Part shown: positions 1 to 64,000 of the stretch, one piece after another | How positions within the stretch are numbered: position 1 is the first letter of the stretch | How the letters are laid out: each line of letters opens with the position of its first letter | IMG/VR virus record: IMGVR_UViG_3300036944_001289 | Span: 124,001-188,000 of that record | Length of the DNA stretch: 64,000 nt | Direction: 5' to 3' (one strand) | Notes under the pieces: model-generated | What the model saw: the letters and a program-made list of their open reading frames with translations, nothing else | Told to the model about the DNA's origin: nothing | Databases searched by the model: none | Translations under genes and position numbers: made by a program

Positions 1-281
1 GTTGGTCTAACTACCTTTGGTATATCTTTATCAATATCTAGGTTTACATCAGTAAAACTTACAGATATAAATTTACATATATCAAAAAATAGCCCCGGCT
101 CAAACATACCTGTAGGTGTTATAAAGTATTTTCTATCAGCAACAAACCTCATCCCTTTTTTTCTCATAAAAAAGGCACCTTCGTTCTTTACACTGAAATG
201 TTCCCTTATTTCAGTTAGAAAATCACCAGATAACCTACAAAGTCCACGATTTTTTAGATAATCTATACGTATACTTTTCAT
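1..281 (-). CDS. uvsW: N-terminal fragment of UvsW-like helicase (runs off window edge)
   Basis: Hand-translated open frame from ATG at 281 (TAATG overlap with uvsY stop): MKSIRIDY...EIREHFSVKNEGAFF...ITPTGMFEPGLFFDICKF, resembling the N-terminus of T4-like UvsW; adjacent to uvsY. Confidence 0.6.
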   Translation of the reverse strand, partial: MKSIRIDYLKNRGLCRLSGDFLTEIREHFSVKNEGAFFMRKKGMRFVADRKYFITPTGMFEPGLFFDICKFISVSFTDVNLDIDKDIPKVVRP

Positions 282-676
282 TACAATTGCTCTAATTGCA
301 TTATTTTTATAATATTTGAAACATCGTAGGTCATAGATGAAAATGTCTTTTCTGTCTTTTCAAGAAATTCTATGATTATTTTCTCTTCACCTATTTTAAT
401 ATTCATCTCTCTCATTTTATCATGGTTTTCAGCAGCATTTTCTGCTGTAATCAAACTTAATTTAACAGGTGACTGTGTTTGTAGTTCAGTCATTACAGTT
501 TTTTTAAAAAAATTCTTATCGTTTTCGAGCTTTAATAGATTACGTTTATGATTGATCAGTCTACTAACCCAAAAATGTTTACGAGCAGGTATTCTTAGGC
601 CTACTTCTTTTATGTTAAATTCGTCAATCTTAAGATCTTCTTCGATTTCTTTTATATATCGTTCTAACAATTCCAT
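281..676 (-). CDS. uvsY: recombination mediator UvsY
   Basis: 131 aa helical protein; EEDLKIDEFN...HFWVSRL...IEFLEKT...NIIKIMQLE aligns by eye with T4 UvsY. Confidence 0.75.
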   Translation of the reverse strand: MELLERYIKEIEEDLKIDEFNIKEVGLRIPARKHFWVSRLINHKRNLLKLENDKNFFKKTVMTELQTQSPVKLSLITAENAAENHDKMREMNIKIGEEKIIIEFLEKTEKTFSSMTYDVSNIIKIMQLEQL

Positions 677-681
677 ATTAT

Positions 682-708
682 ATTATAAATATATAATACA
701 ATTATCAA
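682..708 (-). promoter_or_regulatory. sigma70-like promoter of uvsY (TTGATA-N15-TATAAT, 5 nt before ATG)
   Basis: Read directly; overlaps the divergent TAAATA element (686-691) of the 708 ORF. Confidence 0.5.
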
Positions 709-917
709 TGATAAGTTTTAAAAAATTCTATGCTATTTTTAAAGAAGATAGCTCTTACTCAGATGGTACATTAGGGCCTGCTGCAAATGTATCTCACAAT
801 GCAATAGCCAATAGCGATTGGTATGCACCTGGTGACTATAGAATACCAAAAGGTGGTAGAGTATATAGACGCAGTGGTGTTGTAAAGCGTAAAAAGAGAC
901 GTAAATACAAAAAATGA
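708..917 (+). CDS. small basic virion-type protein containing a major-capsid-like YAPGDYRIPK motif
   Basis: Start re-called at ATG 708 (the track ORF extends into uvsY antisense); MISFKKFYAIFKE leader and polybasic C-terminus. Confidence 0.65.
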   Translation: MISFKKFYAIFKEDSSYSDGTLGPAANVSHNAIANSDWYAPGDYRIPKGGRVYRRSGVVKRKKRRKYKK

Positions 918-1339
918 TAACAGATTTTGGTCATTGGATTAATTGCACATCATTAAATGTTGAGGAGTTACCCTATGGCTTTATCTATTTGATAGAGAAT
1001 AAAGTAACAAATAAAAAGTATATAGGTAAAAAACAAATTAAAAGTGTAAAAAAGCTTAAACCATTAAAAGGTAAGAAGAATAAAAGGCATTTTGACGTTG
1101 AGACAGATTGGAAGACTTATACATCTTCTTCTAATGAGGTTAATAGTGACATAGAAAAGTACGGAAAAGATAACTTTTCGTTCTCAATTATAAAATTTTG
1201 TGATTCTAAAAGTGAATTAGCATACTTTGAAGCAAAATTACAATTCGAAGAGAACGTACTATTACGTGAGGATTACTATAACGGTATCATAAATTTGAGA
1301 ATAGGTAAAAATTGTTTTATAAAAAAGTTGAAAACATAA
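914..1339 (+). CDS. GIY-YIG family endonuclease
   Basis: GFIYLIEN...KKYIGKK motif, DWKTY.SSS, conserved E and YYN; type common in T4-like phages. Confidence 0.8.
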   Translation: MITDFGHWINCTSLNVEELPYGFIYLIENKVTNKKYIGKKQIKSVKKLKPLKGKKNKRHFDVETDWKTYTSSSNEVNSDIEKYGKDNFSFSIIKFCDSKSELAYFEAKLQFEENVLLREDYYNGIINLRIGKNCFIKKLKT

Positions 1340-1359
1340 AATACAGTATATAATACAGT

Positions 1360-1917
1360 ATGTCTGTTATATACGATGTTGCTGATGATATTAATATAAT
1401 CGACGTTAATTCGATGTTTGTTGAAAAAACCTACGTAGATATAGTTAATGATTTATATAAGCTAGATCTATTGAAACCTAAAATAACTACAGATGTTAAG
1501 CGAATAATGTATCATCATGTAATACATGATATTTGTGAGTTTTATTTATGTAGTCCTCTTAGAAAACCTGTGGTATTATTCAATAATACTCAGTTAGAAG
1601 ACTGTCTAATCTTTCAATACTTTACAGAAGAAGATATATTGGGCATATTAACAAGTGTATTTGCAAAAATACAAAAGACTTTACCTATTAGATGCTACTT
1701 AAGTAAGTATAGTGGCAAGCATCTAAAGTACAAATCTAACTCTGATGATGGTAAAATACTAAATACCTTGAATTTAATAAAGGAAATTAGTAATTCACCT
1801 GTTAAATCTGATATAACATTCGAGAATATTAAAAAATTTACTAAGAAATACGGATTGATATACTTAAATCAAGAATACTTTACCAGGCTTGCAACTAAAC
1901 ATCTTTATATTCGTTAA
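1360..1917 (+). CDS. hypothetical protein
   Basis: 185 aa ORF with TTGAAA-N15-TATAAT promoter at 1328-1354; weak resemblance to a PIN/5'-nuclease N-terminus only. Confidence 0.6.
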   Translation: MSVIYDVADDINIIDVNSMFVEKTYVDIVNDLYKLDLLKPKITTDVKRIMYHHVIHDICEFYLCSPLRKPVVLFNNTQLEDCLIFQYFTEEDILGILTSVFAKIQKTLPIRCYLSKYSGKHLKYKSNSDDGKILNTLNLIKEISNSPVKSDITFENIKKFTKKYGLIYLNQEYFTRLATKHLYIR

Positions 1918-1934
1918 TAAATATAAATATTATT

Positions 1935-2465
1935 ATGAGTATTTTCGATAAAAAAGCTAACCAGATCATTTCATCATTTTTATTAGAAGGTGTAGATTCC
2001 GGATGCACAGTTGTAAAAGTTTCAACACCAACAGGTAAAGTTGATATTAATGCAAAATGTATACAAACGGCTTCAGGTTTATCATACGTGGCTGATGAAG
2101 TTGTTGAAAATATTAATAAAGGTGACGATATTACCGATCTAGTTGTTACCGATGAAGATGAAGAGTTTGATTTTAAGAAAGCTGATCTTGATAAAGACGG
2201 TAAATTATCTTCATATGAAAAAGCACGTGGTGAGGCAGTAGCAGGTGCTAAAGAAGAGAGCGAAGAAGTAGAAGACCCACAACTTAAGAAAATGGGTTTA
2301 GGTAAAGACGCAATTGCCGCTGTAACAGTTGCAGGTAAATTAGCAACAAAAGCAGGCGGGCTTGGTGCTGCAGCACTAACACAAAACAGAATGAATGCTG
2401 CTTACGGTACATTAATGAGAAAAATTGCTAAAAAGGTCACAGATATTTCAAATAAAATACAATGA
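1935..2465 (+). CDS. late protein with EF-hand-like DLDKDGKLSSYE motif
   Basis: TAAATA 5 nt upstream of ATG; leader ending FLLE; DxDxDG loop. Confidence 0.65.
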   Translation: MSIFDKKANQIISSFLLEGVDSGCTVVKVSTPTGKVDINAKCIQTASGLSYVADEVVENINKGDDITDLVVTDEDEEFDFKKADLDKDGKLSSYEKARGEAVAGAKEESEEVEDPQLKKMGLGKDAIAAVTVAGKLATKAGGLGAAALTQNRMNAAYGTLMRKIAKKVTDISNKIQ

Positions 2466-2812
2466 AATTTTTAAGTAAATTAAATTTTTATAAGAATCAG
2501 CTAATTAATGAAGCTGATGAGGAAGCCCCATTACCTCCTAATACTGAAGAGAATCCAACACCTCAAGAAGCTCAACAAACAGAAGAGCAACCAGCTGAAC
2601 CTGAACAACAAACTAAAGAGCTAACACCAGAAGGTGAAGTTCTTTTAATAAGGTTACTTAAGAAAGCATTCGTAATATCACCCAAACCTGAGGATATAGA
2701 GCAGATGTCTGATATTGATAATATCAACGAAAATAATGCAAGAGAATCTCTATCTAAGATAATAGGTTTAATGAAAAAATATTCTACAGATATAGAGTTA
2801 GATATCGATTAA
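2462..2812 (+). CDS. acidic late protein
   Basis: ATGA overlap with previous gene; MKFLSK...LINE leader; E/P-rich linker. Confidence 0.65.
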   Translation: MKFLSKLNFYKNQLINEADEEAPLPPNTEENPTPQEAQQTEEQPAEPEQQTKELTPEGEVLLIRLLKKAFVISPKPEDIEQMSDIDNINENNARESLSKIIGLMKKYSTDIELDID

Positions 2813-2973
2813 TGAAAAAATTTAAAGAGTTTTTTACAGAACGTAAGGTTATAAAACGTAAATTAAAAAAGAAGCCTGCATACTCTAATAATCAGTATAG
2901 AAATACTGTAAATTATATAAATCAACCACCATATGGTGCTGAAGGTAGAACATTAACACCTACAATTAATTAA
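2812..2973 (+). CDS. 53-aa basic protein with T4 IP-like leader (not in ORF track)
   Basis: Hand translation MKKFKEFFTERKVIKRKLKKKPAY...TPTIN*; TAATG overlap with upstream stop. Confidence 0.6.
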   Translation: MKKFKEFFTERKVIKRKLKKKPAYSNNQYRNTVNYINQPPYGAEGRTLTPTIN

Positions 2974-3763
2974 TCTTTTAGTGGTGTACTATAAGGTATA
3001 GAACCGTAATACTCTGCAACACTCTCTGCTTTCTTAATAGATTCCTTAGGTGTTGTACCTGGTTTATATTCTATGTCCATACCTGCATCTATATCTATAA
3101 CATCAAATACGCACCTAACAAACCCTAATTTAAACATTTGTTCGTGTACAAAACTTGTATCGATACCTTTTGTAAGCAAATACGCTCTACCTGTGTTCCA
3201 ATGAGCACCTGGACCACCTCTTACAGGTATAATTTCATTATATTTAATCCAGAAACCATATGGTGCTGATACTGGTAGATCGTATTGAACTGATTCAAAT
3301 AGTTTATCGTTTTCTATTACAGGTTAGAGACCGTAGTGTAATGCTACATCCCTTGCTATCCTTCTTGCTGAGATGTTAGGTTTATTTACAGATGATTGTA
3401 CATACATTATATCTTCACCTTTATCTGCAACTACACGTACAAAACCTCTATTGTACATCTGTGTATACATAGAACCTTCACCAAAATTTCTATTTTTACC
3501 TAGATATCTCGTTGCAGTGGTAATATGATTATCTAGTACAGGTATAATTTGATCTAAACTGATCCAAAACCATAAGGACATGCATCAGGTAGCTTATTAA
3601 AATCTATACTCTCAAAAAAGAACTGTTTAAATGTCTTAAATGATTCATTGGCTGTTGCAATTCTGAGAGCAGTTATATATTTCTTAACAGAACCGTTTGT
3701 ACATCCAACTTTTTTACCAGTGTCCTTACGATAGACACATTTACCTTTTGTTATATATGGCAT
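2970..3763 (-). pseudogene. two-domain protein interrupted by a 1-nt frameshift (3566-3569) and an in-frame TAA (3324-3326)
   Basis: Three track ORFs join into one ~264-aa frame; the two domains share LPxxxPYGFWIxxxxIIPV and GFVRxV. Confidence 0.7.
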
Positions 3764-3766
3764 GAT

Positions 3767-4066
3767 TTACCAGTCCTTACAAGCCATGTATCTAGCTGTA
3801 CCAGGTTTTGCAGTAGAGCACTTATGTCTAGCTCTAAAACTCTTTTTACGTTTAGTATTACCTGATTTACCTGTAACACGTACACCTGCTTGACCCCAAT
3901 GTATGCGCTTAAATCCACCACCAGGCTTACGTACACATTGCATCCACTTCTTACCAGGCCTTGTAGATGATGCCTTTTTAGTTGCCTTCGTGCATCTTGC
4001 TGAAGATTTTTCTTCTAATACATCATATTGTGTTAATAACTGTTCGACAATTACGTTAAAACTCAT
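3767..4066 (-). CDS. basic Cys-containing protein (RKKSFRARHKC...ARYMAC type)
   Basis: Start re-called at 4066; motif typical of a small phage family of unknown function. Confidence 0.65.
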   Translation of the reverse strand: MSFNVIVEQLLTQYDVLEEKSSARCTKATKKASSTRPGKKWMQCVRKPGGGFKRIHWGQAGVRVTGKSGNTKRKKSFRARHKCSTAKPGTARYMACKDW

Positions 4067-4077
4067 AAATATATTTA
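4066..4077. promoter_or_regulatory. palindromic bidirectional late-promoter element TAAATATATTTA
   Basis: Perfect 12-bp palindrome between divergent ATGs at 4066 and 4077; TAAATA on each strand 5 nt from the ATG. Confidence 0.6.
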
Positions 4078-4451
4078 TGGCATCAAACAATAATGATCAG
4101 CAAAAACTTTTCGAAAGTTATATAAGGATATTAAACGAAGATGTAGGTCTTGGACCTAAACATAAGGGTACTGATAATATGAATGTTACTTCAATTGGCT
4201 CTACAGGTAAGCCAGGCACATCACATATGGATATTTCTAAGAGTAATCTTACACCGGCGAGTGAAAACGAAGAAGTTCAGAACTATAAAGGTAGCTTAGA
4301 TCAAGTAATAGATGATATTGTTCAGAATCTAGAATTTATAAGAACTAAGAAACCTGTATTAAAAACAACAGATCGTAAACTATTACTAAAAAGCGTACAA
4401 CATGAAGTTGATCGCGTAGTGCACATAATAAGTAAAGGTGAGATACAATAA
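4077..4451 (+). CDS. late hypothetical protein
   Basis: Start re-called at 4077: MASNNNDQQKLFESYIRILNE. Confidence 0.6.
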   Translation: MASNNNDQQKLFESYIRILNEDVGLGPKHKGTDNMNVTSIGSTGKPGTSHMDISKSNLTPASENEEVQNYKGSLDQVIDDIVQNLEFIRTKKPVLKTTDRKLLLKSVQHEVDRVVHIISKGEIQ

Positions 4452-4452
4452 T

Positions 4453-4647
4453 ATGAACGAAAACATTGAAACAATAAAACAAGAATACTCAGCATTTATA
4501 GAAGATATTAGCAAATTTACCGAAAAAGGTACTGTTGCTGCTGCCAGTAGAGCACGCAAATCATTGCTTAAAATAGGAAAGACAGTAAAAGTCCTAAGAA
4601 AGCAAATTCAAGAAAGAAAAAAAGAGCTTCAAACTACCAATAAATAA
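4453..4647 (+). CDS. histone H1-like (Hc1-type) small DNA-binding protein
   Basis: EDISKFTEKGTVAAASRARKSLLKIGK...LRKQIQE pattern. Confidence 0.6.
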   Translation: MNENIETIKQEYSAFIEDISKFTEKGTVAAASRARKSLLKIGKTVKVLRKQIQERKKELQTTNK

Positions 4648-4651
4648 TTTG

Positions 4652-5050
4652 GTGATAACATTTAAGATATTTTTTGAACAAAAAGCCCTCGGTCTAATCG
4701 AGACGATTAATATCGAGGGTATTGGACCTATTGCTGCAAAAGTAGATAGCGGTAACGGTGCCTATAATGTATTACACGGTACAGATGTATCTGTTAAAGG
4801 TGATAAGGTAACTTTTACTACAGTAAATGGTAAGAAGTTAAATAAACCTTTTAAAGGCTATATAGATATCAATATTGGTTCTGGTAATATTGAACAAAGA
4901 CCAACTATAGAGTTTAGTGTATCTATAAATGGAGAAGATCATGAAAATGTACGGTTTTCCATTGCAGATAGAACCCAGAACGAAGAAAAAGTGCTGCTAG
5001 GTAAAGACTTCATAGCAGCACTTGGTGGTTTAATAGACGTAAATAAATAA
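4652..5050 (+). CDS. retropepsin-like aspartic protease (RimK-associated ATP-dependent zinc protease family)
   Basis: AKVDSGN catalytic motif, R-P-x-I, ADR...VLLGKDFI; GTG start 5 nt after TAAATA. Confidence 0.8.
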   Translation: MITFKIFFEQKALGLIETINIEGIGPIAAKVDSGNGAYNVLHGTDVSVKGDKVTFTTVNGKKLNKPFKGYIDINIGSGNIEQRPTIEFSVSINGEDHENVRFSIADRTQNEEKVLLGKDFIAALGGLIDVNK

Positions 5051-5064
5051 GTTACTTACGATTA

Positions 5065-6060
5065 CTAGCGTTTGAGACTTCTGTACGTCTCAAACGAGAC
5101 GTCTGCATTAAACCCGTCTTTAACACCTTTTATAATAACAGCTATCGCGTCGTGTGAATGTAGAGATTCAAGATGACTTAATACCACTTTAAAATCTAAA
5201 ATCTTATCGTTTGTATTGAGTGCTTTGTATAAAAGTCTTGCTGCGTCTTCAACAAACTTAGGGTTCGCACCGTTTAATTCAGCAAAAGCTTGTTCATCCT
5301 CACGTAATACCATTACTTGAGTTTCTGTCTTAAGTGCAGATAAACAGAGTTGCTGTAAATCTTCTAACCAAATAAGATCGTTACACATTACAGATACTCT
5401 CGCTGTAGATCTTTGTGAGTGTGGAATTGCAGCTCTATTCCTGTACTTTCTTGCATGTTCACTTAATTCATTAGAGCAAGGGCATGCACTACTATATACG
5501 AAATCGAAATGGATTACTTTTTTAATTTCATTATTGCGATTTACAGATATCTCAAACGTGACATCATAATATTGATATCCTGATAGCCCTGTTCTTAGTG
5601 ATTCTTGTAATATAGGATAGCTTATATGTAGCGCTATTTTAGCATCGAAAGAACCTATTTTATTTCTATATTCTTGTAATACTTTTTCGACGAGATTGAT
5701 ATTAAAATGTTCTTCTTTATACTCATAAAATGATCTAACTATGCGAGACATATTAATACCTCTTGACTCTGCATCGAGAGAGACTGTACCAGTAACAATA
5801 GTTTCGAGTTCTATGGGTGTGTAGTCTTTTCTGTCCCATTTGAGAGGTAATCTGAAACCGTGTATACCAACATGTTCTATGTGTTCACGTATACCTCCAT
5901 ATATATCATTTTGTAAATCTGGTAACGTTTGTTTATACTCTGCAGATGTTTTAAAATCTACATCATATTCCTTGATAGGTTCAATATATTGACTTGAATA
6001 TAGTGTTCCTATCAATTGTTCTGCTAATTTATTCTTGTCTTGTGTATTCATCGAGATCAT
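5065..6060 (-). CDS. folE2: GTP cyclohydrolase IB
   Basis: LPDLQ, RGINMSR, YSSACPCS, PHSQRS, REDEQAFAE, PKFVEDAAR, ESLHSHDA motifs. Confidence 0.95.
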   Translation of the reverse strand: MISMNTQDKNKLAEQLIGTLYSSQYIEPIKEYDVDFKTSAEYKQTLPDLQNDIYGGIREHIEHVGIHGFRLPLKWDRKDYTPIELETIVTGTVSLDAESRGINMSRIVRSFYEYKEEHFNINLVEKVLQEYRNKIGSFDAKIALHISYPILQESLRTGLSGYQYYDVTFEISVNRNNEIKKVIHFDFVYSSACPCSNELSEHARKYRNRAAIPHSQRSTARVSVMCNDLIWLEDLQQLCLSALKTETQVMVLREDEQAFAELNGANPKFVEDAARLLYKALNTNDKILDFKVVLSHLESLHSHDAIAVIIKGVKDGFNADVSFETYRSLKR

Positions 6061-6859
6061 TATAGTATATAATTGTTTTCTTAGAAATCCAAAAAACTCC
6101 TACTTTTTTTGATATTTTTAATGCGTGTGATATTTTTGCACAATCTCTGTCGAAAGATTCTTTTTTAGTTAGGGATTGTGGTTGAAAATATACACATTTT
6201 CCATCTGGGTCTAGATCTACCTGTTGTTTGGTAAAATGGTATGGTCCGTGATATTCCAATATTAGCTTAATACTACCATCTTCGTCTAGACAAACAAAAT
6301 CATAACTACAAAAACGCTTAATACCATTTATTTCTAAAACTTGATAATATTCTTTACCATTTATACCACCATTTTTAAAATAACACATTTTTTCATCAAT
6401 ACCATTTTCGTTGCAAAACTTTTTTATAAAAATAAATGCCGATTTAGAAAATCTACCGTTTATGTTTAAAGTGTTTATAGTACCGTAGCGCTCAAACATA
6501 GTTTTCCTGCGTTTAATAGATGTTTCAGATGTTATTCCTAATTTTATGTTTAATTTACGCTCTTCAGGGTTTTTATAAATACCACACTTTTGTTTTCTTA
6601 TTTCTAGTTGTTCTCTAGAAAGCATCTGTTTTTTAGCTTTTTCAGATCTTATTTTCTTCATTTTTTGGGCTAACTCAACACCATACCTCTCTTCATATGT
6701 AAGACCTTTAACTGTATTGACATACTTATCAATAGTTTCCTTATTTTTTAAGCAACTTACATTAAAACGTTGTTTATATTCCTCTGCTGTTAGATTATGT
6801 TGTTTGAGATGGGTGTTAGTTATTGCGTTAAATTCTTTATCACATATTAAACATATCAT
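6029..6859 (-). CDS. putative free-standing homing endonuclease (Zn-finger plus PD-(D/E)xK/Vsr-like domain)
   Basis: N-terminal CxxC...HLKQH...EEYK finger; C-terminal YDF...LEYHGPYH; overlaps folE2 start. Confidence 0.6.
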   Translation of the reverse strand: MICLICDKEFNAITNTHLKQHNLTAEEYKQRFNVSCLKNKETIDKYVNTVKGLTYEERYGVELAQKMKKIRSEKAKKQMLSREQLEIRKQKCGIYKNPEERKLNIKLGITSETSIKRRKTMFERYGTINTLNINGRFSKSAFIFIKKFCNENGIDEKMCYFKNGGINGKEYYQVLEINGIKRFCSYDFVCLDEDGSIKLILEYHGPYHFTKQQVDLDPDGKCVYFQPQSLTKKESFDRDCAKISHALKISKKVGVFWISKKTIIYYNDLDEYTRQE

Positions 6860-6938
6860 ATATTATTATTTAATGTTCACATCACCATTTAGACGTATAT
6901 AAATATGTGAAATAAACTGAAAATCAATAAATATTAAT

Positions 6939-7322
6939 ATGCGTATCAATAAAGTAATAGAGAATACTTTTAACACATTAAACTTAAAGAGAATCAGACT
7001 TAAAAGTGATCCTAACAATAACATAGTTCCTTATGAAGGTTATGTATTAGAAGAATGTGATGATGGCACTATGCAGATATATGCAATAGGTGCTGAAAAT
7101 CCTTATATGCAAGTAACACCTGATATGGTTGATGTACAGCAATCACTAACACCTTTAGATAAAATTAAGCTTATAATAGCTGGATGCATAGATAAAGGTG
7201 TTGCATGTCAAATTAAAGACTTAAATAATTTATCTGATATTGAAGCAACATTACTTTCAAGTGGATGTACAATGGAAGATATGTATAACATTTTCAAAAA
7301 ATACTTCTTAACAAATGAGTAA
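6939..7322 (+). CDS. late hypothetical protein
   Basis: 127 aa ORF with TAAATA 5 nt upstream. Confidence 0.6.
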   Translation: MRINKVIENTFNTLNLKRIRLKSDPNNNIVPYEGYVLEECDDGTMQIYAIGAENPYMQVTPDMVDVQQSLTPLDKIKLIIAGCIDKGVACQIKDLNNLSDIEATLLSSGCTMEDMYNIFKKYFLTNE

Positions 7323-8505
7323 ATTTTTACAAACAATAAATGAACAAGCTCCTACAGGTAAAATGCCAATTGGTAGTATACCTACAGGTAAAGGTATAAA
7401 GCCACAGCAACCTGTTCCACCTAAACCCACAACCCCACAAAACTATCAGAACAAAAGTTCATTAGGTCAAATAGGTGGCGCTTTAAGAAAAATTGGTTCT
7501 GGATTTCAAAAAGTAAAAGGAGCAGTCTCTGCTGTAAAAGACTTCACAGCTACAGGTGATCTTAGTGTATTACAACAACTTGGACAACAACTAATCAATA
7601 GAGCACTTGATTTAGATACATATAAAATATCTGCTTTTGGTAAAAAGGGATATACAGATGTTTTACTTATCGATGAAGAGTTGATAGCAAAAATTGGATT
7701 ACTAACACCGACAAAAAAAGTTAAAGCAGAGAGCGCAGACATTATTTTACAAAGCGGATTATTGAATGGTAATAAATTCTTACAAGTGTTAAAAGAAGCA
7801 AAACCAGCTGTAAAACAAAAACCGCAAGTTGCTATTGCTCCTCAATTTTTATTTGAACTAACAAAAGAAAGAAATCTAGGTACAAATGGTAAGCAATATA
7901 CGTTAACACCTAAGACACCTGAAGTGCAACAATATCTTAATGATAAAGGTATTAAGTTTGTAACATTTCTACGTGATCCAAATAACTCACCAGAAAATAT
8001 AGTAGGTAATGTCAGATTTGATGATAACTCAGGTAAGTTACAGTTTTATGATCTAGAAAATCAATTTATACAATCATTAGAAACAGAAGTAAAATTTGAA
8101 TATTCACCACAGGATAAACTATATAAAATAGGTTCATCTTTAACAGACCGCTCTTTTGAAGATATAGATCAAACTAAAGAATTACTAAAGAAAGGTATAT
8201 TGCTAATACATCCAAGAGAGAAATTATTTAGATTAGAAGGACCTACACAGGAAGGTAAATTTGCTAATTTTACTAATACACAGACGAAAGAACAATTTCA
8301 CGGTTTGCTAAACACATATCAGACTCCAGATAAAAAGACAAACTTTATTGTAATGTCTAGTATTAAACCTGGGCTAAAACCTTACACACAACCAACTGTA
8401 AGTAAACCAAGTACACCAAAAGTTGTAGCACCTAAGAAGGTTACTAAACCAGTGGCTGCTCCAGCCAAGCCAGCTACAACTGCACCAAATAAAACCACAC
8501 CTTAA
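7315..8505 (+). CDS. late hypothetical protein with P/K-rich ends
   Basis: 396 aa ORF; MSKFLQTINE leader. Confidence 0.65.
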   Translation: MSKFLQTINEQAPTGKMPIGSIPTGKGIKPQQPVPPKPTTPQNYQNKSSLGQIGGALRKIGSGFQKVKGAVSAVKDFTATGDLSVLQQLGQQLINRALDLDTYKISAFGKKGYTDVLLIDEELIAKIGLLTPTKKVKAESADIILQSGLLNGNKFLQVLKEAKPAVKQKPQVAIAPQFLFELTKERNLGTNGKQYTLTPKTPEVQQYLNDKGIKFVTFLRDPNNSPENIVGNVRFDDNSGKLQFYDLENQFIQSLETEVKFEYSPQDKLYKIGSSLTDRSFEDIDQTKELLKKGILLIHPREKLFRLEGPTQEGKFANFTNTQTKEQFHGLLNTYQTPDKKTNFIVMSSIKPGLKPYTQPTVSKPSTPKVVAPKKVTKPVAAPAKPATTAPNKTTP

Positions 8506-8735
8506 GGGTCAAACTCTACGAGTAATGCGTCTTCACCACAAATGACGTTATAACCATCTTTTCGTAGTCTTTTTACTATATCATTTTTATATATACCTAG
8601 GTGTTCATTTAGGATTGTCGATCTCACTTGATTATTTCTTGTCAGAAATATTGGAACTATATTATCTGGTATTAGTTCATAAATTTCACACATCTTTTTG
8701 TCGAAGAGCTTCTTAGCCATCTGTGTAGATTTCAT
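8502..8735 (-). CDS. hypothetical protein
   Basis: 77 aa ORF in an otherwise empty gap. Confidence 0.5.
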   Translation of the reverse strand: MKSTQMAKKLFDKKMCEIYELIPDNIVPIFLTRNNQVRSTILNEHLGIYKNDIVKRLRKDGYNVICGEDALLVEFDP

Positions 8736-8836
8736 ATATTTTCAATAATGTTAAAATACGTTAGTTGATTTTCAACTTAACAAAAATAAATAATTTAGAG
8801 TATTGAAAATCGAATAAAAGTTATAATATAACAGAT

Positions 8837-9469
8837 ATGATATATCAATCGAGTAAAATAATACCGTTAGGTTCTTGTGCATTTAGACAGCCATTTGCAG
8901 AGTCACATTGTAAATTCTTACACGGTTATAGATTACAAGCAAAGATTTGGGTTGCTTGTGATAAATTAGATAATAAAAACTGGGTCTTTGATTTTGGTGG
9001 TTTTAAAAGTATTAAAACTATTCTAGAAGATCAATTTGATCACACTACTGTTGTCGCTGAGAATGATCCTCATATCAATACGTTTAAAGAATTACATGCA
9101 AAGGGTATAATTGATCTAAGAGTCATGTCTGGTGTAGGTATCGAGAAGTTTGCAGAGTATGTACTTGAAGTGGCTAACACATACATAAAGAATTCAACAA
9201 ATGGTCGCTGTTGGGTGTCTCAAGTTGAAGTATGGGAGCATGAGCAAAACTCTGCAATGGCAATTAACTTCTGTAAAGAAGATATTAAACAAGCAGTTAA
9301 TAATATAGTTGCTAACGAAAACAAAACAGAGGTAAAGATTGAAGAGCCTGTTAAACCAGTAGAAAATATAACCCAACAAACAACCAATCAAACCGCAAAT
9401 CCATTATATGCTAAAAAGAGTACTGGGTGGTCTGATCCATTTAAAGGCACTTCTTGGGGTAATAAATAA
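8837..9469 (+). CDS. queD: 6-carboxytetrahydropterin synthase with C-terminal extension
   Basis: SHCKFLHGY, WVFDFG, FDHT, E-K-F-A, VEVWEHEQNSA motifs. Confidence 0.9.
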   Translation: MIYQSSKIIPLGSCAFRQPFAESHCKFLHGYRLQAKIWVACDKLDNKNWVFDFGGFKSIKTILEDQFDHTTVVAENDPHINTFKELHAKGIIDLRVMSGVGIEKFAEYVLEVANTYIKNSTNGRCWVSQVEVWEHEQNSAMAINFCKEDIKQAVNNIVANENKTEVKIEEPVKPVENITQQTTNQTANPLYAKKSTGWSDPFKGTSWGNK

Positions 9470-9473
9470 TTAA

Positions 9474-9683
9474 ATGCTGCCGTTATACTACTCATCAAAT
9501 AGTGGAATTACAAGAGAGTCCAATAATAAACAAGATGAAGTAGCTATAAATGTATTGAATCAACTAAATCAAATACAAAGGCAATTCGAACCAAATGAAA
9601 AACCTCTACAGTCTAAAACAGCTGTAGAGGTTGTTTCTGTTGAGCAAGCTCTTAAAGAGCTTAGAGAATTAGGTGCTATTTAA
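9474..9683 (+). CDS. small late protein
   Basis: TAAATA 5 nt before ATG; 69 aa. Confidence 0.45.
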   Translation: MLPLYYSSNSGITRESNNKQDEVAINVLNQLNQIQRQFEPNEKPLQSKTAVEVVSVEQALKELRELGAI

Positions 9684-10479
9684 CAAACATCTGATCACTA
9701 ACGTGGTGTGAATGTTGATGTCTTGGTTTAGTCTCTATTCTTTCAACAATATACTTCAATATACCAGATCTTACGATATCTTCTTTAGTGAATGAGAAAC
9801 AATGTATCCCTTGTGATTTACTTGTTTCATCGTTAAAAAGATCAAACATGTCCATAAATCCTGACCTTTTACCTATATCAGATTGTAGAGGGTCTCCAAC
9901 AATAATAAATTTGCTGAACTTACCTATTCTGGTTATAGATGTCGTAATCTCTTCAAATGTAAGATTTTGTGCTTCATCTATAAGAACAAACTTTGCGTTT
10001 ATAGATGCACCACGTAGATAATTAACAGGAATACCTTCTATTCTTTCTTCCTTTACAAGCTGTTTTACTTGATTTAAAGGTAATAATTCTTCTAATTTAT
10101 CGTATAAAGGCATTAAAAACGGCTCCATCTTATCGTTAGCCTCACCAGGTAATGAACCCAGTGATTTTGAAGCACTCTCAGCAATACTTCTTACATATAC
10201 TATATCGCTTACCGTCTTTTTATTCATTAACTTAAGACCGGCGTACATAGCAGTGAAAGTTTTACTAGTACCTGCAGGTCCTTGAATAAACACAACTCTA
10301 GTGGATTTATCCTCTATTAAGTCTATTAATTCTTTTTGTTTATTAGTAAAATCATTTCTTTCAATGATCTGTAGTTCGAAATCTATTTTACTATTTTGGT
10401 GTACCCTAGGTGTTATGTCCTTTTTAAGTGCTAACAATTCTTTATCTGTGTTTAGTTTTTTAGAACGTTTTGACATCAA
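9676..10479 (-). CDS. phoH: PhoH family ATPase
   Basis: GPAGTSKT, LGSLPG, YLRG, DEAQN, GDPLQSD, DIVRS motifs. Confidence 0.95.
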   Translation of the reverse strand: MMSKRSKKLNTDKELLALKKDITPRVHQNSKIDFELQIIERNDFTNKQKELIDLIEDKSTRVVFIQGPAGTSKTFTAMYAGLKLMNKKTVSDIVYVRSIAESASKSLGSLPGEANDKMEPFLMPLYDKLEELLPLNQVKQLVKEERIEGIPVNYLRGASINAKFVLIDEAQNLTFEEITTSITRIGKFSKFIIVGDPLQSDIGKRSGFMDMFDLFNDETSKSQGIHCFSFTKEDIVRSGILKYIVERIETKPRHQHSHHVSDQMFVK

Positions 10480-10559
10480 CTATATTTAATGAACCTTAAC
10501 AGATATCAATACTGTAATAAATTTGTTGATTTAAGGAACTTAATTATATAATATAAATT

Positions 10560-11330
10560 ATGAATGATATACTTTCAATATCCGACGATAAAGCATTCTA
10601 TACGCTTGAAGGAGAAGGTCGCTTTGTAGGTCAACCATCAGTTTTCTTGAGGTTGGCAATGTGTAATTTAACGTGTAAAGGGTTTGCATCTGAAGACTCA
10701 CCACACGGTTGTGATTCTTATATCTCTTGGTCAATTAAGAATCGTTTCTCATACGAAGATCTAAACAAATACTTTAGTGATAATGGTTTTGTAGAAAAGT
10801 TAAAAGAAGGTGCAATCTTAAAGTTAACTGGTGGAGAACCATTTCTACAACAGAAAAGACTATATGAATGGGTTGTACAATTCAAGAAGACATTTGGATT
10901 TAGAGAGACCTATCTTGGTGATGAACCTATTCTAAAGATAGACTTTGAAACAAACGGTACTATTTTACCGGATGATAAATGGTCAAGCGTTTTAAACGCT
11001 ACATTTACTACATCACCTAAAATGTCAAATAACGGTGATGAAGAGAAACTAAGATACAAACCAGAAGTACTAAAGTATCTCATTTCAAAAAATGCATGCT
11101 TTAAGTTTGTAATTAACAACCAATCTGATCTAGATGAACTGTATACAAAGTATATCCTCTCTACGGATGTTCTACTACCTAAAGATCTTATCTGGTTAAT
11201 GCCTTGTTGTGGTTCTCGTAAAGAACATGAGTTAAAAGCACCAATGGTTGCAGAGTTATGTAAGGAACATGGATTTAATTTCAGTCCAAGATTGCATTTA
11301 ATTCTTTGGAACCAAGCTTTACGTGTATAA
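10560..11330 (+). CDS. queE: 7-carboxy-7-deazaguanine synthase (radical SAM)
   Basis: YTLEGEG, VFLRL, CNLTC-x11-CDS, TGGEP, ETNGT, SPK, FKFV, PRLH motifs. Confidence 0.9.
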   Translation: MNDILSISDDKAFYTLEGEGRFVGQPSVFLRLAMCNLTCKGFASEDSPHGCDSYISWSIKNRFSYEDLNKYFSDNGFVEKLKEGAILKLTGGEPFLQQKRLYEWVVQFKKTFGFRETYLGDEPILKIDFETNGTILPDDKWSSVLNATFTTSPKMSNNGDEEKLRYKPEVLKYLISKNACFKFVINNQSDLDELYTKYILSTDVLLPKDLIWLMPCCGSRKEHELKAPMVAELCKEHGFNFSPRLHLILWNQALRV

Positions 11331-11363
11331 TCTTAGTATTATATCATATGTTAGGTTGTTGAG

Positions 11364-11397
11364 AAAAGAGCTCTATGATTAATCATAGAGCTCTTTT
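11364..11397. terminator. perfect 34-bp palindrome, intrinsic terminator
   Basis: AAAAGAGCTCTATGATT/AATCATAGAGCTCTTTT followed by a T-run. Confidence 0.75.
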
Positions 11398-11414
11398 TTA
11401 TTATAAATATTATT

Positions 11415-11783
11415 ATGAAGTTATCATATATTTTGGGATGTATCAATCAAATAAAGATACATCACTGGTTTACAGGTTCTTATGCTGAACATAAAGCTTT
11501 ACAAAAAGCTTATAATAATTTAGATGAATTATTCGATAGATTAGTGGAAGTGTATTTAGGTAAAAATGGTAAAAGTACTAACGTTGTATCAAATTATGAT
11601 ATTTCTGTAAACGGTTGGTCACCAACAGAACCACTCGATAAATATTATGAAAATATGCGTAATTCTTTAATAACTTATCTTAGAGGTATTTTTAACCCAG
11701 AAGGGGATAAGGATATACTAAATATAATAGATGAGTTAGAGGGTGAATTTAATCAGCTTATTTATCTTTTAAGGTTGAAGTGA
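11415..11783 (+). CDS. ferritin/Dps-like four-helix protein
   Basis: HHW...SYAEHKAL...Y..LDELFDRLVEVYLG and C-terminal DELEGE..QLIYLL. Confidence 0.7.
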   Translation: MKLSYILGCINQIKIHHWFTGSYAEHKALQKAYNNLDELFDRLVEVYLGKNGKSTNVVSNYDISVNGWSPTEPLDKYYENMRNSLITYLRGIFNPEGDKDILNIIDELEGEFNQLIYLLRLK

Positions 11784-11802
11784 TTTTTGATTAAATAATT
11801 AG

Positions 11803-12234
11803 ATGATACCTACAGAAATCATAAGCCTATTTGGTGGAGCGCTTACAGGTTTCGTGTTCAGATTCTTGGCAGCAAAAGCTGAGGCTGATAAAGTCAGATT
11901 TGAACGAATGATGCAAGCTATTGATAAAAAGGATGCATCAGCAGATAAAGCAGCAGCAAGAGATGGTGATACCGGTAAGGTAGTAAGAAGATTTATAGTT
12001 GTAACAGTAATGTTTTCATTAATTGCATCACCACTCATAATGGCTATATTAGGCATACCTACATATATAGAAGTACCTTTTATAGAAAAAGGTTTCTTTG
12101 GACTTACTGATGATATTACACGTACATCTTTTGTACAGGTTACAGGTAACTTAATAACAGCAGAGGTTAGACAATCATTGATTGCTATTACCGGTTTCTA
12201 CTTCGGTTCTGCATCTGCAAGCAATAAGTCATGA
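11803..12234 (+). CDS. multi-TM membrane protein, holin-like
   Basis: Hydrophobic segments at N-terminus, centre and C-terminus (AITGFYFG); directly precedes a lipoprotein. Confidence 0.5.
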   Translation: MIPTEIISLFGGALTGFVFRFLAAKAEADKVRFERMMQAIDKKDASADKAAARDGDTGKVVRRFIVVTVMFSLIASPLIMAILGIPTYIEVPFIEKGFFGLTDDITRTSFVQVTGNLITAEVRQSLIAITGFYFGSASASNKS

Positions 12235-12707
12235 AAAAGGCAGTAACAATAATATTGTTATTTTTACTACTAACAGGTTGTAATACTGTTTTTAATAAAA
12301 ACAAAAACCAACCAGTAATAATAAAAGAAGGTAATACATATGTACCTATAATAACTGATCAACCTCAAGGGGTTGTACTTCTACCTATACATGAAAAAGT
12401 AGAAAATATGTTTACTAAAAACAGGACAGATGCAAAACCTATTTTTGTACCTGCACAAGATGGTAAACAACCGTCTGTTGCTGTTGTAAAAGAAGCCGTT
12501 GCTAAACAAGATAAAGATGCAAATATAGTGACTGTAGAGCCTATACCTCAACAAATATCTAAAGTAGAACCTGTTGTATCTAACGAAACACCTGTTTGGA
12601 AGAAAATACTAGGTACTATATTTAATGTAATTATAATTGGTGGTATTATATTCTTTCTTTATAAGAAAAGAGATTGGTTCGGCTTTGATAAAAAAGCAAA
12701 ACAATAA
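12231..12707 (+). CDS. lipoprotein with C-terminal TM helix (u-spanin-like)
   Basis: MKK...LLLTGC lipobox and C-terminal ILGTIFNVIIIGGIIFFLY followed by KKR. Confidence 0.55.
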   Translation: MKKAVTIILLFLLLTGCNTVFNKNKNQPVIIKEGNTYVPIITDQPQGVVLLPIHEKVENMFTKNRTDAKPIFVPAQDGKQPSVAVVKEAVAKQDKDANIVTVEPIPQQISKVEPVVSNETPVWKKILGTIFNVIIIGGIIFFLYKKRDWFGFDKKAKQ

Positions 12708-12715
12708 ATAATATT

Positions 12716-13231
12716 ATGAATAATAGAGAGAACGAACTTATTTTCGAAAAGTACATGGGTACTAATAAACAGGTTGAGAGTTTAAACGAAGGTCTTATTG
12801 ATCGTATTAAGTCAAAAGCAGCAGGTGCTGTAGGTGCTGTACAAGGTATGGGTAAACAAGTATCTGGTAAAGTTAAAGGTGCAATAGCAGGTGCTAAAGG
12901 TAATGTAGCTGGTGTTAAACAAGCTACAATACAAGTTCAGCAAGGAAAGACCGCAGGTCCAGTAGCTAAAGTACAATCTTATAGAAATACAGCTATCAAA
13001 AAGTTTGACAAAGTTTCAAACGAAGTCTTTACTGATTTACAAAAGCTAGGTATTGACTTGAAAAAAATATCTCCACAAAGTCTCAATAATTTTAAGAGCA
13101 ATCTAAACAAAGCATTTGATGAAGTAATTAGTAACATCAAAGGTACATCTGGCAAGGCAACAACCAAGGCAACAACCAAGGCAACAACCAAGCCAAAACC
13201 AAAAGTAGCCGCACCTACTAGTACACCATAA
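12716..13231 (+). CDS. late basic protein
   Basis: TAAATA 5 nt upstream; ELIFEKY...SLNE leader; G/A/K-rich. Confidence 0.65.
   Translation: MNNRENELIFEKYMGTNKQVESLNEGLIDRIKSKAAGAVGAVQGMGKQVSGKVKGAIAGAKGNVAGVKQATIQVQQGKTAGPVAKVQSYRNTAIKKFDKVSNEVFTDLQKLGIDLKKISPQSLNNFKSNLNKAFDEVISNIKGTSGKATTKATTKATTKPKPKVAAPTSTP
13154..13192 (+). repeat. 12-bp tandem repeat AAGGCAACAACC x3 (KATT)
   Basis: Read directly. Confidence 0.95.
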
Positions 13232-13244
13232 TTAAAATTAATGT

Positions 13245-13276
13245 AAATCCACGAATTTTTAATTCGTGGATTTTTT
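13245..13276 (+). terminator. intrinsic terminator
   Basis: AAATCCACGAATT-ttt-AATTCGTGGATTT plus T-run. Confidence 0.75.
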
Positions 13277-13301
13277 ATGTCTAAAGCATATAATATCAAT
13301 T

Positions 13302-14093
13302 ATGCGTATCGCGATTTCAGGGACGGCTTCACAAGGGAAGAGTACTCTTATTAAAGACTTTCTAACAGAATGGCCTTTATTTAAATCTGAAAGCTCTACT
13401 TATAGAGACTTAATAAAAACTGCAAATTTACCTCATAGTAAAAATGCTACCAAAGACAGCCAGTGGAAGATATTGAACTTTATGTTGGATGAGCTCCAAA
13501 AATATACACTTACTGATAACGTCATATTCGACAGATGTCCGCTAGATAATCTAGTATACTCACTATGGTGCTTTGAAAATAACGTAGGTGATATTGATAA
13601 GGAATTTATCGATAAGTGCATACCTATTGTAAGAGAAAGTTTAAGACATCTAGATATTATCTTTTTTATACCCATTACTAGGGTATCACCTGTTAAGATT
13701 GAAAATGACGGATTGAGAGAATCCGATGGTGTTTATATTAAAGAGATTGACAATATTTTCAAAGCTCTTAATATGCAATATAGATTGGGTTTAGGTAAAA
13801 CACCGTTCTTTCCTACAGATGACTGCCCTGCGGTTATAGAAATATTTGGTAATCGTCAAGAACGTATTCAAATGATCAAGCTATACTTAAATCAGAACGG
13901 TGAATGTATAGGTGGAGACGTTAATGATCCCAATAATATACTAAACCCTAATAATATACTAAACCCTAATAATTTGTTAGTAGATCAAATAGGCTCAATT
14001 CTTAGTGACCAAAAAGCTATCGATAAGAAAGAAAAAGCCTATAAGAAAGAAATTAAACAAATTAAGGAATTTGTAAAGAAAAATAAACGTTAA
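13302..14093 (+). CDS. P-loop nucleotide kinase/ATPase (AAA_28-like), copy 1
   Basis: MRIAISGTASQGKST, DRCPLDN, DIIFF, DGLRE; start re-called at 13302; PNNILN repeat near 13930. Confidence 0.8.
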   Translation: MRIAISGTASQGKSTLIKDFLTEWPLFKSESSTYRDLIKTANLPHSKNATKDSQWKILNFMLDELQKYTLTDNVIFDRCPLDNLVYSLWCFENNVGDIDKEFIDKCIPIVRESLRHLDIIFFIPITRVSPVKIENDGLRESDGVYIKEIDNIFKALNMQYRLGLGKTPFFPTDDCPAVIEIFGNRQERIQMIKLYLNQNGECIGGDVNDPNNILNPNNILNPNNLLVDQIGSILSDQKAIDKKEKAYKKEIKQIKEFVKKNKR

Positions 14094-14434
14094 TTGGTAG
14101 CACTAAGCATTATTGCGTAGTTTGCACCATTTATTCTTATTTTTATATAGTGTGTAGAACTTGTTAAAACAGCAGAAGTCGTAGTTTGCCCGTAAAAAGT
14201 TGAAGATAACGACGATATATTCAACGTATTAGTAGTAACAGCCGAGGACAACGACAATATATCTGATGAGTTGCTACTAATAGTAGACGCAAACGTGACA
14301 TTATCTAAACCTACTATAAAATCTTTAAAATCTAGACGTCTGGTCTCAATACCATTATCTACTATCAGATAATCTCCATTAATAATTTCATTTGTTACAG
14401 GTAACTGATTGATACCTATGTTTACGGTTGACAT
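14090..14434 (-). CDS. small fibre/appendage-like structural protein
   Basis: Start re-called; INQLP...DYLIVD N-module, S/T-rich body, YIKIRING.NYAI C-terminus. Confidence 0.55.
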   Translation of the reverse strand: MSTVNIGINQLPVTNEIINGDYLIVDNGIETRRLDFKDFIVGLDNVTFASTISSNSSDILSLSSAVTTNTLNISSLSSTFYGQTTTSAVLTSSTHYIKIRINGANYAIMLSATN

Positions 14435-14460
14435 ATATAAAATATTTAATATAATACTAT

Positions 14461-15243
14461 ATGAATAAAATAGGTGTAGCTGTAATAACTTGTAATAGAC
14501 GAGCATTATTCAGTGTTTGTTTAGATTCTCTAAAGAAATGTTCATACGATGAATTGATCGTAATCAACGATGGCGCACCTATTAACGATAATTTTGATTG
14601 CGAGATAATAAACAACGAAAAAAACTTAGGTGTTGGTTTATCTAAAAATAAAGCAATGTCAATTCTTTTATCAAGAAACTGTGATTTTCTATTTATCATT
14701 GAAGATGATATGATTATAAAAGATAAAGATATACTTCAAAAATATATACACGCACATAATGTTACCGGTTTACATCACTTTATGTTTGCATATCATGGTT
14801 ATGCAAATAAAGATTATAATACCAAATCTGCTAAACCTAGAGTTATCATAGATTATGATAACGTAAAGGTATCACTAAATAGACATTGTGTTGGTGCTTT
14901 CTGTTTTTATACCAAATCTTCATTACAGGATGTCGGGTTAAACGACGATAAGTTCTATAATGCTTTCGAACATGTAGATCACTCTTTTAGATTAGCTAAG
15001 AAAGGTTATAGTACACCTTATTGGTGGTGGGCTGATATAGCAAATAGCTTAGATTTAATTGATGAGCAGTGTGCACCTGATGTTAACTCATCTATAAGAC
15101 ATAAACCAGACTGGGAAAAAACAATGAATAACTCTATGAAGTATTTTATGGAGAAACACAAAACCTCACCTCTACATGTACCAGACGCAAGTACAGAGGA
15201 AGTAGTAAATTTTCTTAAAAAAATTAAAGTAAAAAATGCATAA
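14461..15243 (+). CDS. GT2-family glycosyltransferase
   Basis: AVITCNR, VINDG, NLGVG..KN, IIEDD, GLND.KF..AFEHVD. Confidence 0.9.
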   Translation: MNKIGVAVITCNRRALFSVCLDSLKKCSYDELIVINDGAPINDNFDCEIINNEKNLGVGLSKNKAMSILLSRNCDFLFIIEDDMIIKDKDILQKYIHAHNVTGLHHFMFAYHGYANKDYNTKSAKPRVIIDYDNVKVSLNRHCVGAFCFYTKSSLQDVGLNDDKFYNAFEHVDHSFRLAKKGYSTPYWWWADIANSLDLIDEQCAPDVNSSIRHKPDWEKTMNNSMKYFMEKHKTSPLHVPDASTEEVVNFLKKIKVKNA

Positions 15244-15982
15244 AGACTTTACGTTAATAACGTGTTCTTATAATACACCTATAATAACTACAACCTTGTT
15301 AAAGTCATGGGCGTTTTACCATGATACACAAACGAAAATTGTACTAGTAGATAACTCTACTGACGAATTAACACATAAAATACTAATTGAAAATAACATA
15401 CCAGTGACTCGTGTTTTTGGTGATACACATGGTAATGGTGTGAATCGAGCTATAGAATTGTGTAAAACAAAATATGCTTTACTTGTGGATACAGATGTAA
15501 TATTTCTAAAACATCACGAAAAACTACTCAATGATTTTATACAATCAAAGCTAACATTAATGGGTAGATTAGAGGGTGATAGAGGTGGTAAAAATATACA
15601 TGATAGAATAGCACCATGTCATTGTTTTATAGATATTGAAAATATTAAAAAACATAATATTACATTCTTTAATATGCAAAAAATGAGAGATAGCTTTAAC
15701 ACAAATAAAATTTACGACATAGGTTCTACTTTTTTTGAAGATATTAAAAATGTGAAACTCGGTATAGGTCATATAGATGTAGAGAATAATTACTACATTC
15801 ATCTTGAAGGTATGAGTTGGTATAAAAATAAATACGATCCTTCTAAAGAGGATACAGGCATAGATTTTGGAGGTACACACAATAATCGTGCGTATGTAGA
15901 TATAGCAAATCAGAAAGAACTAATGTATCAACCATATGTTAAAAAGTTCGAAAACGTCAATATAGGAAACAAGTATATATGA
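15236..15982 (+). CDS. GT2-like glycosyltransferase
   Basis: SYNT, LVDNS, HG.GVN, LVDTD (DxD). Confidence 0.85.
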   Translation: MHKDFTLITCSYNTPIITTTLLKSWAFYHDTQTKIVLVDNSTDELTHKILIENNIPVTRVFGDTHGNGVNRAIELCKTKYALLVDTDVIFLKHHEKLLNDFIQSKLTLMGRLEGDRGGKNIHDRIAPCHCFIDIENIKKHNITFFNMQKMRDSFNTNKIYDIGSTFFEDIKNVKLGIGHIDVENNYYIHLEGMSWYKNKYDPSKEDTGIDFGGTHNNRAYVDIANQKELMYQPYVKKFENVNIGNKYI

Positions 15983-16731
15983 AAAATAAAATTTTATTCT
16001 TAATCGTTGTGCATAATAAAAGTATAATAGATTTATTTGAGTCCACTAAAAAGTACCACAAGTTAGCAAATTACAAGTATTTATTAGTAGGTAATCACAA
16101 TACTGATTACTCTAACGACATCATTATACAATGTAATAAACTTCAGAACAATATCGAACACAATGCTAATTATCTAGCATATACAGGTTGGTATGCAGCT
16201 GCACATAATAAAGAAATAACAAATTGTTATGATTATGTATGTCTCTTAGAGTATGATACAGATATCAACGAAAACTTCTCTCTCACAGAATTTTGTAACG
16301 AAGTTGTAACAAAAAATAAAAAATGCTACGGTATAACATTTATAGATAATATTAAAGAGTTGTTTATACGTAATCACTTTTCTGATAAGCTAATTGATTT
16401 TTTAATAAAGAATAAAATCACAGAAATAAAACCAACACAGAATAGATGGATAACAACTAATAACGTCGTCTTCAGTACAGATTTTTTACATGCATATTTT
16501 AATCACGATATGACGAAGGAAATACTAGTATATTTTAATAACGATAAAATGTCTGGACACTTCTTAGAAAGATACCTCAGTGTATTTTGTTTCTTGCAAT
16601 CGGTTGATTTTGACATTATTGAATGCAATAATATGCAACATAGAGGTTACGACAGCCATCGTACACAGAATATTTTTTCATCACATAGGGGCTATGAACA
16701 ATTTAAAATTACTAATAAAATTTCCGACTAG
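15979..16731 (+). CDS. GT-A fold glycosyltransferase-like protein
   Basis: CLLEYD, HFLER motifs; array context. Confidence 0.6.
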   Translation: MKNKILFLIVVHNKSIIDLFESTKKYHKLANYKYLLVGNHNTDYSNDIIIQCNKLQNNIEHNANYLAYTGWYAAAHNKEITNCYDYVCLLEYDTDINENFSLTEFCNEVVTKNKKCYGITFIDNIKELFIRNHFSDKLIDFLIKNKITEIKPTQNRWITTNNVVFSTDFLHAYFNHDMTKEILVYFNNDKMSGHFLERYLSVFCFLQSVDFDIIECNNMQHRGYDSHRTQNIFSSHRGYEQFKITNKISD

Positions 16732-17365
16732 ATCTAGACCGGAAAAATTCTTCAACACACTTAACAAGTACTACAGTCTGCTAACTACAGACTCTGTAGA
16801 GTTTGTAGTTTCCTGTGATAATGATGATTATTCAATGAATAATCCTGACGTTATAAGTAAAATGAAGACATATAAGAACCTGTCATTTTTCTTTGATAAT
16901 AATAAATCAAAAGTTGAAGCTTGTAATGCAAACATATCAGGTAAAGAATTCGATATTATTTTACTTGCTTCAGATGATATGGTACCTGAGATAAAAGGTT
17001 ATGACGAAATAATAAAGAAAGTGATGTTTAAGTACTTTCCAGATATGGATGGAGTACTGTGGTTTAATGATGGGTTTCAACAGATGAATCTAAACACACT
17101 ATCCATTTTAGGTAAAAAATATTACGATAGATTTGGATACATATACAACCCTGCATATAAGTCACTATATTGTGATAAAGAGTTTACAGTAGTATCACGT
17201 AGTTTAAAGAAAGTAATCTATATACAGGATTGTATTATTAGACATAAACAATATTCTATTACTAAAGAGAAGCCTGACGAACTTTACATCAAAAACGATA
17301 GACTCGAATCTGACGACTCAAAAACATTTAATATTAGAGCGTTAAACAATTTTCAAAATGGATAA
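16694..17365 (+). CDS. GT-A fold glycosyltransferase
   Basis: Start re-called at 16694; PTRSRP, DNDD, SKVEACN, ASDDM, LYCD. Confidence 0.75.
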   Translation: MNNLKLLIKFPTRSRPEKFFNTLNKYYSLLTTDSVEFVVSCDNDDYSMNNPDVISKMKTYKNLSFFFDNNKSKVEACNANISGKEFDIILLASDDMVPEIKGYDEIIKKVMFKYFPDMDGVLWFNDGFQQMNLNTLSILGKKYYDRFGYIYNPAYKSLYCDKEFTVVSRSLKKVIYIQDCIIRHKQYSITKEKPDELYIKNDRLESDDSKTFNIRALNNFQNG

Positions 17366-18074
17366 AATATTAGTATCATTTGCAACAAACAATAAATGGT
17401 ATGCTTCACAAGCATTACTAAATAAAACCGCAGCAAAAGGTGGTTTCACAGGTTATATATCTTATACAGATAGAAACTGGAGCTTTAAACACGATTACGA
17501 TGACATCTCCAGTACCAGAGGTTATGGTTATTGGATGTGGAAACCTTTAATTATTTTAGATGTAATGTCTAAACTCAATAATGGTGATATAGTAGGATAT
17601 ATCGATAGTGGTAATAGTATAGTGAATAGTTTAGAGTATATATTCAATCACTGCGCATCTAACGAGATTACCTTATTCGACAATCGCGACGGTAATTTCA
17701 ATAACACCACACATAAAAACAAGACATGGACTAAGCGTGACTGTTTTGTACTAATGAATTGCGACAATGATAGATACTACGAAGCCTCTCAAGTTGATGC
17801 ATCATATCAATTTTATAAAAAGACTGATAAGACTATAGCTTTCCTAGAAGAATATAAAGATTATTGCTGCAATAAAAATATAATATCTGATCTACCTAAC
17901 ATAACCGAAAAAAATCTACAAGACTTTAAGGATCATCGACACGATCAATCAATATTATCATTGTTAGCAGTTAAACATAATATAGAACTACTACCTGAAC
18001 CATCAGAGTGGGGAAATTATTTAAAAGATAGACCATACGTTCAGCTGTTTAGACATCATAGAGGTGTAATCTAA
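17358..18074 (+). CDS. GT-A fold glycosyltransferase
   Basis: RGYGYWMWKP, YIDSG, HRHDQSILS. Confidence 0.75.
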   Translation: MDKILVSFATNNKWYASQALLNKTAAKGGFTGYISYTDRNWSFKHDYDDISSTRGYGYWMWKPLIILDVMSKLNNGDIVGYIDSGNSIVNSLEYIFNHCASNEITLFDNRDGNFNNTTHKNKTWTKRDCFVLMNCDNDRYYEASQVDASYQFYKKTDKTIAFLEEYKDYCCNKNIISDLPNITEKNLQDFKDHRHDQSILSLLAVKHNIELLPEPSEWGNYLKDRPYVQLFRHHRGVI

Positions 18075-18084
18075 CTACTATAAT

Positions 18085-18849
18085 ATGGAAGTAAATATTA
18101 ATTTTTTCTTAATTACCTATAATATGCTACTGGATAAAGCGGTTCAACACCTCACTCCAGAAGAGCTTGATAAGTTAACTTGTTATACTGTACAGAAAAA
18201 GGTTCCAAAACAAATAACTACCAAGGTAGCTAAGAGAATTAATGAATGGGAATTACCATGGAATGACTATTTTTATCAAAGAAGTCAATGCTATGAATAT
18301 GGTGCTATGGTACATTTATATACAAACAAAGAGTTGATAGAAAAACTAACACATGTTGGTATCATGCATTATGATGTTATTTTTAATACAAACTCTGTGC
18401 AAAGCGTTATTTCAGAACTAACAAAAAATCCAGATACAATTTTCTACCAAATGATAAGACCAAAAGAGCAACTCTCTCTATCAAAGTATGAAGTATCTAA
18501 GCTTTGCGAATTTATGAGTGAAAAAATGGAAACAGAAGTCGATGGATCCATTGCCTGGGATAACGGATGGATAAGTGAAGCTCTAAGCCTAACACCTAAG
18601 TATGTTTTCGAAAAATACGCAAAATTTTTATATGAACACCATCTAGAAATTCTCGATATATTAAAAAACAATAGATGGAATATCATGAACCATTGCCCGC
18701 ACCGGATGTGCGGTATCTTAGAAAGAATGTGGGGATTTTATTTAGTATCTAGAAATTTACCCTTAAAACAATTAGATATTAAACATGATTGGGATTCTTA
18801 CCAACATAAACATATGGAGAGTAATGGTACAGGTGCAAAAATTTTATGA
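18085..18849 (+). CDS. glycosyltransferase-like protein
   Basis: HYDV and CGILERMW motifs similar to the 15979 ORF; array context. Confidence 0.5.
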   Translation: MEVNINFFLITYNMLLDKAVQHLTPEELDKLTCYTVQKKVPKQITTKVAKRINEWELPWNDYFYQRSQCYEYGAMVHLYTNKELIEKLTHVGIMHYDVIFNTNSVQSVISELTKNPDTIFYQMIRPKEQLSLSKYEVSKLCEFMSEKMETEVDGSIAWDNGWISEALSLTPKYVFEKYAKFLYEHHLEILDILKNNRWNIMNHCPHRMCGILERMWGFYLVSRNLPLKQLDIKHDWDSYQHKHMESNGTGAKIL

Positions 18850-19511
18850 TAACAAAACTAACAGAATTAGCAAATAAACACGGTACAGATAAAGGTACCA
18901 CATTTAATATAAGACACGGTTATACTGAAGTATATCCTAAATATATACCTGAAAAGGTAAATAAAATTTTAGAGATAGGTGTAAGGTTTGGCTCAAGTAT
19001 AAGGATGTGGTCAGATTACTATCCAGAAGCATCGACTATTTACGGATTAGACTATTGTGTTGAAATTTCTGTAGATCAACTAAAGCAAATTCAATCTGAA
19101 AATCCTAAGTATAAGTTTTTCCACGCAGATCAATCTAATCGAATACATCTCAAAGAAGTTGCAGATACGATTGGTGATAATCAACTTGATTTTATTTTAG
19201 ATGACGGTAGTCACTGCGTTGACCATCAGCAAATATCTCTAGCTGGATTATTTAGAACCGTTAAATCAGGTGGGCTGTATATGATAGAAGATTTAGCAGA
19301 TATGTATTACCCGCAAGGTGGTTGGAATATAAAAGACTTAAAAAACTTTACAGACGTAACACTTAATGTTTTAGATAAATTTAGTAAGACAGGTAAATTT
19401 GAATCACCTTACTTAACAGCAGAAGAAAATACTTATCTCGAAAATGCTATTGATAAAATTGTATTAGAAATTAAGTTGGAAAACAATATAGCGTTTATTT
19501 ATAAACGTTAA
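18846..19511 (+). CDS. class I SAM methyltransferase (sugar O-methyltransferase-like)
   Basis: GTDKG, HGY, LEIGV, GLD, ILDDGSH, GGLYMIED. Confidence 0.85.
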   Translation: MITKLTELANKHGTDKGTTFNIRHGYTEVYPKYIPEKVNKILEIGVRFGSSIRMWSDYYPEASTIYGLDYCVEISVDQLKQIQSENPKYKFFHADQSNRIHLKEVADTIGDNQLDFILDDGSHCVDHQQISLAGLFRTVKSGGLYMIEDLADMYYPQGGWNIKDLKNFTDVTLNVLDKFSKTGKFESPYLTAEENTYLENAIDKIVLEIKLENNIAFIYKR

Positions 19512-19528
19512 TAATTCTTTAAACAATA

Positions 19529-20311
19529 ATGGATTTTCATATAAACAATATTCTGAACGCTGCTAACTACGAGGATATCTGCGATTATTCTATAATACCA
19601 CCATACGGTAAATACTTTAACCCAGAGATTCTAAATAGAGACGCTATTATTTTTTGCAAAACAGATTTTATAGAATATCTGTTTAGTAATATTAAAGACT
19701 CTAAACAAAAATATAATCTAATTACACATCATAGTGATTACCCTATAGATGAATCTCGTTGGAATATAAAACCACATTGTATTAAAAAATGGTTTGCTAT
19801 AAACCCCACTATAAAGCATCCAGATCTCATACCAATACCGTTAGGTCTTAAAACTCATAAGAGTGCCTATTTAGAACCTGTTTACATGACAAGTTGGTTT
19901 GCTGAAAACTTTAAACGATTACAAAACAATAATAAGTCAAATAACGTATACTGTAACTGGAATATCACTAATATAAACCGTAAAGGAATTATAGATAATC
20001 TCAAAAATAATAACGTTAGTTATATCCATGACTCTAACATACCTTTTAATGAATATATTGAAAGAATGTCGCAAAATAAATTCGTACTATCTCCACCTGG
20101 AAACGGTATAGATTGCCATAGAACATGGGAGGCTTTATATGTTGGATGCATACCTATTGTTATCAAAAACTATATCTACGAAAATTGGAATCTACCGATT
20201 TTACAAGTAAATGATTTTTCAGAAGTTACTCAATCTTTGCTAGACAATTTTATTGCTAGTGCAAATTTAGAACAACTTAATATCAACTACTGGAAATCAA
20301 AGTTGATTTAA
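19529..20311 (+). CDS. exostosin/GT47-like glycosyltransferase
   Basis: FVLSPPGNGIDCHRTWEALYVGCIPIV. Confidence 0.8.
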   Translation: MDFHINNILNAANYEDICDYSIIPPYGKYFNPEILNRDAIIFCKTDFIEYLFSNIKDSKQKYNLITHHSDYPIDESRWNIKPHCIKKWFAINPTIKHPDLIPIPLGLKTHKSAYLEPVYMTSWFAENFKRLQNNNKSNNVYCNWNITNINRKGIIDNLKNNNVSYIHDSNIPFNEYIERMSQNKFVLSPPGNGIDCHRTWEALYVGCIPIVIKNYIYENWNLPILQVNDFSEVTQSLLDNFIASANLEQLNINYWKSKLI

Positions 20312-20334
20312 TCTCGATTACATCTATATTATTA

Positions 20335-21429
20335 ATGAATAGACCGTTAAGAGTATGTGTGTTAGGTAGCTGCAACTATCAGCAATTTCCAAATATAGGT
20401 TATGGTGGTATAGAAGCTTCGATTGAAAATCTCTGTAAAGGTTTGTATAAACACTTTAAAGATACTGTATCATTTACAGTTATTGTACCGAAAATTTTAG
20501 AAAAACGGGAGATAACAAAAACATACGGATTTAATATTGTAGAGACAGGATATACTCCAATGAGTATATCAAACATATATCCTACCCACTTTGCAGCAGC
20601 TGCTAAAGACATTATATTAAGTGCAGACATAAAACCAGATATAATTTGGTCAGTTGGTCACTGGTCAGCACTCATACTTAAAGATATTAATATACCGGTT
20701 ATCACAACAATGCAGGATTCTGGCCCATGGGAGGATCATAAATTTATAAACCATCAAAACATTACGTATCGGTTTATTTCTAAATTTATATATGATTTGA
20801 CATTTAAAGACTCCGCAATAAATGACAATATATGTAAAGTCAAAGAACGTAGTACTTGGTTTCATGTTGGTTTAGATGATTCAGAATTTGAATTTCAAAA
20901 AACAAAACAAGATTATATTTTATGGGTTGCTGGGCTTGGTTGGGGGTATGAAGGAAAAGGGCTAGATACATTTGTTAATCTTGCTAAGAGACTACCTAAT
21001 GAAAAATTTGTAGCATACGGTTCTGGTGATGATAACTTAGCAAAAAAACTTATTGCTCTATCTGATACAGTACCAAATTTTCAATTTAAAGGTAATTTAA
21101 ATAGAGGTAAGGAACATATAGATACATTTAAGAATGCTAAATTATTTGCAATGCTTACTAAAACATCAGAAGCATTCGGTAGAACAAATATTGAGGCCTT
21201 ATCAAAAGGTACACCAGTAATTGGTTCACTACATGGTGCAGTACCAGAGCTAGTAAACTATCCCAATATAGGTTTTTGTTCTAATGATAATGATGAGTTA
21301 GCAAAAGCAATTACGGAATATAATTTTAATACTGAAGCATGTTACAATTTTGCATATGACAAATATCATATCAAGTGTGAGATACAAAAGTTATTAGATT
21401 TAAGTTTAAACATATTAAACAAATCTTGA
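20335..21429 (+). CDS. GT4 (GT-B) glycosyltransferase
   Basis: PNIGYGGIE, KGLD, EAFG...IEALSKGTPVI, GAVPE. Confidence 0.9.
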   Translation: MNRPLRVCVLGSCNYQQFPNIGYGGIEASIENLCKGLYKHFKDTVSFTVIVPKILEKREITKTYGFNIVETGYTPMSISNIYPTHFAAAAKDIILSADIKPDIIWSVGHWSALILKDINIPVITTMQDSGPWEDHKFINHQNITYRFISKFIYDLTFKDSAINDNICKVKERSTWFHVGLDDSEFEFQKTKQDYILWVAGLGWGYEGKGLDTFVNLAKRLPNEKFVAYGSGDDNLAKKLIALSDTVPNFQFKGNLNRGKEHIDTFKNAKLFAMLTKTSEAFGRTNIEALSKGTPVIGSLHGAVPELVNYPNIGFCSNDNDELAKAITEYNFNTEACYNFAYDKYHIKCEIQKLLDLSLNILNKS

Positions 21430-21472
21430 ATTTTTAAGTAAGTTATACTAAAATGTAAAAAAAATCTAAAAT

Positions 21473-22006
21473 ATGAAAACATTAAAAACAAGAAACGATT
21501 TACTAAATTTAGTACCGAAAAACGCTACTATAGCAGAGATTGGTGTATTTAGAGGTGAGTTTGCAAAGTATATAATTCAAGTAACACAACCTGAACATTT
21601 ATACCTAGTCGATATATGGCAAGGTAGTTGGGGATCAGGTGATAAAGACGGTAATAACTATGTTAAAATAGAAAACATGGAAGAGATTTATCTACAGCTA
21701 TTTCACCAAGTAAAAAACAAACCAAATATTCATATAGTAAGATCATCCTCACATAACTTCTTAAAGAGTTGCTCTGAAAATTATTTTGATGCTGTATATG
21801 TTGATGGTGATCATACAGAGGAAGCAGTGTATCAAGATATGGTAGATTCGTTTAGAGTAGTGAAAGCAGGAGGTCTGCTAATGGGTCATGACTATCACCA
21901 TCAAATTAAAATAGCAGTTGATAGATTCTGTATCAATTTTAATCAAAAAATAAAAATAGTTACAGATGATGGATGTCCTTCTTTCCTAATTGAGATTATA
22001 AAATAA
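21473..22006 (+). CDS. class I SAM methyltransferase (Methyltransf_24-like)
   Basis: AEIGVFRG, LVDIW, VYVDGDH, GGLLMGHDY. Confidence 0.85.
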   Translation: MKTLKTRNDLLNLVPKNATIAEIGVFRGEFAKYIIQVTQPEHLYLVDIWQGSWGSGDKDGNNYVKIENMEEIYLQLFHQVKNKPNIHIVRSSSHNFLKSCSENYFDAVYVDGDHTEEAVYQDMVDSFRVVKAGGLLMGHDYHHQIKIAVDRFCINFNQKIKIVTDDGCPSFLIEIIK

Positions 22007-22007
22007 T

Positions 22008-22844
22008 ATGAAGATACTCATCATACAAGAATATAGCAGACACATTGAAAACGTTAAGTATAGAGAGTGTCTATGTTTTGAACGCGCATTCAAACGGCTC
22101 GGACATGAAGCGTATAGCTGGGGATTGGGACACCCTAATTTCGATAAAACTCCAGACTTTGACAGTTTCGACTTAATACTCTGTTGTGAGAATTACGGAG
22201 ATAATTGGATACCTAATCTATCGAAGTATAAAAAACCATATAAAATATTTTATGCAATAGACCCCCATGTTAGAGGTATTGAACCATACGAAGCTATTGT
22301 ACGTGATAAAGGTTTTGATTTTATGTTTGTAGCTGTTCATGATTTTTGTACAAAGTCTAATACAGCATGGCTACCACCTGCAATTGATGAAGAATTATTC
22401 TATAATAAACAGATAAGACGTGATATACCTATAGGATTTGTAGGTCATGTTGCTACTGTTGAGCGTAGCCATTATTTACAGGTATTAAAATCGAGACTTA
22501 ACTTATCCGTAAATCTTGAAGTTTTCGGTGACGCTATGGTTGATCTACTAAATCGATTTAAGATTTCTTTTAACAAAAATATATCTAATGATACTAATTA
22601 TAGAAACTTTGAAAGTATAGCGTGTGGTTCTTTGCTTATTACAGATGATAATCCTGCGTTATATGATCTTGGATTTAAACATGGTGAAAACTGTCTTATG
22701 TATAAAACAGTCGATGATATCGTATCGTTATTTCCTTTAGATGTAAACAAATACGATACGGTTACTAAAAACGGTATTGAGTTAGCTAAGAAACATACAT
22801 ATACAAAAAGATGTATAAGCATTTTAAATTTTTTAAATAAATGA
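22008..22844 (+). CDS. GT-B glycosyltransferase (CgeB-like)
   Basis: IGFVG, KISFN, NYRNFESIACG.LLITD. Confidence 0.8.
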   Translation: MKILIIQEYSRHIENVKYRECLCFERAFKRLGHEAYSWGLGHPNFDKTPDFDSFDLILCCENYGDNWIPNLSKYKKPYKIFYAIDPHVRGIEPYEAIVRDKGFDFMFVAVHDFCTKSNTAWLPPAIDEELFYNKQIRRDIPIGFVGHVATVERSHYLQVLKSRLNLSVNLEVFGDAMVDLLNRFKISFNKNISNDTNYRNFESIACGSLLITDDNPALYDLGFKHGENCLMYKTVDDIVSLFPLDVNKYDTVTKNGIELAKKHTYTKRCISILNFLNK

Positions 22845-23812
22845 AAAAAATAGCGTTCCACACAAATGAGTTAAATTTACGCGGCACTAATGTTGCATTA
22901 TACGACTACGCGCATTACAACGAACAAATACTCAATAATACCTCTTATATTATTTCAAATAAAAATGCAGACATGTCTGCGTATAAGAAGTTTATTGAAA
23001 GATGGCCTTCTCGTGTATTTCTCTATGATAACTTTTCTGAGGTTGATGCCTTTCTAAAAAAAGAAAATATAGAGTTTATTTATATTGTAAAAGCTGGTGG
23101 TGTAGATGGTAAGACAGTAAACAATGCAAAAAATCTTATACATGCTGTATTTCAACACTACGAACCGCACGGTGAAAAATATGTATACATATCACAGTGG
23201 TTAGCGCAAAAAATGTGTAAAGATAGTGATAACTATATACCTTATATAGTAGACTTACCACCATCTAATGCTAATTTAAGACAGAAATTAAATATACCTG
23301 AAACAGCTACAGTAATGGGTAGACACGGAGGTTATGATGAATTTGATTTTTATTACACAATACAAGCGGTAGTAGAGTCACTAAATAAGCGACAGGATTT
23401 GTACTATGTATTCATGAATACAAGGCCGTTTATTAATCACCCACGTGTATTTTTTATCGAAGGTACATATAATTTACAACATAAGTCAAACTTTATATCT
23501 ATGTGTGATTGTATGATCCATGGCAGACAGCAAGGAGAAACGTTTGGACTTGCAATAGGTGAATTCTTATTCTTTGATAAACCGGTTATTCTATCAACAC
23601 AAGGTATCGATGAAAATCACCGTTATATGTTAAGCGATAAAGGTTTTTGGTATGACGATTATTCTAGTTGTTTATCTATGTTACTAGAGTTTGATAAGAC
23701 TAAGCTTATACCTGGCACATACAAAGCACTAGTAAGTCAGTATACACCACAGAAAGTAATGGAACAATTCAATAGTAAATTTCTTGGGGGTTTAAAGACT
23801 GGTTTTTATTGA
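22841..23812 (+). CDS. GT4-like glycosyltransferase
   Basis: RGTNVALYDY, GRHGG, HGRQQGETFGLAIGEF...KPVI. Confidence 0.85.
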   Translation: MKKIAFHTNELNLRGTNVALYDYAHYNEQILNNTSYIISNKNADMSAYKKFIERWPSRVFLYDNFSEVDAFLKKENIEFIYIVKAGGVDGKTVNNAKNLIHAVFQHYEPHGEKYVYISQWLAQKMCKDSDNYIPYIVDLPPSNANLRQKLNIPETATVMGRHGGYDEFDFYYTIQAVVESLNKRQDLYYVFMNTRPFINHPRVFFIEGTYNLQHKSNFISMCDCMIHGRQQGETFGLAIGEFLFFDKPVILSTQGIDENHRYMLSDKGFWYDDYSSCLSMLLEFDKTKLIPGTYKALVSQYTPQKVMEQFNSKFLGGLKTGFY

Positions 23813-23832
23813 AACTGATATTATTATAACGA

Positions 23833-24420
23833 ATGATCATTAAAAATCTCAAAAAATACGATGGTTCTTTGATTCATAAGAGATTTGCTTATGAATACTT
23901 TAGAAAGAAAACATTACCTATCGGTAATATAGTAGCATTTCGTGGTGAAATGGATGTAACTACTAATCTTATCGATAGCGAAGATCTACTTAATAACGAC
24001 TATATTCATAGTGAAGATGCAATAAACTTCTGTTGGGAGATTCCTAATCTCGACGCATTTGGTGCAGTAGCCTTTCAAAGACTATTCAATACATATATTG
24101 CAAACATTCTATCATCAAAGTATCTCAAAAAGCCCATTGAAGTAGATGGTGATGACTTAATGGTGCATGATGAGTTTGAAGGTTCAGATGGTTCATTGCA
24201 AAAGGTTGGTAAGTGTAGTGTTAGCATTACATATTCTAAAGATGGTATTGCATTAGGGCATACTGGTATCAATATCGATGCTGGTAGAAAAGCTCCTAAC
24301 TTTGCATATAGTACTAAGCTTACTGATGAACAAGCTGAACAGTTTATGAAAGACGTTATCGACGTATTTTACGCTACGACAGACGATATTTTCATTGCCA
24401 CGACGAAAGTTATCGTGTAA
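23833..24420 (+). CDS. DUF366-like protein (biotin/lipoate-ligase fold)
   Basis: YDGS, IVAFRG.MDV, FCWEIP, AVAFQRL, DGDDL, K.SVSI, HTGINI pattern recalled for DUF366. Confidence 0.7.
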   Translation: MIIKNLKKYDGSLIHKRFAYEYFRKKTLPIGNIVAFRGEMDVTTNLIDSEDLLNNDYIHSEDAINFCWEIPNLDAFGAVAFQRLFNTYIANILSSKYLKKPIEVDGDDLMVHDEFEGSDGSLQKVGKCSVSITYSKDGIALGHTGINIDAGRKAPNFAYSTKLTDEQAEQFMKDVIDVFYATTDDIFIATTKVIV

Positions 24421-24463
24421 CAGTCACCCTATTAAGATTTCATCGTCGTTTGTATAAAAAAAA

Positions 24464-24820
24464 ATGACAATATTCGATCAACTTAATAGTATTCTATTTA
24501 CAAAAAAGAAAATTGAACTAAACTGTGATGATGAGTCACAGTTTAGTCCTTTTATGTTAAATAGATGGTTATCTTTTCATAGTAGTGAGATGACATTATT
24601 CATAAATGATACTGCAAACAAGTACCAGCACTTTTCTGATAAACATGAGGCTTACAATTTTTACTTCAACATATGTCCTAGATTGAAGTTTAAGAGAATA
24701 AACTATATTAAAAAAGCTAAAAAAGAAGATACAAAAGAGGAAGAAGTAATATTACCTGACTTTTTGAGTAAAAAAGAATATAATATGTATGTTGATCTAT
24801 TAAAAGAGACTAATATATAA
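24464..24820 (+). CDS. clamp loader small subunit gp62
   Basis: PFMLNRWLS...N...Y.F...PRLKFKRINYIK. Confidence 0.7.
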   Translation: MTIFDQLNSILFTKKKIELNCDDESQFSPFMLNRWLSFHSSEMTLFINDTANKYQHFSDKHEAYNFYFNICPRLKFKRINYIKKAKKEDTKEEEVILPDFLSKKEYNMYVDLLKETNI

Positions 24821-24825
24821 CGTAT

Positions 24826-25230
24826 ATGGCACTAAGTGTAGATATTCTAGAAACACAGAGATCTCTTATCGATCTCACATCACATAGTGATGGTAACTTT
24901 GGTTTTGGCGAAGACTTTAAGTTGTCTTTTTTGTTTGAAGACATTGTACTCGTTGAATTTATCGATGAAGCAGATGATGGTCATGGTGATGCAATCCTGA
25001 GAGGTGGTATCTTTGTACCGACCAATACTTTAACTAAAGCATGGAGAAAAGCTAAAGTTATTCTAGCTGGCCCTAATGCACAATACGCTAAAGTTGGAGA
25101 TATAGTTATATTTCCAAATGATAAGGGTGTATCAGTGTCTAATATTGAAATAGAAGGTCATGGTATTCTAAAGAAAGGTATGTTCCTAAACGAAAAAAGA
25201 CTTTTCGGTATTTGTAAGAAGAAAGAGTAA
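24826..25230 (+). CDS. GroES-like co-chaperonin
   Basis: DIVLVE, GGIFVP, AKVILAGP, KVGDIVIF. Confidence 0.75.
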   Translation: MALSVDILETQRSLIDLTSHSDGNFGFGEDFKLSFLFEDIVLVEFIDEADDGHGDAILRGGIFVPTNTLTKAWRKAKVILAGPNAQYAKVGDIVIFPNDKGVSVSNIEIEGHGILKKGMFLNEKRLFGICKKKE

Positions 25231-25610
25231 TGCCGCAAGTAACTATAGCATCATTAAAAAACCTGCTTAGGTCTAACGTTTGTGAGATAGAATTCTTACG
25301 GCGTAGACCTAAAGCGGGTCGCCCTTTGTATAGGAAAATGATGTGTACGTTATGTAATGATCTTTTAAACTCAACAAATGGTAGAATATCCTTAAACTAC
25401 AGACCACCAGTTTATGGTTTACCATATAATGCAGAGTCAAAAAATCTATTACCGGTTTGGGACATCTTTATGCAAGATTGGAGAATGGTAAATATGGATG
25501 CTTGTAATCTTCTCAATACAATAAAAGCAGATGATTCATTCTGGAAACATTATAACGAAAATCTATATACTATGTCAGCGCAAGATAAAATCAATTATAT
25601 GGACCTATGA
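25230..25610 (+). CDS. WYL/SH3-like protein (DUF2693 type)
   Basis: L...VCEIEF.....RKMMCTL...VWDIFMQDWRMV. Confidence 0.6.
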   Translation: MPQVTIASLKNLLRSNVCEIEFLRRRPKAGRPLYRKMMCTLCNDLLNSTNGRISLNYRPPVYGLPYNAESKNLLPVWDIFMQDWRMVNMDACNLLNTIKADDSFWKHYNENLYTMSAQDKINYMDL

Positions 25611-25951
25611 TAGACCCGCTAATAGAAAATAAAATCAATTCTTTTTTACAAAAAAAGATAAGCATCTTTGTAGAAGGTGCTAAGCCTATGAAAGAAGGTA
25701 AATTTTTAATATTCAGATTTAAAGAGTTTTATCTTAATTTTACTATCAAGCACAGTACAACATCTAAGATTATAGAGCTTCCATATCCCTTTAAAATTAC
25801 AGAAGAGCATAATTGTTTAAAGTTCTCATATAAAGTAGAAGAATTTGCTGCAGAGAACGAAGATTTGCAATTCAAGTTAATGCTATATAAACCAGAAAAG
25901 AAAAATAAATTATATAATTCTGTAGTGGTTTTATCTGCAATTGAAATATAA
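25607..25951 (+). CDS. hypothetical protein
   Basis: 114 aa, ATGA-coupled. Confidence 0.6.
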   Translation: MIDPLIENKINSFLQKKISIFVEGAKPMKEGKFLIFRFKEFYLNFTIKHSTTSKIIELPYPFKITEEHNCLKFSYKVEEFAAENEDLQFKLMLYKPEKKNKLYNSVVVLSAIEI

Positions 25952-25958
25952 TTAACGG

Positions 25959-27590
25959 GTGTTAAAAAATCTAGTCTCTTTCTTTCCCGAAAATTATACA
26001 CCCAGTAATCAGCAGCAAGCGCTCCTAGAAAAAATAGATAAAGCGTTTGAAGAAAATAAGTTTGTAATATGTAATGCACCTACGGGTTCTGGTAAGAGTT
26101 TTTTATCTAAAACATTAGGTAATTACTCTACAGAATGTTCTTCCGAATTTAAACAGCTTATTACAAGTTATGATGCGTTTAAACAGACATACGATGGTTC
26201 GTATGAATATGAACCTGACTGTATGGCAGAAGAACCTTTCGGTTCTTTTGTATTAACAATAACAAAATCTCTTCAAGATCAGTATCAAAAACTATTTCAA
26301 GAAGATGCTATTTTAAAAGGTAAAACCAATTATACATGTCAAGTAGATGATCAATTTGATGTAGACACCGCACCATGCTTATTGACACCTAAATTAAAAG
26401 AGACATGTTGGCAAAAAAACATGTGCCCTTATTATAATGCGAGAAATGATATACTGACAAGTAGGTTCGGTATCTTAAATTATAAGATGTTTCTTTCGTT
26501 GCCAGGTCATGTAAAAAGGAAGCAATTTATCATCTGTGATGAAGCTTCTGAATTGGAAGATACATTGGTTAGTCAATTTTCAGCTACGATTGACCCTGAA
26601 AAGCTTAGAATAGCAGGAGCTAAAGTAACACCTCTTATCAATCATACAGACTATAGTCAAGTTCAAAAATGGCTTAATAATATATGCATTACGGTAAGTG
26701 AGGAAGCTGATCTATTACTTTCTAAACTCCTTTCAAAGAAGAACGATAAAAATGCTCAATCGGATAAAATTAAACTTAATTATTTAAGAAGTATACACGG
26801 TAGTATTAAAATGATTTTAGACACATGGCACGAATGTGAATATGTAGTACAGAAAGAGGATAAGGTCGTTAAATTAACACCTCTAAAGGTAGATACTTTA
26901 TCTAAACATATATTTGAACATGCTGATAAAGTGTTATTAATGTCTGCTACTATAATTGACCATAAGACGTTTGCTAAAACTCTAGGTATAACTGATTACA
27001 AGTATGTAGAGGTTGATAGTACTTTTGATCCTGCTAAAGCTCCAATCTTTATTAATACCAAGCTAAAGCTTAATCATGGCAATCTAAAAGATAATCTACC
27101 TACGATTGCTAAACAAATACAAGCTATTTGCGATAAACATAAAAACGATAAAGGTATTATACATACACATTCGATGGCAATTACTAGTTACTTGCAAGGT
27201 TCAATAAAAGGTAAGAGATTCCTTTTTAGATCTGAAGGTCAGAAGAATGAAGTGCTATTAACACAACATGCAGAATCTACAGAACCTACTGTTGTTGTAA
27301 GCCCATCAGTTGCATTTGGTGTTGACTTTAAAGATGATTTAGCTAGATTCCAGATAATAGTAAAAGCAGCATTTCCACCTTTAGGTGATGCAAGAATAAA
27401 GAAGTTATTTGAAATGGATAAACAATGGTACACTGATAAAATGCTTTGTAATTTTGTACAAGCATGTGGTAGAGGTGTTAGAAGTAAGGATGATCATTGT
27501 ATAACGTATGTGTTAGATGCGTGTATATATGATGCTATTATTAAAAATAACCGTAATCTACCTAAGTACTTTCTCAATAGATTCGTATAA
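25959..27590 (+). CDS. DinG/XPD-like Fe-S helicase
   Basis: APTGSGKS, four Cys (TCQ, APC, TCW, MCPY), CDEAS, LMSAT, GVDF, QACGRGVRS. Confidence 0.9.
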   Translation: MLKNLVSFFPENYTPSNQQQALLEKIDKAFEENKFVICNAPTGSGKSFLSKTLGNYSTECSSEFKQLITSYDAFKQTYDGSYEYEPDCMAEEPFGSFVLTITKSLQDQYQKLFQEDAILKGKTNYTCQVDDQFDVDTAPCLLTPKLKETCWQKNMCPYYNARNDILTSRFGILNYKMFLSLPGHVKRKQFIICDEASELEDTLVSQFSATIDPEKLRIAGAKVTPLINHTDYSQVQKWLNNICITVSEEADLLLSKLLSKKNDKNAQSDKIKLNYLRSIHGSIKMILDTWHECEYVVQKEDKVVKLTPLKVDTLSKHIFEHADKVLLMSATIIDHKTFAKTLGITDYKYVEVDSTFDPAKAPIFINTKLKLNHGNLKDNLPTIAKQIQAICDKHKNDKGIIHTHSMAITSYLQGSIKGKRFLFRSEGQKNEVLLTQHAESTEPTVVVSPSVAFGVDFKDDLARFQIIVKAAFPPLGDARIKKLFEMDKQWYTDKMLCNFVQACGRGVRSKDDHCITYVLDACIYDAIIKNNRNLPKYFLNRFV

Positions 27591-27598
27591 ATATATTT

Positions 27599-28162
27599 GT
27601 GAAGTTCTCTACATATTACAAATTGGATGAGTCTCTCAAGACTAAACTAAAAGCATTAGGATTAGCAGGTCTAGCTGCTTTAACACCTTACACTAAAGCT
27701 TCAGATATGAGTGTAAATTTTCAGATGCCTGCAACTATCGCACAGTCGCAACGTAATAGGACGGCTTCCAAAACTGCGACAGATATAGATATTGTTGCTG
27801 CTACGTTATATAAGGAAGCTAGAGGTGAAGGTAAGAAAGGTATGGAGGCTGTAAATGAGGTTATACATAATAGATCTAAAAAGAAAAAAAAATCTCTATC
27901 TCAAATATGTACTGAACCTAAGCAATTCTCATGCTGGAATAATATAGCACCTACAAAAGATGTTATAGACTCTATTGCTAAAAAAGATCCAAAAAGTTTT
28001 TCAATAGCTAAGAAAATTGCATCTGATGATTTAACAAACCATACTAAAGGTGCTGAGTATTACCATACACTAGCTGTAAAGCCAACGTGGGGACCAAAAC
28101 TAAAGAAAAGCGGCTACCAAACAGTAATTATAGGTAATCACATTTTTTATTATAAAAAGTAG
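27599..28162 (+). CDS. SleB/Hydrolase_2 cell-wall hydrolase
   Basis: EARGE, VIHNR, QFSCWN, GAEYYH, IGNHIFY; leader MKFSTYYKLDE then a hydrophobic stretch. Confidence 0.9.
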   Translation: MKFSTYYKLDESLKTKLKALGLAGLAALTPYTKASDMSVNFQMPATIAQSQRNRTASKTATDIDIVAATLYKEARGEGKKGMEAVNEVIHNRSKKKKKSLSQICTEPKQFSCWNNIAPTKDVIDSIAKKDPKSFSIAKKIASDDLTNHTKGAEYYHTLAVKPTWGPKLKKSGYQTVIIGNHIFYYKK

Positions 28163-28163
28163 A

Positions 28164-28391
28164 CTACTTTTTCTTCTTCTTTCTAGGTAATCTGAATGTT
28201 ACTGTAGATATAGATGGATTTAGTCTATCACCTTTAAATCCACTGTACGCAGAGGGTGTAGACTTATTACCAATAAGAGGGTTCACAGTACCATGATTAG
28301 GCATATTAGGAACCTTTACAGGTCTTTTTGTATCTATAGGTGCTCTAAAACCACCCTCCAATAGAAATTTAACTAATTTATTGAACCCCAT
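28164..28391 (-). CDS. small basic late protein
   Basis: TAAATA 5 nt upstream; MGFNKLVKFLLE leader; RKKKKK tail. Confidence 0.55.
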   Translation of the reverse strand: MGFNKLVKFLLEGGFRAPIDTKRPVKVPNMPNHGTVNPLIGNKSTPSAYSGFKGDRLNPSISTVTFRLPRKKKKK

Positions 28392-28414
28392 ATTATTATT
28401 TATATAATAACAGA

Positions 28415-28777
28415 ATGACTAAAACTAAAACTTTAACCTGCGTAGTTACAGGAAGTACTACTGTTTACTCAGGTGAATTCCTTGCAAAGAAAATTGAAGA
28501 GTATGGTTCTGAAGAAAACTTAGAAAAACGATATATTTGTAAAGAAGTAAAAAGCTTTCTTAAAAAGAGATATAAGATTAAAGATATTAGAAAAGTATTA
28601 TCTGTGGATGATAAGATACCACTACCTGATAATGAAACTCTGGTCTTTTTAGAAATGAATTTTAATAGCAGTATTAATACTGAGAACTCAGCATCTACAA
28701 CAATAACAGAATTTACATACAATAAGTCAGATAAAGATGTTGAAGAATTTATCAACAAGTATATAATTCAAAAATGA
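28415..28777 (+). CDS. hypothetical protein
   Basis: 120 aa; TTGAAC-N16-TATAAT promoter 6 nt upstream. Confidence 0.6.
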   Translation: MTKTKTLTCVVTGSTTVYSGEFLAKKIEEYGSEENLEKRYICKEVKSFLKKRYKIKDIRKVLSVDDKIPLPDNETLVFLEMNFNSSINTENSASTTITEFTYNKSDKDVEEFINKYIIQK

Positions 28778-29295
28778 TACCTATATCTTTAGTAGATACA
28801 CCTGTTAATGTGGAGGAATTTAAAATTTTAACACCAGCAGAAACTAAGTACGCGCTCTTTTTAGGATTTATTATTCGTAATGAATATGATAACAAAAGGC
28901 TAAAAATAGCTGAAAATTTTAAGCCGGTAAAGTTTTTACATGTAAAAAGAAAAGATAATCAAATAACAGAGTGTATACCATTGTATGGTGTATTATTAAC
29001 ACCTAATAGTGCTATTGTAAACTTAATGAAGACAGTGCGATCACAAGAAAAAGTAAAAGAAATGCCGCTTATAACATACAGAAACATACTTTCTCAGTAT
29101 AATTTTTCATGTGATAATACATATTCATTATACAGCGATATGATATACCCAATTGATTTCACAAATTTAAAATCAGTTTGCGATGATACATTTAACGAAG
29201 ATAAAAAAGTATTTCAACACCTACTATCATTAGATGAAAAACATTTTGATTTCCAATCTTTTGCATCATTGAAATTATTAATTCTTAACATATAA
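28774..29295 (+). CDS. hypothetical protein
   Basis: 173 aa, ATGA-coupled. Confidence 0.6.
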   Translation: MIPISLVDTPVNVEEFKILTPAETKYALFLGFIIRNEYDNKRLKIAENFKPVKFLHVKRKDNQITECIPLYGVLLTPNSAIVNLMKTVRSQEKVKEMPLITYRNILSQYNFSCDNTYSLYSDMIYPIDFTNLKSVCDDTFNEDKKVFQHLLSLDEKHFDFQSFASLKLLILNI

Positions 29296-29320
29296 TAGCA
29301 GATAAATAATAATCTAATTT

Positions 29321-30292
29321 ATGTTATTCGAAGAGCAAATATCACGCAAACCTAACTTGTACCCTTGGACAAAGGAATTTATCAAAGCAATGCATAACGG
29401 TTTTTGGACAGAAGATGAATTCTCATTTAAATCTGATGTACAGCAATTTAAAGTAAATTTAACTAAACAAGAACAAGATATGATAATCAAAGTTCTATCC
29501 GCTATAGGGCAAATAGAGGTAGAAGTAAAAACATTCTGGGGAGAGCTTGGTAAGAATCTACCACACCCATCGATTAAAGATCTTGGGTTTGTTATGGCTA
29601 ACACCGAAGTTATTCATAATAACGCTTATGAAAAACTTTTAACACTTTTGGGACTAGAAGATATTTTCCAAGAAAATCTCAAGCTAGACTGGATTCAAGG
29701 TAGAGTTAAGTACCTAAAAAAGCACAATCATAGATTTTACAAAGACTCTAAAAAACAATACTTATACGCTATAATTCTATTCACATTATATGTTGAAAAC
29801 GTTTCATTATTTTCTCAGTTTTATATAGTCAACTGGTTTGCAAGATTTAAAAATCTCTTAAAAGATACTGATCAACAAGTCAAATATACACGTAACGAAG
29901 AAAATATACACGCACTAGTAGGTATTAAAATAATTAACACATTGAGAGAAGAATACCCGGAACTTTTTGATAATGAACTCGAAGAAAGAATACTAAGTGA
30001 AGCACGCGAATCTATTAAGGCTGAATCAATCATAATCGATTGGATGGTAGGTGATCTACGTGAAGAAAATGTATCACCAGATATTCTTAAAGAGTTTATT
30101 AAAAACAGAATGAATCAATCATTATTAAACATAGGTTTTAAGAGTATATTTGATATAGATCAAGATCTACTAAGCAAAACAACCTGGTTTGATGAAGAGT
30201 TACTTGGTAATAATATGACCGACTTTTTTCATACTCGACCTGTCGAATACAGCAAAAAAGGGCATTCATTCTCTGAATCTGATTTATTTTAA
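29321..30292 (+). CDS. nrdB: ribonucleotide reductase beta subunit
   Basis: FW...E, EVIHNNAY, ENVSLFSQF, NEENIH, TDFF. Confidence 0.95.
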   Translation: MLFEEQISRKPNLYPWTKEFIKAMHNGFWTEDEFSFKSDVQQFKVNLTKQEQDMIIKVLSAIGQIEVEVKTFWGELGKNLPHPSIKDLGFVMANTEVIHNNAYEKLLTLLGLEDIFQENLKLDWIQGRVKYLKKHNHRFYKDSKKQYLYAIILFTLYVENVSLFSQFYIVNWFARFKNLLKDTDQQVKYTRNEENIHALVGIKIINTLREEYPELFDNELEERILSEARESIKAESIIIDWMVGDLREENVSPDILKEFIKNRMNQSLLNIGFKSIFDIDQDLLSKTTWFDEELLGNNMTDFFHTRPVEYSKKGHSFSESDLF

Positions 30293-30295
30293 TTT

Positions 30296-31942
30296 ATGGA
30301 AACAATATATTGGTTAAACGAGGACTCTAGAACGTACTTGCAGCGGGGATATTTATTACCTGGAGAGACTGCAGAGAATCGTATTAGAGATATTGCGGTT
30401 TTTGCAGAAGGTATATTACAAATACAAGGATTTGCGAATAAATTTGAAGACTATTTAAAGAAAGGTTTTTATAGCTTATCAAGCCCTATTTGGAGTAATT
30501 TTGGCAGAAAACGTGGCCTACCTATATCATGTTTTGGTTCGTACATAAACGATGACATCAATGATATTCTATTTAAAATAGGTGAGGTTGGATCAATGTC
30601 TAAATCTGGTGGAGGTACTTCCGGTTATTTCGGTAAAGTTAGATCAAGAGGTTCTAAGATCTCTTCTGGAGGTGAATCAACTGGTGTACATCATCAGTTG
30701 ACTGTCTTCAACGCTATTACAAACTACATCTCACAAGGTAACGTGCGCAGAGGATCATTTGCTGCATATCTACCAATTGATCATGGAGACTTTGATGAGT
30801 TTATAAATATAAGATCTGACGGTGATTCTATTCAGGATCTATCAATAGGTGTTTGTATCACAAATGAGTGGATGGAGGATATGATTGCTGGCAACACCGA
30901 GAAACGTCAACGTTGGGGTAAGGTAATTAAGAAGAGATTCGAATCAGGTTACCCGTACATATTCTTTACAGATAATGCAAATGATCAAGCTCCTAAGGTT
31001 TATAAAGATAAAGGGTTAAAAATAACTCATTCTAACTTATGCTCTGAAATTATGCTTGCAAATGGTATTGATGAATCATTTGTATGTGACCTATCATCTC
31101 TTAATCTTGAAAAATGGGATGAGTGGAAAGATACAGATGCTGTAGAAGTGCTTACATTCTTTCTGGATGCCGTAATGACTGATTTTATTAATAAAACAGA
31201 AGGTGACCTATTTTTATCTCACGCACGTAAATTTGCTATCAATCAACGTGCACTAGGTATAGGTGTATTAGGTTGGCATACATATTTGCAATCTAAAATG
31301 ATTGCATTTGAGTCTGTTCAAGCGAAATCATTAAATGCACAAATCTGGAAAAATATAAGAACTAAAGCAGATAATGCATCGCAGAAATTGGCTGATTTAT
31401 TTGGAGAACCAGAACTACTTAAAGGTTATGGACGTAGAAATACTACTACACTTGCTATCGCACCTACAACGTCGAGTTCTTTTATTTTAGGTCAAGTATC
31501 ACCTTCTATAGAACCATTAAATTCAAATTACTTTGTAAAAGACTTAGCAAAAGGTAAATTTACGTTTAGGAATCCACAATTAGTAAAGCTATTAGAATCT
31601 AAAGATAAAAACAAAGAGGATATTTGGAGATCTATTCTCGTAAAAGGTGGTTCTGTACAGCATTTAGATTTCTTTACGGAAGATGAAAAGAATGTATTTA
31701 AAACATTTGGAGAGATATCTCAAAAAGAAATTATAATACAAGCTGCTACACGCCAAAAGTACATCGACCAAGGTCAATCCCTTAATATAATGATACCACC
31801 CGATACCAAACCTAAAGATGTAAGTGAACTAACGATCTTTGCGTGGAGAGAAGGTATTAAAGCGCTTTATTATCAAAGAAGTGCTAACCCAGCTCAGGAG
31901 CTGGCGAGAAACATATTAAATTGTCAGTCCTGCCAATCATAA
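30296..31942 (+). CDS. nrdA: ribonucleotide reductase alpha subunit (no ATP cone)
   Basis: PISCF, RRGSFAAY, SNLCSEI, CDLSS, IAPTTSSS, IDQGQSLN, LYY, C-terminal CQSC. Confidence 0.97.
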   Translation: METIYWLNEDSRTYLQRGYLLPGETAENRIRDIAVFAEGILQIQGFANKFEDYLKKGFYSLSSPIWSNFGRKRGLPISCFGSYINDDINDILFKIGEVGSMSKSGGGTSGYFGKVRSRGSKISSGGESTGVHHQLTVFNAITNYISQGNVRRGSFAAYLPIDHGDFDEFINIRSDGDSIQDLSIGVCITNEWMEDMIAGNTEKRQRWGKVIKKRFESGYPYIFFTDNANDQAPKVYKDKGLKITHSNLCSEIMLANGIDESFVCDLSSLNLEKWDEWKDTDAVEVLTFFLDAVMTDFINKTEGDLFLSHARKFAINQRALGIGVLGWHTYLQSKMIAFESVQAKSLNAQIWKNIRTKADNASQKLADLFGEPELLKGYGRRNTTTLAIAPTTSSSFILGQVSPSIEPLNSNYFVKDLAKGKFTFRNPQLVKLLESKDKNKEDIWRSILVKGGSVQHLDFFTEDEKNVFKTFGEISQKEIIIQAATRQKYIDQGQSLNIMIPPDTKPKDVSELTIFAWREGIKALYYQRSANPAQELARNILNCQSCQS

Positions 31943-31950
31943 CAATAATA

Positions 31951-31984
31951 AAAAAAAGATATCATTTAAATGATATCTTTTTTT
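31951..31984. terminator. perfect 34-bp palindrome, bidirectional terminator
   Basis: AAAAAAAGATATCATTT/AAATGATATCTTTTTTT between convergent genes. Confidence 0.75.
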
Positions 31985-31985
31985 A

Positions 31986-32345
31986 TTATTTTTTAGAAAT
32001 ATTATCTTTGATATATTCTATATCTTTTTGTATCAAACCTATATCTCTTTCCATATTTATGATTTTATTATCATAAATTATCTTACCATCTTCGGTAATG
32101 ATATTGCTCAATCTCTTTTCAATATTTTTTAGTACCGGTACTATGTCTCCCATCTGTCTCTCAAGATTATTAGTCTTAGATTCTACCACGACTATTCTAT
32201 TTGTTAACTCTTTAAACTCGTTTTGTTTAACGTAGTTACTGTTTAACCAAACAACACATGTTGCTATAAAAAAAGTACCTACAACTTTAACTATATTGAT
32301 TGTAGTAAACAACTCTGATAATGTAGAGTTACTTGATGACGGCAT
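31986..32345 (-). CDS. single-TM coiled-coil protein
   Basis: Hydrophobic helix at about aa 16-34, then heptads; TAAATA 6 nt upstream. Confidence 0.55.
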   Translation of the reverse strand: MPSSSNSTLSELFTTINIVKVVGTFFIATCVVWLNSNYVKQNEFKELTNRIVVVESKTNNLERQMGDIVPVLKNIEKRLSNIITEDGKIIYDNKIINMERDIGLIQKDIEYIKDNISKK

Positions 32346-32363
32346 ATAATCTATTTATTAGTT

Positions 32364-34649
32364 TCACTTACGTTCGTTGTGTATACCTTCAGATACTGAT
32401 CGTTGTGACCCATCGTTTAATTCTTTAGCAGCAACTCTTACAGCATCATTAGTTGCGAGTAATGTGAGAGGTAAGTTTGCAAATGCATGAGAATGCGGAT
32501 AACATTCAATTATATTAGTACCCGTACTGGTATATTCCAATGTTGCAGGACTTCCGTTTATTTTAACATTTACTACTGTACCTGTAACAAATTTACCAAA
32601 TAGTGTAACTTGTTCAGTCACCTGATATTCCTTAGGTGCTGTTATATGCTGTATGTAAGTTTCACCTTCTACGTGTAGACCTCCACCAATAATAACATTA
32701 TTATTAACACCGAGACTTTCGTTTATTAGTACTTGTCTTTGATTTTTATTTCTTAATCTTAGGATTTCAGCAGATATGTTAATTGTTTTTGCATCTATAT
32801 TAATTTCATTAGATGATGCAATATTTACTTGCTCGCCTACTATATTAGTAACAGTGCCTGTTATGTTAGTTTGTCCAAGAGATTTAATATTGATGCCGCC
32901 AGCACCTACTAAAACGTTCATTCTATTACATGCTGTTATCGTATAATTACCACCTGGTAAGTCTTGCACGTGTACCAACTCTACTAATGGACTCTCTTTT
33001 TTGTTTACATATACACCAAAATCATCAACAAGTACTTCATTGCTTAACATTTTACCGATACCATCGTATCGTATACTACCGAAATCATTAAACGTTAAAC
33101 CTATAGTTTCAATTTTATGCTTGGCAATTTGCGATATCTCACTACCACCAACACCAAGTTGTTTTTCTATTTCTGTTAGCTGTTGTATATTAAGTTCTAT
33201 TAACTGGTTTAAAATATCTTTTTGATCTTCTACATCCCAATTACCACCTTGTGAAGATGTGCTCTTACCTACACCACCAGGTCCCCATTCAGTGTTAGAT
33301 TCAGCAAGATATCTTGAAGTAGGTGGTAATGATCTATCAACAGTAGAACCTAAATTATTATTAATATTATAAGCACCGTCAGATGATGCATTTGTTGTTG
33401 TGTTATATGTGTCAAATGATTGACTACCTGTAATAGTATCATACGTTACTGATCCATCTGTTACTGGATGTGCAGCAAAAGCACCTGATCTTGTTTGCAG
33501 TAAACTATTACGTTTTAGTCTTATATTACCGTCTGCATCTAAAACGTTATTATTATCCGTACGCTTAATTTCAAATAGTTGCTTATTTTCATGTATTATA
33601 GCATAAGTTAGTTTCCACTGATCAAATAGTTCACTATTTAATAACCCGACTTTTTTATACTTATCACGCATTACTATTTCATCTAAGCTCTTACCGGTAT
33701 ATACATTATTAAAACCTCTTACCGTTTCATACTGATCATTTAGTACTAGCTTTTGGCTATTCTTTGTAGCGAGCTCTATATTAGATTGATTATTAAATTC
33801 TTTAAACGACCCTGAAAAATGCGTAAACTTTAACTTCTCATTTAAGTCTGTATTAACAACCTCTATAGTACCACCTTTTTGATTTATAACAAATTTATTT
33901 CTGTACGTATCTACATTATTATTATATTCGGTTTGTATCTTATTTTCGAAACTACCAGGGTAATCTATACCACCATTTTCAGAATTAAAAATTCCCTGCC
34001 AATCTATATTACCGTATGTTGTGGCAAAATAAATAGGTGCTGTAGGGTTACCATCTCTGAAAAATACCCATACATGTGAACCTACACTTGGTATAGCGAA
34101 AGAGCCTTTTGCTTTATTAGAATATGATGAAGGTAAATACTCGTAAGATAAAGGATTAGGTCTATTAATATTATTTGAAGCAGAATCAAACGCGTCTTGA
34201 AGTCTATATGTTTGATCTTCGTAGAAAGCAGCAGGTTTCCCAGGTATATCTTTTGAGTCAATATCTGGCGATAGCTGATCTGCAAAATTAGAGTCCGAAG
34301 TAGTACCTACTTGCCTTGTATTATTATACCTACCACTAGTGTTCTCACCTACTAATGGGCATGCACATTCTGCCCAAGGTAATATACGTTTTAATTCTTC
34401 AGCAACGTTTATGATTGTAGAACTAGTCGAAGATTCACCACCTGTCTCTGTTTGTTGCTTTAATATCTGTGTTAGTACAGATTGTATATTATCACCTAAA
34501 AACTTAAATGATTTATTAGTTTTCTGTTGTATCCATCTTTCGTACACAGTAGGTGAAATATAAGGTATGAATACCTTAACTTTACCTGATTTGTCTGGAT
34601 CGTTATTTTGTATAACTATACCTACATGATTGCCGTAATATTTTTTCAT
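32364..34649 (-). CDS. gp5/VgrG-like baseplate hub-spike protein
   Basis: YYG..VGIVIQNNDPDKSGKVKV, PWA, PSVGSHVWVFF.DG.P..PIYF OB-fold; C-terminal beta-helix-like repeats and an HSH motif. Confidence 0.8.
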   Translation of the reverse strand: MKKYYGNHVGIVIQNNDPDKSGKVKVFIPYISPTVYERWIQQKTNKSFKFLGDNIQSVLTQILKQQTETGGESSTSSTIINVAEELKRILPWAECACPLVGENTSGRYNNTRQVGTTSDSNFADQLSPDIDSKDIPGKPAAFYEDQTYRLQDAFDSASNNINRPNPLSYEYLPSSYSNKAKGSFAIPSVGSHVWVFFRDGNPTAPIYFATTYGNIDWQGIFNSENGGIDYPGSFENKIQTEYNNNVDTYRNKFVINQKGGTIEVVNTDLNEKLKFTHFSGSFKEFNNQSNIELATKNSQKLVLNDQYETVRGFNNVYTGKSLDEIVMRDKYKKVGLLNSELFDQWKLTYAIIHENKQLFEIKRTDNNNVLDADGNIRLKRNSLLQTRSGAFAAHPVTDGSVTYDTITGSQSFDTYNTTTNASSDGAYNINNNLGSTVDRSLPPTSRYLAESNTEWGPGGVGKSTSSQGGNWDVEDQKDILNQLIELNIQQLTEIEKQLGVGGSEISQIAKHKIETIGLTFNDFGSIRYDGIGKMLSNEVLVDDFGVYVNKKESPLVELVHVQDLPGGNYTITACNRMNVLVGAGGINIKSLGQTNITGTVTNIVGEQVNIASSNEINIDAKTINISAEILRLRNKNQRQVLINESLGVNNNVIIGGGLHVEGETYIQHITAPKEYQVTEQVTLFGKFVTGTVVNVKINGSPATLEYTSTGTNIIECYPHSHAFANLPLTLLATNDAVRVAAKELNDGSQRSVSEGIHNERK

Positions 34650-35728
34650 ACCAATGAACCTTTAATTGTTTTAATTACTAATTTTTTTGGAGGTGTTTTA
34701 GCTTCACCTTCTTGTATTAAAGTAAGTCTTTCTCGTAGTGTTTTATTAATATTCTGTATATATGTTTCTGATGACATCGTACCGTTAGTTTTTTGAACTG
34801 CAAATTTAACTATCATACACTGTTTATTGTTTACATCGAGATTAAATTTTGTATTATCTAGATCTAATTCATTCTGAGTATATAATTTATCTAAACCGTT
34901 AACGTTTTCAACTAACGTGCTATACGTTCTCTTTATGATATTACCTGCAGTAATCTTATCGTCATCAATATATGGTTTAGCATTAGTAAATAAGAAAACC
35001 AAACCTGCTTGTATGTCCTTAAGCAACAGAGTACTTTCGTTATAAAGATTATCTGTATCTTTTTCAAATTTTTCGTCTTGAGGTGCTGATACAGTTTGCA
35101 AAGCGCTTAGAGATGTTGTTTGTGTATTTACTATTTGTTTATTACTTTGTGAATCAGAAGCTTTTGTTGTACCTTTACTTATAGTATCGCTTGTTATCTC
35201 TTGCGTTTTCTTATCTTTATATTCAGTATTTTCTGATACTTTTTTAATTTCACTGTTTGTTAAATTTTTAGTACTAGAAACGCTAGTAGACATAACTGAA
35301 GATTTTATAGCTGTAGTTTCTTGAGTCGATTGTAACGCTTCTGCAGTTGTTTCATCTTCGCAATCAAAAGCTGATTTCATATTTTGATACTGTTTGGATA
35401 TCTCATTTTTTGCAGATATAATACCATTTGCAATGCTTGTTTTGATTCCCTTTAAATCTTCAGGTATACCTGCTTTTAAATCAGTACCTAATCCCGATAC
35501 TAAACCACCTAGATTAGAGAGTTTACCTGTAGCATCATTTGCAAAATTACCTATTTGGTTTCCTACCTGCCTTGTAAGATCTCCAGCCATGTCACCAAAA
35601 CCTTCAGCAATTTTTTTTGCCTTTAATTTTGGTGATAAGCCTTCTAAGCTACTTGGTGTTAATTTCTTAAACTGTTCGTTTATGTTAGATAAGCCTGGTA
35701 AGTTGGATAACTTATTTTTACATGACAT
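34646..35728 (-). CDS. late hypothetical protein, probably baseplate-associated
   Basis: Coupled to the gp5-like gene; TAAATA 5 nt upstream. Confidence 0.55.
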   Translation of the reverse strand: MSCKNKLSNLPGLSNINEQFKKLTPSSLEGLSPKLKAKKIAEGFGDMAGDLTRQVGNQIGNFANDATGKLSNLGGLVSGLGTDLKAGIPEDLKGIKTSIANGIISAKNEISKQYQNMKSAFDCEDETTAEALQSTQETTAIKSSVMSTSVSSTKNLTNSEIKKVSENTEYKDKKTQEITSDTISKGTTKASDSQSNKQIVNTQTTSLSALQTVSAPQDEKFEKDTDNLYNESTLLLKDIQAGLVFLFTNAKPYIDDDKITAGNIIKRTYSTLVENVNGLDKLYTQNELDLDNTKFNLDVNNKQCMIVKFAVQKTNGTMSSETYIQNINKTLRERLTLIQEGEAKTPPKKLVIKTIKGSLV

Positions 35729-35781
35729 ATCAATATTTAAAGAAAATATTGATTTTTCAAATTTACATATATAATGAAACT

Positions 35782-36585
35782 ATGAATCATAAGATTTTAA
35801 TTTCACATGAATCACCTATATCAATACTGACCGACTCCCTTCAGTTTAACGATTATGATTACTGTCTAGTACATCTTTTAGAACAGAAACCTGAATATGC
35901 TGAGTTTTTTAAAAGGAGTAAAGCACTCAATCGTGAAATCCTACTAGATAATAGTATATTTGAATTAGGTACATCGTTCGAACCTTCTAAATTTGCTAAG
36001 TATGTAGAATCACTACAACCTAATTGGTATATAGTACCAGATGTTTTAGAAGATGGTTATGCTACGATAGAATCGTTCAATAAGTTTACGTCTACATACA
36101 AAGATCTACCTGGATTAAAAATAGGTGCAGTACAAGGTAAATGTTATGATGAATTAGTTGACTGTTATAAGTATATGTCGCAAAATGCTGACTATATTGC
36201 TATAAGTTTTGATTTTAGCTACTATATCGGTACAGGTATTGGTTTATCAAAATTAGATAGATGGTGTGATGGTAGAAAGCGATTTATTAAATCTTTGATA
36301 AATGATGGTGTATGGGATTGGAATAAACCACACCATTTACTAGGTTGTTCTTTAGCAAAAGAGTTTAGCTATTACGTGAATAATAACATCTATAATATTA
36401 GATCGATTGATACATCAAACCCTGTTGTAGCTGGTATCAAAGGCATGAGATATAATGGAGATTTAGGGTTAAATGATAAACCTTCGATTAAACTTGCTGA
36501 CTTAATTGACCACGAAGTAACAACTGATGAATTGGAAATTATTAATTATAATACACGTCAATTTAAAAACATATTAAAAAGATGA
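35782..36585 (+). CDS. TGT-fold DpdA-like deazaguanine DNA transglycosylase
   Basis: Start at 35782; LDNSIFE, VPDV, AVQG, HHLLGC, SIDTSNP match TGT catalytic-barrel motifs; no Zn-binding CxCxxC; operon with queF. Confidence 0.7.
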   Translation: MNHKILISHESPISILTDSLQFNDYDYCLVHLLEQKPEYAEFFKRSKALNREILLDNSIFELGTSFEPSKFAKYVESLQPNWYIVPDVLEDGYATIESFNKFTSTYKDLPGLKIGAVQGKCYDELVDCYKYMSQNADYIAISFDFSYYIGTGIGLSKLDRWCDGRKRFIKSLINDGVWDWNKPHHLLGCSLAKEFSYYVNNNIYNIRSIDTSNPVVAGIKGMRYNGDLGLNDKPSIKLADLIDHEVTTDELEIINYNTRQFKNILKR

Positions 36586-37151
36586 TAATAACATTTACAG
36601 GTACACAATCAGTAGGTAAAAGTACTTTGCTTTCAGCTCTTCAAAAAGATGAAAGATATAAAGACTGGATGTTTGAACCGGAAATAACGCGTAGTCTAAA
36701 AGAGAAGTTTGGACTGAATATAAATGAATCAGGTGATTCAATAACGCAGTTATTCGTTCTAAATTCGCATTTAGAAAATGTAGTAAAACATAAGAACAAT
36801 AATGTTATTTTAGATAGATGTATAGTTGATGGGCTTGTATATACAACATATCAGTATATGACAGGTAAGATTCATACAGATGTATTTTTGCATGCAAAGT
36901 ATATGTTCGATCTTATTATAGATAAATATGATATAATATTTCATATTGAGCCTGAATTTCCTGTTGTTGATGATGGTGTAAGAAGTATAGATGAAAAGTT
37001 TAGAACAACTATAGCTTCATTGATAAACGAAGCCTTACAATCTAATAGTGTAGTTAGAACTAAGATAGTAAAGTTAACAGGTACTGTAGAAGAAAGATTG
37101 AAACAAATAGATATAGCTATTGAAAACTTAAAAGCACAAAATATAATATAA
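36582..37151 (+). CDS. P-loop nucleotide kinase/ATPase (AAA_28-like), copy 2
   Basis: FTGTQSVGKST, DRCIVDG, YDIIF, DDGVR. Confidence 0.8.
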   Translation: MIITFTGTQSVGKSTLLSALQKDERYKDWMFEPEITRSLKEKFGLNINESGDSITQLFVLNSHLENVVKHKNNNVILDRCIVDGLVYTTYQYMTGKIHTDVFLHAKYMFDLIIDKYDIIFHIEPEFPVVDDGVRSIDEKFRTTIASLINEALQSNSVVRTKIVKLTGTVEERLKQIDIAIENLKAQNII

Positions 37152-37153
37152 AC

Positions 37154-38074
37154 ATGGCACTTAAAAAACTCGACAATAAAAACATAAGCAAGCACCTTGG
37201 TAAGGTATCACAATACAAATCAACATATGATGCTTCTCTCTTGGTAAGAGAGCCAAGATCATCTAATAGAGTACATCTTAATATTAAAGATGATAACTTA
37301 CCCTTTGTAGGTTATGATACTTGGAATGCATATGAAGTTAGTGCATTAACAGATAGTGGTTTACCTGTTGCAGGTGTAGCTAAAATTGTTTACCCTGCTT
37401 CAAGCAAATATATCGTAGAATCAAAGTCTATTAAACTTTACTTTAATTCTTTTAATATGACTAAACTAGGGTTTCATAGCGATGCAGTTCTTGATAAAAT
37501 AGCAATTACTGCTTCAGAAGATCTCTCAAAACTACTCGAAACAGATGTACAAGTTTACGTACATTCGAATGCTGAAGTACTACGTCAACAAAGCACTGCA
37601 TATACCGAATGGAATCACAAAAAATACTCAACAATAGAGGATGAGTATAATGTTAATGATGTAACCTTTGAAATCTATAAGGAAACACCAGAACTACTAC
37701 AAGTAGTAGATAGTGTTAACGATACAGTTCACTATCATAGTGCTCTACTTAAGAGTAATTGTAGAGTAACATCACAACCAGACTGGGGTGATGTATATAT
37801 AACCATCACAAAAAAAGATAAAACTATTGACCCTATCTCTTTACTAAAGTATATAATATCATTTAGAGATGAGTGCCACTTTCATGAAGAGATATGTGAG
37901 ACAATTTATAAACGCATATATGATAAGCTAACACCTGATGAACTTACGGTAAGATGTTTGTATGCACGTAGGGGTGGTATTGATATAAACCCTGAGCGTG
38001 CAAATAAAGAGGTATTATTAAGTACTAATCTACAACTTAATTGTATACCACATATTAAAACACCTAAGCAATAA
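37154..38074 (+). CDS. queF: NADPH-dependent preQ0 reductase (bimodular QueF)
   Basis: WNAYEVS, IVESKSIKLYFNSF, LKSNCRVTSQPDWG (catalytic Cys), FHEEICE, YARRGGIDINP. Confidence 0.95.
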   Translation: MALKKLDNKNISKHLGKVSQYKSTYDASLLVREPRSSNRVHLNIKDDNLPFVGYDTWNAYEVSALTDSGLPVAGVAKIVYPASSKYIVESKSIKLYFNSFNMTKLGFHSDAVLDKIAITASEDLSKLLETDVQVYVHSNAEVLRQQSTAYTEWNHKKYSTIEDEYNVNDVTFEIYKETPELLQVVDSVNDTVHYHSALLKSNCRVTSQPDWGDVYITITKKDKTIDPISLLKYIISFRDECHFHEEICETIYKRIYDKLTPDELTVRCLYARRGGIDINPERANKEVLLSTNLQLNCIPHIKTPKQ

Positions 38075-38101
38075 TAACTAAATCAGTTAATAAATAATAT
38101 T

Positions 38102-38689
38102 ATGGCAGATACAAAATTAACAGAGTTAGACGCACTTTCATCAGTGCAAAGTACCGACTTACTGTACGTTGTTAGTCTACAAACTTTACCTTCAGGTGAA
38201 TCCAAGAAAATCACTGTCAATGATTTTCTTGGCAATCTTAGTGATTCTATAGAGACGAGTAGCACGATTACAGCAGCTTCTATATTAGCTAATACGGTAG
38301 CTGGTACTAACGTAAATGCAGTAGCATTTACGAGTAATACAATAAATACGTCTTACATAAATGCAACTTCTGGTAATTTTGATAGTATTACCTCAGGCTT
38401 CTTTCCATTAACGGCAGTTACATCTATAACTGCTGATAATACATATGATAACAGTAGAGTATATAATTTAAATACAAATTCTACTAATTTAAGTGTTATA
38501 CTACCATCAGAACTTTCTAACGGTTTTAATATGGGTATAACAAATATAGGTACAGGTACTATATACATATCATCAACACAAGTGCCAATGATTTGTGCAT
38601 TCTCCAATAGATGCTCCACACAATTCGGTAGCTTATTTATATATAAATCAAATAATATTCTTTTTGGTATAGGTGGCTTCGATCTATGA
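38102..38689 (+). CDS. fibre/appendage-like structural protein
   Basis: KLTEL...DLLYVV N-module, S/T-rich, beta-rich C-terminus. Confidence 0.55.
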   Translation: MADTKLTELDALSSVQSTDLLYVVSLQTLPSGESKKITVNDFLGNLSDSIETSSTITAASILANTVAGTNVNAVAFTSNTINTSYINATSGNFDSITSGFFPLTAVTSITADNTYDNSRVYNLNTNSTNLSVILPSELSNGFNMGITNIGTGTIYISSTQVPMICAFSNRCSTQFGSLFIYKSNNILFGIGGFDL

Positions 38690-39489
38690 TACTTAAAGAT
38701 TTCATGATATTATGTTGCGCACAAACGTATGATTATGATGCGCTAAAATATATAAAAAGTGTTGAACAAGCAGATGGTCAACCACTGGAAACTATTGTAA
38801 AAGATGCAATACGAACTTTTATCTTTAATTGTAAACGCGATAACACTTGGCAATACATTAACAATTCATGTTTATTGTGTGGCCCACACACTATTCAAGG
38901 TGCTTTAGTACCACTAAAAGGTGCTGCACCTATAAGTTATAATTTTACCTCATCTAATTATGATAGAAAAACTGGATTAGAATCACCATCAACTTCTGTA
39001 AATGCTTATATCGATACAGGATTCGATTCAAAAAGCGTTGGATTAGATGATATACATATAGCAACATATGCTTCATCAATACCTTTCGGATCTTTTGGTA
39101 ATATAATGGGAGATATTACAGATTCAAATTCTAGAATGACATTATTTAGATCTACATTAGGTTTAGGTAGTTATTGCAGAGCTACCAACCCTGATGGATA
39201 TTTTTCTACTGGTTTTGATTACACTAATAATCTGCTGGGTATTACAAGAGCATCATCCACTACATTTAATATGAGAGCTACAAGCACCAATAATTCTTTT
39301 ACGCGTGGATCGAGAGCAACAACTACAGCAAGTAATATTTACGTATATACAAGAAATCTAGGCGGTGCTTCTAATACACCTATAGGTATGACAAGACTAC
39401 AATTTTATTCATGCGGTAGAAACGTAGATCTTCAAAAGATTGAAAATAGAATATCTCAATACGTATCAGCAGTTTCGTTATTACCATGA
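38686..39489 (+). CDS. beta-sandwich structural protein (receptor-binding-like)
   Basis: YIKSVEQADG...ALVPLKG, YIDTGF; T/S/G-rich. Confidence 0.5.
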   Translation: MILKDFMILCCAQTYDYDALKYIKSVEQADGQPLETIVKDAIRTFIFNCKRDNTWQYINNSCLLCGPHTIQGALVPLKGAAPISYNFTSSNYDRKTGLESPSTSVNAYIDTGFDSKSVGLDDIHIATYASSIPFGSFGNIMGDITDSNSRMTLFRSTLGLGSYCRATNPDGYFSTGFDYTNNLLGITRASSTTFNMRATSTNNSFTRGSRATTTASNIYVYTRNLGGASNTPIGMTRLQFYSCGRNVDLQKIENRISQYVSAVSLLP

Positions 39490-39740
39490 CAACATATATC
39501 GACATAATGACAGCTACAGATTTAGAAAACTTTCGTTTTTTAATTTCTGATGAGTTAGGAAACGAAATTAATTTAGCACAACAAGGAAGTAATATGAAGA
39601 TTTCTCTCCATGAAATATCACCAGGTATACAATCTTTTACTTGTTATATTGTAAATGAAATAACAGAAACAGGTATATATAATCATTTATATAGCGTACT
39701 AAAAAATAAACTTTCAAGTATAGAAGTAGAACCTGTATAA
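39486..39740 (+). CDS. small hypothetical protein
   Basis: 84 aa, ATGA-coupled. Confidence 0.5.
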   Translation: MTTYIDIMTATDLENFRFLISDELGNEINLAQQGSNMKISLHEISPGIQSFTCYIVNEITETGIYNHLYSVLKNKLSSIEVEPV

Positions 39741-39763
39741 CTATTAAATCTAACCATTAGTTT

Positions 39764-39795
39764 AAAAAAGCAGCTTTTTATAGCTGCTTTTTTTT
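39764..39795 (+). terminator. intrinsic terminator
   Basis: AAAAAAGCAGCT-loop-AGCTGCTTTTTT. Confidence 0.75.
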
Positions 39796-39820
39796 TATGT
39801 CTGTATTACAAATATAGACA

Positions 39821-39850
39821 TAAAAAAGAGCTGCTCTTTCGAGCAGCTCT
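39821..39850 (-). terminator. gp23 terminator
   Basis: AGAGCTGCTC-GAAA-GAGCAGCTCT plus U-run on the minus strand. Confidence 0.85.
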
Positions 39851-39885
39851 GAAGTTGTTTATGATTCGTTGTACTAGCGTTAAGC

Positions 39886-41340
39886 TTAGAAGTAAACTGA
39901 CTGATTGCCAGGTGTGAATGCCTGACCGAGTCCGCTTACTATAATAACGTGGTAGTAGAGGTTTGCGCCGAAAATGTTGTCTACAACACCGTAACGGGTT
40001 AATAGACCAACACGTGGTGCAAAGTCGTTCTGACCAATGGTGCGTTGTACCATAACAGGTATGTATGGGCAGTAGATGATACCGGTATCGTAGAATTCTG
40101 GACCCTTGTAGCCAAGTAGTGCATATTCTGGACGATTTGTAGTATCAACGTATTGACCTTCTGTTCTGGTGTCTCTGTAAACCTGGAAACGACCACCAAG
40201 GCTACCTACCTTAGCAACACCGACTGGCTGTGTGTTAACATTGCCTTGAACTGGTACCCATTGGAATTCAGGTAGCATTTCAAGGATTGCGCAAACGCGA
40301 GGTGTTGCAACAATGAAGTTTGCAGCGCCACGACGATTACGTACAGCAATACGGTTAGCTTCGATAATTAGTCTTTGATAGAAGTCACGGTTACGTTCGA
40401 CCAACCAACGGCCATCTGCTGAAGCAGGAGACCAGATAGAATAACCAACGCCAGCACCTGCATTGAGGGCGACTTGGATCATTCTAATAATCATTTCACG
40501 GTCGATTTCGGCCTGAATTTCATAGCTCATAGCGTTTGTTAATTCAGTGTCGATATCAATACCGTTCATGTTCTTGAGGTCTTGCTCAAGCTCTACGGAC
40601 CAGCGGGCGCCTAAGCGTCTTGTACCAGCTTCAACAGCAGTCTTTTCAAATGAAACTTCAAATGTCGGAATGTTTTCCGAGATTTCAAAGCTTGATAGAA
40701 GAGCTGCTACACCGTTATTTTGACCGTTATTAATAAAATTAACGGGCAATGCAGAGCTACCAGAAAGGTAGGCTGCGGATGTACCGGTGTAAGCACTGTT
40801 AAGGTACTGATAGCCTGCTTCCTGACCAGCTGCAGAGGTAAGAATACCAGACTGACCGGCAGGAGCGTTGCCATTAGAACCTAAAGTGCTACCTGTGTAG
40901 CGATAACGAAGAGCGAATGCGAGACCTACTGGACCAGCCATTGGTTGAACGCCGACAATTTCGTTAGAGATAAGCTCTGGGAAAGTACGGCGGATCATGG
41001 GGATCAAGATTTTTGGAAGACGGTAGTCACCAGGTGCGTATGTATCTGTACCAGGTGTACCGGTAGAGTTCCATGAGTTCATACCTGCTGTGCCACCAAC
41101 TGCACCACCGAAACCGGCAGTATTAACTGTACCGGATGGGTTGTAGTTAGGACCAGCTTCGTTAACCATACACCATTGCTCTTGGTTTTCCAATAGCATT
41201 GCTGTATTTAAACGGGTGTGGTTGTCTTCAATCGGAGCAACGTTCTTAGAAGAGTAATCCAAAACTGGACCCCACTTCTCAAGAAGCGCCTTTGCTCTTG
41301 ATTCATTGATATATGCTTGTGTAGGACGAATAGTGTTCAT
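39886..41340 (-). CDS. major capsid protein gp23
   Basis: LLEKW.PVL, TA.LLENQ, VGVQPMAGPVGLAFALR, RRL.ARWSVELEQDLK, EIDRE, YCPYIP, TRYG. Confidence 0.97.
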   Translation of the reverse strand: MNTIRPTQAYINESRAKALLEKWGPVLDYSSKNVAPIEDNHTRLNTAMLLENQEQWCMVNEAGPNYNPSGTVNTAGFGGAVGGTAGMNSWNSTGTPGTDTYAPGDYRLPKILIPMIRRTFPELISNEIVGVQPMAGPVGLAFALRYRYTGSTLGSNGNAPAGQSGILTSAAGQEAGYQYLNSAYTGTSAAYLSGSSALPVNFINNGQNNGVAALLSSFEISENIPTFEVSFEKTAVEAGTRRLGARWSVELEQDLKNMNGIDIDTELTNAMSYEIQAEIDREMIIRMIQVALNAGAGVGYSIWSPASADGRWLVERNRDFYQRLIIEANRIAVRNRRGAANFIVATPRVCAILEMLPEFQWVPVQGNVNTQPVGVAKVGSLGGRFQVYRDTRTEGQYVDTTNRPEYALLGYKGPEFYDTGIIYCPYIPVMVQRTIGQNDFAPRVGLLTRYGVVDNIFGANLYYHVIIVSGLGQAFTPGNQSVYF

Positions 41341-41420
41341 CGATAATTATTTATTCCTTTTTTCTTCGACCCCAGGGTTTTTTACCAGGTAACTCAGGAA
41401 AAAATAGCCTAATTCTTCTC

Positions 41421-42275
41421 TTAGTACTTACCTAATTCTTTTAGGTAAGGAGAAATTTGTTGCACGCCTTCTGTGATCACTTCTTCTGTCTGTTCTGTAA
41501 CAACATGATCAACATCTTGGCGCTCATTTAGTGCTTCTTCTTTCAAGACTTCGAGTCTATCTGTTAATTTCTTATTGAAGAGTTTGACTGTGTAATCAAA
41601 ATTTTCATTTATAAATTCCAGCGATTTGCCAGCCATTACTTTCTTAACGTAATATTTTTCTTGATCGTTAAGTTTGGCGGTTTTTTGTTCTAGAATCAAA
41701 CCAGCTTGTATTTGCTGTAGGGATTCTTTTAACATAGCGTTTTCGCTTTGGATAGACTCAAGCTTTTTAGAAGCTTCATTTATTTGGTTTTTACCATCAA
41801 GCACTGCATCTTTGATAGAATCTCTTTCAAGTGCAGATGTGACAGCTAAAGTGTTTCGTAGTGATTCAAGTAGTTTGGCTGCTTTCTTGTTTTTAACAGC
41901 TTCTTGAATGTCAGCAGCAGGTACTATCTCTTCAAGATAAGCTTCGAGATAGTCACTGATAGATTCAACTAAGGTTTGTTTAAACTTCTTAGCATCTTCA
42001 TTTAGTGTTCTCTCATACTTAGAAACAACCTTCTTAAGTTTGTTTGCTCTATCTAGTTCAATAGCTTCTACTACCTTTTCTAATTTAATTGTATGATCTT
42101 TATCAATAGCTTCGAGTAGTTGCTCGAGCTTCTTAGTATAAAGTTCATCTTGTTCAGCAAGAGCTTTCTCAACATGGAGTTCAACTTTTGCTTTTACCTT
42201 TGATTCAATAGCCTCTTGAATCATTTTTAAAGATTCAGGTGAGAGGTCTTTTAATTGTTCGTTAATATTCTCCAT
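41421..42275 (-). CDS. prohead core scaffold gp22
   Basis: Acidic coiled coil between gp21 and gp23, multiple (L/I)xE sites. Confidence 0.85.
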   Translation of the reverse strand: MENINEQLKDLSPESLKMIQEAIESKVKAKVELHVEKALAEQDELYTKKLEQLLEAIDKDHTIKLEKVVEAIELDRANKLKKVVSKYERTLNEDAKKFKQTLVESISDYLEAYLEEIVPAADIQEAVKNKKAAKLLESLRNTLAVTSALERDSIKDAVLDGKNQINEASKKLESIQSENAMLKESLQQIQAGLILEQKTAKLNDQEKYYVKKVMAGKSLEFINENFDYTVKLFNKKLTDRLEVLKEEALNERQDVDHVVTEQTEEVITEGVQQISPYLKELGKY

Positions 42276-42278
42276 AAA

Positions 42279-42473
42279 TTAGAAAAGTTTTGCGTTATTA
42301 TTATTTATTATTTTTTGCTTTATTTTTTGTTCAATGGCAACTTTTATTGAGTCTTTAGCAGATTTAGGCTTATTACTCAATATATTGTCAATAAAATTAT
42401 GCAAGGACTCTTTAACTACAGAACGCTTACTGTGTTTTTTTACCTTTTCTTTTATCTTATGTTTTTTTCTCAT
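42279..42473 (-). CDS. small basic head-module protein
   Basis: 64 aa between gp21 and gp22. Confidence 0.5.
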   Translation of the reverse strand: MRKKHKIKEKVKKHSKRSVVKESLHNFIDNILSNKPKSAKDSIKVAIEQKIKQKIINNNNAKLF

Positions 42474-42474
42474 A

Positions 42475-43137
42475 TTATAATTTATTTATAAAACTAAGAA
42501 TCGCGCTACGTAGATATTGATCTTTATCGGAGCGAGGTAAAGTTATTAACTTCTTTTCAAAAGTATCATATAATTCTTCATAATGTCCATTCTCTCTCAA
42601 TACATATTGTTTAGATTCGAGAATACCATTAACAAACGCTTTACCGAAACTTGGATCTGCAACGCAATCGATTGCTACTAGTCTAAAATCTTTTACTCTA
42701 TTACAACCGTTTGATTCAGGTATTAATTGCCCTAAAGCTCTAGAACTCATACCAACTTTAACACCGTCGTTAATAAGTGAGCGAACTATAAGACCTGTAG
42801 GTGTTGATAGTACTTTACTTTTACCGTAAAATACATTACCATCTCTTTTTAGTTCTGTAACTAAGTGACAGACTCTAGATAGATCTACGTCAGCTGTGGT
42901 AGGGTGATTAAGTTCACCCATTGCTCTACCAGGCTTAATCATATCATCTTCGTAGCGCTGAACTTCACGGACCATTTCATCGATAGGATATAGACGCTTA
43001 TTTCTATTGACACCCTCTGCCATCATATATGGCCCCTTTATATAGAGTGTTCTAGGTTCATTAGCATTACGCTCTTCAACGATATAAGAAAAATCGTTGT
43101 TATTAGTAGGTGTCTCAACTATTAGTCTAAAACTCAT
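42475..43137 (-). CDS. prohead protease gp21
   Basis: NRNKRLYP, GELNHP, GMSSRALG, DCVADPS. Confidence 0.95.
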   Translation of the reverse strand: MSFRLIVETPTNNNDFSYIVEERNANEPRTLYIKGPYMMAEGVNRNKRLYPIDEMVREVQRYEDDMIKPGRAMGELNHPTTADVDLSRVCHLVTELKRDGNVFYGKSKVLSTPTGLIVRSLINDGVKVGMSSRALGQLIPESNGCNRVKDFRLVAIDCVADPSFGKAFVNGILESKQYVLRENGHYEELYDTFEKKLITLPRSDKDQYLRSAILSFINKL

Positions 43138-43171
43138 TTAATATTATTTATATGATGGTGTATCATATCCA

Positions 43172-43621
43172 TTAAGTTTTTATATTTAATTCTTTTTCTG
43201 TTAGTATAATAAACTCCATATTCTTTCTTTTAGCCCATTCTTTAGCTGCTATCCATTTTGCTTGATTGGTAATCCAGGTAGTTTGTTCGTATAGTATTGT
43301 TTTTTTATGTTTACCTTTTGTAGGTACTGGTTGTACCGTTTGTTTGCTAGGCTTAATTTCTATCAAAAGTTTTTGTTTATTACCGTCTTTATCTTTAAAG
43401 ACAACAAAATTATCTACAAAATATCTGTGAACTTTCTGATCTAAAGGGTTGATATATGGTACAATTATATTTTCACTACCCCATGCTAATATATTAGGAT
43501 TTGTATCAGCCCATCTAAAGAATTTTAACTCCCAACCACTACGATATACAGGATTGTTCTTTCCTAGATATTTTTCTATATTAATCGGTCGGTAAATTCC
43601 TTGCTTATATTTATTGGCCAT
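43172..43621 (-). CDS. head completion nuclease gp4
   Basis: YRSGWE, WGSE, HRYFVD, IEIKP, KW.AAKEW. Confidence 0.95.
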   Translation of the reverse strand: MANKYKQGIYRPINIEKYLGKNNPVYRSGWELKFFRWADTNPNILAWGSENIIVPYINPLDQKVHRYFVDNFVVFKDKDGNKQKLLIEIKPSKQTVQPVPTKGKHKKTILYEQTTWITNQAKWIAAKEWAKRKNMEFIILTEKELNIKT

Positions 43622-43650
43622 AAATTAACTATTTAAAAAGTTAAATGTTT

Positions 43651-44496
43651 TCATTTTACAAACACACCACTATACATCATTGCATTACCCCATTTACTCG
43701 GATATAAAGACACATGTACATGTTTGAGACCATGGCTAATCAAATTAGCAGTAGTGTAGTTAGCATTTTTAACTTGTAGTAGGTTGTTCTTAATATTTTT
43801 ACCTATGTTTATGTTAAACTCATCTATATATGCGTCTTCCGGTAACTCATAGAAATTAGCATCATCTGGTTCAGTAGTGTTTATTGTATCACTCTCATCA
43901 TACTTAGACCTATTAATTCTGGTATCTATATAAGACTTAGATCTAATTAGATTAGTGAATGTAACATGAATAAATCCATTAGGTGTAAGATTATTGAATA
44001 CATGTGCTATCGCATCTATAGCCTCTGGTATTGCTGTAGTAGTAGTATCATAATCGACTATATCGAATAATATTGGTTTGTCTACAATATTATTATCAAC
44101 AACATTGATGAATTTTTGCGGTTGTTGTAATACATTTTCAAACTTAACAATTTTTCTTTTTGTAAAAGGCACATACACACTTAATTTATTATTAGATGCA
44201 TCTCTAATAAATCTTCGACCTTGTTCAAAAGCTTTAGTAGGGGTATAATCGACACCATATATCTCTATGGTTGGATTAGGTAGATTTGATATTATTTTAC
44301 GTTCAAAATCATAGGTATCTGGGAGAGATGCTATTCTAACCACTGGCTGTGCATTTAATTTATCAAACACCCCAAGTCTAGATAATATAGATATATAATT
44401 TTCTCTATCTTTAAGTTTGTTCTCGATAGAGAACCCAGTATGATACTCCTCTCTACGTTTACGTTCAATTAAAAAATAGTCCTTAAATGTTATCAT
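43651..44496 (-). CDS. SAM-methyltransferase-like protein with capsid-targeting leader
   Basis: MITFKDYFLIE; RIASLP, EIYGVD, FDIVDYD, LTPNGFIHVTF in Rossmann MTase strand order. Confidence 0.45.
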   Translation of the reverse strand: MITFKDYFLIERKRREEYHTGFSIENKLKDRENYISILSRLGVFDKLNAQPVVRIASLPDTYDFERKIISNLPNPTIEIYGVDYTPTKAFEQGRRFIRDASNNKLSVYVPFTKRKIVKFENVLQQPQKFINVVDNNIVDKPILFDIVDYDTTTTAIPEAIDAIAHVFNNLTPNGFIHVTFTNLIRSKSYIDTRINRSKYDESDTINTTEPDDANFYELPEDAYIDEFNINIGKNIKNNLLQVKNANYTTANLISHGLKHVHVSLYPSKWGNAMMYSGVFVK

Positions 44497-44517
44497 TATT
44501 ATTATGTGACCTAGTCC

Positions 44518-45666
44518 CTAGCCGACAAAGAATAGAGGAGGTTCATTATCACCAAGCCCGGGTGTAGCACCGGTATATAGTTGCTCTTCGAGTTTTTCCT
44601 TCTCAGCAAGACCTTCCGATAACATGTCTGCATTTACAGATCCACCACCGAATAATGTAGTACCTTGGTACTTACCACGCACTCTTGCAAGTACTATTTT
44701 TGTTAATGCAAGAGAATATTGATATACCCACTGCTCTTGTATTACATCTCTTAAAGGCTTTTCAACATAACAGCTTATAACACCATAATATTGTGAAGTG
44801 CTTTCACCAGCTTTTGGTTGAGGATATATTCTCATTAACTGAGTTCTTTCATTAAAGTCGTATGAAGGTTTAATTGCCAGTAACTTCTCTCTATTGTTTA
44901 ACCAGTCCTTTAATACATACCAGCTTATTAAATCAAAGCCGTAATTACCCATCGCATAACTGAAATAGGTTTGTTGTGCTAATGTTTGTTCAATTGTAAA
45001 CAGCGTATTAATACCTGTTGTAGATCCTTGTTCAAAGTCTGTAATAGCGATTACTTTACGATAATCCATTACGTCATAATCAAAAGAGTTATTATATTTT
45101 GTAGATGATACTGGTGTACCTAATTGTGTTATCTGTCTTTGAGATGTTTGTGTAAAATTAGCTGATAGAGATGAATTAAAAGCAGTAATTTGACTATATA
45201 TTGTTGTATCAAATATTTCATTTACAAATAGACCACCACTTAGTGCTGCAGATAAACTTGTAGATGTATTAAAGTAACCTGAATTTGTTGCTGTATTTAC
45301 TACGTATGCAACAGTTTGCTGTGGTACGTAATTTGTATATTGAGGGTTAGAAGTTTTACCTTTTGTCTGATCTAACACACTTGCATCGTTTAATGTTACT
45401 AAAGAGTCTAGTCTAATACCAACATCTTTCTCATAAAGGTTACTATTGAATAATATATACTCTCTGGTATAACCGGCAAATTTAGTAAACATTTCACAAG
45501 CTATGCTAATATTTTCATATAACTGGTCTCTATGAACCTCTACATTTATAAATGGGTAACCAAGGCTTCTAAGAATTCTTTCTGATAATCTATTAAAAGA
45601 AGTTATCTTGTTTGAAAGATTAGTACTTTGAAAAGCAGAGATGGGTGTTATATCGCACTGTGACAT
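44518..45666 (-). CDS. neck protein gp13
   Basis: RSLGYPFINVE, WVYQYSLAL.K..L, KYQGTTLFGG, PPLFFVG. Confidence 0.85.
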   Translation of the reverse strand: MSQCDITPISAFQSTNLSNKITSFNRLSERILRSLGYPFINVEVHRDQLYENISIACEMFTKFAGYTREYILFNSNLYEKDVGIRLDSLVTLNDASVLDQTKGKTSNPQYTNYVPQQTVAYVVNTATNSGYFNTSTSLSAALSGGLFVNEIFDTTIYSQITAFNSSLSANFTQTSQRQITQLGTPVSSTKYNNSFDYDVMDYRKVIAITDFEQGSTTGINTLFTIEQTLAQQTYFSYAMGNYGFDLISWYVLKDWLNNREKLLAIKPSYDFNERTQLMRIYPQPKAGESTSQYYGVISCYVEKPLRDVIQEQWVYQYSLALTKIVLARVRGKYQGTTLFGGGSVNADMLSEGLAEKEKLEEQLYTGATPGLGDNEPPLFFVG

Positions 45667-45705
45667 ATAGTTATTTATTAAGAGTCTATGATGTCAATGT
45701 TTTCG

Positions 45706-47475
45706 TTATTGTGGTGCGGGTGTTTCAGCTGGTGCTGCTTCTGCACCACCAGTTTCAACTGGAGCTTCTCCACCTACTTCAGCGGGACCTCCACCAAACT
45801 CCGGTGGTGAACCTGCTGGTGATTGTTGCTCACCCGCACCACCTATTTCACTACCTGCTGCTGCTTGATTTTGTTGACTCATTGTCTGTAGTTGATCTCT
45901 CCAATTTGGACCAGCATTTGTAATATTATTAAGCTCCCACTCAAGCTCTTTATCCTTACGGAGGAATTCACGATTTGCCTTAATGTCAATATCACTCCAA
46001 CCAAGAATTTTCTTTTGTAAATATGTAGGAGAGATAGTAGGATTGCTCGCAAGGGTATTAAAGTTATTTGTTTTAAGTTCTAATTTTTGGCTCTCTCTTA
46101 ACTCATAAAAGTTAGTAGGTACATTAAATTCTAATGATATATGCTGTTCTTTAATGTCGTATTTTTCTACTAGACCTTTAAGATTTAAGTGTGTTAAAAA
46201 TCCATTTTTTAATGCACCTGCAAATTGTTGTTGTAAGCGAATAATAAACTTAGCAAACTTGAGCTCTTCTCTTAAAATTTCTGCACCATCTTTGAAAGTA
46301 CTCTCAGAGTTAAGTCTATTAGTAGGTACTTTTAATGATTTGTAAAGTTTGTTTACAAAGTACATTAAGTCTGTTAGCTCACCAAGATTTGCACCACCAG
46401 CTAATTGTGTAACAGATGTGCCTTCGCTACCTTGTCTTTTTGCAAACCAAAAAGAGTCCAACATTGATTGTGGATTAAATTTCTGAACTATACCAGATTG
46501 ATTGACGTCGAAAGTCTTCTTGCTCCAGTACTCTTGAATTAATTTACGTAAATAAGCTTCAGCTTTTGGTGGTGGCATGTTACCAACATCAACATTAAAT
46601 ACTAGACGTTCAGGAGCTCTTACCAATCTATATATTACTATAGAGTCTTCTATAAGAGATAACTGTCTGTAAGCTCTTCTTGAATTTTCAATAAACGGTA
46701 ATCTAAAAGATTTATCTTGATTCCATATGCCAGAATTAATATATGTAACCTGGTTTTTATCCATAGGGATAAACTCATACTTAATTACTTTATTAGGCTT
46801 AGCAGGATCAAAAATAGGCTTTCTTAGAATATAACCTTTAATAATCATATTCTGAATATTATCAAAAATAGGATCGATTAACTCCGTAGGCAACTGTACC
46901 ACGCCAAGTATACCTTCTTCTGGAAACTTTTTATGAACTACATGTTCAAAGTAAACTTCACCCTCCACTATTAACTGTCTAAAATATTCCCAGCCTTTTC
47001 TTTCAAGATTAAAATATTCTACGTATTTTTGAAACTCTTTAATTATCTGTTCCTTATCTATATCTTTTAAGTCAATATTTTTAAATTGTAACTTAACAAT
47101 ATCACCTGCTTGATCTTTATTGATTGTTTCATCACAAATCTCATCTAAACAATCAGATATTTCAGAGAATGCCGCCATCACTCTGTAATCCATTATTCTC
47201 GCACCCTTATCAGCCTGTATATTGGCATATACCATATCATTGTATATGCCACCTTTTGCTATAGAACCAGATGGTGTGTTATTATAATCATTATCAAAAA
47301 ATACGCTATTACGAGCTAAAGCTTCGGAACGTTTAGACCCTGTGTCCTGGAATATTTGATACTTAGGATTTATCTGATTTAAGTATCCATTTAGATCAAG
47401 AGTTTGGTATGGTAACTTATTTACAAGGTTTTTAAAGAAACCACCGGATACTGTATTTTTATCGTCTGCAGCCAT
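45706..47475 (-). CDS. portal protein gp20
   Basis: RQLSLIEDSIVIYRLVRAPERLVFNVDVGNMPPPKAEAY, GEILREELKFAKFI.RLQ. Confidence 0.97.
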   Translation of the reverse strand: MAADDKNTVSGGFFKNLVNKLPYQTLDLNGYLNQINPKYQIFQDTGSKRSEALARNSVFFDNDYNNTPSGSIAKGGIYNDMVYANIQADKGARIMDYRVMAAFSEISDCLDEICDETINKDQAGDIVKLQFKNIDLKDIDKEQIIKEFQKYVEYFNLERKGWEYFRQLIVEGEVYFEHVVHKKFPEEGILGVVQLPTELIDPIFDNIQNMIIKGYILRKPIFDPAKPNKVIKYEFIPMDKNQVTYINSGIWNQDKSFRLPFIENSRRAYRQLSLIEDSIVIYRLVRAPERLVFNVDVGNMPPPKAEAYLRKLIQEYWSKKTFDVNQSGIVQKFNPQSMLDSFWFAKRQGSEGTSVTQLAGGANLGELTDLMYFVNKLYKSLKVPTNRLNSESTFKDGAEILREELKFAKFIIRLQQQFAGALKNGFLTHLNLKGLVEKYDIKEQHISLEFNVPTNFYELRESQKLELKTNNFNTLASNPTISPTYLQKKILGWSDIDIKANREFLRKDKELEWELNNITNAGPNWRDQLQTMSQQNQAAAGSEIGGAGEQQSPAGSPPEFGGGPAEVGGEAPVETGGAEAAPAETPAPQ

Positions 47476-47539
47476 TTTAAATATTTAATATAAAAAATAG
47501 ATTTATCAATTATAATAAATCTATAGATTTTAATTTATA

Positions 47540-49792
47540 TTAAGTATATAAACCACCCGTTGCTGCTACACCAAGAGCATTACCAAGTAAATAATTACTG
47601 GCACCACCATTTGTATAAATTAATGAATTATTCCATACATTATAATATTTACCTGAATAAACAGCGACACCAGAAAAGGTAGGTCTAGTTCCAAATGTTG
47701 GTGTAAGGTTAATTGTAGCAAGGTTACGTGCAACAGCAAAAGCATCTGTTAATGTCAAATTACCAGCACCATAAGCCAAATTAGACCCTGGATTAACACG
47801 TATATATCCATTGTTTTCAGCTAACATATGTGCATAAATTTGCGAACCACTTACGACACTTATATTCCAACTAGCATTTACCCATATTTCACCACCTTCT
47901 GTAGCATACAGATGAATTAACGCAGAATTACTACCTATAAACGTTATACCTGTACCTATTAACAATCTTGCTGTAGATCTTGCACAAGATGCAAATGTAA
48001 CTAATAAGTTTGATATACTTACCTGACCTCTACCTATACGAAATGGATTAGTATTATTTCCTAGTGTAACTGTACCGACACCAATACCACTTAGTGTCGT
48101 TAAATTAACATTCGTTGGTCCAAGAAGAAGATTACTAGATATTTCATATGTACCTGGTTTTAATAATATTGTTGGTGATACTGATGTTTGTATAGCTAAA
48201 CCACCAATGTAGTCAAATGCTTTTTGAACAGTTAAAAAAGGATTATCATCAGTACCGGTACCTGATAAATTACTACCTGTAGTTGAAACGTATAGTGTAA
48301 AATTAGTATCTATAGCGTTAGCTGTATTGACAGTTACATCTATATTTTGAGAACCAGCATCGGTAGCAGATATAGTTGTACCAACAAAATTAATACCAGT
48401 AACACCTACAACAACGGTAGTACCTTCATCCTTTATTGTTAACGATGATACAGCAAGGTTAGGATTAAAACTACTTAGAGTATTTAATACTATTTTCTCT
48501 GCAGATGTTATTAAACCTTTTGTTGAGGTAGTAGCTAGATCAAGCATCGAAGTTACTTGTGTAGGTGTTAAATCCTCAACATTACCGGTACCTGCTGTTA
48601 TTCTACCTTTAATGACATTAGTTGATACTTGCGATAATTTAGTATTACCAATTACACCGCTATCAACAGTCCAAGATGTACCGCTACCTGATACAGTTAT
48701 ATCACCTTTATCACCGTCAGTAAGACTGCCTGAAACACTTACTGTAATATTACCTGGTGAAGATAATGATGATTGAACACTTGCACCAATAAAATTAATA
48801 GATGATACAGATGTGGATATAGTAATACCTTCATCTTTTACGGTTAAAGATGGTGAGATGATATTGGGGTTGAAACTACTTAGAGTATTTAATACTATTT
48901 TCTCTGCAGATGTTATTAAACCTTTTGAAGACGTAGTAGCTAGATCAAGCATTAAAGTTGCTTGTGTAGTCGTTAAGTCTTCTAGATTACCTGTACCTGC
49001 TGTTGTTCTACCTTTAAAAACACCTGAAGATACTTGTGATAATTTAGCGTTACTAACTACATTAGAATCAATTGTCCAAGATGTACCTGAGCCAGATACA
49101 GTTATATCACCTTTATCGCCATCGGTAATTGCTCCAGAAACACTTACTATAATATTACTCGGTGATGATAATGATGATTGAACGCTTGCACCAATAAAGT
49201 TAATCGATGTTACAGAAGTTGATACAGTAGTACCTTCATCCTTTATTGTTAACGATGATACAGCAAGGTTAGGATTGAAACTACTTAGAGTATTTAATAC
49301 TATTTTCTCTGCAGATGTTATTAAACCTTTTGTGGAGGTAGTGGCTAAATCAAGCATTGAAGTTATCTGTGCTGTAGTTAGGTCTTGTACATCGCCCATA
49401 CCAGTTGATATTCTACCTTTAATAGTATTAGCAGATATAGTAGCTAATTTTGTATTTGTTACTGCATTAGAATCAATAGTCCAGGTAGCTCCTGAACTAG
49501 ACACGGTTATATCGCCTTTATCACCATCTGTAATTGATCCAGAAACACTTACAGTTATATTACCAGGAGAAGAGATAGATGCTTGTACTGTAGCTCCGAC
49601 AAAATTAATTGATGATACAGTAGTTGAAACTGTTGTACCTTCGTCTTTTATAGTTAAAACTTGTGGTATAGAAGACTTTATATCTGAAAATGTAATTTTA
49701 TTAACAACACCATCTGTGGTAGATATAGGAATAATATCACTATCACTTGGAGTTGTAATAGAAGATAAATCAATAAACTGTTTGTATTTCAT
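47540..49792 (-). CDS. long tail-fibre-like protein with three 135-aa repeats
   Basis: Repeated TIKDEG...ITDGDKGDITVS...LDLATT..KGL; C-terminal YVSTTG...PF.TVQKA beta-helix-type domain. Confidence 0.75.
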   Translation of the reverse strand: MKYKQFIDLSSITTPSDSDIIPISTTDGVVNKITFSDIKSSIPQVLTIKDEGTTVSTTVSSINFVGATVQASISSPGNITVSVSGSITDGDKGDITVSSSGATWTIDSNAVTNTKLATISANTIKGRISTGMGDVQDLTTAQITSMLDLATTSTKGLITSAEKIVLNTLSSFNPNLAVSSLTIKDEGTTVSTSVTSINFIGASVQSSLSSPSNIIVSVSGAITDGDKGDITVSGSGTSWTIDSNVVSNAKLSQVSSGVFKGRTTAGTGNLEDLTTTQATLMLDLATTSSKGLITSAEKIVLNTLSSFNPNIISPSLTVKDEGITISTSVSSINFIGASVQSSLSSPGNITVSVSGSLTDGDKGDITVSGSGTSWTVDSGVIGNTKLSQVSTNVIKGRITAGTGNVEDLTPTQVTSMLDLATTSTKGLITSAEKIVLNTLSSFNPNLAVSSLTIKDEGTTVVVGVTGINFVGTTISATDAGSQNIDVTVNTANAIDTNFTLYVSTTGSNLSGTGTDDNPFLTVQKAFDYIGGLAIQTSVSPTILLKPGTYEISSNLLLGPTNVNLTTLSGIGVGTVTLGNNTNPFRIGRGQVSISNLLVTFASCARSTARLLIGTGITFIGSNSALIHLYATEGGEIWVNASWNISVVSGSQIYAHMLAENNGYIRVNPGSNLAYGAGNLTLTDAFAVARNLATINLTPTFGTRPTFSGVAVYSGKYYNVWNNSLIYTNGGASNYLLGNALGVAATGGLYT
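48468..49332 (-). repeat. 405-bp period tandem repeat inside the fibre gene
   Basis: Identical ~55-bp block at 48468, 48873 and 49278. Confidence 0.9.
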
Positions 49793-49801
49793 TGTTATTA
49801 T

Positions 49802-50335
49802 TTATATAAGATAAATAGCGCTTGTGCTATCTACAAAAACATTATTATCGTTATCTACACATATGCTTAATAAAGACTCTGGCGTTAGGAATAACGATCT
49901 ACCATCTGGTCTTCTATATGTAAAAGATGATACGGGTCTAATATAGGTTATTATTAATGGTGTTGTTACAGATATTACAGTACTATTTGAAGATAAATAT
50001 GGTGAAAATAACGTTTTAGAGCTCTCTGAGTACCCAGCAACATTATATGGTATGAATTGTATATCACAATCACCTATTAATCTAGGTACATTTATTAAAA
50101 TATTATTTTTGTCTATAACAGTATAATCAACTAAAGAACCTGTAATAGGCTGCTGTCTTTTGAATATGTTTATACTAGTTAGTGATGGTAAAGAAAATGT
50201 ATCGTTACTCGATAACATAACATTTAAAAGCTTATCAAAATTATATCCCTGTAAACCTACAACACTTAAATTATTTGTGTTTGTGGTTAACGTATCGTAT
50301 AATTTTATACCATCGACTGTAATGCTGGTTATCAT
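49802..50335 (-). CDS. structural protein downstream of gp15
   Basis: Start re-called at ATG 50335 (ATGA overlap with gp15 stop); Ig-like T/S/N-rich sequence. Confidence 0.55.
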   Translation of the reverse strand: MITSITVDGIKLYDTLTTNTNNLSVVGLQGYNFDKLLNVMLSSNDTFSLPSLTSINIFKRQQPITGSLVDYTVIDKNNILINVPRLIGDCDIQFIPYNVAGYSESSKTLFSPYLSSNSTVISVTTPLIITYIRPVSSFTYRRPDGRSLFLTPESLLSICVDNDNNVFVDSTSAIYLI

Positions 50336-51090
50336 GGATTTGCTGATACTCCTACAAATTCCGTTTCTGTTAAAATACCTGTAGATACAGGCCATGTATA
50401 GGTATTACCTGAGAGACTATCATAGGTTGTTATCCTACTCTCAACATTAAAATTATTATTAATATAATATATTAATCCTTTTGGATTTTGCTGAGTCTTA
50501 AACAACCAACCTTTTATCGTAAAAGACGTGTCAGCTGTACATCTATATTTATCGGTACTTGAGATATCTGTAGGGTATGATAATGCAATACCACCTTCCC
50601 AGAGAACTTCGCTTCTTATTTCTTGATTTAATGATAGACCTAAATCCTCTGGTACCTTCCAACCTATTATAATGTATGGATTAGCATAAGGTACAAAGTT
50701 ACTTAGTATTTGATCCATGTCTGTCTGATATTTTGTTATTATCGACATACTTACACTTATATTAATAGGTACAGGTGATAAAAGATGAGATACACTATTT
50801 TGAGTACCATCGTTTTTACCATAATAGAAACCATCAAGTTTATTGAAAACTCTATTAACATCCCTAGATATATTTGTTATAGATACAGATACTACTGGTA
50901 GTGTTAAGTTTTTAGCTTGGTTTATTATATCATATAATACACGCTGTTTAGGTGCATATACATATCTTACTTCAATTGACTGTTCTGTTTTTCTTTCTCT
51001 ATTATATCGCTGAATTACAGTATCGTCAAACGCAGCAATAAACTGCGTTATAAGATCTTTTACTTCGAAAAAATACGTTTTTGATTTAAT
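50332..51090 (-). CDS. tail terminator/sheath stabiliser gp15 with probable AUU start
   Basis: Frame stays open 114 codons upstream of the track start: IKSKTYFFEVKDLITQFIAAFDD...VRYVYAPKQR...TLPVVSV; no NTG before the upstream TAA. Confidence 0.8.
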   Translation of the reverse strand: MKSKTYFFEVKDLITQFIAAFDDTVIQRYNRERKTEQSIEVRYVYAPKQRVLYDIINQAKNLTLPVVSVSITNISRDVNRVFNKLDGFYYGKNDGTQNSVSHLLSPVPINISVSMSIITKYQTDMDQILSNFVPYANPYIIIGWKVPEDLGLSLNQEIRSEVLWEGGIALSYPTDISSTDKYRCTADTSFTIKGWLFKTQQNPKGLIYYINNNFNVESRITTYDSLSGNTYTWPVSTGILTETEFVGVSANP

Positions 51091-51095
51091 GTTGC

Positions 51096-51104
51096 ACCTC
51101 CTTA
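51096..51104 (-). promoter_or_regulatory. perfect Shine-Dalgarno TAAGGAGGT, 5 nt before ATT
   Basis: Read directly; preceded by a TAAATA late element. Confidence 0.8.
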
Positions 51105-51113
51105 TAATATTTA

Positions 51114-51506
51114 TTAGTTATAATGCTTTAATAGAGTCGCAAGCATTTCCAGTTTTGTTGTAATCTGACTATATTTTTTAAGCTTCTTCATTTCGGATAC
51201 AGAATCAACAGTTTTATCTATCAAATTTTTTAGTTGATTTTTAGTCATCTTACCGTATCCTTTTACCATAATTTCTTCACTTTCACTAAACGAACCTGAT
51301 GCTCCTGGAATACCTGCAGTGTTTGTTTTAGCTGAATTACCTGGTAAGTTACTAGTACTGTTAGCATTAGCGTAGCTGTTCTTTACGTCAGATGTTGGCA
51401 TATTATTATGTGCTTGATTTTTTTGCTGTGTATCAGCAATAGCCCACATATTGAGACCGCTTTCATACAACATACCTATCTGCTTTATGTCATTAAGTTT
51501 ATCCAT
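51114..51506 (-). CDS. late hypothetical protein
   Basis: TAAATA 5 nt upstream; MLYE leader. Confidence 0.6.
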   Translation of the reverse strand: MDKLNDIKQIGMLYESGLNMWAIADTQQKNQAHNNMPTSDVKNSYANANSTSNLPGNSAKTNTAGIPGASGSFSESEEIMVKGYGKMTKNQLKNLIDKTVDSVSEMKKLKKYSQITTKLEMLATLLKHYN

Positions 51507-51519
51507 AATTATATTTACA

Positions 51520-51557
51520 TAAAAAAAGCTGGGTTGTTAACAACCCAGCTTTTTTTA
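51520..51557. terminator. perfect 38-bp palindrome, terminator
   Basis: TAAAAAAAGCTGGGTTGTT/AACAACCCAGCTTTTTTTA. Confidence 0.8.
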
Positions 51558-51570
51558 AAATTTTTATATA

Positions 51571-51972
51571 TTATCCGTTAAGATTCCAACGACGTCTATT
51601 ATCTGGACCAATATTATCAAACCCACCAGCACTAACTCTTGCTATTATAGTTGAGCTAGAAGTTAGTACTGTAAATGAGGTTGTAAAGTTATTTGACGCT
51701 TGAAGGCAGAGTGTTACACCTGTAGCAGATCCGGATAGTAGTCTTACTATTGTAGATGTATCTCCAGGGCTTGAAATTGTTACTACTTGTGTGGTAGACA
51801 GCGATGCTGTAAATTCTGTAGAATTGTACAATACACCCTCTACATCTACACCATTAAATGTACCAGCACTAGAAAGTACTATTGCATTGTTAACACCACT
51901 CAGAGAGTAGATTAAAGGTGCTGGGTTACCCATTTTTGTTACATCGTATACTGCGTCTGTAAAGCTTGCCAT
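51571..51972 (-). CDS. S/T-rich structural protein
   Basis: 133 aa, beta-rich, TAAATA upstream. Confidence 0.55.
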   Translation of the reverse strand: MASFTDAVYDVTKMGNPAPLIYSLSGVNNAIVLSSAGTFNGVDVEGVLYNSTEFTASLSTTQVVTISSPGDTSTIVRLLSGSATGVTLCLQASNNFTTSFTVLTSSSTIIARVSAGGFDNIGPDNRRRWNLNG

Positions 51973-52028
51973 ATGTATTATTATTTATTGTTTTTGATCA
52001 GAATTTATTGAATTTAATAAATAATTAT

Positions 52029-52679
52029 ATGAGCTTTCACGAAGAATTAAATAATCTTTACGCAAAACAAATAGCAGGTAAATCTATACTTGTAAATGAA
52101 AATAGTCAAAAGACAGTAAATGAAGCATTCCCACCCTATGAAGCAGGTGAATATGCCCCCGAACATCCTACTGCTCGTGAAAAAATGTTAGCTTTAGCAA
52201 AGAGTACACATGAAGAAACACCAGAAGGTGAAAGACCACGTGTTGCATATCAAGGTGCAGAACCTGGTACACATACATGGCGCTTCTATTTAGCGTTTAT
52301 AACAAAATTTAGAGAAATGTCACCAGAAACATCTGTTAAAGTTGCTAATTTAATTTTAACACAAATACTTGATAAACTATCTGAAAGCCCAGATGGTAGA
52401 TTTATGGGTACAAATCTTCAATTTAGAGAGCAAGTAGTTAAGCCTATTGTTGCAAGAGCAATACCTGAAATGACAAAAGGTGATGTAAAGATAGGTAAAA
52501 CATATGTTGAGTATATTGCAAGAGGTATAACCGATGCTGCAGTACAATCAGGTATATTAAGAAACTTCTCTGATGACGAGTTTCCACGCAACAAACCAAA
52601 GGATAAACCAATTACAGATCCTGCAGGTCTAGGTAAGTACTCAGCACAAAATCTAGATAAATTACTCGGACTAGATTAA
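52029..52679 (+). CDS. late hypothetical protein
   Basis: Start re-called at 52029 (TAAATA 5 nt upstream). Confidence 0.6.
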   Translation: MSFHEELNNLYAKQIAGKSILVNENSQKTVNEAFPPYEAGEYAPEHPTAREKMLALAKSTHEETPEGERPRVAYQGAEPGTHTWRFYLAFITKFREMSPETSVKVANLILTQILDKLSESPDGRFMGTNLQFREQVVKPIVARAIPEMTKGDVKIGKTYVEYIARGITDAAVQSGILRNFSDDEFPRNKPKDKPITDPAGLGKYSAQNLDKLLGLD

Positions 52680-53374
52680 TGTACGTTACACCTACAAGCG
52701 AGCTTGCTACTGCTGTACGTGAAAACTTACGTAGAGCAGTATTAAATAAAGAATCCTGCTGGGTGTTTGATAAAATCGAACCTTCAGGTAAGTACTTTAC
52801 ATCTTTTAAGATAGTCGATGAGAATAACATAATTATGTACGCTTACAGAAATGGTAACGTATATAAGCTAAATAATCTTAACGGACCTGCATTCTATCAC
52901 GTAAGAGGTAATAAAAAAATGTTCTTTATTGATAATGAAGCTTATTCTGAGTTTGATTATAGTAGACACTACGCTATTAAATTTATCAAAAATTTACAGC
53001 TTAGAGATCCTAATCAACCTATAGTTGGACCTGGACGCTACAGATTAGTAAATAATGGTATACTTGAGATAAAAATAAATTACAGCGGTGATATGTCATT
53101 AAAAACATATAATTCAAGAGGTAATCTACATAATGAAAACGGACCTGCAGTTATTGATTTTGCTTTCTATCATATGATAGAATATTATAGAAACGGTGAA
53201 TTACATAATTCAACAGGACCTGCAGTCCTCAAATTGAGTAAAGATTCTAATGTAGATACACAAGAGCTATTTTTTATAGGCGGTAAAGCGCTGACACAAA
53301 ATGAATTCAAGTCATTTGCTAAAGGTTATGATTCTACTGACATTGACTTATACTCGGATTTAACAGGACTTTAA
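52679..53374 (+). CDS. LHxxxGPA-repeat protein with shared C-terminal tag
   Basis: LNNLNGPA, LHNENGPA, LHNSTGPA; tail IGGKALTQNEFKSFAKGYDSTDIDLYSDLTGL. Confidence 0.75.
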   Translation: MYVTPTSELATAVRENLRRAVLNKESCWVFDKIEPSGKYFTSFKIVDENNIIMYAYRNGNVYKLNNLNGPAFYHVRGNKKMFFIDNEAYSEFDYSRHYAIKFIKNLQLRDPNQPIVGPGRYRLVNNGILEIKINYSGDMSLKTYNSRGNLHNENGPAVIDFAFYHMIEYYRNGELHNSTGPAVLKLSKDSNVDTQELFFIGGKALTQNEFKSFAKGYDSTDIDLYSDLTGL

Positions 53375-53375
53375 T

Positions 53376-55007
53376 ATGAGTAATATTTTAGAAGACTATC
53401 ACATATACACAAGATATACTAATAACCTCATTCTTGAGTTTAATGAAGCTACGCTTAAAAAATTGAGCGTAACATACAAGAAAGAGAGACCAGAACTAAC
53501 TGATGATGCTATAACAGCATACTTAGAGGCATATGAACAACTAAAAAACACTCCTAGGTTTATTGGTGTAGTTAATAGATTTTATCCTAAAATTAAAAAC
53601 CCTAAGGATATATATTCATTCACTTGGGAGCAACTTGAACAGGTAATAGATAGTTTAAAAGATATTCAGATAAGTACCGATACTAAAGTCGATAGTACTA
53701 AGTATAAAGAAATTTACGAAGACGATACAATAAAGATAATTCTAGGTAGAGATGCAGAAGAGTGGATATATATTCGTAATACATTATTACCAGCGTTACC
53801 ACCATTTAAGGGTTCTTCATGGTGTATAGGCAACCCCGGTGGTAGTAATATGTATTACTCTTATAGAATTAAAAAGTTAAATCAATATTCACCAGAACAA
53901 TTCTGGTCACAATATCTTATTCATAGCAAAGTACCTACACCTTCTCCTAAGTATCAAAATGCAGTATTGATGATATCACAAGATGGTGAGTATTATTTAA
54001 CTTCTCAAGATAACAGGGATGATACACGCATGGAATGGAGCAGGGTAATACATCTTATACCTGCATTAAAAAATAAAGAGAAGTATATAAAATTTATACC
54101 ATTATCGAAAAAAGAACAAGAAGAATATGCTGTCACAAAAGCTACACCGGAAAGTTTTGACAAACTAAGATATAGAGCAAAACAGGTATATTGTCAAGTA
54201 GGTAAGCCATTATTTATAAAAGATTTTATAAACATGGATAAAGATCTACAAACCATGTACATAAATGGTAGATTTGATAGAGGTGGTTTTTCTCTGTACA
54301 ATAAAAGTACATACGATTCATATAGTAAAAATCTATTTGCAATTCCTGGACCCAAAGAGATAGATTTACCTCAAGGTAATATTCAATCACCTGAGTTTGT
54401 AGAGCGACTTAACAGCCTACTTGGAGATATTTCTATAGAAGATAAGTTTAGTATCTATAAACAACTCTTGTTTTATATATCACCTGAGCTTAAAAACTTT
54501 CCTCAAGCAATACAAACATTCTGCAGACAATGTGAGAAGTATTTACCTGCATTAAAAAATACACTACTTTCAAAACTTATATCAGAGTATAATATTAAAA
54601 ATTTCAAAACATTACCAGATATGATAAAGTATACACTTTGCGAACTGCCTCAAATTTTCATAACAAGTTCTGATTTTATAAACCTACCTGAAAAATCACA
54701 AAATAACTATATTAATAGTAGAAAAACGTTAAGACATTTAGTGTATTTATTTTTTACACCTAAGATGATAAAAAAGATAGAATCTCTAAAACCATCTGAA
54801 ATTAATGAACAAGCAATTACAAATATATGGAAAAATAACTCTGTAACATATAGACAAGTTATTGATATGGCTACAAGAGAAGGACAAAAACAAAAAGGTA
54901 AAGGGATTACATATTTGTTAAACTTCAATAATTTGAGCGGTGATATACCTGTACGAAAATTATACGCTTCAAAAGTCTTAGAAAAGATTAAAGAAGAAAA
55001 CGAATAA
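53376..55007 (+). CDS. large hypothetical protein with SWC...YYSY motif (PcfJ-like)
   Basis: 543 aa; GSSWCIG...MYYSYR. Confidence 0.6.
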   Translation: MSNILEDYHIYTRYTNNLILEFNEATLKKLSVTYKKERPELTDDAITAYLEAYEQLKNTPRFIGVVNRFYPKIKNPKDIYSFTWEQLEQVIDSLKDIQISTDTKVDSTKYKEIYEDDTIKIILGRDAEEWIYIRNTLLPALPPFKGSSWCIGNPGGSNMYYSYRIKKLNQYSPEQFWSQYLIHSKVPTPSPKYQNAVLMISQDGEYYLTSQDNRDDTRMEWSRVIHLIPALKNKEKYIKFIPLSKKEQEEYAVTKATPESFDKLRYRAKQVYCQVGKPLFIKDFINMDKDLQTMYINGRFDRGGFSLYNKSTYDSYSKNLFAIPGPKEIDLPQGNIQSPEFVERLNSLLGDISIEDKFSIYKQLLFYISPELKNFPQAIQTFCRQCEKYLPALKNTLLSKLISEYNIKNFKTLPDMIKYTLCELPQIFITSSDFINLPEKSQNNYINSRKTLRHLVYLFFTPKMIKKIESLKPSEINEQAITNIWKNNSVTYRQVIDMATREGQKQKGKGITYLLNFNNLSGDIPVRKLYASKVLEKIKEENE

Positions 55008-55020
55008 CATAAATATTAAC

Positions 55021-55269
55021 ATGGCAAAATTTGACGACTTAATAAAGCACATACTTAGTGAATCACCAGCACCTGCTATTACACCAGAAAAACCTACAGT
55101 AAAACCTGGCACAAAACCAGAAACACCAAGTAAACCATCTAAACCAGAACATCCTTTTGCACCTAAACCAGGTATAAAACCACGCCCTGATGCAAAGAAG
55201 AAATCACGTGAAGAGAATGAAGAAAATGCTGATGTTAAGTTATTTTTATCACACCGTCGTAAAAAATGA
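55021..55269 (+). CDS. Pro/Lys-rich late protein
   Basis: TAAATA 5 nt upstream; MAKFDDLIKHILSE; KP repeats. Confidence 0.65.
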   Translation: MAKFDDLIKHILSESPAPAITPEKPTVKPGTKPETPSKPSKPEHPFAPKPGIKPRPDAKKKSREENEENADVKLFLSHRRKK

Positions 55270-56423
55270 AATTTAATAAAAAAATATTCGAAGCTATAGA
55301 TAAAGGTGATGCACCTAATCTCTTTCACAGTGATAAAGAGAAAAAATATAAACCATCTTTAGATGTAGAGAAGTTAATGCCTTCTCTATCTCAAAAAGAA
55401 TCAAATTACATAGAAACAGTTACAAGTGCATCATATAAAAAGGCAATTGAAAGATTAAGAAATTATACCGGGTTAAATCCGGCTAGGACAGGTCTACCGC
55501 AACTACTAACAGTTGCAATGAGTGCTATACCTAAGATACAGCAGGTACAACACGCACACAAACAACATCTTGAAAAATTAGCAGTAGATACAGTTTTAAG
55601 TCTTCCAGAATTTGAGTTTTTTAAGCACATGATTGATCGTGGTCAGCTTAAAATAGTTGCTAAATTAGAGCAAGCAGATTTAAGTAATGCTATTACAAAA
55701 GAGGATCTTGAAAATAAAGAAGAAGAACCTGAAGAGGGCGAACTAACTAATGCTGAAGAAATTACATTAAACCTGGCCGTAGATCTCGGAGATGCAAGCG
55801 ATGATAAGTTAAAATGGAAGTTTGCAAATATGTTAAAACAAGGAAATGCATTTAATAAGACATACTTGTTTAATATGGTTTCTGATGAACTAAATAAAAT
55901 AGATCCAAACTTAGTAAAATTATATGGCACATTATCATCAGTAATACAAGTTGCATACTATGCAATGCCTGATATACCTCTTAATATGCGTTCATCAGAA
56001 TCTGAAATGGGTTCATCTGAAGTTGTTCCAGAAGACGATATTTATACTGTATATGCTTTATCACCTTTCTTTCCGGTATTGATACATGAGATTGTAAAGG
56101 GGTTGTGGACATATCTAACCATGTCACTTGTAGGTCAAGGAGAACATGATGAAAGAACAATAGACGATGAAACTGTTGAGTTAATGACTGGACCTGAATT
56201 ATACGCAAAATTCGTTGAGTTTATACCTTTCAAAGATTCAAAATATCTACCTCAGACAGTAATGCAATTAATAAAGACAAATAAGATTGCTGATGTTCTA
56301 GGTGGTGGTGATAAAGCTAAATCAGCTGTATATACAGCTTTAGATCAGGTAAAACAAATAATGGCAGAGTACGAAGATCAAATGGACGACTTTAACGGTG
56401 ATAAATATAAGGATATAGAATAA
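55266..56423 (+). CDS. helical late protein
   Basis: 385 aa; MKFNKKIFE leader; LEKLAVD, F.NML.QG, LIHEIVKG. Confidence 0.7.
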   Translation: MKFNKKIFEAIDKGDAPNLFHSDKEKKYKPSLDVEKLMPSLSQKESNYIETVTSASYKKAIERLRNYTGLNPARTGLPQLLTVAMSAIPKIQQVQHAHKQHLEKLAVDTVLSLPEFEFFKHMIDRGQLKIVAKLEQADLSNAITKEDLENKEEEPEEGELTNAEEITLNLAVDLGDASDDKLKWKFANMLKQGNAFNKTYLFNMVSDELNKIDPNLVKLYGTLSSVIQVAYYAMPDIPLNMRSSESEMGSSEVVPEDDIYTVYALSPFFPVLIHEIVKGLWTYLTMSLVGQGEHDERTIDDETVELMTGPELYAKFVEFIPFKDSKYLPQTVMQLIKTNKIADVLGGGDKAKSAVYTALDQVKQIMAEYEDQMDDFNGDKYKDIE

Positions 56424-56807
56424 ATGGAAAATATTTTTCTTACACAATATATAAATGAAGCTTTTGATACAAAATCTTTAGCAGCTCATAGAAAAAGTCT
56501 AATATCTAAATACGGTAAAAAGGGTACGACAAGTGTAAAAGACGTAATAATAACTCCAGAGAAATTACAAATGCTCAAGACTATCAGAAATGATATGGGA
56601 TTATTTAATGAAGGTGAGCCTGCACCAGCTTGGAATAGTTTTACAGCAGCGCTACTAAACAATATAAAAACCAATCCAGTTTTTGTTAAGAAGATGCTAT
56701 CTAACGAGCAAACAGCTAAAAAATTTATAGCGTCCTTTATATTAAAGTTTAGACGCGAAATTGAAAGTACTTCCAGCTACCTTAGCGAAAAATTAAAGAC
56801 TGGTTAA
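56424..56807 (+). CDS. late hypothetical protein
   Basis: MENIFLTQYINE leader. Confidence 0.6.
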   Translation: MENIFLTQYINEAFDTKSLAAHRKSLISKYGKKGTTSVKDVIITPEKLQMLKTIRNDMGLFNEGEPAPAWNSFTAALLNNIKTNPVFVKKMLSNEQTAKKFIASFILKFRREIESTSSYLSEKLKTG

Positions 56808-57611
56808 GTCGTTATACATTTGTATATCTTCTGTACTATACTGCTTAGTTAGTTGCTTAAACTCACCAGGTAATATTTGTTTACCATCAATGTAATACTC
56901 CATAATATCAGGTAGAACTGAGCCTGATGGACTAGTCATACCATAAAAATTAATTATAATGGCAGGGCCTGTTAGACGGTGAAGCTGACCGTGTTTTAAC
57001 CACTTTGTTTCCTTAGTTTTACTAAAAGAAGAAGGCTGTAAGATATAAGCAGGTTTATCATCTTCTCTGTGTAATCTATTTTGAGGATCACGATACTGTA
57101 TAAGTTCTCTATTGCTGGCTGTTATAGAAGTTTGTTTCTTGTATTGTAACTTACCTTCAATATAAAAATCTTCATCTTTAAACTTACCGCTTCCTTGTGA
57201 AATATATACATTTGCAGGTCCACCTATACGGTGATACTTGCCATTTTTGTACCATTCTTGTGATTCTATCTTACCATTTTTTATAGTAGTTTTAGCAGGG
57301 CCATTCTCCCTGTTCAACTTACCGTGTGTATACCAAGCTTCAATATGATGTATATTGGGATACTCTTGTATAATCTCATTAAGATTTAACTCTAGAGACC
57401 ATTCATTATCAGTTAAAATCATAGCAGGTCCATCATCTCTATGTAATCTACCTTGTTTATCTCTCCATGATTTTCTGGTATATACTTCGTCGAATGCTGA
57501 ACTATCTCTTTTAGATACGTGTGTTCGAGTAGTTTTCTCTACATCAGTAGGTGGTATAAGATACTTACTCTTAAGGCCTTCCTGTAAATAAAATTTTTTA
57601 AACGATAACAT
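56793..57611 (-). CDS. LHRxDGPA-repeat protein with shared C-terminal tag
   Basis: Five degenerate repeats; MLSFKKFYLQE leader. Confidence 0.8.
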   Translation of the reverse strand: MLSFKKFYLQEGLKSKYLIPPTDVEKTTRTHVSKRDSSAFDEVYTRKSWRDKQGRLHRDDGPAMILTDNEWSLELNLNEIIQEYPNIHHIEAWYTHGKLNRENGPAKTTIKNGKIESQEWYKNGKYHRIGGPANVYISQGSGKFKDEDFYIEGKLQYKKQTSITASNRELIQYRDPQNRLHREDDKPAYILQPSSFSKTKETKWLKHGQLHRLTGPAIIINFYGMTSPSGSVLPDIMEYYIDGKQILPGEFKQLTKQYSTEDIQMYNDLTSL

Positions 57612-57988
57612 TACGAATTAAGGTCGTTTAGTATATCAAGATCTTCATCAGTGTAATCTTTAGCTGCTTGAGATACTTCATTAGGTAAGACTTCTTTACC
57701 TTTAATATAGTATTTCTTCTCGATGAGAGAACCGTCTTGATCATACTCTTCTAAAGCAGGACCTTTTATATTGTGTAATTGACCATCTCTATAATGAGAT
57801 ATAAGTTTAGGCTTACCATCTTTATAGAATAGCTCTACAGCAGGACCACTCTCATTATGCAGTACTTTAGTACTTGGCTTAAAAACGACATTAACACCTA
57901 CTACACCATTACCCCAATTTAAAGTGTAAGCATTACTACCAGTCTCAGACATTTCATTTAAGATTTCTAGAAGAGCGTTGAAATTCAT
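57611..57988 (-). CDS. LHRxDGPA-repeat protein with shared C-terminal tag
   Basis: Two repeats; MNFNALLEILNE leader. Confidence 0.8.
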   Translation of the reverse strand: MNFNALLEILNEMSETGSNAYTLNWGNGVVGVNVVFKPSTKVLHNESGPAVELFYKDGKPKLISHYRDGQLHNIKGPALEEYDQDGSLIEKKYYIKGKEVLPNEVSQAAKDYTDEDLDILNDLNS

Positions 57989-58005
57989 ATGTTAATATTT
58001 ATTAT

Positions 58006-58554
58006 TTATGAATTTAAGTCATCTAAGATATCTAAGTCTTCTTTATCATATTGCTTAGTTAGCTGTTTAAATTCATTTGGTGTTAGTTCTTTACCATCTA
58101 TATAGTACTCTTCTTCTATTTTATCACCATTTTGATTCCACACTTGACTAGCAGGACCATCTAAGCGATGAAGCTTGCTATCTTTATACCATTCTTCACT
58201 TCGCCTTTTACCATTTTTATGCCATGATTGATAAGCAGGTCTATCTAACCTATAACGTTTATTATCTCTAAACCATTCTTCAATATGTTTTTGACCATCT
58301 ATATACCACAGTTGAACAGCAGGACCATCTAAGCGATGAAGCTTGCTATTCTTAAACCACTCTTCAAATTCTTTTTGACCATTTTTATACCACCATTGAC
58401 GAGCAGGACCATCTAATCTATGAAATTCACCATCTTTAAGCCATTCTTCAGACTTAAGCTTTGTATCATCCTCATCCCAATACGTATGTATAACTTTAAT
58501 ATCTTGGTAATCTTCAATATTCTCTACTAATAAAATCAATTGATCAAACTTCAT
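58006..58554 (-). CDS. LHRLDGPA-repeat protein (4 x 28 aa) with shared C-terminal tag
   Basis: 84-bp repeat units; MKFDQLILLVE leader. Confidence 0.85.
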   Translation of the reverse strand: MKFDQLILLVENIEDYQDIKVIHTYWDEDDTKLKSEEWLKDGEFHRLDGPARQWWYKNGQKEFEEWFKNSKLHRLDGPAVQLWYIDGQKHIEEWFRDNKRYRLDRPAYQSWHKNGKRRSEEWYKDSKLHRLDGPASQVWNQNGDKIEEEYYIDGKELTPNEFKQLTKQYDKEDLDILDDLNS

Positions 58555-58562
58555 AAGATTAT

Positions 58563-59186
58563 TTATGAATTTAAGTTATCTAATATATCCATATCTTCTT
58601 TATCGTATTGCTTAGTTAGTTGTTTAAGCTCATTTGGTGGTATTTCTTTACCGTTTATATAGTACTCTTCAATCATCTTTTGACCATCTTCATCCCACTC
58701 TTGACTAGCAGGACCATCTAAGCGATGAAGCTTGCTATCTTTATACCATTCTTCAAATTCTTTTTGACCATTTTTATACCAATCTTGACGAGCAGGTCCA
58801 TCTAAGCGATGAGGTCTACCATCTATATAGTACTCTTCAATCATCTTTTGACCATTTGTATACCAGTATTGACGAGCAGGTCCATCTAATCTATGAAATT
58901 CATCATCTCTAAACCATTCTTCAATATATTTTTGACCATCTATATACCACAGTTGAACAGCAGGACCATCTAAGCGATGAAGCTTGTTATCTTTATACCA
59001 TTCTTCAAATTCTTTTTGACCATTTTTATACCACCCTTGACGAGCAGGACAATCTAATCTATGAGGTTTACCATCTTTATACCAATACTCCTCCTTAGGT
59101 TTTGTCTCAGCATCATCCCAGTACACTCTTTCAACTCGAATATTTTCATTATCTTCTGCTAATAAAACTAAATCTTTAAACTTCAT
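58563..59186 (-). CDS. LHRLDGPA-repeat protein (5 x 28 aa) with shared C-terminal tag
   Basis: 84-bp repeat units; MKFKDLVLLAE leader. Confidence 0.85.
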   Translation of the reverse strand: MKFKDLVLLAEDNENIRVERVYWDDAETKPKEEYWYKDGKPHRLDCPARQGWYKNGQKEFEEWYKDNKLHRLDGPAVQLWYIDGQKYIEEWFRDDEFHRLDGPARQYWYTNGQKMIEEYYIDGRPHRLDGPARQDWYKNGQKEFEEWYKDSKLHRLDGPASQEWDEDGQKMIEEYYINGKEIPPNELKQLTKQYDKEDMDILDNLNS

Positions 59187-59341
59187 AAGATTATTTATAA
59201 GAAAACCTCTCTTTATATTTTTACGCCGCCCAAAAATTCCCGAAAGGCGTAATACTATCTATATTACCGAAAGTTCCGGGCCCTATATAGCGTTTCTATT
59301 TTTCTGCGCGCGTCGCGAGAATTTCCGAGGGTTCCGAGCTT

Positions 59342-59436
59342 TTTATGGTTCCGAGCGCTCTCTGCGGCGAATATAGAATTTCCCGCGACTTTTGCGGCGA
59401 GAATAGCGCTATTTATGGTTCCGAGCGCTCTCTGCG
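59342..59436. repeat. 25-bp direct repeat TTTATGGTTCCGAGCGCTCTCTGCG x2 (70-bp period) in a GC-rich patch
   Basis: Copies at 59342-59366 and 59412-59436. Confidence 0.9.
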
Positions 59437-59837
59437 CAGAGAATTGGGCATGGGGCTCATTATACGAAAGTTCCTTTAACTAATAAGTGAAAACTCCTTT
59501 GCCCTGGTCTCTGAAACCTTTTTATATGAAAACCTTTTTTGAACTAGAGGTTCCGACTTTTCCGAAAAAAGTTATCTGCGATATAACCACTATCTTTTCT
59601 GAAAAGGTTCCTTTTATGCAGCCAAAGGAACATCTATATAATTAATGTAACTATTTATTATGAAGCGACAACCATTAGCTTATCCGAAATGTATAATATG
59701 AAATATTCTTTTAGGAGTTATATATCAAAGCTTTTCTGAAATGTATAATATGAAGATAGTATATAGCAGTTTCTGAAAAGTATAATATGAAGACCAATTA
59801 AGGCTACAAATAATATGCAGCCCTAATAAGTGCTAAC

Positions 59838-60032
59838 TTATCCTTTATTACATTCTTCCCAACAAGTTAGCTCATCCTCGTTTTCTAATATTAATACCAG
59901 ATCTTTTAAGTCATCAATTAGTTGTTGCAAATCTATTTTATCTTTAATGGCGTCTTCCTTTAATAGAGGATGCCCTTTAACAGGTTCTTTTTCTAGATAT
60001 TTCTTTGCAAGTTCTAAATGTTTATTTGTCAT
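59838..60032 (-). CDS. small early-type protein
   Basis: 64 aa; GGAAC-N5-TATACT upstream (60053-60068). Confidence 0.55.
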   Translation of the reverse strand: MTNKHLELAKKYLEKEPVKGHPLLKEDAIKDKIDLQQLIDDLKDLVLILENEDELTCWEECNKG

Positions 60033-60269
60033 AATAATTAGGGTGCATAATAAGTATATACTTGTTCCATCCTATAAAGTGAAACATTATTATATGAAAC
60101 CATTATTTAATACCGTTTCAGAAACGCTCTTATATGCAAAAGAGGTGATCAACCGTTTCAGAAAAGTATTATATGAAATATGTACTAGAGCGGTTTCTGA
60201 AAGCTACAAGAGGATATCAGATCAACAAACTTTTCAGAAATAAACGGATTTGAAAAATGAGTGAGAAAA

Positions 60270-60306
60270 TAATAGTAGGCTGCTTATATTAAGCAGCCTA
60301 CTATTA
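60270..60306. terminator. hairpin terminator downstream of the 60319 ORF
   Basis: TAATAGTAGGCTGCTTA-tat-TAAGCAGCCTACTATTA. Confidence 0.75.
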
Positions 60307-60318
60307 TGCTAATTACTT

Positions 60319-60681
60319 TTAGTCAATGCTGGGTTCTGAATCTTCGTCATCCGAATCCATATCTTCATCTTCTACATCCTCCACCATATCATTCTTCTTA
60401 ACCTTACCTGCCGCAATCAAACGACGCGCTTCCTTTTGCGCCTCCTTAAACTCTTCATACTTAGCCTTGCGACGAGCCTCCTTTTCCTCAGCCTCAATCT
60501 TATTCTTAGCTTCCGCTGCCAATTCCATCTCTTCCATATGCTGAATGGCCGCATCCAAAATTGCGGTCATCGTATCTTTTTCCGTCAAGTTAAGCTTCTT
60601 GCGGATTTCGATAATGCGATTCTTATCGGCTTCATGGAGTAGAGCTGCGGTGAACTTGGCTGGCACTTTTAGGGTCTTCAT
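60319..60681 (-). CDS. RHH-like DNA-binding protein with coiled coil and acidic tail
   Basis: beta-strand then two helices (KFTAALLHEADKNRIIEIRKKLNLTEKDTMTAILDAAI); visibly higher GC than the bulk genome. Confidence 0.5.
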   Translation of the reverse strand: MKTLKVPAKFTAALLHEADKNRIIEIRKKLNLTEKDTMTAILDAAIQHMEEMELAAEAKNKIEAEEKEARRKAKYEEFKEAQKEARRLIAAGKVKKNDMVEDVEDEDMDSDDEDSEPSID

Positions 60682-61196
60682 TTTAGTAGTTAGTTTGTTG
60701 TTGTTGTTAATAAGGGCTCTATCGGCCCTACATTTATATTACTAAAGTTCCGTTGTAAGAGTTGAAGGAGGATCCGAGGAAAAATAAGTCCTAAGCTTTT
60801 CAGAAAAGTAAAAAATGCAAGCCGCACTTTTCTGAAAAAATAGAATACACCTTTCATACCTGACTTTTCTGAAAAGCTTTGAATGCTGCTTCCAATTCGT
60901 AAACCACTTTTCGAGGAACTTTGATATTATAAAGTTTAAGGGTCTATATTTTTCCTGTATACTATTTCAGTTCCTGCGTTTCGTACGCATTAAAATGCAA
61001 GGCTTTATATGATACTAATATAAAAGAAGCTTACAAGTACGCAGGAACAAGTACTTGTGCCTAGTAAGCAGGAACTGGAACAGAGTACTATATAGCCGTA
61101 CTAAGAATCGGAACAATAAGAAAGGAGAGCCGCATAAAGCAGACTCTCCTTGTTCCTATATACTAGCTAACTAAAACTGTTCCTAGATACTATTGA

Positions 61197-61379
61197 TTAC
61201 TTACTAATCTTATCATCGACCTTATTTGAGAAGTATAGCATGATATAACCGAATACTGCCATCTTAATGATTACTAGTACTTGCATTACTAGAGTAGTTT
61301 GTTGCTTGAATGTAGCTCCTTCTAAGATAGCCAGTATTAGAAAGAATAGTGTTAGTAGTAGATTGATAGCTGTACGCAT
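61197..61379 (-). CDS. small two-TM membrane protein
   Basis: Two hydrophobic helices in 60 aa. Confidence 0.5.
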   Translation of the reverse strand: MRTAINLLLTLFFLILAILEGATFKQQTTLVMQVLVIIKMAVFGYIMLYFSNKVDDKISK

Positions 61380-61439
61380 ATAGTATGATCTAATATGTAT
61401 ATGAGGTTCTTATATCCAAGAATAACAATGTGTTTCGGG

Positions 61440-61469
61440 GCTCTCAGAGCGCTGTTTGTCTCTGAGAGC
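61440..61469. other. GC-rich hairpin without U-tract
   Basis: GCTCTCAGAG-N10-CTCTGAGAGC. Confidence 0.6.
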
Positions 61470-61510
61470 TGGGCGGGGCTATGATATCAGTGAGTGGGTT
61501 CTGTGAATGG

Positions 61511-62047
61511 TTAACTCATCTCGTCTAACCAGTTTTTGTAATAGGCTCTACCAGCTTTTGCTGCATTTGGACCACCTATAAATAGTGTTAACCCACCTGA
61601 ACCTACTACGAAACGTGGACCTCCACTTTGTTTATACAAAATCTCAGTGCAAGCCAAAATTGTAAGCTTACCACTAGCAATTGAATTAAAGAATGATAAT
61701 GGATCATCCACGAGTGTGATGTCTTTTGTTTTGAATACTCCTTTAGCAATAGCATCTTCGATAGTTAATTTAGCCTCGTCTGCATCTGGACCTGGTTTAC
61801 CAGTGTCGACGAATTCATAAGGCATATGTAGCATAAGGTCTTCAAACCCATAATTAGTGTAGATGTCTGAATTATTATCTTCTGGTAAAATTATAAAACA
61901 GGTTGGATCATCACCAAGACTATCATAGTTATCTTCGCACCTTACTACCGCGTTAGCTACTTTTGTTCCGTAGTCCTCGTCGGTGTTCTCTTTATAGATA
62001 GAAGCATAAGCTTCTGAAATTAACTTATAATCATGTTTGTCTTTCAT
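61511..62047 (-). CDS. acidic late protein
   Basis: TAAATA 5 nt upstream; KLISEAY...YKE leader. Confidence 0.65.
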   Translation of the reverse strand: MKDKHDYKLISEAYASIYKENTDEDYGTKVANAVVRCEDNYDSLGDDPTCFIILPEDNNSDIYTNYGFEDLMLHMPYEFVDTGKPGPDADEAKLTIEDAIAKGVFKTKDITLVDDPLSFFNSIASGKLTILACTEILYKQSGGPRFVVGSGGLTLFIGGPNAAKAGRAYYKNWLDEMS

Positions 62048-62244
62048 AGGTATATTTATTTATTCAGCGCTGCTCATAGATTTGAGAATCTTAGCTTGGG
62101 CTTCGAATTCTCTCTTGAAGCAGCATTATTTTTGTTTATATTTTGTTAGCATTCTGACATTTCTATGATCTCCCATACCTCTCTTGTAAATCCCTCTCCC
62201 ATCCTCCTATAACCTTCCGGTGCCGCATTAGGTTTTTCGTTAAT

Positions 62245-62463
62245 TTAACTATGATTTTTAACTATTTTATTAACGTATTCCTTAGCTTCCTTATTACTTA
62301 CCCCTACTAATACAGGTGTTTGATATAGAGGCTCTCCTACATATTCATATACTGTATATGTATTAAGAGCTACTTGCTTATTCTTCATCCATTGCTTTGT
62401 TACCGGGTTTTGTTCACTCACCCATTTATAGTCTTGTTCGATATGGAAGCTTTGATCGTTCAT
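62245..62463 (-). CDS. small hypothetical protein
   Basis: 72 aa in an early-type cluster. Confidence 0.5.
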   Translation of the reverse strand: MNDQSFHIEQDYKWVSEQNPVTKQWMKNKQVALNTYTVYEYVGEPLYQTPVLVGVSNKEAKEYVNKIVKNHS

Positions 62464-62474
62464 ATGAGTAATAA

Positions 62475-62867
62475 TTAAAATATACCATCACAGAAGCCTT
62501 GCTCAATACCATTAACAATTTCCAATACCTTAGCCTTATCTGGACCTGCTACAAACAATGCACCATCTACGCAAGTTGCATCTATATACTCTCCTTCTTC
62601 ATCTACCTCATTTGGCGCCGTATAAAGTGCTACATAACCTGTCTTTGCTAACTTCTGGAAGTTAAGCATATTTGCTACTACAGTAACATTCTTAAGTTCT
62701 TTTACCCGTCCCTTAATATAATCCATATGATCTTTATACATATCCATCTCATCTGGATTACTTGTGCGTAAAGCATCCGAAACCTCTTTAATGTTGCTAA
62801 TAAAAGGACCAGGATCAGAGACTTCATGACCTTCATCACCGCCTAGGACTACTTTATAGATATTCAT
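62475..62867 (-). CDS. hypothetical protein
   Basis: 130 aa; GGAAC-N5-TATAAT at 62905-62920. Confidence 0.6.
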   Translation of the reverse strand: MNIYKVVLGGDEGHEVSDPGPFISNIKEVSDALRTSNPDEMDMYKDHMDYIKGRVKELKNVTVVANMLNFQKLAKTGYVALYTAPNEVDEEGEYIDATCVDGALFVAGPDKAKVLEIVNGIEQGFCDGIF

Positions 62868-62940
62868 AATGTTTTAGATGTTATTTGTTTTACTGTGCAC
62901 TATAATTATATGTTTGTTCCGAGGGCTAACTAATTACTAA

Positions 62941-63189
62941 TTAAGCTTCCAAGTCAATATAAATCTCATCACCATTCTCATCCATAATAAGCTTACTAAG
63001 CTTATGATCTTTACCCACACCCCAATCACTCAGCTCATCAATAATACGCTGCACAGTGATAAGAGTCTTATCATTGTCGCCGAAACTAAAACTGTTACTT
63101 TCGCAGATGAAGTCGTATTGCTCATCACTGATATACTTTTCATCATACAAGGCACTTAGCTCTAAGATAGGTGTATATGTTGGTTTCAC
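62941..63189 (-). CDS. small acidic protein
   Basis: Start re-called at GTG 63189, 6 nt after GGAAC-N5-TATTAT. Confidence 0.55.
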   Translation of the reverse strand: MKPTYTPILELSALYDEKYISDEQYDFICESNSFSFGDNDKTLITVQRIIDELSDWGVGKDHKLSKLIMDENGDEIYIDLEA

Positions 63190-63217
63190 GTTATTATAAT
63201 ATATTTGTTCCCTTTGC

Positions 63218-63400
63218 TTACTCTTCTTCGTCTTTGAAAAGTGCTTCAAGATACTCTCGATCCTGAGCTTTATCAAAAGCTTCATTGACAGATTTTACAA
63301 ACTCTTTAAGCTGTTCAATAGTGTCTACATTATGTAGCGCTTCGCTTAAGTTATCCTTTGCGCACTCAATATAGGTTTCTTGTTTTTCTTTTTGAGTCAT
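63218..63400 (-). CDS. small acidic protein
   Basis: 60 aa; GGAAC-N5-TAATAT 6 nt upstream. Confidence 0.55.
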   Translation of the reverse strand: MTQKEKQETYIECAKDNLSEALHNVDTIEQLKEFVKSVNEAFDKAQDREYLEALFKDEEE

Positions 63401-63431
63401 ACCAATATATTATATTGGTTCCCGGGGCTTA

Positions 63432-63842
63432 CTATTGGCGTATCCCGTTTTTATATACAATTAGTTTTTTATTTGGATTATCTAATATAATATCCATTAC
63501 ATGATTAGTAATTACTTGTTCTGTATATGTAATTATTACACCGTTACTAAACATATTATTAAACCATTTATAGTACTTTGAACTTTCGAGTATAACAACA
63601 TAGTCTACAATATCAAAGGTAAGTATAAATACATTGTTATCTATACTCTTAAAAGCCAACCAATCTACTTCATCTGGGTCGAACTGTCCTTTACTTTGTA
63701 GATTGTCTATATAGTATTGAAAGATACCATCTGATATCTCTTCTGGTGTATGTCTATTTTCTAGCTGATCTAGACGTGTATTAAAAAAGTGCTCAAGACT
63801 TGTAGTTGTTCTTATAACACATATTATAGCCTTGTTATTCAT
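63432..63842 (-). CDS. hypothetical protein
   Basis: 136 aa ORF. Confidence 0.55.
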   Translation of the reverse strand: MNNKAIICVIRTTTSLEHFFNTRLDQLENRHTPEEISDGIFQYYIDNLQSKGQFDPDEVDWLAFKSIDNNVFILTFDIVDYVVILESSKYYKWFNNMFSNGVIITYTEQVITNHVMDIILDNPNKKLIVYKNGIRQ

Positions 63843-64000
63843 TTTATACGTTCTCCATCTCTATATACAATAAGCTCAGTATTATTACTATCATGTATAA
63901 GCTTTAATATGTGTTCGTATATATCAATCCAATCGGTATTACTACTCACCATTTTCATGATTTTATAGTACTTAGATGTATCAGGAATAATATATACATC

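What the first reader, a model, noticed from the sequence alone, without database searches (positions are those of the whole stretch)
708..917. 69-aa basic protein carries a copy of a major-capsid motif (YAPGDYR[I/L]PK)
Seen: the small ORF has DWYAPGDYRIPK (822-851) and gp23 has DTYAPGDYRLPK (41011-41040), just before its conserved LIPMIRRTFPELI helix. Apart from I/L, the codon differences are synonymous (TAT/TAC, AGA/CGT), which points to selection on the peptide. The small protein also has an IP-like leader (MISFKKFYAIFKE) and a RRSGVVKRKKRRKYKK tail. Inference: it is a capsid N-arm mimic that docks on the inner shell and tethers DNA, or it modulates assembly.
Basis: partly seen in the sequence, partly recalled or inferred. 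Interest (0 to 1): 0.7.

Follow-up and report, generated by a model that had tools for sequence, protein, structure and literature searches.

The report
Small copy of capsid protein's N-terminus
This T4-like phage has a 69-residue basic protein that combines a T4-style capsid-targeting leader with a copy of the flexible N-terminal segment of its own major capsid protein; T4 (gene 61.1) and a cyanophage have counterparts that each copy their own capsid protein, but what the protein does is still inferred.

Summary
ORF 708-917 (+) and gp23 (39886-41340, -) share 10 of 12 residues. The differing codons are synonymous.

The likeness is not limited to a motif. The small protein has four parts:
- a leader resembling the T4 capsid-targeting sequence;
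- a Glu cleavage-type site like gp23's;
- a copy of the N-terminal arm of mature gp23;
- a basic tract.

A profile built only from small-protein homologues hits the gp23 arm in all 27 records tested, and nothing else besides the small gene itself. The family has at least 359 clusters at 50% identity. Of 153 representatives, 142 keep D-[FW]-Y-A-P-G-D-x-R-x-P-K.

The copy tracks its own genome's gp23:
- 13 pairs from three clades: 0 of 200,000 permutations reach the observed score;
- window clade alone: 5 of 5,040.

Synonymous sites have diverged, so this is not recent gene conversion. T4 gene 61.1 (annotated hypothetical) and cyanophage S-SSM4 CYXG_00152 are built the same way against their own gp23.

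Best reading, inferred: a prohead-targeted, protease-processed internal peptide that uses gp23's own assembly determinants. In relatives the same module is fused to extra domains.

Docking on the inner shell is untested. Complex prediction gave no answer. I classify it as a new variant of a known kind.

The parts
684..691 (+). TATAAATA, a T4 late-promoter-like element 16 nt upstream of the ATG
   Evidence: One search gives the position. The total count in the window is at chance level (19 found, 20.6 expected). However, 8 of the 19 lie 5-16 nt upstream of an ORF ATG, against 1.4 expected. These include gp21 and ORF 1935. Relatives carry TATAAATA or TATAAGTA 5 nt before their ATG. Late transcription is inferred, not shown.
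708..917 (+). Small-protein gene: 69 aa, pI 10.3, stop included. The stop TGA (915-917) overlaps the ATG (914-916) of the next gene.
   Evidence: The protein is conserved while synonymous codons change.
708..746 (+). Leader, aa 1-13 (MISFKKFYAIFKE): capsid-targeting-sequence-like, ending in a Glu that aligns with gp23's cleavage Glu
   Evidence: M1, I2, S3, F4, K5, F7, Y8 and E13 are invariant in close homologues. T4 CTS is MKTYQEFIAE; its residues 4 and 7 act in targeting and 8 and 10 in processing. Relatives start MKTFKEYVMQE, MITFNQFCSE and MKTFKEFIQE. Cleavage is inferred.
747..851 (+). Arm copy, aa 14-48, acidic (pI 4.6), ending in DWYAPGDYRIPK
   Evidence: It matches gp23 aa about 78-110.
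852..914 (+). Basic tract, aa 49-69 (12 K/R, no D/E). It contains VYRRSGVV, the counterpart of gp23 MIRRTFPE, then KRKKRRKYKK.
   Evidence: for composition. In relatives the K/R tract lies between the ...R.PK.LG element and a C-terminal IPVQRRALPGL or PLIMRRIAPELL element that resembles gp23 IPMIRRTFPEL.
39886..41340 (-). gp23, the major capsid protein (484 aa). No gp24 paralogue was detected in the 209-kb genome.
40987..41190 (-). gp23 aa 51-118: end of the propeptide (ENQEQWCMVNE), the presumed cleavage site E61|A62, the hypervariable arm, DTYAPGDYRLPK and ILIPMIRR. This is the template that the small protein copies.
   Evidence: It maps onto T4 gp23 aa about 50-101; R117-R118 correspond to T4 R100-R101. 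T4 aa 66-105 is the flexible segment.
41421..42275 (-). gp22 scaffolding protein, the candidate shared partner
   Evidence: Pfam T4_CASP. The partner role is inferred.
42475..43137 (-). gp21 prohead protease, the presumed processing enzyme
   Evidence: Pfam Peptidase_S77, E 8e-30. TATAAATA lies 7 nt upstream.
281..676 (-). uvsY homologue, the left synteny anchor of the locus
914..1339 (+). 141-aa SegE-type GIY-YIG domain protein, the right synteny anchor

Best explanation
The gene encodes a T4-type internal head protein whose body is a paralogous copy of the flexible N-terminal assembly segment of the phage's own major capsid protein.

Proposed mechanism:
1. It is transcribed late.
2. The leader (aromatic residues at positions 4 and 7) and the arm copy carry it into the assembling prohead. 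They do so by making the contacts that gp23's own propeptide end and N-terminal arm make there, most likely with the acidic scaffolding core (gp22 and partners).
3. The prohead protease gp21 cuts after Glu13, as it cuts gp23 after Glu61.
4. The 56-residue product, an acidic arm plus a +12 tail, stays in the head on the DNA.

In relatives the same module is fused to other domains and would then serve as a portable loading tag.

Shown here: the architecture, the homology to the gp23 arm, the family-wide conservation, the lineage-specific tracking of gp23, the conserved locus, and parallel cases in T4 and a cyanophage.

Inferred: late expression, targeting, cleavage, the identity of the partner, and retention in the virion.
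For: Architecture and conservation.

The small-protein profiles hit gp23 as the only other place in the window's own genome (E 3.6e-5), in 5 large related records and in 21 of 21 further records.

Tracking of the genome's own gp23:
- G006: GGSLGTFQTSDWKDNPSGTPG against gp23 GGSLGTFQTSNWVNNPAGTPG.
- G008 and G009: GNQFPSQND is shared.
- G016: NEDNTAGPGGVFG...FNPPG against NEDNTAASGGVFG...FNPPG.
- Permutation tests: 5 of 720, 5 of 5,040 and 0 of 200,000.

Identical residues mostly use different synonymous codons and nucleotide identity is 55-67%, so the similarity is maintained at protein level.

All variants, 69 to 343 aa, are positional orthologues between uvsY and the GIY-YIG gene.

The leader fits the T4 CTS and its mapped determinants. 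In T4 those four positions are the ones gp61.1 shares with gp23 F59, F62, L63 and E65.

The copied stretch coincides with T4 gp23* 66-105. That segment is flexible, lies inside the prohead and is presumed to contact the core.

The genome has gp21, gp22 and gp20.

TATAAATA elements are enriched just upstream of start codons, this gene included.

Fusions to GNAT, DUF192, DUF5661 and a weak ART-PolyVal match occur on either side of the module. T4 internal proteins are likewise diverse cargo behind a conserved targeting sequence.

Parallel cases:
- T4 gp61.1 against T4 gp23: E 6.7e-6.
- Four further T4-group phages: z = 12-19 against shuffles.
- Cyanophage S-SSM4 CYXG_00152: E 1e-11.
Against: There is no direct evidence of expression, cleavage or presence in virions. 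No RNA run was listed.

The window's own pair is not its best match among clade gp23 arms (rank 4 of 6). In this sublineage only the core motif is tightly shared.

T4 gp61.1 lies in an early replication-gene cluster, with a GAGG ribosome site and no TATAAATA within about 100 nt. It is not mentioned in the main text of a T4 head mass-spectrometry study.

hhalign does not link the window family to gp61.1 beyond the leader.

P3 of the proposed site is Phe, not the Leu/Ile of the T4 consensus (the consensus is from my own knowledge).

A 6-kDa unfolded peptide might escape through prohead pores, as scaffold fragments do.

The complex prediction was uninformative.
Confidence: 0.5

Rival explanations
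1. Assembly modulator or decoy. The free copy of gp23's N-terminal segment competes with gp23 for the scaffolding core, the protease or neighbouring subunits. It thereby tunes nucleation, head size or the timing of maturation, and is not kept in the virion.
For: It rests on the same mimicry and co-variation. In T4, mutations in this gp23 segment (A66D, A94V, G97S) change head length, which is attributed to contacts with the core. The basic tract is an expanded version of gp23's invariant RR and would bind an acidic core.
Against: Fusions to enzyme-like domains fit cargo loading better than pure regulation. The CTS-like leader in T4 is a packaging signal.
Confidence: 0.2
2. The peptide is a structural spare arm that stays bound to the mature shell, for instance at sites lacking a gp23 arm near vertices or the portal, while its basic tail holds DNA against the inner wall.
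For: Many members keep both halves of the gp23 segment (...R.PK.LG and IP.QRR.FP.L) separated by a K/R loop, as if both dock and the loop protrudes. P1 DarA-Hdf shows that protease-processed, DNA-binding proteins can sit on the inner capsid surface at penton-hexon junctions. No gp24 paralogue was detected here.
Against: In T4 the equivalent gp23 segment ends up on the outer surface after expansion. Its mature docking sites would therefore not be reachable from inside. All regular sites are filled by gp23's own arms. The prediction gave no answer.
Confidence: 0.12
3. Anti-defence decoy. The protein imitates the part of the capsid protein that a host immune sensor recognises, and so has to track its own gp23.
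For: The copied gp23 stretch is the most variable part of an otherwise 75-84% identical protein, and the copy follows it. From my own knowledge, not tested here: the T4 Gol peptide that triggers Lit lies just after this segment, and other defences sense capsid proteins.
Against: A decoy would not need a CTS-like leader, a copy of the cleavage site or a polybasic tract. No defence context was examined. A mimic could just as well trigger a sensor.
Confidence: 0.08
4. Chance resemblance, or a decaying remnant of a partial gp23 duplication with no function.
For: A single 10-of-12 match taken alone is only moderately unlikely.
Against: There are hundreds of conserved homologues. The protein is conserved across synonymous change. 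The locus is conserved. Independent parallels exist in T4 and a cyanophage.
Confidence: 0.02

Closest known systems
T4 internal proteins IPI, IPII, IPIII and Alt, which carry the capsid-targeting sequence MKTYQEFIAE
   Same: A short N-terminal leader with aromatic residues at positions 4 and 7 that ends in Glu. A basic body. Encoded outside the head gene cluster. A variable family behind a conserved leader. The genome has the gp21 protease and the gp22 core.
   Different: The body here is a copy of the capsid protein's own N-terminal arm and co-varies with it. No such relation is reported for the IPs in the papers read. Here the leader is 13 residues and P3 is Phe. Packaging and cleavage are not shown.
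T4 gp61.1 (NP_049649, hypothetical; phrog_1823, with long forms in phrog_2086)
   Same: The same build: MKTFKEFIKE leader, an E-D|M-V-A-G-D start comparable to E-E|N-V-A-G-D in this clade, a copy of its own gp23 arm (TSGAV..GP), then a K-rich patch. It occurs in 1,385 phage records.
   Different: There is no significant profile match to the window family beyond the leader. It has a different genomic neighbourhood, between 41 or 61.2 and 61 rather than between uvsY and the GIY-YIG gene. The T4 tail is mixed basic and acidic. No function is known for either protein.
Cyanophage S-SSM4 CYXG_00152 (288 aa, annotated 'major head protein')
   Same: A short leader ending in Glu, a near-exact copy of its own gp23 arm, then a basic stretch at the point where gp23 has LIRR.
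   Different: It carries about 220 further residues of unknown function. The arm sequence is unrelated to the window's.
Phage P1 DarA-Hdf and encapsulin cargo-loading peptides (analogues, not relatives)
   Same: Proteins or tags that bind the inside of an HK97-fold shell. DarA is cut by the prohead protease, and the DarA-Hdf pair binds DNA and leaves with it. The encapsulin comparison is from my own knowledge.
   Different: There is no sequence relation. Neither is reported, in the paper read, to copy the capsid protein's own sequence.

Membership tests
T4-type CTS-bearing internal head proteins | N-terminal leader of about 10 residues with targeting residues at positions 4 and 7 and processing residues at 8 and 10 (Glu) | tested here: inconclusive
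   F4 and F7 are present and invariant. The Glu is at position 13, not 10, and P3 is Phe. Relatives fit exactly (MITFNQFCSE).
T4-type CTS-bearing internal head proteins | Cleaved by the prohead protease gp21 | not testable with these tools
   gp21 is encoded (Peptidase_S77). The site aligns with gp23's cleavage Glu.
T4-type CTS-bearing internal head proteins | Present in the prohead core and mature head | not testable with these tools
   The phage is uncultured and comes from a shale gas metagenome.
T4-type CTS-bearing internal head proteins | Basic protein | tested here: met
   pI 10.3 for the whole protein. The tail has 12 K/R and no D/E.
T4 gp61.1 family (phrog_1823 / phrog_2086) | Significant match to the family profile | tested here: not met
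   No PHROG hit for the window protein. hhalign aligns the leader only, probability 2.5%. A relative, P0011, hits profile positions 1-15 at E 0.005.
T4 gp61.1 family (phrog_1823 / phrog_2086) | Architecture: CTS-like leader, then a copy of the genome's own gp23 arm, then a basic patch | tested here: met
Major capsid protein gp23 (Pfam PF07068, HK97 fold) | Contains the capsid-protein body | tested here: not met
   No Pfam or NCBIfam hit. Only gp23 aa about 51-118 are mirrored. 'Major capsid protein' labels on such genes are misleading.

The most novel reading that the evidence does not exclude
Imitating the capsid protein's own propeptide and N-arm junction may be the general way that T4-like phages address proteins to the prohead. 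On this reading the classic 10-residue T4 capsid-targeting sequence is a minimal imitation of gp23 residues 56-65. Its four critical positions (4, 7, 8, 10) match gp23 F59, F62, L63 and E65. The gp61.1-like family would be the full-length form, which has co-evolved with gp23 across the whole superfamily and been reused repeatedly as a lineage-specific loading tag for injected enzymes.
Probability: 0.3. Interest if true: 0.8.

Novelty: new variant of a known kind. Interest (0 to 1): 0.68.

Why it matters
How T4's capsid protein and its internal proteins dock onto the scaffolding core is still unresolved. The gp23 segment involved is invisible in prohead structures.

A small, dispensable-looking protein that copies exactly that segment, follows it through evolution, and has a counterpart in T4 itself (gene 61.1) offers a handle on the question. 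Tagging, deletion, arm swaps and cross-linking in T4 could test it.

The result would also give a function to a widespread family of hypothetical proteins. It would correct their 'major capsid protein' labels. It may also yield lineage-matched tags for loading cargo into phage heads.

Tried and rejected
- Phage-collection searches (megablast and tblastn) with the locus and the small protein found nothing.
- Pfam, PHROGs and NCBIfam have no model for the module.
- hhalign of the family against T4 gp61.1 was significant only for the leader.
The run with window sequences only (gp23 aa 111-484 in two copies, plus the peptide) returned 'no answer', score 0.00, with low confidence in both folds. It is not used as evidence.
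- Searches for sequencing runs listed only DNA metagenomes and no RNA run.
- A self-versus-non-self test inside the T4 group was uninformative because those gp23 arms are nearly identical (481 of 720). gp23 extraction failed for one phage, Cronuts, which I dropped.
- The overall count of TATAAATA is at chance level. Only its position relative to start codons is informative.
- I considered testing gp22 against arm co-variation. I dropped it because gp22 is adjacent to the 5' end of gene 23, so linkage would confound the result.
- A gp24 paralogue as the user of a spare arm was ruled out: none was detected.
- Literature searches for gp61.1 and DUF5661 found no functional work.

Full report
**Setting**

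The window is bases 124001-188000 of a 209,282-bp viral record with direct terminal repeats. Near-identical DNA occurs in shale gas metagenomes.

It is a divergent T4-like myovirus:
- gp23 is ORF 39886-41340 (-), only about 34% identical to cyanophage gp23 and 31% to T4 gp23.
- gp22 (T4_CASP), gp21 (Peptidase_S77) and gp20 (Portal_T4) lie next to it.
- No gp24 paralogue was detected in the genome.

**Observation**

ORF 708-917 (+) encodes the 69 residues quoted. DWYAPGDYRIPK is aa 37-48. gp23 has DTYAPGDYRLPK at aa 99-110 on the minus strand, followed by ILIPMIRRTFPELI.

No other ORF in the window reaches more than 7 of 12 identities. In 300 shuffles the best value never exceeded 9.

**What the gene is**

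Four close protein clusters keep the motif. A scan of viral contigs found 20 loci. In these a conserved module is attached to different N-terminal parts:
- proteins of 69 aa;
- proteins of 76-93 aa;
- proteins of 132-142 aa with a DUF5661 domain;
- one protein of 343 aa.

The module reads E-D-E-N-T-V-G-G-G-A-L-G-P-A-A-A-x-G-H...D-W-Y-A-P-G-D-Y-R-x-P...Y-S-R-x-G-x-V, followed by a K/R run.

In every case the gene sits between a uvsY homologue and a small SegE-type GIY-YIG protein, so these are positional orthologues.

A profile search of 1.84 billion cluster representatives found 359 clusters at E <= 1e-3 and 42 at E <= 1e-10. Most are 57-125 aa. Of 153 representatives, 142 keep D-[FW]-Y-A-P-G-D-[ASTY]-R-[IVLM]-P-K-x-L-G.

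Many end in a second element that resembles gp23 IPMIRRTFPEL, with the K/R run between the two elements. Examples are IPVQRRALPGL, PLIMRRIAPELL and FPIQRRTFPNL.

Some members carry extra domains on either side of the module: GNAT, DUF192, DUF5661 or a weak ART-PolyVal match.

No Pfam or NCBIfam model covers the module.

**Relation to gp23**

In 80 gp23 relatives (70-82% identical) the region reads D-x-Y-A-x-[GN]-D-x-R-L-P-K-I-L-I-P-M-I-R-R. The 40 or so residues before it are the most variable part of the protein.

Profiles built only from small proteins hit the gp23 arm as the only other place in three sets:
- the window's own genome (profile positions 8-40, E 3.6e-5);
- five large related records;
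- 21 of 21 further records.

The similarity therefore spans the arm, not just twelve residues. It also includes the end of the propeptide and the cleavage Glu. Examples, small protein against gp23:
- QFCSE|MNVAGG against KWCME|ANTAGP;
- KILNE|DNTAGPGGVFG against CMVNE|DNTAASGGVFG.

**Co-variation**

Seven genomes of this clade hold both genes. The small protein follows lineage-specific features of its own gp23:
- GNQFPSQND in G008 and G009;
- GGSLGTFQTS.W..NP.GTPG in G006;
- FNPPG in G016.

The summed self-scores exceed almost all permutations: 5 of 720 for six pairs and 5 of 5,040 for seven.

After one ancient duplication with independent drift, self pairs should score no higher than non-self pairs. 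The copies must therefore be kept alike, either by selection or by old conversion events followed by selection. Identical residues mostly use different codons. In G009, 34 residues are identical and 21 of them differ synonymously. Nucleotide identity is 55-67%. This rules out recent gene conversion.

One caveat applies. The window's own pair ranks only fourth of six. In its sublineage the N-terminal half of the module has diverged, and mainly the core motif is shared.

**Other T4-like clades**

Searching T4 with its own gp23 aa 50-110 gives one extra hit, gene 61.1 (E 6.7e-6). It is 54 aa and annotated hypothetical: MKTFKEFIKEDMVAGDSGGNPENISIGTTSGAVVNKGPEQIPKKKKEESKEKEE.

In five more T4-group phages the gp61.1 homologue was again the only extra hit. 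In four of them, as in T4, it scored z = 12-19 against shuffles. gp23 extraction failed for the fifth, Cronuts.

In cyanophage S-SSM4 the extra hit is CYXG_00152 (E 1e-11). It begins MNVNE|SPTMSVGTGGFSGSSAATGPTAGFDPVL-DFRKK, against gp23 MLTE|APTMAAGTGGFSGSATATGPVAGFDPVL-ISLIRR.

The arm sequences of the three clades are unrelated to each other, yet each small protein matches its own gp23:
- mean scores are 73-128 within a clade and 26-32 across clades;
- 0 of 200,000 permutations reach the observed sum.

Some database records already label these genes 'major capsid (domain-containing) protein'. Automatic annotation has therefore seen the likeness. I found no functional study.

**The leader**

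The T4 capsid-targeting sequence is MKTYQEFIAE. It carries internal proteins into the scaffolding core and is removed by gp21. Its residues 4 and 7 matter for targeting, and 8 and 10 for processing.

T4 gp61.1 (MKTFKEFIKE) and members of the window family (MKTFKEFIQE, MITFNQFCSE, MKTFKEYVMQE) fit this pattern. The window protein has invariant F4 and F7, with Glu at position 13.

In the T4 alignment those four positions are exactly the ones shared with gp23 F59, F62, L63 and E65.

**Mapping onto T4 structures**

Window gp23 R117-R118 align with T4 R100-R101. The copied stretch therefore corresponds to T4 gp23 aa about 56-105.

In T4, residues 66-105 behave as follows:
- they are disordered in the unexpanded head and point inward;
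- they are thought to contact the scaffolding core;
- they contain head-length mutations;
- on expansion they move to the outer surface and form the N-fist and N-arm.

**Expression**

The total number of TATAAATA sites in the window is at chance level. However, 8 of 19 lie 5-16 nt upstream of a start codon, against 1.4 expected. This gene, gp21 and ORF 1935 are among them.

Relatives carry the element 5 nt before the ATG and have no ribosome-binding site. This suggests late, nearly leaderless transcripts, but it is an inference. No RNA run was listed.

**Interpretation**

The most economical reading is a CTS-bearing, protease-processed internal head peptide. It would enter the prohead by presenting the same determinants as gp23's own N-terminal segment. 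Its basic tract is an expansion of gp23's invariant RR. That tract would bind first the acidic core and later the DNA.

The fusions suggest that the module also works as a loading tag.

The complex prediction gave no answer, so none of these is tested structurally.

**Verdict**

The mimicry and the leader are supported. The docking mechanism remains open. I rate it a new variant of a known kind, and its counterpart in T4 makes it directly testable.

Noticed in passing
window 1935-2973 (+): Three more small genes follow in the same orientation, and their N-termini look like protease-processed leaders. They are MSIFDKKANQIISSFLLE|G (176 aa, TATAAATA 5 nt upstream), MKFLSKLNFYKNQLINE|A (116 aa, acidic) and MKKFKEFFTE|RK (53 aa). 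The last has F4, F7, F8 and E10, an exact fit to the T4 capsid-targeting pattern. This may be a cluster of head-core or internal proteins.
   Followed up: partly
window 914-917: The stop codon of the small gene (TGA, 915-917) overlaps the ATG (914-916) of the GIY-YIG gene in an ATGA arrangement. This suggests translational coupling.
   Followed up: no
window, whole; e.g. 43145-43152, 49799-49806, 1922-1929: TATAAATA sits 5-9 nt before many start codons, and no Shine-Dalgarno sequence is visible. Late mRNAs in this phage may be nearly leaderless.
   Followed up: partly
window 43172-43621 (-): A 149-aa ORF with a TnsA-like endonuclease N-terminal domain (E 4e-20) lies inside the head gene cluster, just upstream of gp21. 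It is probably a mobile endonuclease insertion.
   Followed up: no
own genome (G000), 209,282 bp: No gp24 (vertex protein) paralogue was found with gp23 or with Pfam Gp23. gp23 presumably also forms the pentamers.
   Followed up: yes
window 40987-41157 (-) and L025-L104: The first 40 or so residues of mature gp23 are hypervariable among proteins that are otherwise 75-84% identical. In T4 this segment becomes surface-exposed after expansion.
   Followed up: partly
L008:2304-3332 (+): A 343-aa positional orthologue carries the module at its C-terminus behind about 280 residues that match no Pfam or PHROG family.
   Followed up: partly
NC_020875.1 137860-138726; several gp61.1 homologues in GenBank: Genes that only mirror the N-terminal arm of gp23 are annotated 'major head protein' or 'major capsid protein'. 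These labels are misleading.
   Followed up: yes
L124, L125, L126, L127 (T4-group phages): Long forms of gp61.1 (148-163 aa, phrog_2086) have a conserved N-terminal domain of unknown function ahead of an LFED|MVAGD-type junction and the arm copy. This parallels the C-terminal-module fusions of the window clade.
   Followed up: no

What the first reader, a model, noticed from the sequence alone, without database searches (positions are those of the whole stretch)
708..62047. More than 20 ORFs begin with a T4 IP-like capsid-targeting leader ending at an (L/I)xE protease site
Seen: MKKFKEFFTE (2812), MITFKDYFLIE (44496), MLSFKKFYLQE (57611), MKFKDLVLLAE (59186), MKFDQLILLVE (58554), MAKFDDLIKHILSE (55021), MKFSTYYKLDE (27599), MGFNKLVKFLLE (28391), MSKFLQTINE (7315), MKFNKKIFE (55266), MNFNALLEILNE (57988) and others; many have a TAAATA late element, and others are coupled to a gene that does. 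Known: T4 internal proteins use MKT(Y/F)xEF..E leaders removed by gp21 after (L/I)xE, and IPI* is an injected inhibitor of the GmrSD nuclease. Inference: this phage packages and injects a very large cargo, including enzymes, well beyond the few T4 IPs.
Basis: partly seen in the sequence, partly recalled or inferred. Interest (0 to 1): 0.7.

Follow-up and report, generated by a model that had tools for sequence, protein, structure and literature searches.

The report
Capsid-targeting leaders on many phage proteins
A distant, uncultured relative of phage T4 puts a short T4-like "address tag" ending in a protease cutting site on the front of about 13 to 22 otherwise unrelated late proteins in this window, which most likely sends them into the phage head, several times more than T4 itself is known to pack.

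Summary
All 11 quoted N-termini are at the stated coordinates. The motif is about four times more frequent than chance. It is enriched in late operons. It recurs in a 185-kb relative but not in T4 or a cyanophage.

The window lies in a 209-kb, 32% GC T4-like phage from a shale-gas metagenome. Its head module encodes a gp21-type protease, and that protease has an LIVE|T self-cleavage site like T4's.

The leader has the form M-x(0-2)-F-x-x-(L/F/Y)-hydrophobic ... (L/I/F)-x-E. This places an aromatic or hydrophobic pair where T4's targeting residues 4 and 7 sit, and an (L/I)-x-E where T4's processing residues 8 and 10 sit.

The leader sits on unrelated proteins:
- small lysine-rich proteins
- MORN-repeat proteins
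- a methyltransferase-like protein
- a DUF5754 protein

All 119 aligned DUF5754 homologues keep a hydrophobic-x-E site 1-5 residues before the domain (one further homologue keeps it 9 residues before). The three leader-bearing homologues checked on long contigs lie in T4-like genomes. Podophage homologues lack the leader.

I count 13 strong and about 9 weak members in the window. "More than 20" therefore holds only under a loose definition.

Packaging and cleavage are well-supported inferences. Injection and the "enzymes" claim remain unproven. The principle is known, so this is a new variant on an unusual scale.

The parts
708..917 (+). 69-aa lysine/arginine-rich ORF, MISFKKFYAIFKE|D; strong leader match, no TAAATA directly upstream
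   Evidence: 13.7 bits with the relatives-only leader profile; pI 10.4, C-terminal KRKKRRKYKK
1935..2465 (+). 176-aa ORF, MSIFDKKANQIISSFLLE|G; weak member, first gene of a late operon
   Evidence: TAAATA 5 nt before ATG; 4.5 bits with the leader profile
2462..2812 (+). 116-aa acidic ORF, MKFLSKLNFYKNQLINE|A; weak member, coupled to w1935
   Evidence: 6.2 bits
2812..2973 (+). 53-aa very basic ORF, MKKFKEFFTE|RK; the leader closest to T4 IPII/IPIII MKTYQEFIAE
   Evidence: start overlaps the stop of w2462
3767..4066 (-). 99-aa basic DUF5754 protein, MSFNVIVE|QLLTQYDVLEE|KSSARC; leader lies outside the conserved domain
   Evidence: late promoter; DUF5754 at residues 34-81; 119 of 119 aligned homologues have hydrophobic-x-E 1-5 aa before the first Cys of the domain, and one further homologue has it 9 aa before; podophage homologues lack the leader
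4077..4451 (+). 124-aa ORF, MASNNNDQQKLFE|SYIRILNE|D; weak member, divergent from w4066
   Evidence: late promoter at 5 nt
4652..5050 (+). 132-aa RimB-like retropepsin, (GTG) MITFKIFFE|QK; doubtful member
   Evidence: late promoter; Atlas 0.97 to RimB-like clusters, with the fold spanning the whole length; N-terminus kept in G001
6939..7322 (+). 127-aa ORF, MRINKVIE|N; weak member
   Evidence: late promoter
7315..8505 (+). 396-aa Pro/Lys-rich ORF, MSKFLQTINE|Q; coupled to w6939; no relatives found
12716..13231 (+). 171-aa basic ORF, MNNRENELIFE|KY; weak member of the (I/L)(F/Y)E type
   Evidence: late promoter
27599..28162 (+). 187-aa cell-wall hydrolase (Hydrolase_2), (GTG) MKFSTYYKLDE|SLKTKLKALGLAGLAALTP; ambiguous, either packaged or a signal-anchor endolysin
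   Evidence: 12.5 bits; leader kept in the G001 orthologue MQTFNEYVIEE|GKLGKIAAMGALAAS
28164..28391 (-). 75-aa very basic ORF, MGFNKLVKFLLE|GG; the best leader match
   Evidence: 20.5 bits with the relatives-only profile; late promoter; pI 11.5; G001 orthologue MNFNTLVKDILE|D
39886..41340 (-). Major capsid protein gp23; predicted maturation site ...WCMVNE|AGPNY after Glu61
   Evidence: Pfam Gp23 7e-90; alignment to T4 gp23; C-(L/I/M)-x-E|(A/G) kept in 9 relatives
41421..42275 (-). Scaffold protein gp22 with 17 (L/I)xE sites in 284 aa
   Evidence: T4_CASP and phrog_237; site count
42475..43137 (-). Prohead protease gp21 (Peptidase_S77), N-terminus MSFRLIVE|TP
   Evidence: Pfam 7.8e-30; matches T4 gp21 structure 5JBL; LIVE|(T/S) in 17 of 17 relatives; T4 gp21 has LLIE|T and cleaves off nine residues
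43651..44496 (-). 281-aa leader protein in the head module, MITFKDYFLIE|RK; class I methyltransferase-like fold from residue 15
   Evidence: sits in a variable slot between the gp13-like and gp4-like genes, filled by other leader-bearing genes in relatives
51114..51506 (-). 130-aa conserved late protein, MDKLNDIKQIGMLYE|SG; (L/I/M)(F/Y)E near the N-terminus in all relatives; possible prohead core protein
   Evidence: late promoter; 24 of 24 non-redundant homologues
55021..55269 (+). 82-aa Pro/Lys-rich basic ORF, MAKFDDLIKHILSE|SP
   Evidence: late promoter; 15.2 bits; orthologue in L003
55266..56423 (+). 385-aa acidic ORF, MKFNKKIFE|AI; coupled to w55021
56424..56807 (+). 127-aa basic ORF, MENIFLTQYINE|AF; coupled to w55266
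56793..57611 (-). 272-aa MORN_2-repeat protein, MLSFKKFYLQE|GL
57611..57988 (-). 125-aa MORN_2-repeat protein, MNFNALLEILNE|MS
58006..58554 (-). 182-aa MORN_2-repeat protein, MKFDQLILLVE|NI
   Evidence: late promoter
58563..59186 (-). 207-aa MORN_2-repeat protein, MKFKDLVLLAE|DN
   Evidence: late promoter; only the phage-clade homologues carry the leader, generic MORN_2 proteins do not
61511..62047 (-). 178-aa acidic ORF, MKDKHDYKLISE|AY; weak member with no Phe at 3/4
   Evidence: late promoter

Best explanation
The short N-terminal leaders are capsid-targeting propeptides of the T4 kind.

Proposed mechanism:
1. The genes are expressed late from TAAATA promoters.
2. The proteins carry an amphipathic helix with Phe at residue 3 or 4, a second hydrophobic residue three positions on, and usually one more helical turn. 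This helix docks them onto the scaffold core of the assembling prohead.
3. The gp21-type protease (w42475-43137) then cuts after the Glu of the closing (L/I/F)-x-E. This frees the mature protein inside the head, while the scaffold (17 such sites) is degraded and gp23 is trimmed.

What is shown: the motif, its excess over chance, its late context, its modular presence on unrelated proteins, its conservation at domain boundaries, and the presence of the protease.

What is inferred: docking, cleavage and retention in the head.

More weakly inferred, by analogy with the T4 internal proteins: the small lysine-rich members bind DNA, and some members enter the host with the DNA.
For: 1. T4-type head module with Peptidase_S77, T4_CASP scaffold, Gp23 and Portal_T4.

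2. Protease specificity appears conserved.
- Protease N-terminus LIVE|(T/S) in 17 of 17 relatives, against T4 LLIE|T.
- gp23 has C-(L/I/M)-x-E|(A/G) near residue 60 in 9 relatives.
- The scaffold has 17 sites.

3. The leader pattern matches the mapped T4 determinants, residues 4 and 7 for targeting and 8 and 10 for processing (alignment; T4 IPII/IPIII sequence).

4. Excess over chance and coupling of the two halves of the motif.

5. A profile built only from 11 non-homologous ORFs of relatives was scored at 10 bits or more.
- This genome: 11 of 2523 candidate starts.
- G001: 5 of 1898.
- T4: 0 of 1871.
- P-RSM4: 0 of 3411.
- In T4, the three internal proteins rank 3rd, 16th and 21st of 1871.

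6. Late-operon enrichment: 19 of 103 against 9 of 209.

7. Modularity.
- Only four tandem genes are paralogues.
- MORN_2 homologues outside the clade lack the leader.
- 119 of 119 aligned DUF5754 homologues keep hydrophobic-x-E 1-5 residues before the domain, whatever the leader length; one further homologue has it 9 residues before.
- The three leader-bearing homologues checked on long contigs lie in T4-like genomes, one of them inside the head module next to Peptidase_S77.
- Podophage homologues start directly at the domain.

8. Seven members are small and very basic, like the T4 internal proteins.
Against: - There are no virion proteomics, N-terminal sequences or transcript data. The phage is known only from metagenomes.
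- The protease-leader complex prediction gave no answer: 0.32 against a mark of 0.34.
- Mature parts are not clearly depleted in internal (L/I)xE: observed/expected 0.94 against 1.22 for the proteome, not significant.
- The clade profile recognises T4 IPII/IPIII only weakly, at 4.5-5.2 bits.
- P3 is Phe in some strong members.
- Some members have other plausible readings: a signal-anchor endolysin at w27599 and a fold-intrinsic N-terminus at w4652.
- About 5 strict matches are expected by chance.
Confidence: 0.68

Rival explanations
1. The leader is a general N-terminal amphipathic helix with another role in late proteins, such as folding or chaperonin recognition, membrane association, or assembly elsewhere in the virion. 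Under this reading the closing (L/I)xE is a helix-capping habit, not a protease site.
For: No direct evidence of cleavage or encapsidation exists. The complex prediction was inconclusive. There is no clear depletion of internal sites. The profile matches T4 IPII/IPIII only weakly.
Against: - The Glu-ending site tracks the domain boundary in 119 of 119 aligned DUF5754 homologues, whatever the leader length.
- The same site type is conserved at the protease N-terminus and at the gp23 maturation point.
- The leader is absent from podophage homologues and from generic MORN_2 proteins.
- Leader genes occupy a slot inside the head module.
Confidence: 0.15
2. The leaders do target proteins to the prohead, but the proteins are mostly core or scaffold components. 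They would be degraded or stay in the head, so they are not an injected arsenal.
For: In T4, gp67 and gp68 are core proteins degraded to peptides, and not all packaged proteins have known post-injection roles. The 130-aa family w51114-51506 is conserved in every relative like a structural gene. Several members contain internal (L/I)xE sites.
Against: - Many members are poorly conserved, swapped or absent between close relatives. Cargo identity is 55-84% where the portal is 95%, and the slot contents differ. This suits accessory cargo more than core parts.
- Small lysine-rich members resemble the T4 internal proteins, which are injected.
Confidence: 0.1
3. The motif is a by-product of composition, of shared ancestry of paralogues, or of nucleotide-level constraints on translation start of apparently leaderless late mRNAs.
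For: - The genome is 32% GC and rich in K, F, I, L, N and E.
- Four members are tandem paralogues.
- TAAATA sits exactly 5 nt before many start codons, so the first codons could matter for initiation.
Against: - Shuffles and internal-position controls give 4.5-4.9 against 19 observed.
- T4 and P-RSM4 controls give no hits at 10 bits or more.
- Most members are unrelated in their mature parts.
- Highly expressed late genes with the same promoter spacing (gp23, portal, sheath-region genes) lack the motif.
- Hydrophobic positions are kept by different amino acids with different codons.
Confidence: 0.05

Closest known systems
Capsid targeting sequence (CTS) of T4 internal proteins IPI, IPII and IPIII, removed by the gp21 prohead protease
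   Same: - A 10-19-residue propeptide at the extreme N-terminus.
- An aromatic or hydrophobic pair three residues apart, followed by (L/I)-x-E.
- Late expression.
- A gp21-type protease in the same genome.
- The tag sits on unrelated, often small basic proteins.
- w2812 MKKFKEFFTE against T4 MKTYQEFIAE.
   Different: - The consensus has Phe, not Tyr, at the first aromatic position.
- It is usually one helical turn longer (8-14 residues).
- P3 is sometimes Phe.
- There are about 13-22 carriers in this 64-kb window, against three IPs in T4.
- No mature part is homologous to a T4 IP.
- Nothing has been shown experimentally.
CTS-like leaders on variable basic proteins of other T-even phages (T2, T6 and others)
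   Same: The same leader on diverse, poorly conserved proteins. This is read as an arms-race cargo set (PMC9026906, PMC3012670). Here too the carriers are swapped between close relatives.
   Different: Those phages are close relatives of T4 infecting enterobacteria and carry a handful of such genes. This clade is only about 33-35% identical to any cultured phage in gp23, and its carrier set is several times larger.
Processed head, inner-body and ejection proteins of phiKZ, 201phi2-1 and SPN3US
   Same: A large set of head-internal proteins processed after Glu by a gp21-related protease. N-terminal propeptides are thought to aid incorporation (PMC5694885).
   Different: Their motif is (S/A/G)-x-E, often with propeptides over 100 residues. 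Here P3 is L/I (sometimes F or V), the leaders are short, and the head genes are T4-type rather than phiKZ-type.
T4 gp24, gp21 and Alt N-terminal propeptides
   Same: Short N-terminal peptides ending in (L/I)-x-E: gp24 MAKINELLRE|S, gp21 MNEPQLLIE|T, Alt MELITELFDE. This phage's protease has MSFRLIVE|T.
   Different: Those are single structural or enzymatic head proteins. No gp24 or Alt homologue was looked for here.

Membership tests
T4-type capsid targeting sequence (CTS) propeptide | Short (10-19 aa) propeptide at the extreme N-terminus of the precursor | tested here: met
   Leaders of 8-18 residues start at the initiator Met. For most members the start codon is fixed by TAAATA exactly 5 nt upstream.
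T4-type capsid targeting sequence (CTS) propeptide | Targeting determinants: aromatic/hydrophobic residues at positions 4 and 7 (T4 IPIII Tyr4, Phe7) | tested here: met
   Phe at position 3 or 4, with L/F/Y/V/I three residues later, in all 24 aligned leaders. This half is coupled to the cleavage half in 25 of 30 cases. This is a sequence pattern only. The T4 determinants are taken from PMC9026906.
T4-type capsid targeting sequence (CTS) propeptide | Processing determinants: Leu/Ile at P3 and Glu at P1 | tested here: met
   (L/I)xE with Glu at residues 9-14 is enriched, 43 against 19.9. In the 119 aligned DUF5754 homologues P3 is L or I in 109, and V, M or F in 10. Exceptions in the window are Phe at P3 in w2812 and w708.
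T4-type capsid targeting sequence (CTS) propeptide | A gp21-type (Peptidase_S77) prohead protease and T4-type scaffold in the same genome | tested here: met
   w42475-43137 matches Peptidase_S77 at 7.8e-30 and PDB 5JBL at 6.6e-17. w41421-42275 matches T4_CASP.
T4-type capsid targeting sequence (CTS) propeptide | Late expression together with head genes | tested here: met
   By promoter motif only: 19 of 103 late-operon genes against 9 of 209 others carry the motif. No RNA data exist.
T4-type capsid targeting sequence (CTS) propeptide | Recognisable sequence likeness to the T4 CTS itself | tested here: inconclusive
   The relatives-only profile ranks T4 IPI 3rd, IPIII 16th and IPII 21st of 1871 T4 candidate starts, but at only 4.5-7.3 bits.
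T4-type capsid targeting sequence (CTS) propeptide | The leader is sufficient to bring a protein into the prohead and is cleaved there | not testable with these tools
   This needs fusion and encapsidation experiments or virion N-terminomics. The protease-leader complex prediction gave no answer.
T4 internal proteins IPI/IPII/IPIII (as protein families) | Homology of the mature protein to IPI, IPII or IPIII | tested here: not met
   No PHROG or Pfam match of any member to internal virion protein families.
T4 internal proteins IPI/IPII/IPIII (as protein families) | Delivery into the host with the DNA, and anti-restriction activity (IPI* against GmrSD) | not testable with these tools
   No isolate or host is known. 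The genome comes from shale-gas metagenomes.
phiKZ-type processed inner-body/ejection proteins | Cleavage motif (S/A/G)-x-E and phiKZ-type head genes | tested here: not met
   P3 is L/I (sometimes V, M or F). The head genes are T4-type.
Signal-anchor-release (SAR) endolysin (considered for w27599-28162 only) | Muralytic domain preceded by a weakly hydrophobic Gly/Ala-rich N-terminal segment | tested here: inconclusive
   Hydrolase_2 domain at residues 76-184. The segment LKALGLAGLAALTP follows the leader and is similar in G001. No membrane-topology tool was available.

The most novel reading that the evidence does not exclude
A whole clade of uncultured T4-like phages (marine, freshwater and subsurface) uses one generalised capsid-targeting leader to load 15-25 different proteins per genome into the head. 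The load would include MORN-repeat proteins, DUF5754 basic proteins and a methyltransferase-like enzyme. A large part of it would be injected as a fast-evolving takeover and anti-defence arsenal. If so, the leader can serve as a sequence tag to read out the 'injected proteome' of uncultured phages directly from metagenomes.
Probability: 0.35. Interest if true: 0.75.

Novelty: new variant of a known kind. Interest (0 to 1): 0.58.

Why it matters
Packaged internal proteins are the first phage proteins to meet the host. T4 IPI* is the textbook injected inhibitor of a restriction system.

If the leader found here marks packaged proteins, it gives a simple sequence handle for listing candidate injected proteins in uncultured T4-like phages. 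A search of the PHROGs and Pfam libraries names almost none of the carriers here.

It would also show that the CTS principle, worked out in T4, operates on a much larger scale in a distant and environmentally widespread clade. It gives DUF5754 proteins a first functional context. The leaders could also extend the T4 protein-packaging toolkit.

Tried and rejected
- Protease-leader complex prediction: 0.32 against a mark of 0.34, controls 0.00-0.01. The tool's verdict was 'no answer', so it is not used as evidence.
- Depletion of internal (L/I)xE in mature parts, as a sign of exposure to the protease: 0.94 against 1.22 for the proteome, too weak to use.
- The first leader profile included window sequences and was circular. 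I replaced it with a profile from 11 relatives' ORFs that have no homologue in the window. Neither profile ranks T4 IPII/IPIII highly.
- Relatives of the left-hand cluster: w7315 found only an identical contig, and FolE2 found an unrelated phage.
- Megablast of the head module against the phage collection: no match.
- Sequencing runs: only DNA metagenomes hold the phage.
- Chance, paralogy and translation-signal explanations were considered and rejected on the controls.
- w4652 (RimB-like) and w27599 (hydrolase) were downgraded to doubtful or ambiguous members.

Full report
**What the window is.** The 64-kb window is bases 124001-188000 of a single 209,282-bp contig with about 32% GC. Two shale-gas metagenome runs hold 95-96% of its sampled words, and no RNA run holds it.

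The window carries a T4-type head module on the minus strand (gp13-like):

| Gene | Coordinates | Evidence |
|---|---|---|
| Portal gp20 | w45706-47475 | Portal_T4, 1e-99 |
| gp13-like protein | w44518-45666 | |
| gp4-like head completion protein | w43172-43621 | |
| Prohead protease gp21 | w42475-43137 | Peptidase_S77, 7.8e-30; PDB 5JBL, 6.6e-17 |
| Scaffold gp22 | w41421-42275 | T4_CASP |
| Major capsid protein gp23 | w39886-41340 | Gp23, 7e-90 |

The phage is distant from cultured ones. The best gp23 matches in the phage collection are cyanophages at 33-35% identity. IMG/VR holds many relatives with 68-95% portal identity, including a 185-kb contig that I fetched whole as G001.

**Check of the observation.** All 11 quoted N-termini are at the stated places.
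- The strict pattern ^M.{1,3}F.{2,10}[LI].E fits 19 of 324 called ORFs. Shuffling residues 2-18 gives 4.5 (maximum 11 in 500 shuffles), and internal positions give 4.9.
- A statistic that does not depend on my reading of the motif is the position of the Glu of any (L/I)xE. It shows a peak at residues 9-14: 43 ORFs against 19.9 expected (P=5e-6).
- The same peak is present in G001 (31 against 14.5, P=1e-4). It is absent from 107 kb of T4 (15 against 10.0) and from cyanophage P-RSM4 (15 against 10.6).
- The two halves of the motif go together. Of 30 non-redundant N-termini that begin M-x(0-2)-F-polar-polar-hydrophobic-hydrophobic, 25 have (L/I/F)xE at residues 8-16, against 177 of 798 others.

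**A non-circular profile.** I built a profile from 11 leaders of relatives' ORFs that have no homologue in this genome and scored candidate starts at 10 bits or more.

| Genome | Starts at 10 bits or more | Candidate starts |
|---|---|---|
| This genome (G000) | 11 | 2523 |
| Relative G001 | 5 | 1898 |
| T4 | 0 | 1871 |
| Cyanophage P-RSM4 | 0 | 3411 |

In T4 the three internal proteins rank 3rd (IPI), 16th (IPIII) and 21st (IPII) of 1871. That is a real but weak likeness.

**Late expression.** TAAATA ends exactly 5 nt before the start codon in 43 of 293 genes, including 12 candidates in the window. Other candidates overlap or abut the stop of a late gene (w2462, w2812, w7315, w55266, w56424, w57611). 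Counting late operons, 19 of 103 late genes carry the motif, against 9 of 209 others (odds ratio 5, P=9e-5). Two of the nine 'others' are late genes with a variant spacing or promoter, one of them the protease.

**Anatomy of the leader.** The aligned leaders read M-(x)0-2-F-(K/D/N)-x-(L/F/Y)-(V/I/Y/F)-(0-4 residues)-(L/I/F)-x-E. This is an amphipathic helix closed by a Glu.
- In T4 IPIII (MKTYQEFIAE), mutational work placed targeting at residues 4 and 7 and processing at residues 8 and 10 (PMC9026906).
- The leaders here put Phe and a second hydrophobic residue at the matching spacing, with (L/I)-x-E at the end.
- w2812 (MKKFKEFFTE) matches position for position.

**The protease's specificity seems conserved.**
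- The protease starts MSFRLIVE|TP, and LIVE|(T/S) is found in 17 of 17 relatives. T4 gp21 starts MNEPQLLIE|T and removes nine residues from itself (PMC9958956).
- gp23 aligns to T4 gp23 through the propeptide. It carries C-(L/I/M)-x-E|(A/G) near residue 60 in all nine relatives. In the window the site is VNE|AG after Glu61.
- The scaffold has 17 (L/I)xE sites in 284 residues.

**The leader is a module, not a family trait.** Only the four tandem genes w56793-59186 are paralogues; they are MORN_2 repeat proteins. All other candidates are unrelated in their mature parts.
- Among 120 homologues of the MORN_2 protein, only the nearest, phage-clade ones carry the leader. Generic MORN_2 proteins do not.
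- w3767-4066 is a DUF5754 protein whose domain starts at residue 34. In 119 of 119 aligned homologues a hydrophobic-x-E (L or I in 109) lies 1-5 residues before the first conserved Cys, although leader length ranges from 13 to over 50 residues. One further homologue has the site 9 residues before.
- Leader-bearing homologues on long contigs lie in T4-like genomes. One sits next to baseplate, tube and sheath genes. One sits next to gp32, UvsX and DNA polymerase. One lies between the gp13-like and gp4-like genes, beside Peptidase_S77, the scaffold and Gp23.
- Homologues in Flavobacterium, Pelagibacter and Roseobacter podophages start directly at the domain, with no leader and no site.
- The slot between the gp13-like and gp4-like genes holds a different leader-bearing gene in different relatives. 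Examples are MTFNDLVQFYLNE, MKFRDLVNMLNE and MKFDDLVNYILKE. In the window it holds the 281-aa w43651-44496.

**What the carriers are.**
- Seven are small and very basic (pI 10-11.5, up to 38% K+R, poly-Lys tails), like the T4 internal proteins.
- w43651-44496 has a class I methyltransferase-like predicted fold from residue 15 (TM 0.5-0.6). This is a lead only.
- w27599 is a cell-wall hydrolase whose leader is followed by a Gly/Ala-rich hydrophobic segment, so it may be a signal-anchor endolysin.
- w4652 is a RimB-like retropepsin whose 'leader' may be part of the fold.
- The rest have no family match.
- Between the window and the 95%-portal relative L003, core head genes are 90-98% identical while leader-bearing genes are 55-84% identical, and the set differs.

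**Count.**
- In the window I rate 13 members as strong: w708, w2812, w3767-4066, w27599 (ambiguous function), w28391, w43651-44496, w55021, w55266, w56424, w57611, w57988, w58554 and w59186.
- About 9 are weak or doubtful: w1935, w2462, w4077, w4652, w6939, w7315, w12716, w51506 and w62047.
- Outside the window there are at least six more, at genome positions 39148, 40009, 83388, 90235, 93593 and 94073.
- A second, looser N-terminal type, (I/L/M)(F/Y)E, marks the conserved 130-aa family w51114-51506 in 24 of 24 relatives.

**Interpretation.** These are T4-type capsid-targeting propeptides that dock late proteins onto the prohead core and are cut off by the gp21-type protease.
- Shown here: the motif, its statistics, its late context, its modularity and the presence of the protease.
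- Inferred: docking, cleavage and retention in the head.
- A further inference by analogy: injection.
- The complex prediction gave no answer, and internal-site depletion was not significant.

**Comparison and novelty.** The principle is known: a CTS on diverse internal proteins in T-even phages, and Glu-specific processing of many head proteins in phiKZ-like phages (PMC3012670, PMC9026906, PMC5694885). Three things are new here.
- The setting is a distant, uncultured and widespread T4-like clade.
- The consensus differs: Phe-based and a helical turn longer.
- The scale is larger: roughly 13-22 carriers in this window and about 20-25 in the genome, against three IPs in T4 and none detectable in a cyanophage.

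The carriers include MORN_2 and DUF5754 proteins. The held literature returned nothing describing this. That is not proof that it is undescribed.

Noticed in passing
whole genome; in the window e.g. 1924-1937, 28392-28402, 55010-55023, 59187-59197: TAAATA ends exactly 5 nt before the start codon in 43 of 293 genes (11 more at 6 nt), and there is no Shine-Dalgarno peak. If the T4 distance from late promoter to +1 holds, late mRNAs would start at or next to the AUG and so be leaderless.
   Followed up: partly
whole genome, upstream of many non-late genes (e.g. genome 19618-20031, 26948-28522, 47597-48244): GGAAC lies 16-17 nt before the ATG, followed by an ATA(C/A)AAT-like element. The spacing is too short for a normal -35/-10 pair. 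This may be a phage-specific early or middle promoter.
   Followed up: no
window 5065-6060 (-), 8837-9469 (+), 10560-11330 (+); genome 110536-111288: Genes for 7-deazaguanine synthesis are present: FolE2 (GCHY-1, 2.6e-68), a QueD-like PTPS, a radical-SAM QueE-like protein and a QueC-like protein. This suggests a modified base in the DNA.
   Followed up: partly
window 14461-21429 (+), perhaps to 24420: A run of glycosyltransferase genes (two GT2, one GT47-like, one GT1/GT4) and a Methyltransf_24-like gene, with several unassigned genes of similar size.
   Followed up: partly
window 56793-59186 (-): The tandem MORN_2 genes all end in ...DLDIL(N/D)DLNS. The last codons, TTA AAT TCA TAA, overlap the late promoter of the next gene. 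Relatives keep the same tail.
   Followed up: partly
window 4055-4087: Two late promoters back to back drive divergent genes w4066(-) and w4077(+). A longer ORF at 3903-4451 called mechanically is probably not the real gene.
   Followed up: partly
window 42279-42473 (-): A 64-aa extremely basic ORF (MRKKHKIKEKVKKHSKRS...) lies between the protease and the scaffold and has its own late promoter. It is conserved in relatives. It may be a core or internal protein without the Phe-type leader.
   Followed up: no
window 281-676 (-), 914-1339 (+), 9676-10476 (-): A UvsY-like protein (below cut-off), a SegE-like GIY-YIG homing endonuclease (2.3e-30) and PhoH (1.9e-53).
   Followed up: no
window 59200-61200: About 2 kb with only short, doubtful ORFs between the MORN_2 array and w61511-62047. 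No tRNA was found in the window. It was not searched for RNA families.
   Followed up: no
genome 37000-44700 (outside the window): A stretch where mechanical ORF calling gives many short overlapping ORFs with tRNA-like translations. It is probably a tRNA gene cluster. It was not scanned.
   Followed up: no

What the first reader, a model, noticed from the sequence alone, without database searches (positions are those of the whole stretch)
682..62060. Widespread leaderless gene architecture for both late and sigma70-type promoters
Seen: TAAATA lies exactly 5 nt before the start codon at 1935, 4066, 4077, 4652, 6939, 9474, 11415, 11803, 12716, 27599, 28391, 35728, 38102, 45666, 51506, 52029, 55021, 58554, 59186 and 62047 (6-9 nt at several others). 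TTGAHH-N15/16-TATAAT lies 5-7 nt before ATG at 676, 1360, 10560, 14461, 28415 and 35782. SD motifs are absent at these starts. Known: T4 late promoters are TATAAATA with initiation a few nt downstream. Inference: many mRNAs start at or next to the AUG, which constrains the host ribosome type and host range.
Basis: partly seen in the sequence, partly recalled or inferred. Interest (0 to 1): 0.6.

Follow-up and report, generated by a model that had tools for sequence, protein, structure and literature searches.

The report
Promoters abutting start codons, T4-like phage
In this 209-kb T4-like phage and its many uncultured relatives, promoter boxes sit 5-9 bases before the start codons and ribosome-binding (Shine-Dalgarno) sites are missing, so many messages probably begin at or next to the AUG; this is predicted from sequence only, with no RNA data.

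Summary
Genome-wide, TAAATA lies exactly 5 nt before 40-42 of 305 gene starts, where about 1 is expected. All six listed TTGA-N15/16-TATAAT-N5-7-ATG sites are present. Shine-Dalgarno motifs are at chance level across the whole genome.

The window belongs to a complete 209,282-bp T4-like phage from a shale-gas metagenome.

- **Late sigma factor.** It encodes a gp55-type factor next to gp47/gp46 homologues.
- **Geometry.** T4's late box TATAAATA spans -13 to -6, so TAAATA-N5-ATG puts +1 on the A of ATG.
- **Gene class.** TAAATA genes are head, tail and lysis genes (8 of 9). None of 25 replication or nucleotide-metabolism genes carries it; their operon heads carry TTGA/TATAAT or a third class, GGAAC-N4-5-TAnAAT.
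- **Terminators.** Five TAAATA boxes directly abut an upstream terminator.
- **Other genes.** Most genes without a box overlap, or lie within 4 nt of, the preceding gene.
- **Relatives.** The pattern recurs in 80 related contigs and a 217-kb relative. It is weaker in Pelagibacter phage HTVC008M and absent from T4 and cyanophages.

The leaderless reading is well supported in silico but untested: no RNA data exist. The host-ribosome and host-range inference is weak, and the host is unknown.

The parts
1924..1937 (+). Late-type box TAAATA-N5-ATG (gene 1935-2465). Representative of 11 plus-strand gap-5 sites: starts 1935, 4652 (GTG), 6939, 9474, 11415, 11803, 12716, 27599 (GTG), 38102, 52029, 55021. 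Also 4077, an internal ATG of ORF 3903-4451.
45664..45677 (-). Late-type box TAAATA-N5-ATG (head-tail adaptor gene 44518-45666). Representative of 7 minus-strand gap-5 sites: starts 28391, 35728, 45666, 51506, 58554, 59186, 62047.
39886..49804 (-). Head and tail module. TAAATA lies 5-9 nt before MCP (41340, gap 7), a small ORF (42473, gap 9), the prohead protease (43137, gap 7), head closure (43621, gap 8), adaptor (45666, gap 5), portal (47475, gap 6) and a tail protein (49792, gap 6). The scaffold gene (42275) has no box and starts 3 nt after the upstream stop.
   Evidence: orthologue footprint
27588..28162 (+). Endolysin gene with TAAATA-N5-GTG. The TAA of the box is the stop codon of the upstream helicase gene.
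11380..11417 (+). Terminator hairpin and T-run running straight into TAAATA-N5-ATG (gene 11415-11783). The same arrangement occurs at 51504-51545 (minus strand, gene 51114-51506).
1328..1362 (+). Sigma70-type TTGAAA-N15-TATAAT-N5-ATG. Others of this class: 674-708 (-) UvsY-like, 8803-8839 (+) QueD, 14428-14463 (+) glycosyltransferase operon, 28381-28417 (+), 28740-28776 (+) ahead of the RNR genes, 35749-35784 (+), 37120-37156 (+) QueF.
10526..10562 (+). QueE promoter carrying both TTGA (-35) and GGAAC upstream of TATAAT-N7-ATG. A second GGAAC-class site lies at 63398-63422 (-).
28381..28417 (.). Back-to-back divergent promoters. The minus-strand TAAATA box (28397-28402) lies inside the spacer of the plus-strand TTGA/TATAAT promoter. 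Similar pairs occur at 14428-14463 and 35726-35784.
41341..41420 (-). Exception: an 80-nt conserved, structured intergenic element upstream of the MCP gene, followed by a GGA-containing A-rich stretch and then TAAATA-N7-ATG.

Best explanation
The window is part of a complete T4-like phage genome in which promoters are built directly onto start codons.

Three promoter classes share one geometry, with a -10-type box ending 5-9 nt (mode 5-6) before the ATG or GTG:
1. A late class, consensus aATAAATAwTnnT-ATG, with no -35 element. I infer that the phage's gp55-type late sigma factor reads it on host core RNA polymerase.
2. A sigma70-type class, (G)TTGA-N~16-TAtAAT-N5-7-ATG, at the heads of replication, nucleotide and DNA-modification operons.
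3. A GGAAC-N4-5-TAnAAT-N5-7-ATG class in the small-ORF, probably early, regions.

By T4 and sigma70 geometry, transcription would start on the A (or G) of the start codon or 1-4 nt before it. That would give leaderless or near-leaderless mRNAs translated from a 5'-terminal AUG without a Shine-Dalgarno pairing. Downstream cistrons, which overlap or nearly touch the preceding stop codon, would be translated by termination-reinitiation coupling.

Shown here: the motifs, their spacing, their statistics, their class-function association, the gp55 homologue, the absence of SD, and conservation in relatives. Inferred: which polymerase form reads each class, the exact start sites, and the mode of translation.
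For: - Spacing peak.
- Late-class profile: A at -12 and -13, A/T-rich -5..-1, T at -1 in 35 of 49 sites (pyrimidine -1 / purine +1), and no -35 signal.
- Start codons at gap 5: ATG 49, GTG 7, TTG 1, consistent with purine-initiated transcripts.
- T4 late box position -13..-6, and A(-13) variants: PMC2988020.
- gp55 homologue at G000:122373-122822(-): E = 5.7e-10 to T4 gp55 and phrog_234 E = 7.7e-28. It sits next to SbcD/SbcC (gp47/gp46) homologues as in T4. It is the only sigma region-2-like sequence in the genome, and there is no region 4.
- Function split: TAAATA on 8 of 9 annotated head, tail and lysis genes and on 0 of 25 replication, nucleotide or auxiliary genes, Fisher p = 5e-7.
- Upstream elements: 27 of 36 start-adjacent TAnAAT carry TTGA or GGAAC, p = 1.7e-15 and 1.9e-10.
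- GGAAC ends 15-20 nt before 21 starts, against 0.12 expected per position.
- Five terminators end 10-14 nt before the ATG, with only the TAAATA box in between.
- 115 of 192 box-less genes overlap or lie within 4 nt of the upstream gene.
- No SD, with T4 as a positive control.
- Relatives: a gap-5 peak of 139 in 80 contigs. The 217-kb relative G001 has 33 genes at gap 5 and TTGA at gap 30 in 25 genes.
- Orthologous portal and protease genes keep TAAATA 5-9 nt from the ATG while the flanks diverge.
- TAAATA is the second rarest of the 15 A4T2 hexamers inside coding sequence, on both strands (weak evidence).
Against: - There is no RNA evidence of any kind. The only runs holding the sequence are DNA.
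- gp33 and gp45 homologues were not detected by sequence.
- About 290 further TAAATA hexamers lie inside genes, so the hexamer alone cannot define a promoter.
- Many box-bearing genes sit 1-20 nt after the previous gene. In 7 cases the TAA of the box is that gene's stop codon, so read-through polycistronic transcripts must also exist. In those transcripts the box would be an internal A-rich pre-start sequence.
- The A positions in the box (-6, -12, -13) coincide with adenines that promote SD-independent initiation in Flavobacterium johnsoniae (PMC6847099).
- In most relatives the MCP gene has no TAAATA near the ATG. It has a structured leader with AAGGA(G/A) instead. The scaffold gene of many relatives has the box 21-23 nt upstream. 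The rule is therefore not universal.
- Gene calls are crude.
Confidence: 0.7

Rival explanations
1. The boxes are not promoters but an SD-independent translation-initiation signal: an A/T-rich 'Kozak-like' pre-start region suited to a host whose ribosomes ignore SD (Bacteroidia-type). Transcripts would be ordinary leadered polycistrons made from promoters elsewhere.
For: - SD is absent genome-wide and G is depleted upstream of all starts.
- A is enriched at -6, -8, -10, -12 and -13 in all genes and in relatives. A-3, A-6, A-12 and A-13 stimulate initiation in F. johnsoniae (PMC6847099).
- Many boxes lie in tight operon junctions.
Against: - The invariant T's at -11 and -7 and an exact hexamer at one offset point to sequence-specific protein recognition.
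- The hexamer equals the core of the T4 late box, and a gp55 homologue is present.
- The strict late versus early/middle gene split is not expected of a general translation signal.
- Start-adjacent TAnAAT co-occurs with TTGA at -35 or with GGAAC.
- Terminators abut the box.
- No Bacteroidetes -7 promoter motif (TAnnTTTG) is enriched, and F. johnsoniae mRNAs are leadered.
- HTVC008M has the same arrangement alongside normal SD use.
Confidence: 0.1
2. The boxes are real promoters, but leaderless transcripts are a minor product. Most protein would come from long read-through transcripts, with translational coupling and A-rich unstructured junctions doing the work. The fixed distance would mainly reflect genome compaction, with promoters squeezed into the only non-coding bases available.
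For: - The genome is 91% coding.
- Intergenic gaps of 1-20 nt are common at box-bearing genes, and 7 boxes reuse the upstream stop codon.
- 60% of box-less genes are coupled.
- T4 itself makes overlapping late transcripts (general knowledge of T4).
Against: - The gap-5 peak is just as sharp where intergenic space is ample (30 to over 100 nt in 35 late-class genes), so compaction does not force it.
- Terminator-box-ATG junctions imply that fresh initiation is needed there.
- Conservation of the 5-9 nt distance across divergent orthologues.
Confidence: 0.15
3. The pattern is a chance by-product of a 32% G+C genome, or of TAA stop codons lying just upstream of the next gene.
For: The genome is AT-rich. 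In 7 gap-5 cases the TAA of the box is the upstream stop codon.
Against: - 40-fold enrichment at a single offset, and no peak for control hexamers or at internal ATGs.
- The pattern-reversed control gives far fewer matches: 1-5 in G001 and G003 against 25-38 observed, though 13 against 27 in G002.
- Stop-codon overlap explains fewer than 15% of cases.
- T4, S-SSM4, S-PM2, P-SSM2 and RM378 lack the peak.
Confidence: 0.01

Closest known systems
Bacteriophage T4 late transcription (gp55 late sigma factor, TATAAATA box at -13..-6, no -35 element)
   Same: The box core is the same (TAAATA, usually preceded by A). A(-13) variants are also known in T4. The segment downstream is AT-rich and there is no -35 conservation. 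A gp55 homologue lies in gp55-gp47-gp46 synteny. The boxes sit in front of head, tail and lysis genes.
   Different: In T4 the late boxes are not locked to the start codon, and late mRNAs carry SD leaders. T4 shows no TAAATA-N5-ATG enrichment (10 against 5 in the control) and has a clear SD signal. Here the box-to-ATG distance is fixed at 5-9 nt and SD is absent. gp33 and gp45 homologues were not found by sequence.
Thermus phage phiYS40 (most middle and late mRNAs leaderless) and the '-10 region adjacent to ORF' pattern of Deinococcus-Thermus
   Same: A -10-type element lies a few bp upstream of the ORF and gives leaderless mRNA as a major expression mode, including in a large myovirus (PMC3594737; PMC12340547).
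   Different: The phage lineage and host phylum differ. Those promoters are host sigma-A -10 elements. Here the main class is a T4-type late box, presumably read by a phage sigma factor, and the leaderless state is only inferred.
Pelagibacter phage HTVC008M (cultured T4-like phage)
   Same: TAAATA lies exactly 5 nt before 11 of 192 predicted gene starts. These include the annotated starts of head closure, the baseplate tail-tube cap, the DNA end protector and the tape-measure-like gene.
   Different: Only about 6% of genes are affected, and about half of its genes carry SD-like motifs with a G peak at -11..-8. I found no description of this feature in the searched literature.
Bacteroidia-type SD-independent initiation (Flavobacterium johnsoniae)
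   Same: Genome-wide lack of SD and A-rich pre-start regions.
   Different: F. johnsoniae transcripts are leadered (mean 33 nt) and use a TAnnTTTG -7 promoter (PMC6847099). Here that motif is not enriched, and the promoters are TTGA/TATAAT-type or T4-late-type, placed on the start codon.

Membership tests
T4-type late promoter / gp55 system | TATAAATA-like box with no conserved -35 element and an AT-rich segment just downstream | tested here: met
   TAAATA preceded by A at -12 (31 of 49) and by A (29) or T (11) at -13. No information content around -35. Positions -5, -4 and -1 are over 80% A/T. T4 criteria taken from PMC2988020.
T4-type late promoter / gp55 system | Phage-encoded gp55-family late sigma factor | tested here: met
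   (E = 5.7e-10, 44% identity over T4 gp55 residues 46-118). (phrog_234 'late sigma transcription factor', E = 7.7e-28). (weak Sigma70_r2 hit at the same place). (no region 4).
T4-type late promoter / gp55 system | gp33 co-activator and gp45 sliding clamp | tested here: inconclusive
   There was no hit with T4 gp45, cyanophage gp45 or Pfam DNA_PPF. gp33 was not searched. These proteins are small and divergent, so a blank is weak evidence.
T4-type late promoter / gp55 system | Located in front of late (virion, lysis) genes | tested here: met
   8 of 9 late-type genes against 0 of 25 early/middle-type genes, p = 5e-7.
T4-type late promoter / gp55 system | Transcription initiates about 6 nt downstream of the box, dependent on gp55 | not testable with these tools
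   No RNA runs hold the sequence.
Leaderless genes (bacterial type) | -10 promoter element at a fixed short distance (about 5-8 nt) from the start codon, and no SD | tested here: met
   113 of 305 genes carry one of the three box types 4-9 nt before the start.
Leaderless genes (bacterial type) | mRNA 5' end at, or within a few nt of, the AUG | not testable with these tools
   This needs dRNA-seq or 5'-RACE. No RNA data are available.
Sigma70-type promoter | -35 TTGAnn, a spacer of about 15-17 nt, and -10 TAtAAT | tested here: met
   (GTTGA at gap 30: 9 observed against 0.3 expected). In relative G001, TTGA lies at gap 30 in 25 genes.
Bacteroidia-type expression signals | TAnnTTTG -7 promoter element and leadered, SD-less mRNAs | tested here: not met
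   TAnnTTTG shows no positional peak upstream of starts. The SD-less part is met.

The most novel reading that the evidence does not exclude
A whole, widespread clade of 160-230 kb T4-like phages (at least 600 IMG/VR contigs with MCP 70-82% identical) may have abandoned Shine-Dalgarno-led initiation altogether. It would run its program on leaderless first cistrons plus stop/start reinitiation. This might let the phage shut off or outcompete SD-dependent host translation, as phiYS40 is thought to do through IF2 and IF3 levels. The capsid gene would be the deliberate exception, controlled by a conserved structured leader.
Probability: 0.2. Interest if true: 0.8.

Novelty: new variant of a known kind. 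Interest (0 to 1): 0.58.

Why it matters
If confirmed, T4-type late transcription would be directly coupled to leaderless translation in an abundant, uncultured aquatic phage clade. That would be a second, independent case after Thermus phage phiYS40 of a large phage relying on leaderless mRNA.

There are practical consequences.
- Gene callers that expect SD motifs mis-place starts in these genomes. At least 15 starts in this genome are better set by the box.
- The box-to-ATG rule gives a cheap annotation aid and a temporal-class predictor.
- The absence of SD narrows, but does not identify, the host's translation habits.
- HTVC008M, which is cultured, offers an immediate experimental test of the geometry.

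Tried and rejected
- **RNA evidence.** The one run search found only DNA runs (shale-gas and freshwater metagenomes). Read laying was therefore not used; contigs of DNA runs cannot show RNA 5' ends.
- **Close cultured relatives.** None were found. Megablast gave no hit, and the best MCP identity in the phage collection is 34%, to cyanophages.
- **Host identification.** MCP relatives in genome bins carry mixed, implausible labels (Bacteriovoracaceae, Terrimicrobiaceae, 'Proteobacteria', 'archaeon'), most likely from mis-binning. I draw no host from them.
- **Bacteroidia host.** Considered because SD is absent. It is not supported by promoter type or by the SD-like box of the MCP gene.
- **Phage factors that might bias translation.** No bS21, MazF/PemK or IF3 C-domain was found. 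Blanks only.
- **gp45 clamp.** Not found.
- **Rfam.** No family matches in the window, nor at the MCP leader here or in L059.
- **RNAalifold.** It gave no structure on the gappy MAFFT alignment of the MCP leader. The hairpins were seen by eye and by a simple script.
- **Stop-codon artefact and chance.** Both rejected (see the rival explanations).
- **Literature.** Searches for leaderless T4-like late genes or cyanophage leaderless transcripts returned nothing relevant. phiYS40's primary paper is not held, so a review is cited instead.

Full report
**What the window is.** The window is G000:C1:124001-188000 of a 209,282-bp virus record with direct terminal repeats, rated complete. G+C is 32%. 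The sequence occurs in shale-gas metagenome DNA runs. A crude ORF and codon-usage caller gives 305 genes covering 91% of the genome. There are 27 tRNA genes, all outside the window.

The major capsid protein (window 39886-41340, minus strand) is a gp23 homologue, at best 34% identical to cyanomyovirus MCPs. The portal, prohead protease, head closure, adaptor, tail sheath, DNA polymerase, UvsX/UvsY, gp41-type helicase, primase and SbcC/SbcD homologues are all T4-like. This is a distant T4-like jumbo phage with no cultured close relative in the phage collection.

**The observation.** All listed sites exist. '4066' is the motif coordinate belonging to the 4077 start, not a separate start.

- Genome-wide, TAAATA sits exactly 5 nt before 40-42 first start codons. 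Gaps 6-9 hold 10, 5, 4 and 7, and other gaps hold 0-3. Only 5-6 of 776 internal in-frame ATGs have it.
- Position-specific 5-mer counts give TAAAT at gap 6 in 51 genes against 1.1 expected (p = 6e-68).
- 49 of 51 TAAATA-N5-ATG sites open an ORF of at least 40 aa.
- Control hexamers show no peak.
- The aligned sites give the consensus aATAAATAwTnnT-ATG, with T at -1 in 35 of 49 and nothing conserved around -35.
- Start codons at gap 5 are ATG 49, GTG 7 and TTG 1 (ORFs of at least 40 aa).

**Shine-Dalgarno signal.** There is none anywhere in the genome. SD tetramers occur at 18 of 305 genes against 17 expected, and G is depleted from -15 to -1. The same test on a T4 segment detects SD (9 of 23, with a G peak at -11..-8).

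**Is TAAATA a promoter?** Five lines of evidence say yes.

1. *Geometry.* The T4 late box TATAAATA spans -13 to -6, with A(-13) variants and an AT-rich segment downstream (PMC2988020). TAAATA therefore spans -11..-6, and a 5-nt gap places +1 on the A of ATG. T at -1 and a purine at +1 fit normal initiation preferences (established knowledge).
2. *The factor.* A gp55 homologue lies just outside the window at G000:122373-122822(-). It matches T4 gp55 (E = 5.7e-10) and phrog_234 (E = 7.7e-28). It sits next to gp47/gp46 homologues, as in T4 and cyanophages. It is the only sigma region-2-like sequence in the genome, and no region 4 is present.
3. *Gene class.* Eight of nine annotated late-type genes carry the box: MCP, protease, head closure, adaptor, portal, tail protein, tail sheath and endolysin. 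None of 25 annotated replication, nucleotide or auxiliary genes does (Fisher p = 5e-7). Two homing-endonuclease-like genes also carry it.
4. *Terminators.* Five box-bearing genes have a hairpin and T-run ending 10-14 nt before the ATG, with only the box in between. Examples are window 11415 and 51506. A promoter for these genes has nowhere else to be unless the terminator is read through.
5. *Phylogenetic footprint.* Upstream of portal and protease orthologues (59-80% protein identity), TAAATA stays 5-9 nt from the ATG while the flanking sequence diverges.

**The other two classes.**

- *Sigma70-type.* TTGA-N16-19-TAnAAT composites occur 57 times in the genome, and 18 of them end 5-8 nt before a gene start. 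GTTGA at gap 30 is seen 9 times against 0.3 expected.
GGAAC ends 15-20 nt before 21 gene starts against 0.12 expected per position. Most are in small-ORF regions at 183-207 kb and 10-50 kb.
- *Upstream elements.* Of 36 TAnAAT hexamers lying 4-9 nt before a start, 17 have TTGA at the -35 position and 10 have GGAAC. Elsewhere the figures are 40 and 16 of 1312 (p = 1.7e-15 and 1.9e-10).
- *Genes served.* In the window these promoters head the UvsY-like gene, QueD, QueE, a glycosyltransferase operon, the operon leading to the RNR genes, and QueF. The gp55 gene itself, just outside the window, also has one.

Three different upstream specificity elements share one box-to-ATG geometry. That is hard to reconcile with a pure translation signal.

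**The remaining genes.** With strict patterns, 113 of 305 genes carry a box 4-9 nt before the start. Of the other 192, 94 overlap the upstream gene and 21 start within 0-4 nt of its stop. Several more have degenerate boxes. The picture is leaderless first cistrons followed by stop/start-coupled cistrons, with no SD needed.

**Relatives and comparators.**

- At least 600 IMG/VR contigs encode an MCP 70-82% identical. In the 80 fetched (831 kb, G+C 30-45%), the gap-5 peak is 139 against a background of about 3, and SD is again absent apart from the MCP gene.
- The complete 217-kb relative G001 reproduces the late class (33 at gap 5, 14 at gap 6) and an even sharper sigma70 class (TTGA at gap 30 in 25 genes). 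It lacks the GGAAC class.
- Pattern counts against a reversed control: G001 38/5, G002 27/13, G003 25/2, G004 15/2. T4 10/5, S-SSM4 1/1, S-PM2 5/3, P-SSM2 6/6, RM378 0/1.
- Pelagibacter phage HTVC008M is intermediate. It has 11 of 192 genes at gap 5, including annotated starts of late structural genes, while about half its genes keep SD-like motifs.

The arrangement is therefore a lineage trait, carried to an extreme in this clade. It is compatible with a phage whose other genes use SD.

**Exceptions and limits.**

- In 79 of 80 relatives the MCP gene has no TAAATA near the ATG. The scaffold-MCP spacer instead holds a conserved element: CUG, a covarying hairpin (AGGN...NCCU), GA, a second variable hairpin, then (G)GGUCGA. 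About 10-25 nt later comes AAGGA(G/A), then the ATG. It has no Rfam match.
- The window's MCP gene has this element and also TAAATA-N7-ATG.
- The scaffold gene of many relatives has the box 21-23 nt upstream.
- About 290 TAAATA hexamers lie inside genes. The hexamer is the second rarest of its 15 composition-matched permutations on both strands, which is weak evidence of avoidance.
- No transcript 5' end has been observed. The host is unknown, and gp33 and gp45 were not found.

**Verdict.**

It rests on sequence logic only.
- The corollary about host ribosome type and host range is not established.
- The nearest precedents are T4 late transcription for the promoter, and phiYS40 and Deinococcus-Thermus for leaderless architecture (PMC3594737, PMC12340547).
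- I found no description of this combination in T4-like phages. I rate it a new variant of a known kind.

Noticed in passing
window 10535-10562 (+), 63398-63422 (-); outside the window, about 20 more sites at G000 10-50 kb and 183-207 kb, minus strand: A third promoter-like class, GGAAC-N4-5-TAnAAT-N5-7-ATG. GGAAC ends 15-20 nt before 21 gene starts against 0.12 expected per position. Most sites precede small ORFs in presumably early regions. The class is absent from the 217-kb relative G001. What recognises GGAAC so close to the -10 box is unknown.
   Followed up: partly
window 41341-41420 (-), and the same spacer in L011-L090: A conserved structured element lies between the scaffold and MCP genes. 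It reads CUG, a covarying hairpin (AGGN..NCCU; variants AGGC/GCCT, AGGGC/GCCCT, AGGTC/GACCT, AGAAT/ATTCT), GA, a variable second hairpin, an invariant GGUCGA, and then an AAGGA(G/A) SD-like box before the ATG. It has no Rfam match. It is a candidate cis-regulatory RNA, processing site or ribozyme.
   Followed up: partly
NC_020484 (L115-L123), e.g. gene starts 6280, 7562, 11972, 18943, 19456, 16007(-), 18916(-): The cultured Pelagibacter phage HTVC008M has TAAATA exactly 5 nt before 11 of 192 predicted gene starts. These include late structural genes (head closure, baseplate tail-tube cap, DNA end protector). It has this although about half of its genes carry SD-like motifs.
   Followed up: partly
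window 8837-11330, 37154-38074; G000:110536-111288: QueD, QueE, QueF and QueC homologues are present. This is a 7-deazaguanine pathway, suggesting a modified DNA base.
   Followed up: no
window 14461-24420 (+): A run of about 12 co-oriented genes contains at least five glycosyltransferases (GT2, GT47-like, GT1/GT4 types). Only one sigma70-type promoter was detected, at its head, and most junctions are overlapping or short. Nucleotide-sugar epimerases lie elsewhere in the genome.
   Followed up: no
window 4077, 4652, 35782, 52029; 11 more genes genome-wide (list): The longest-ORF start is probably wrong. An in-frame ATG or GTG a few codons downstream carries the box at the canonical distance, so the motif can be used to correct start annotation.
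   Followed up: partly
window 28381-28417, 14428-14463, 35726-35784: Divergent gene pairs share one 35-60 nt spacer. The minus-strand TAAATA box lies inside or beside the spacer of the plus-strand TTGA/TATAAT promoter. These are overlapping late and early/middle promoters on opposite strands.
   Followed up: no
G000:117113-117982 (-), G000:94565-95587 (+): Two homing-endonuclease-like (HNH / DNA-binding) genes carry TAAATA-N5 boxes.
   Followed up: no
G000:37492-44944 and 195708-198864, minus strand: There are 27 tRNA genes in two clusters, including a tRNA-Ile with anticodon TAT as called by ARAGORN.
   Followed up: no
L092 (CAYOWH010000002.1, 118,691-bp contig): A GTDB 'Bacteriovoracaceae' MAG contains a 119-kb contig encoding an MCP 70% identical to this phage's. 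It is probably a phage contig binned into, or mistaken for, a bacterial genome.
   Followed up: no
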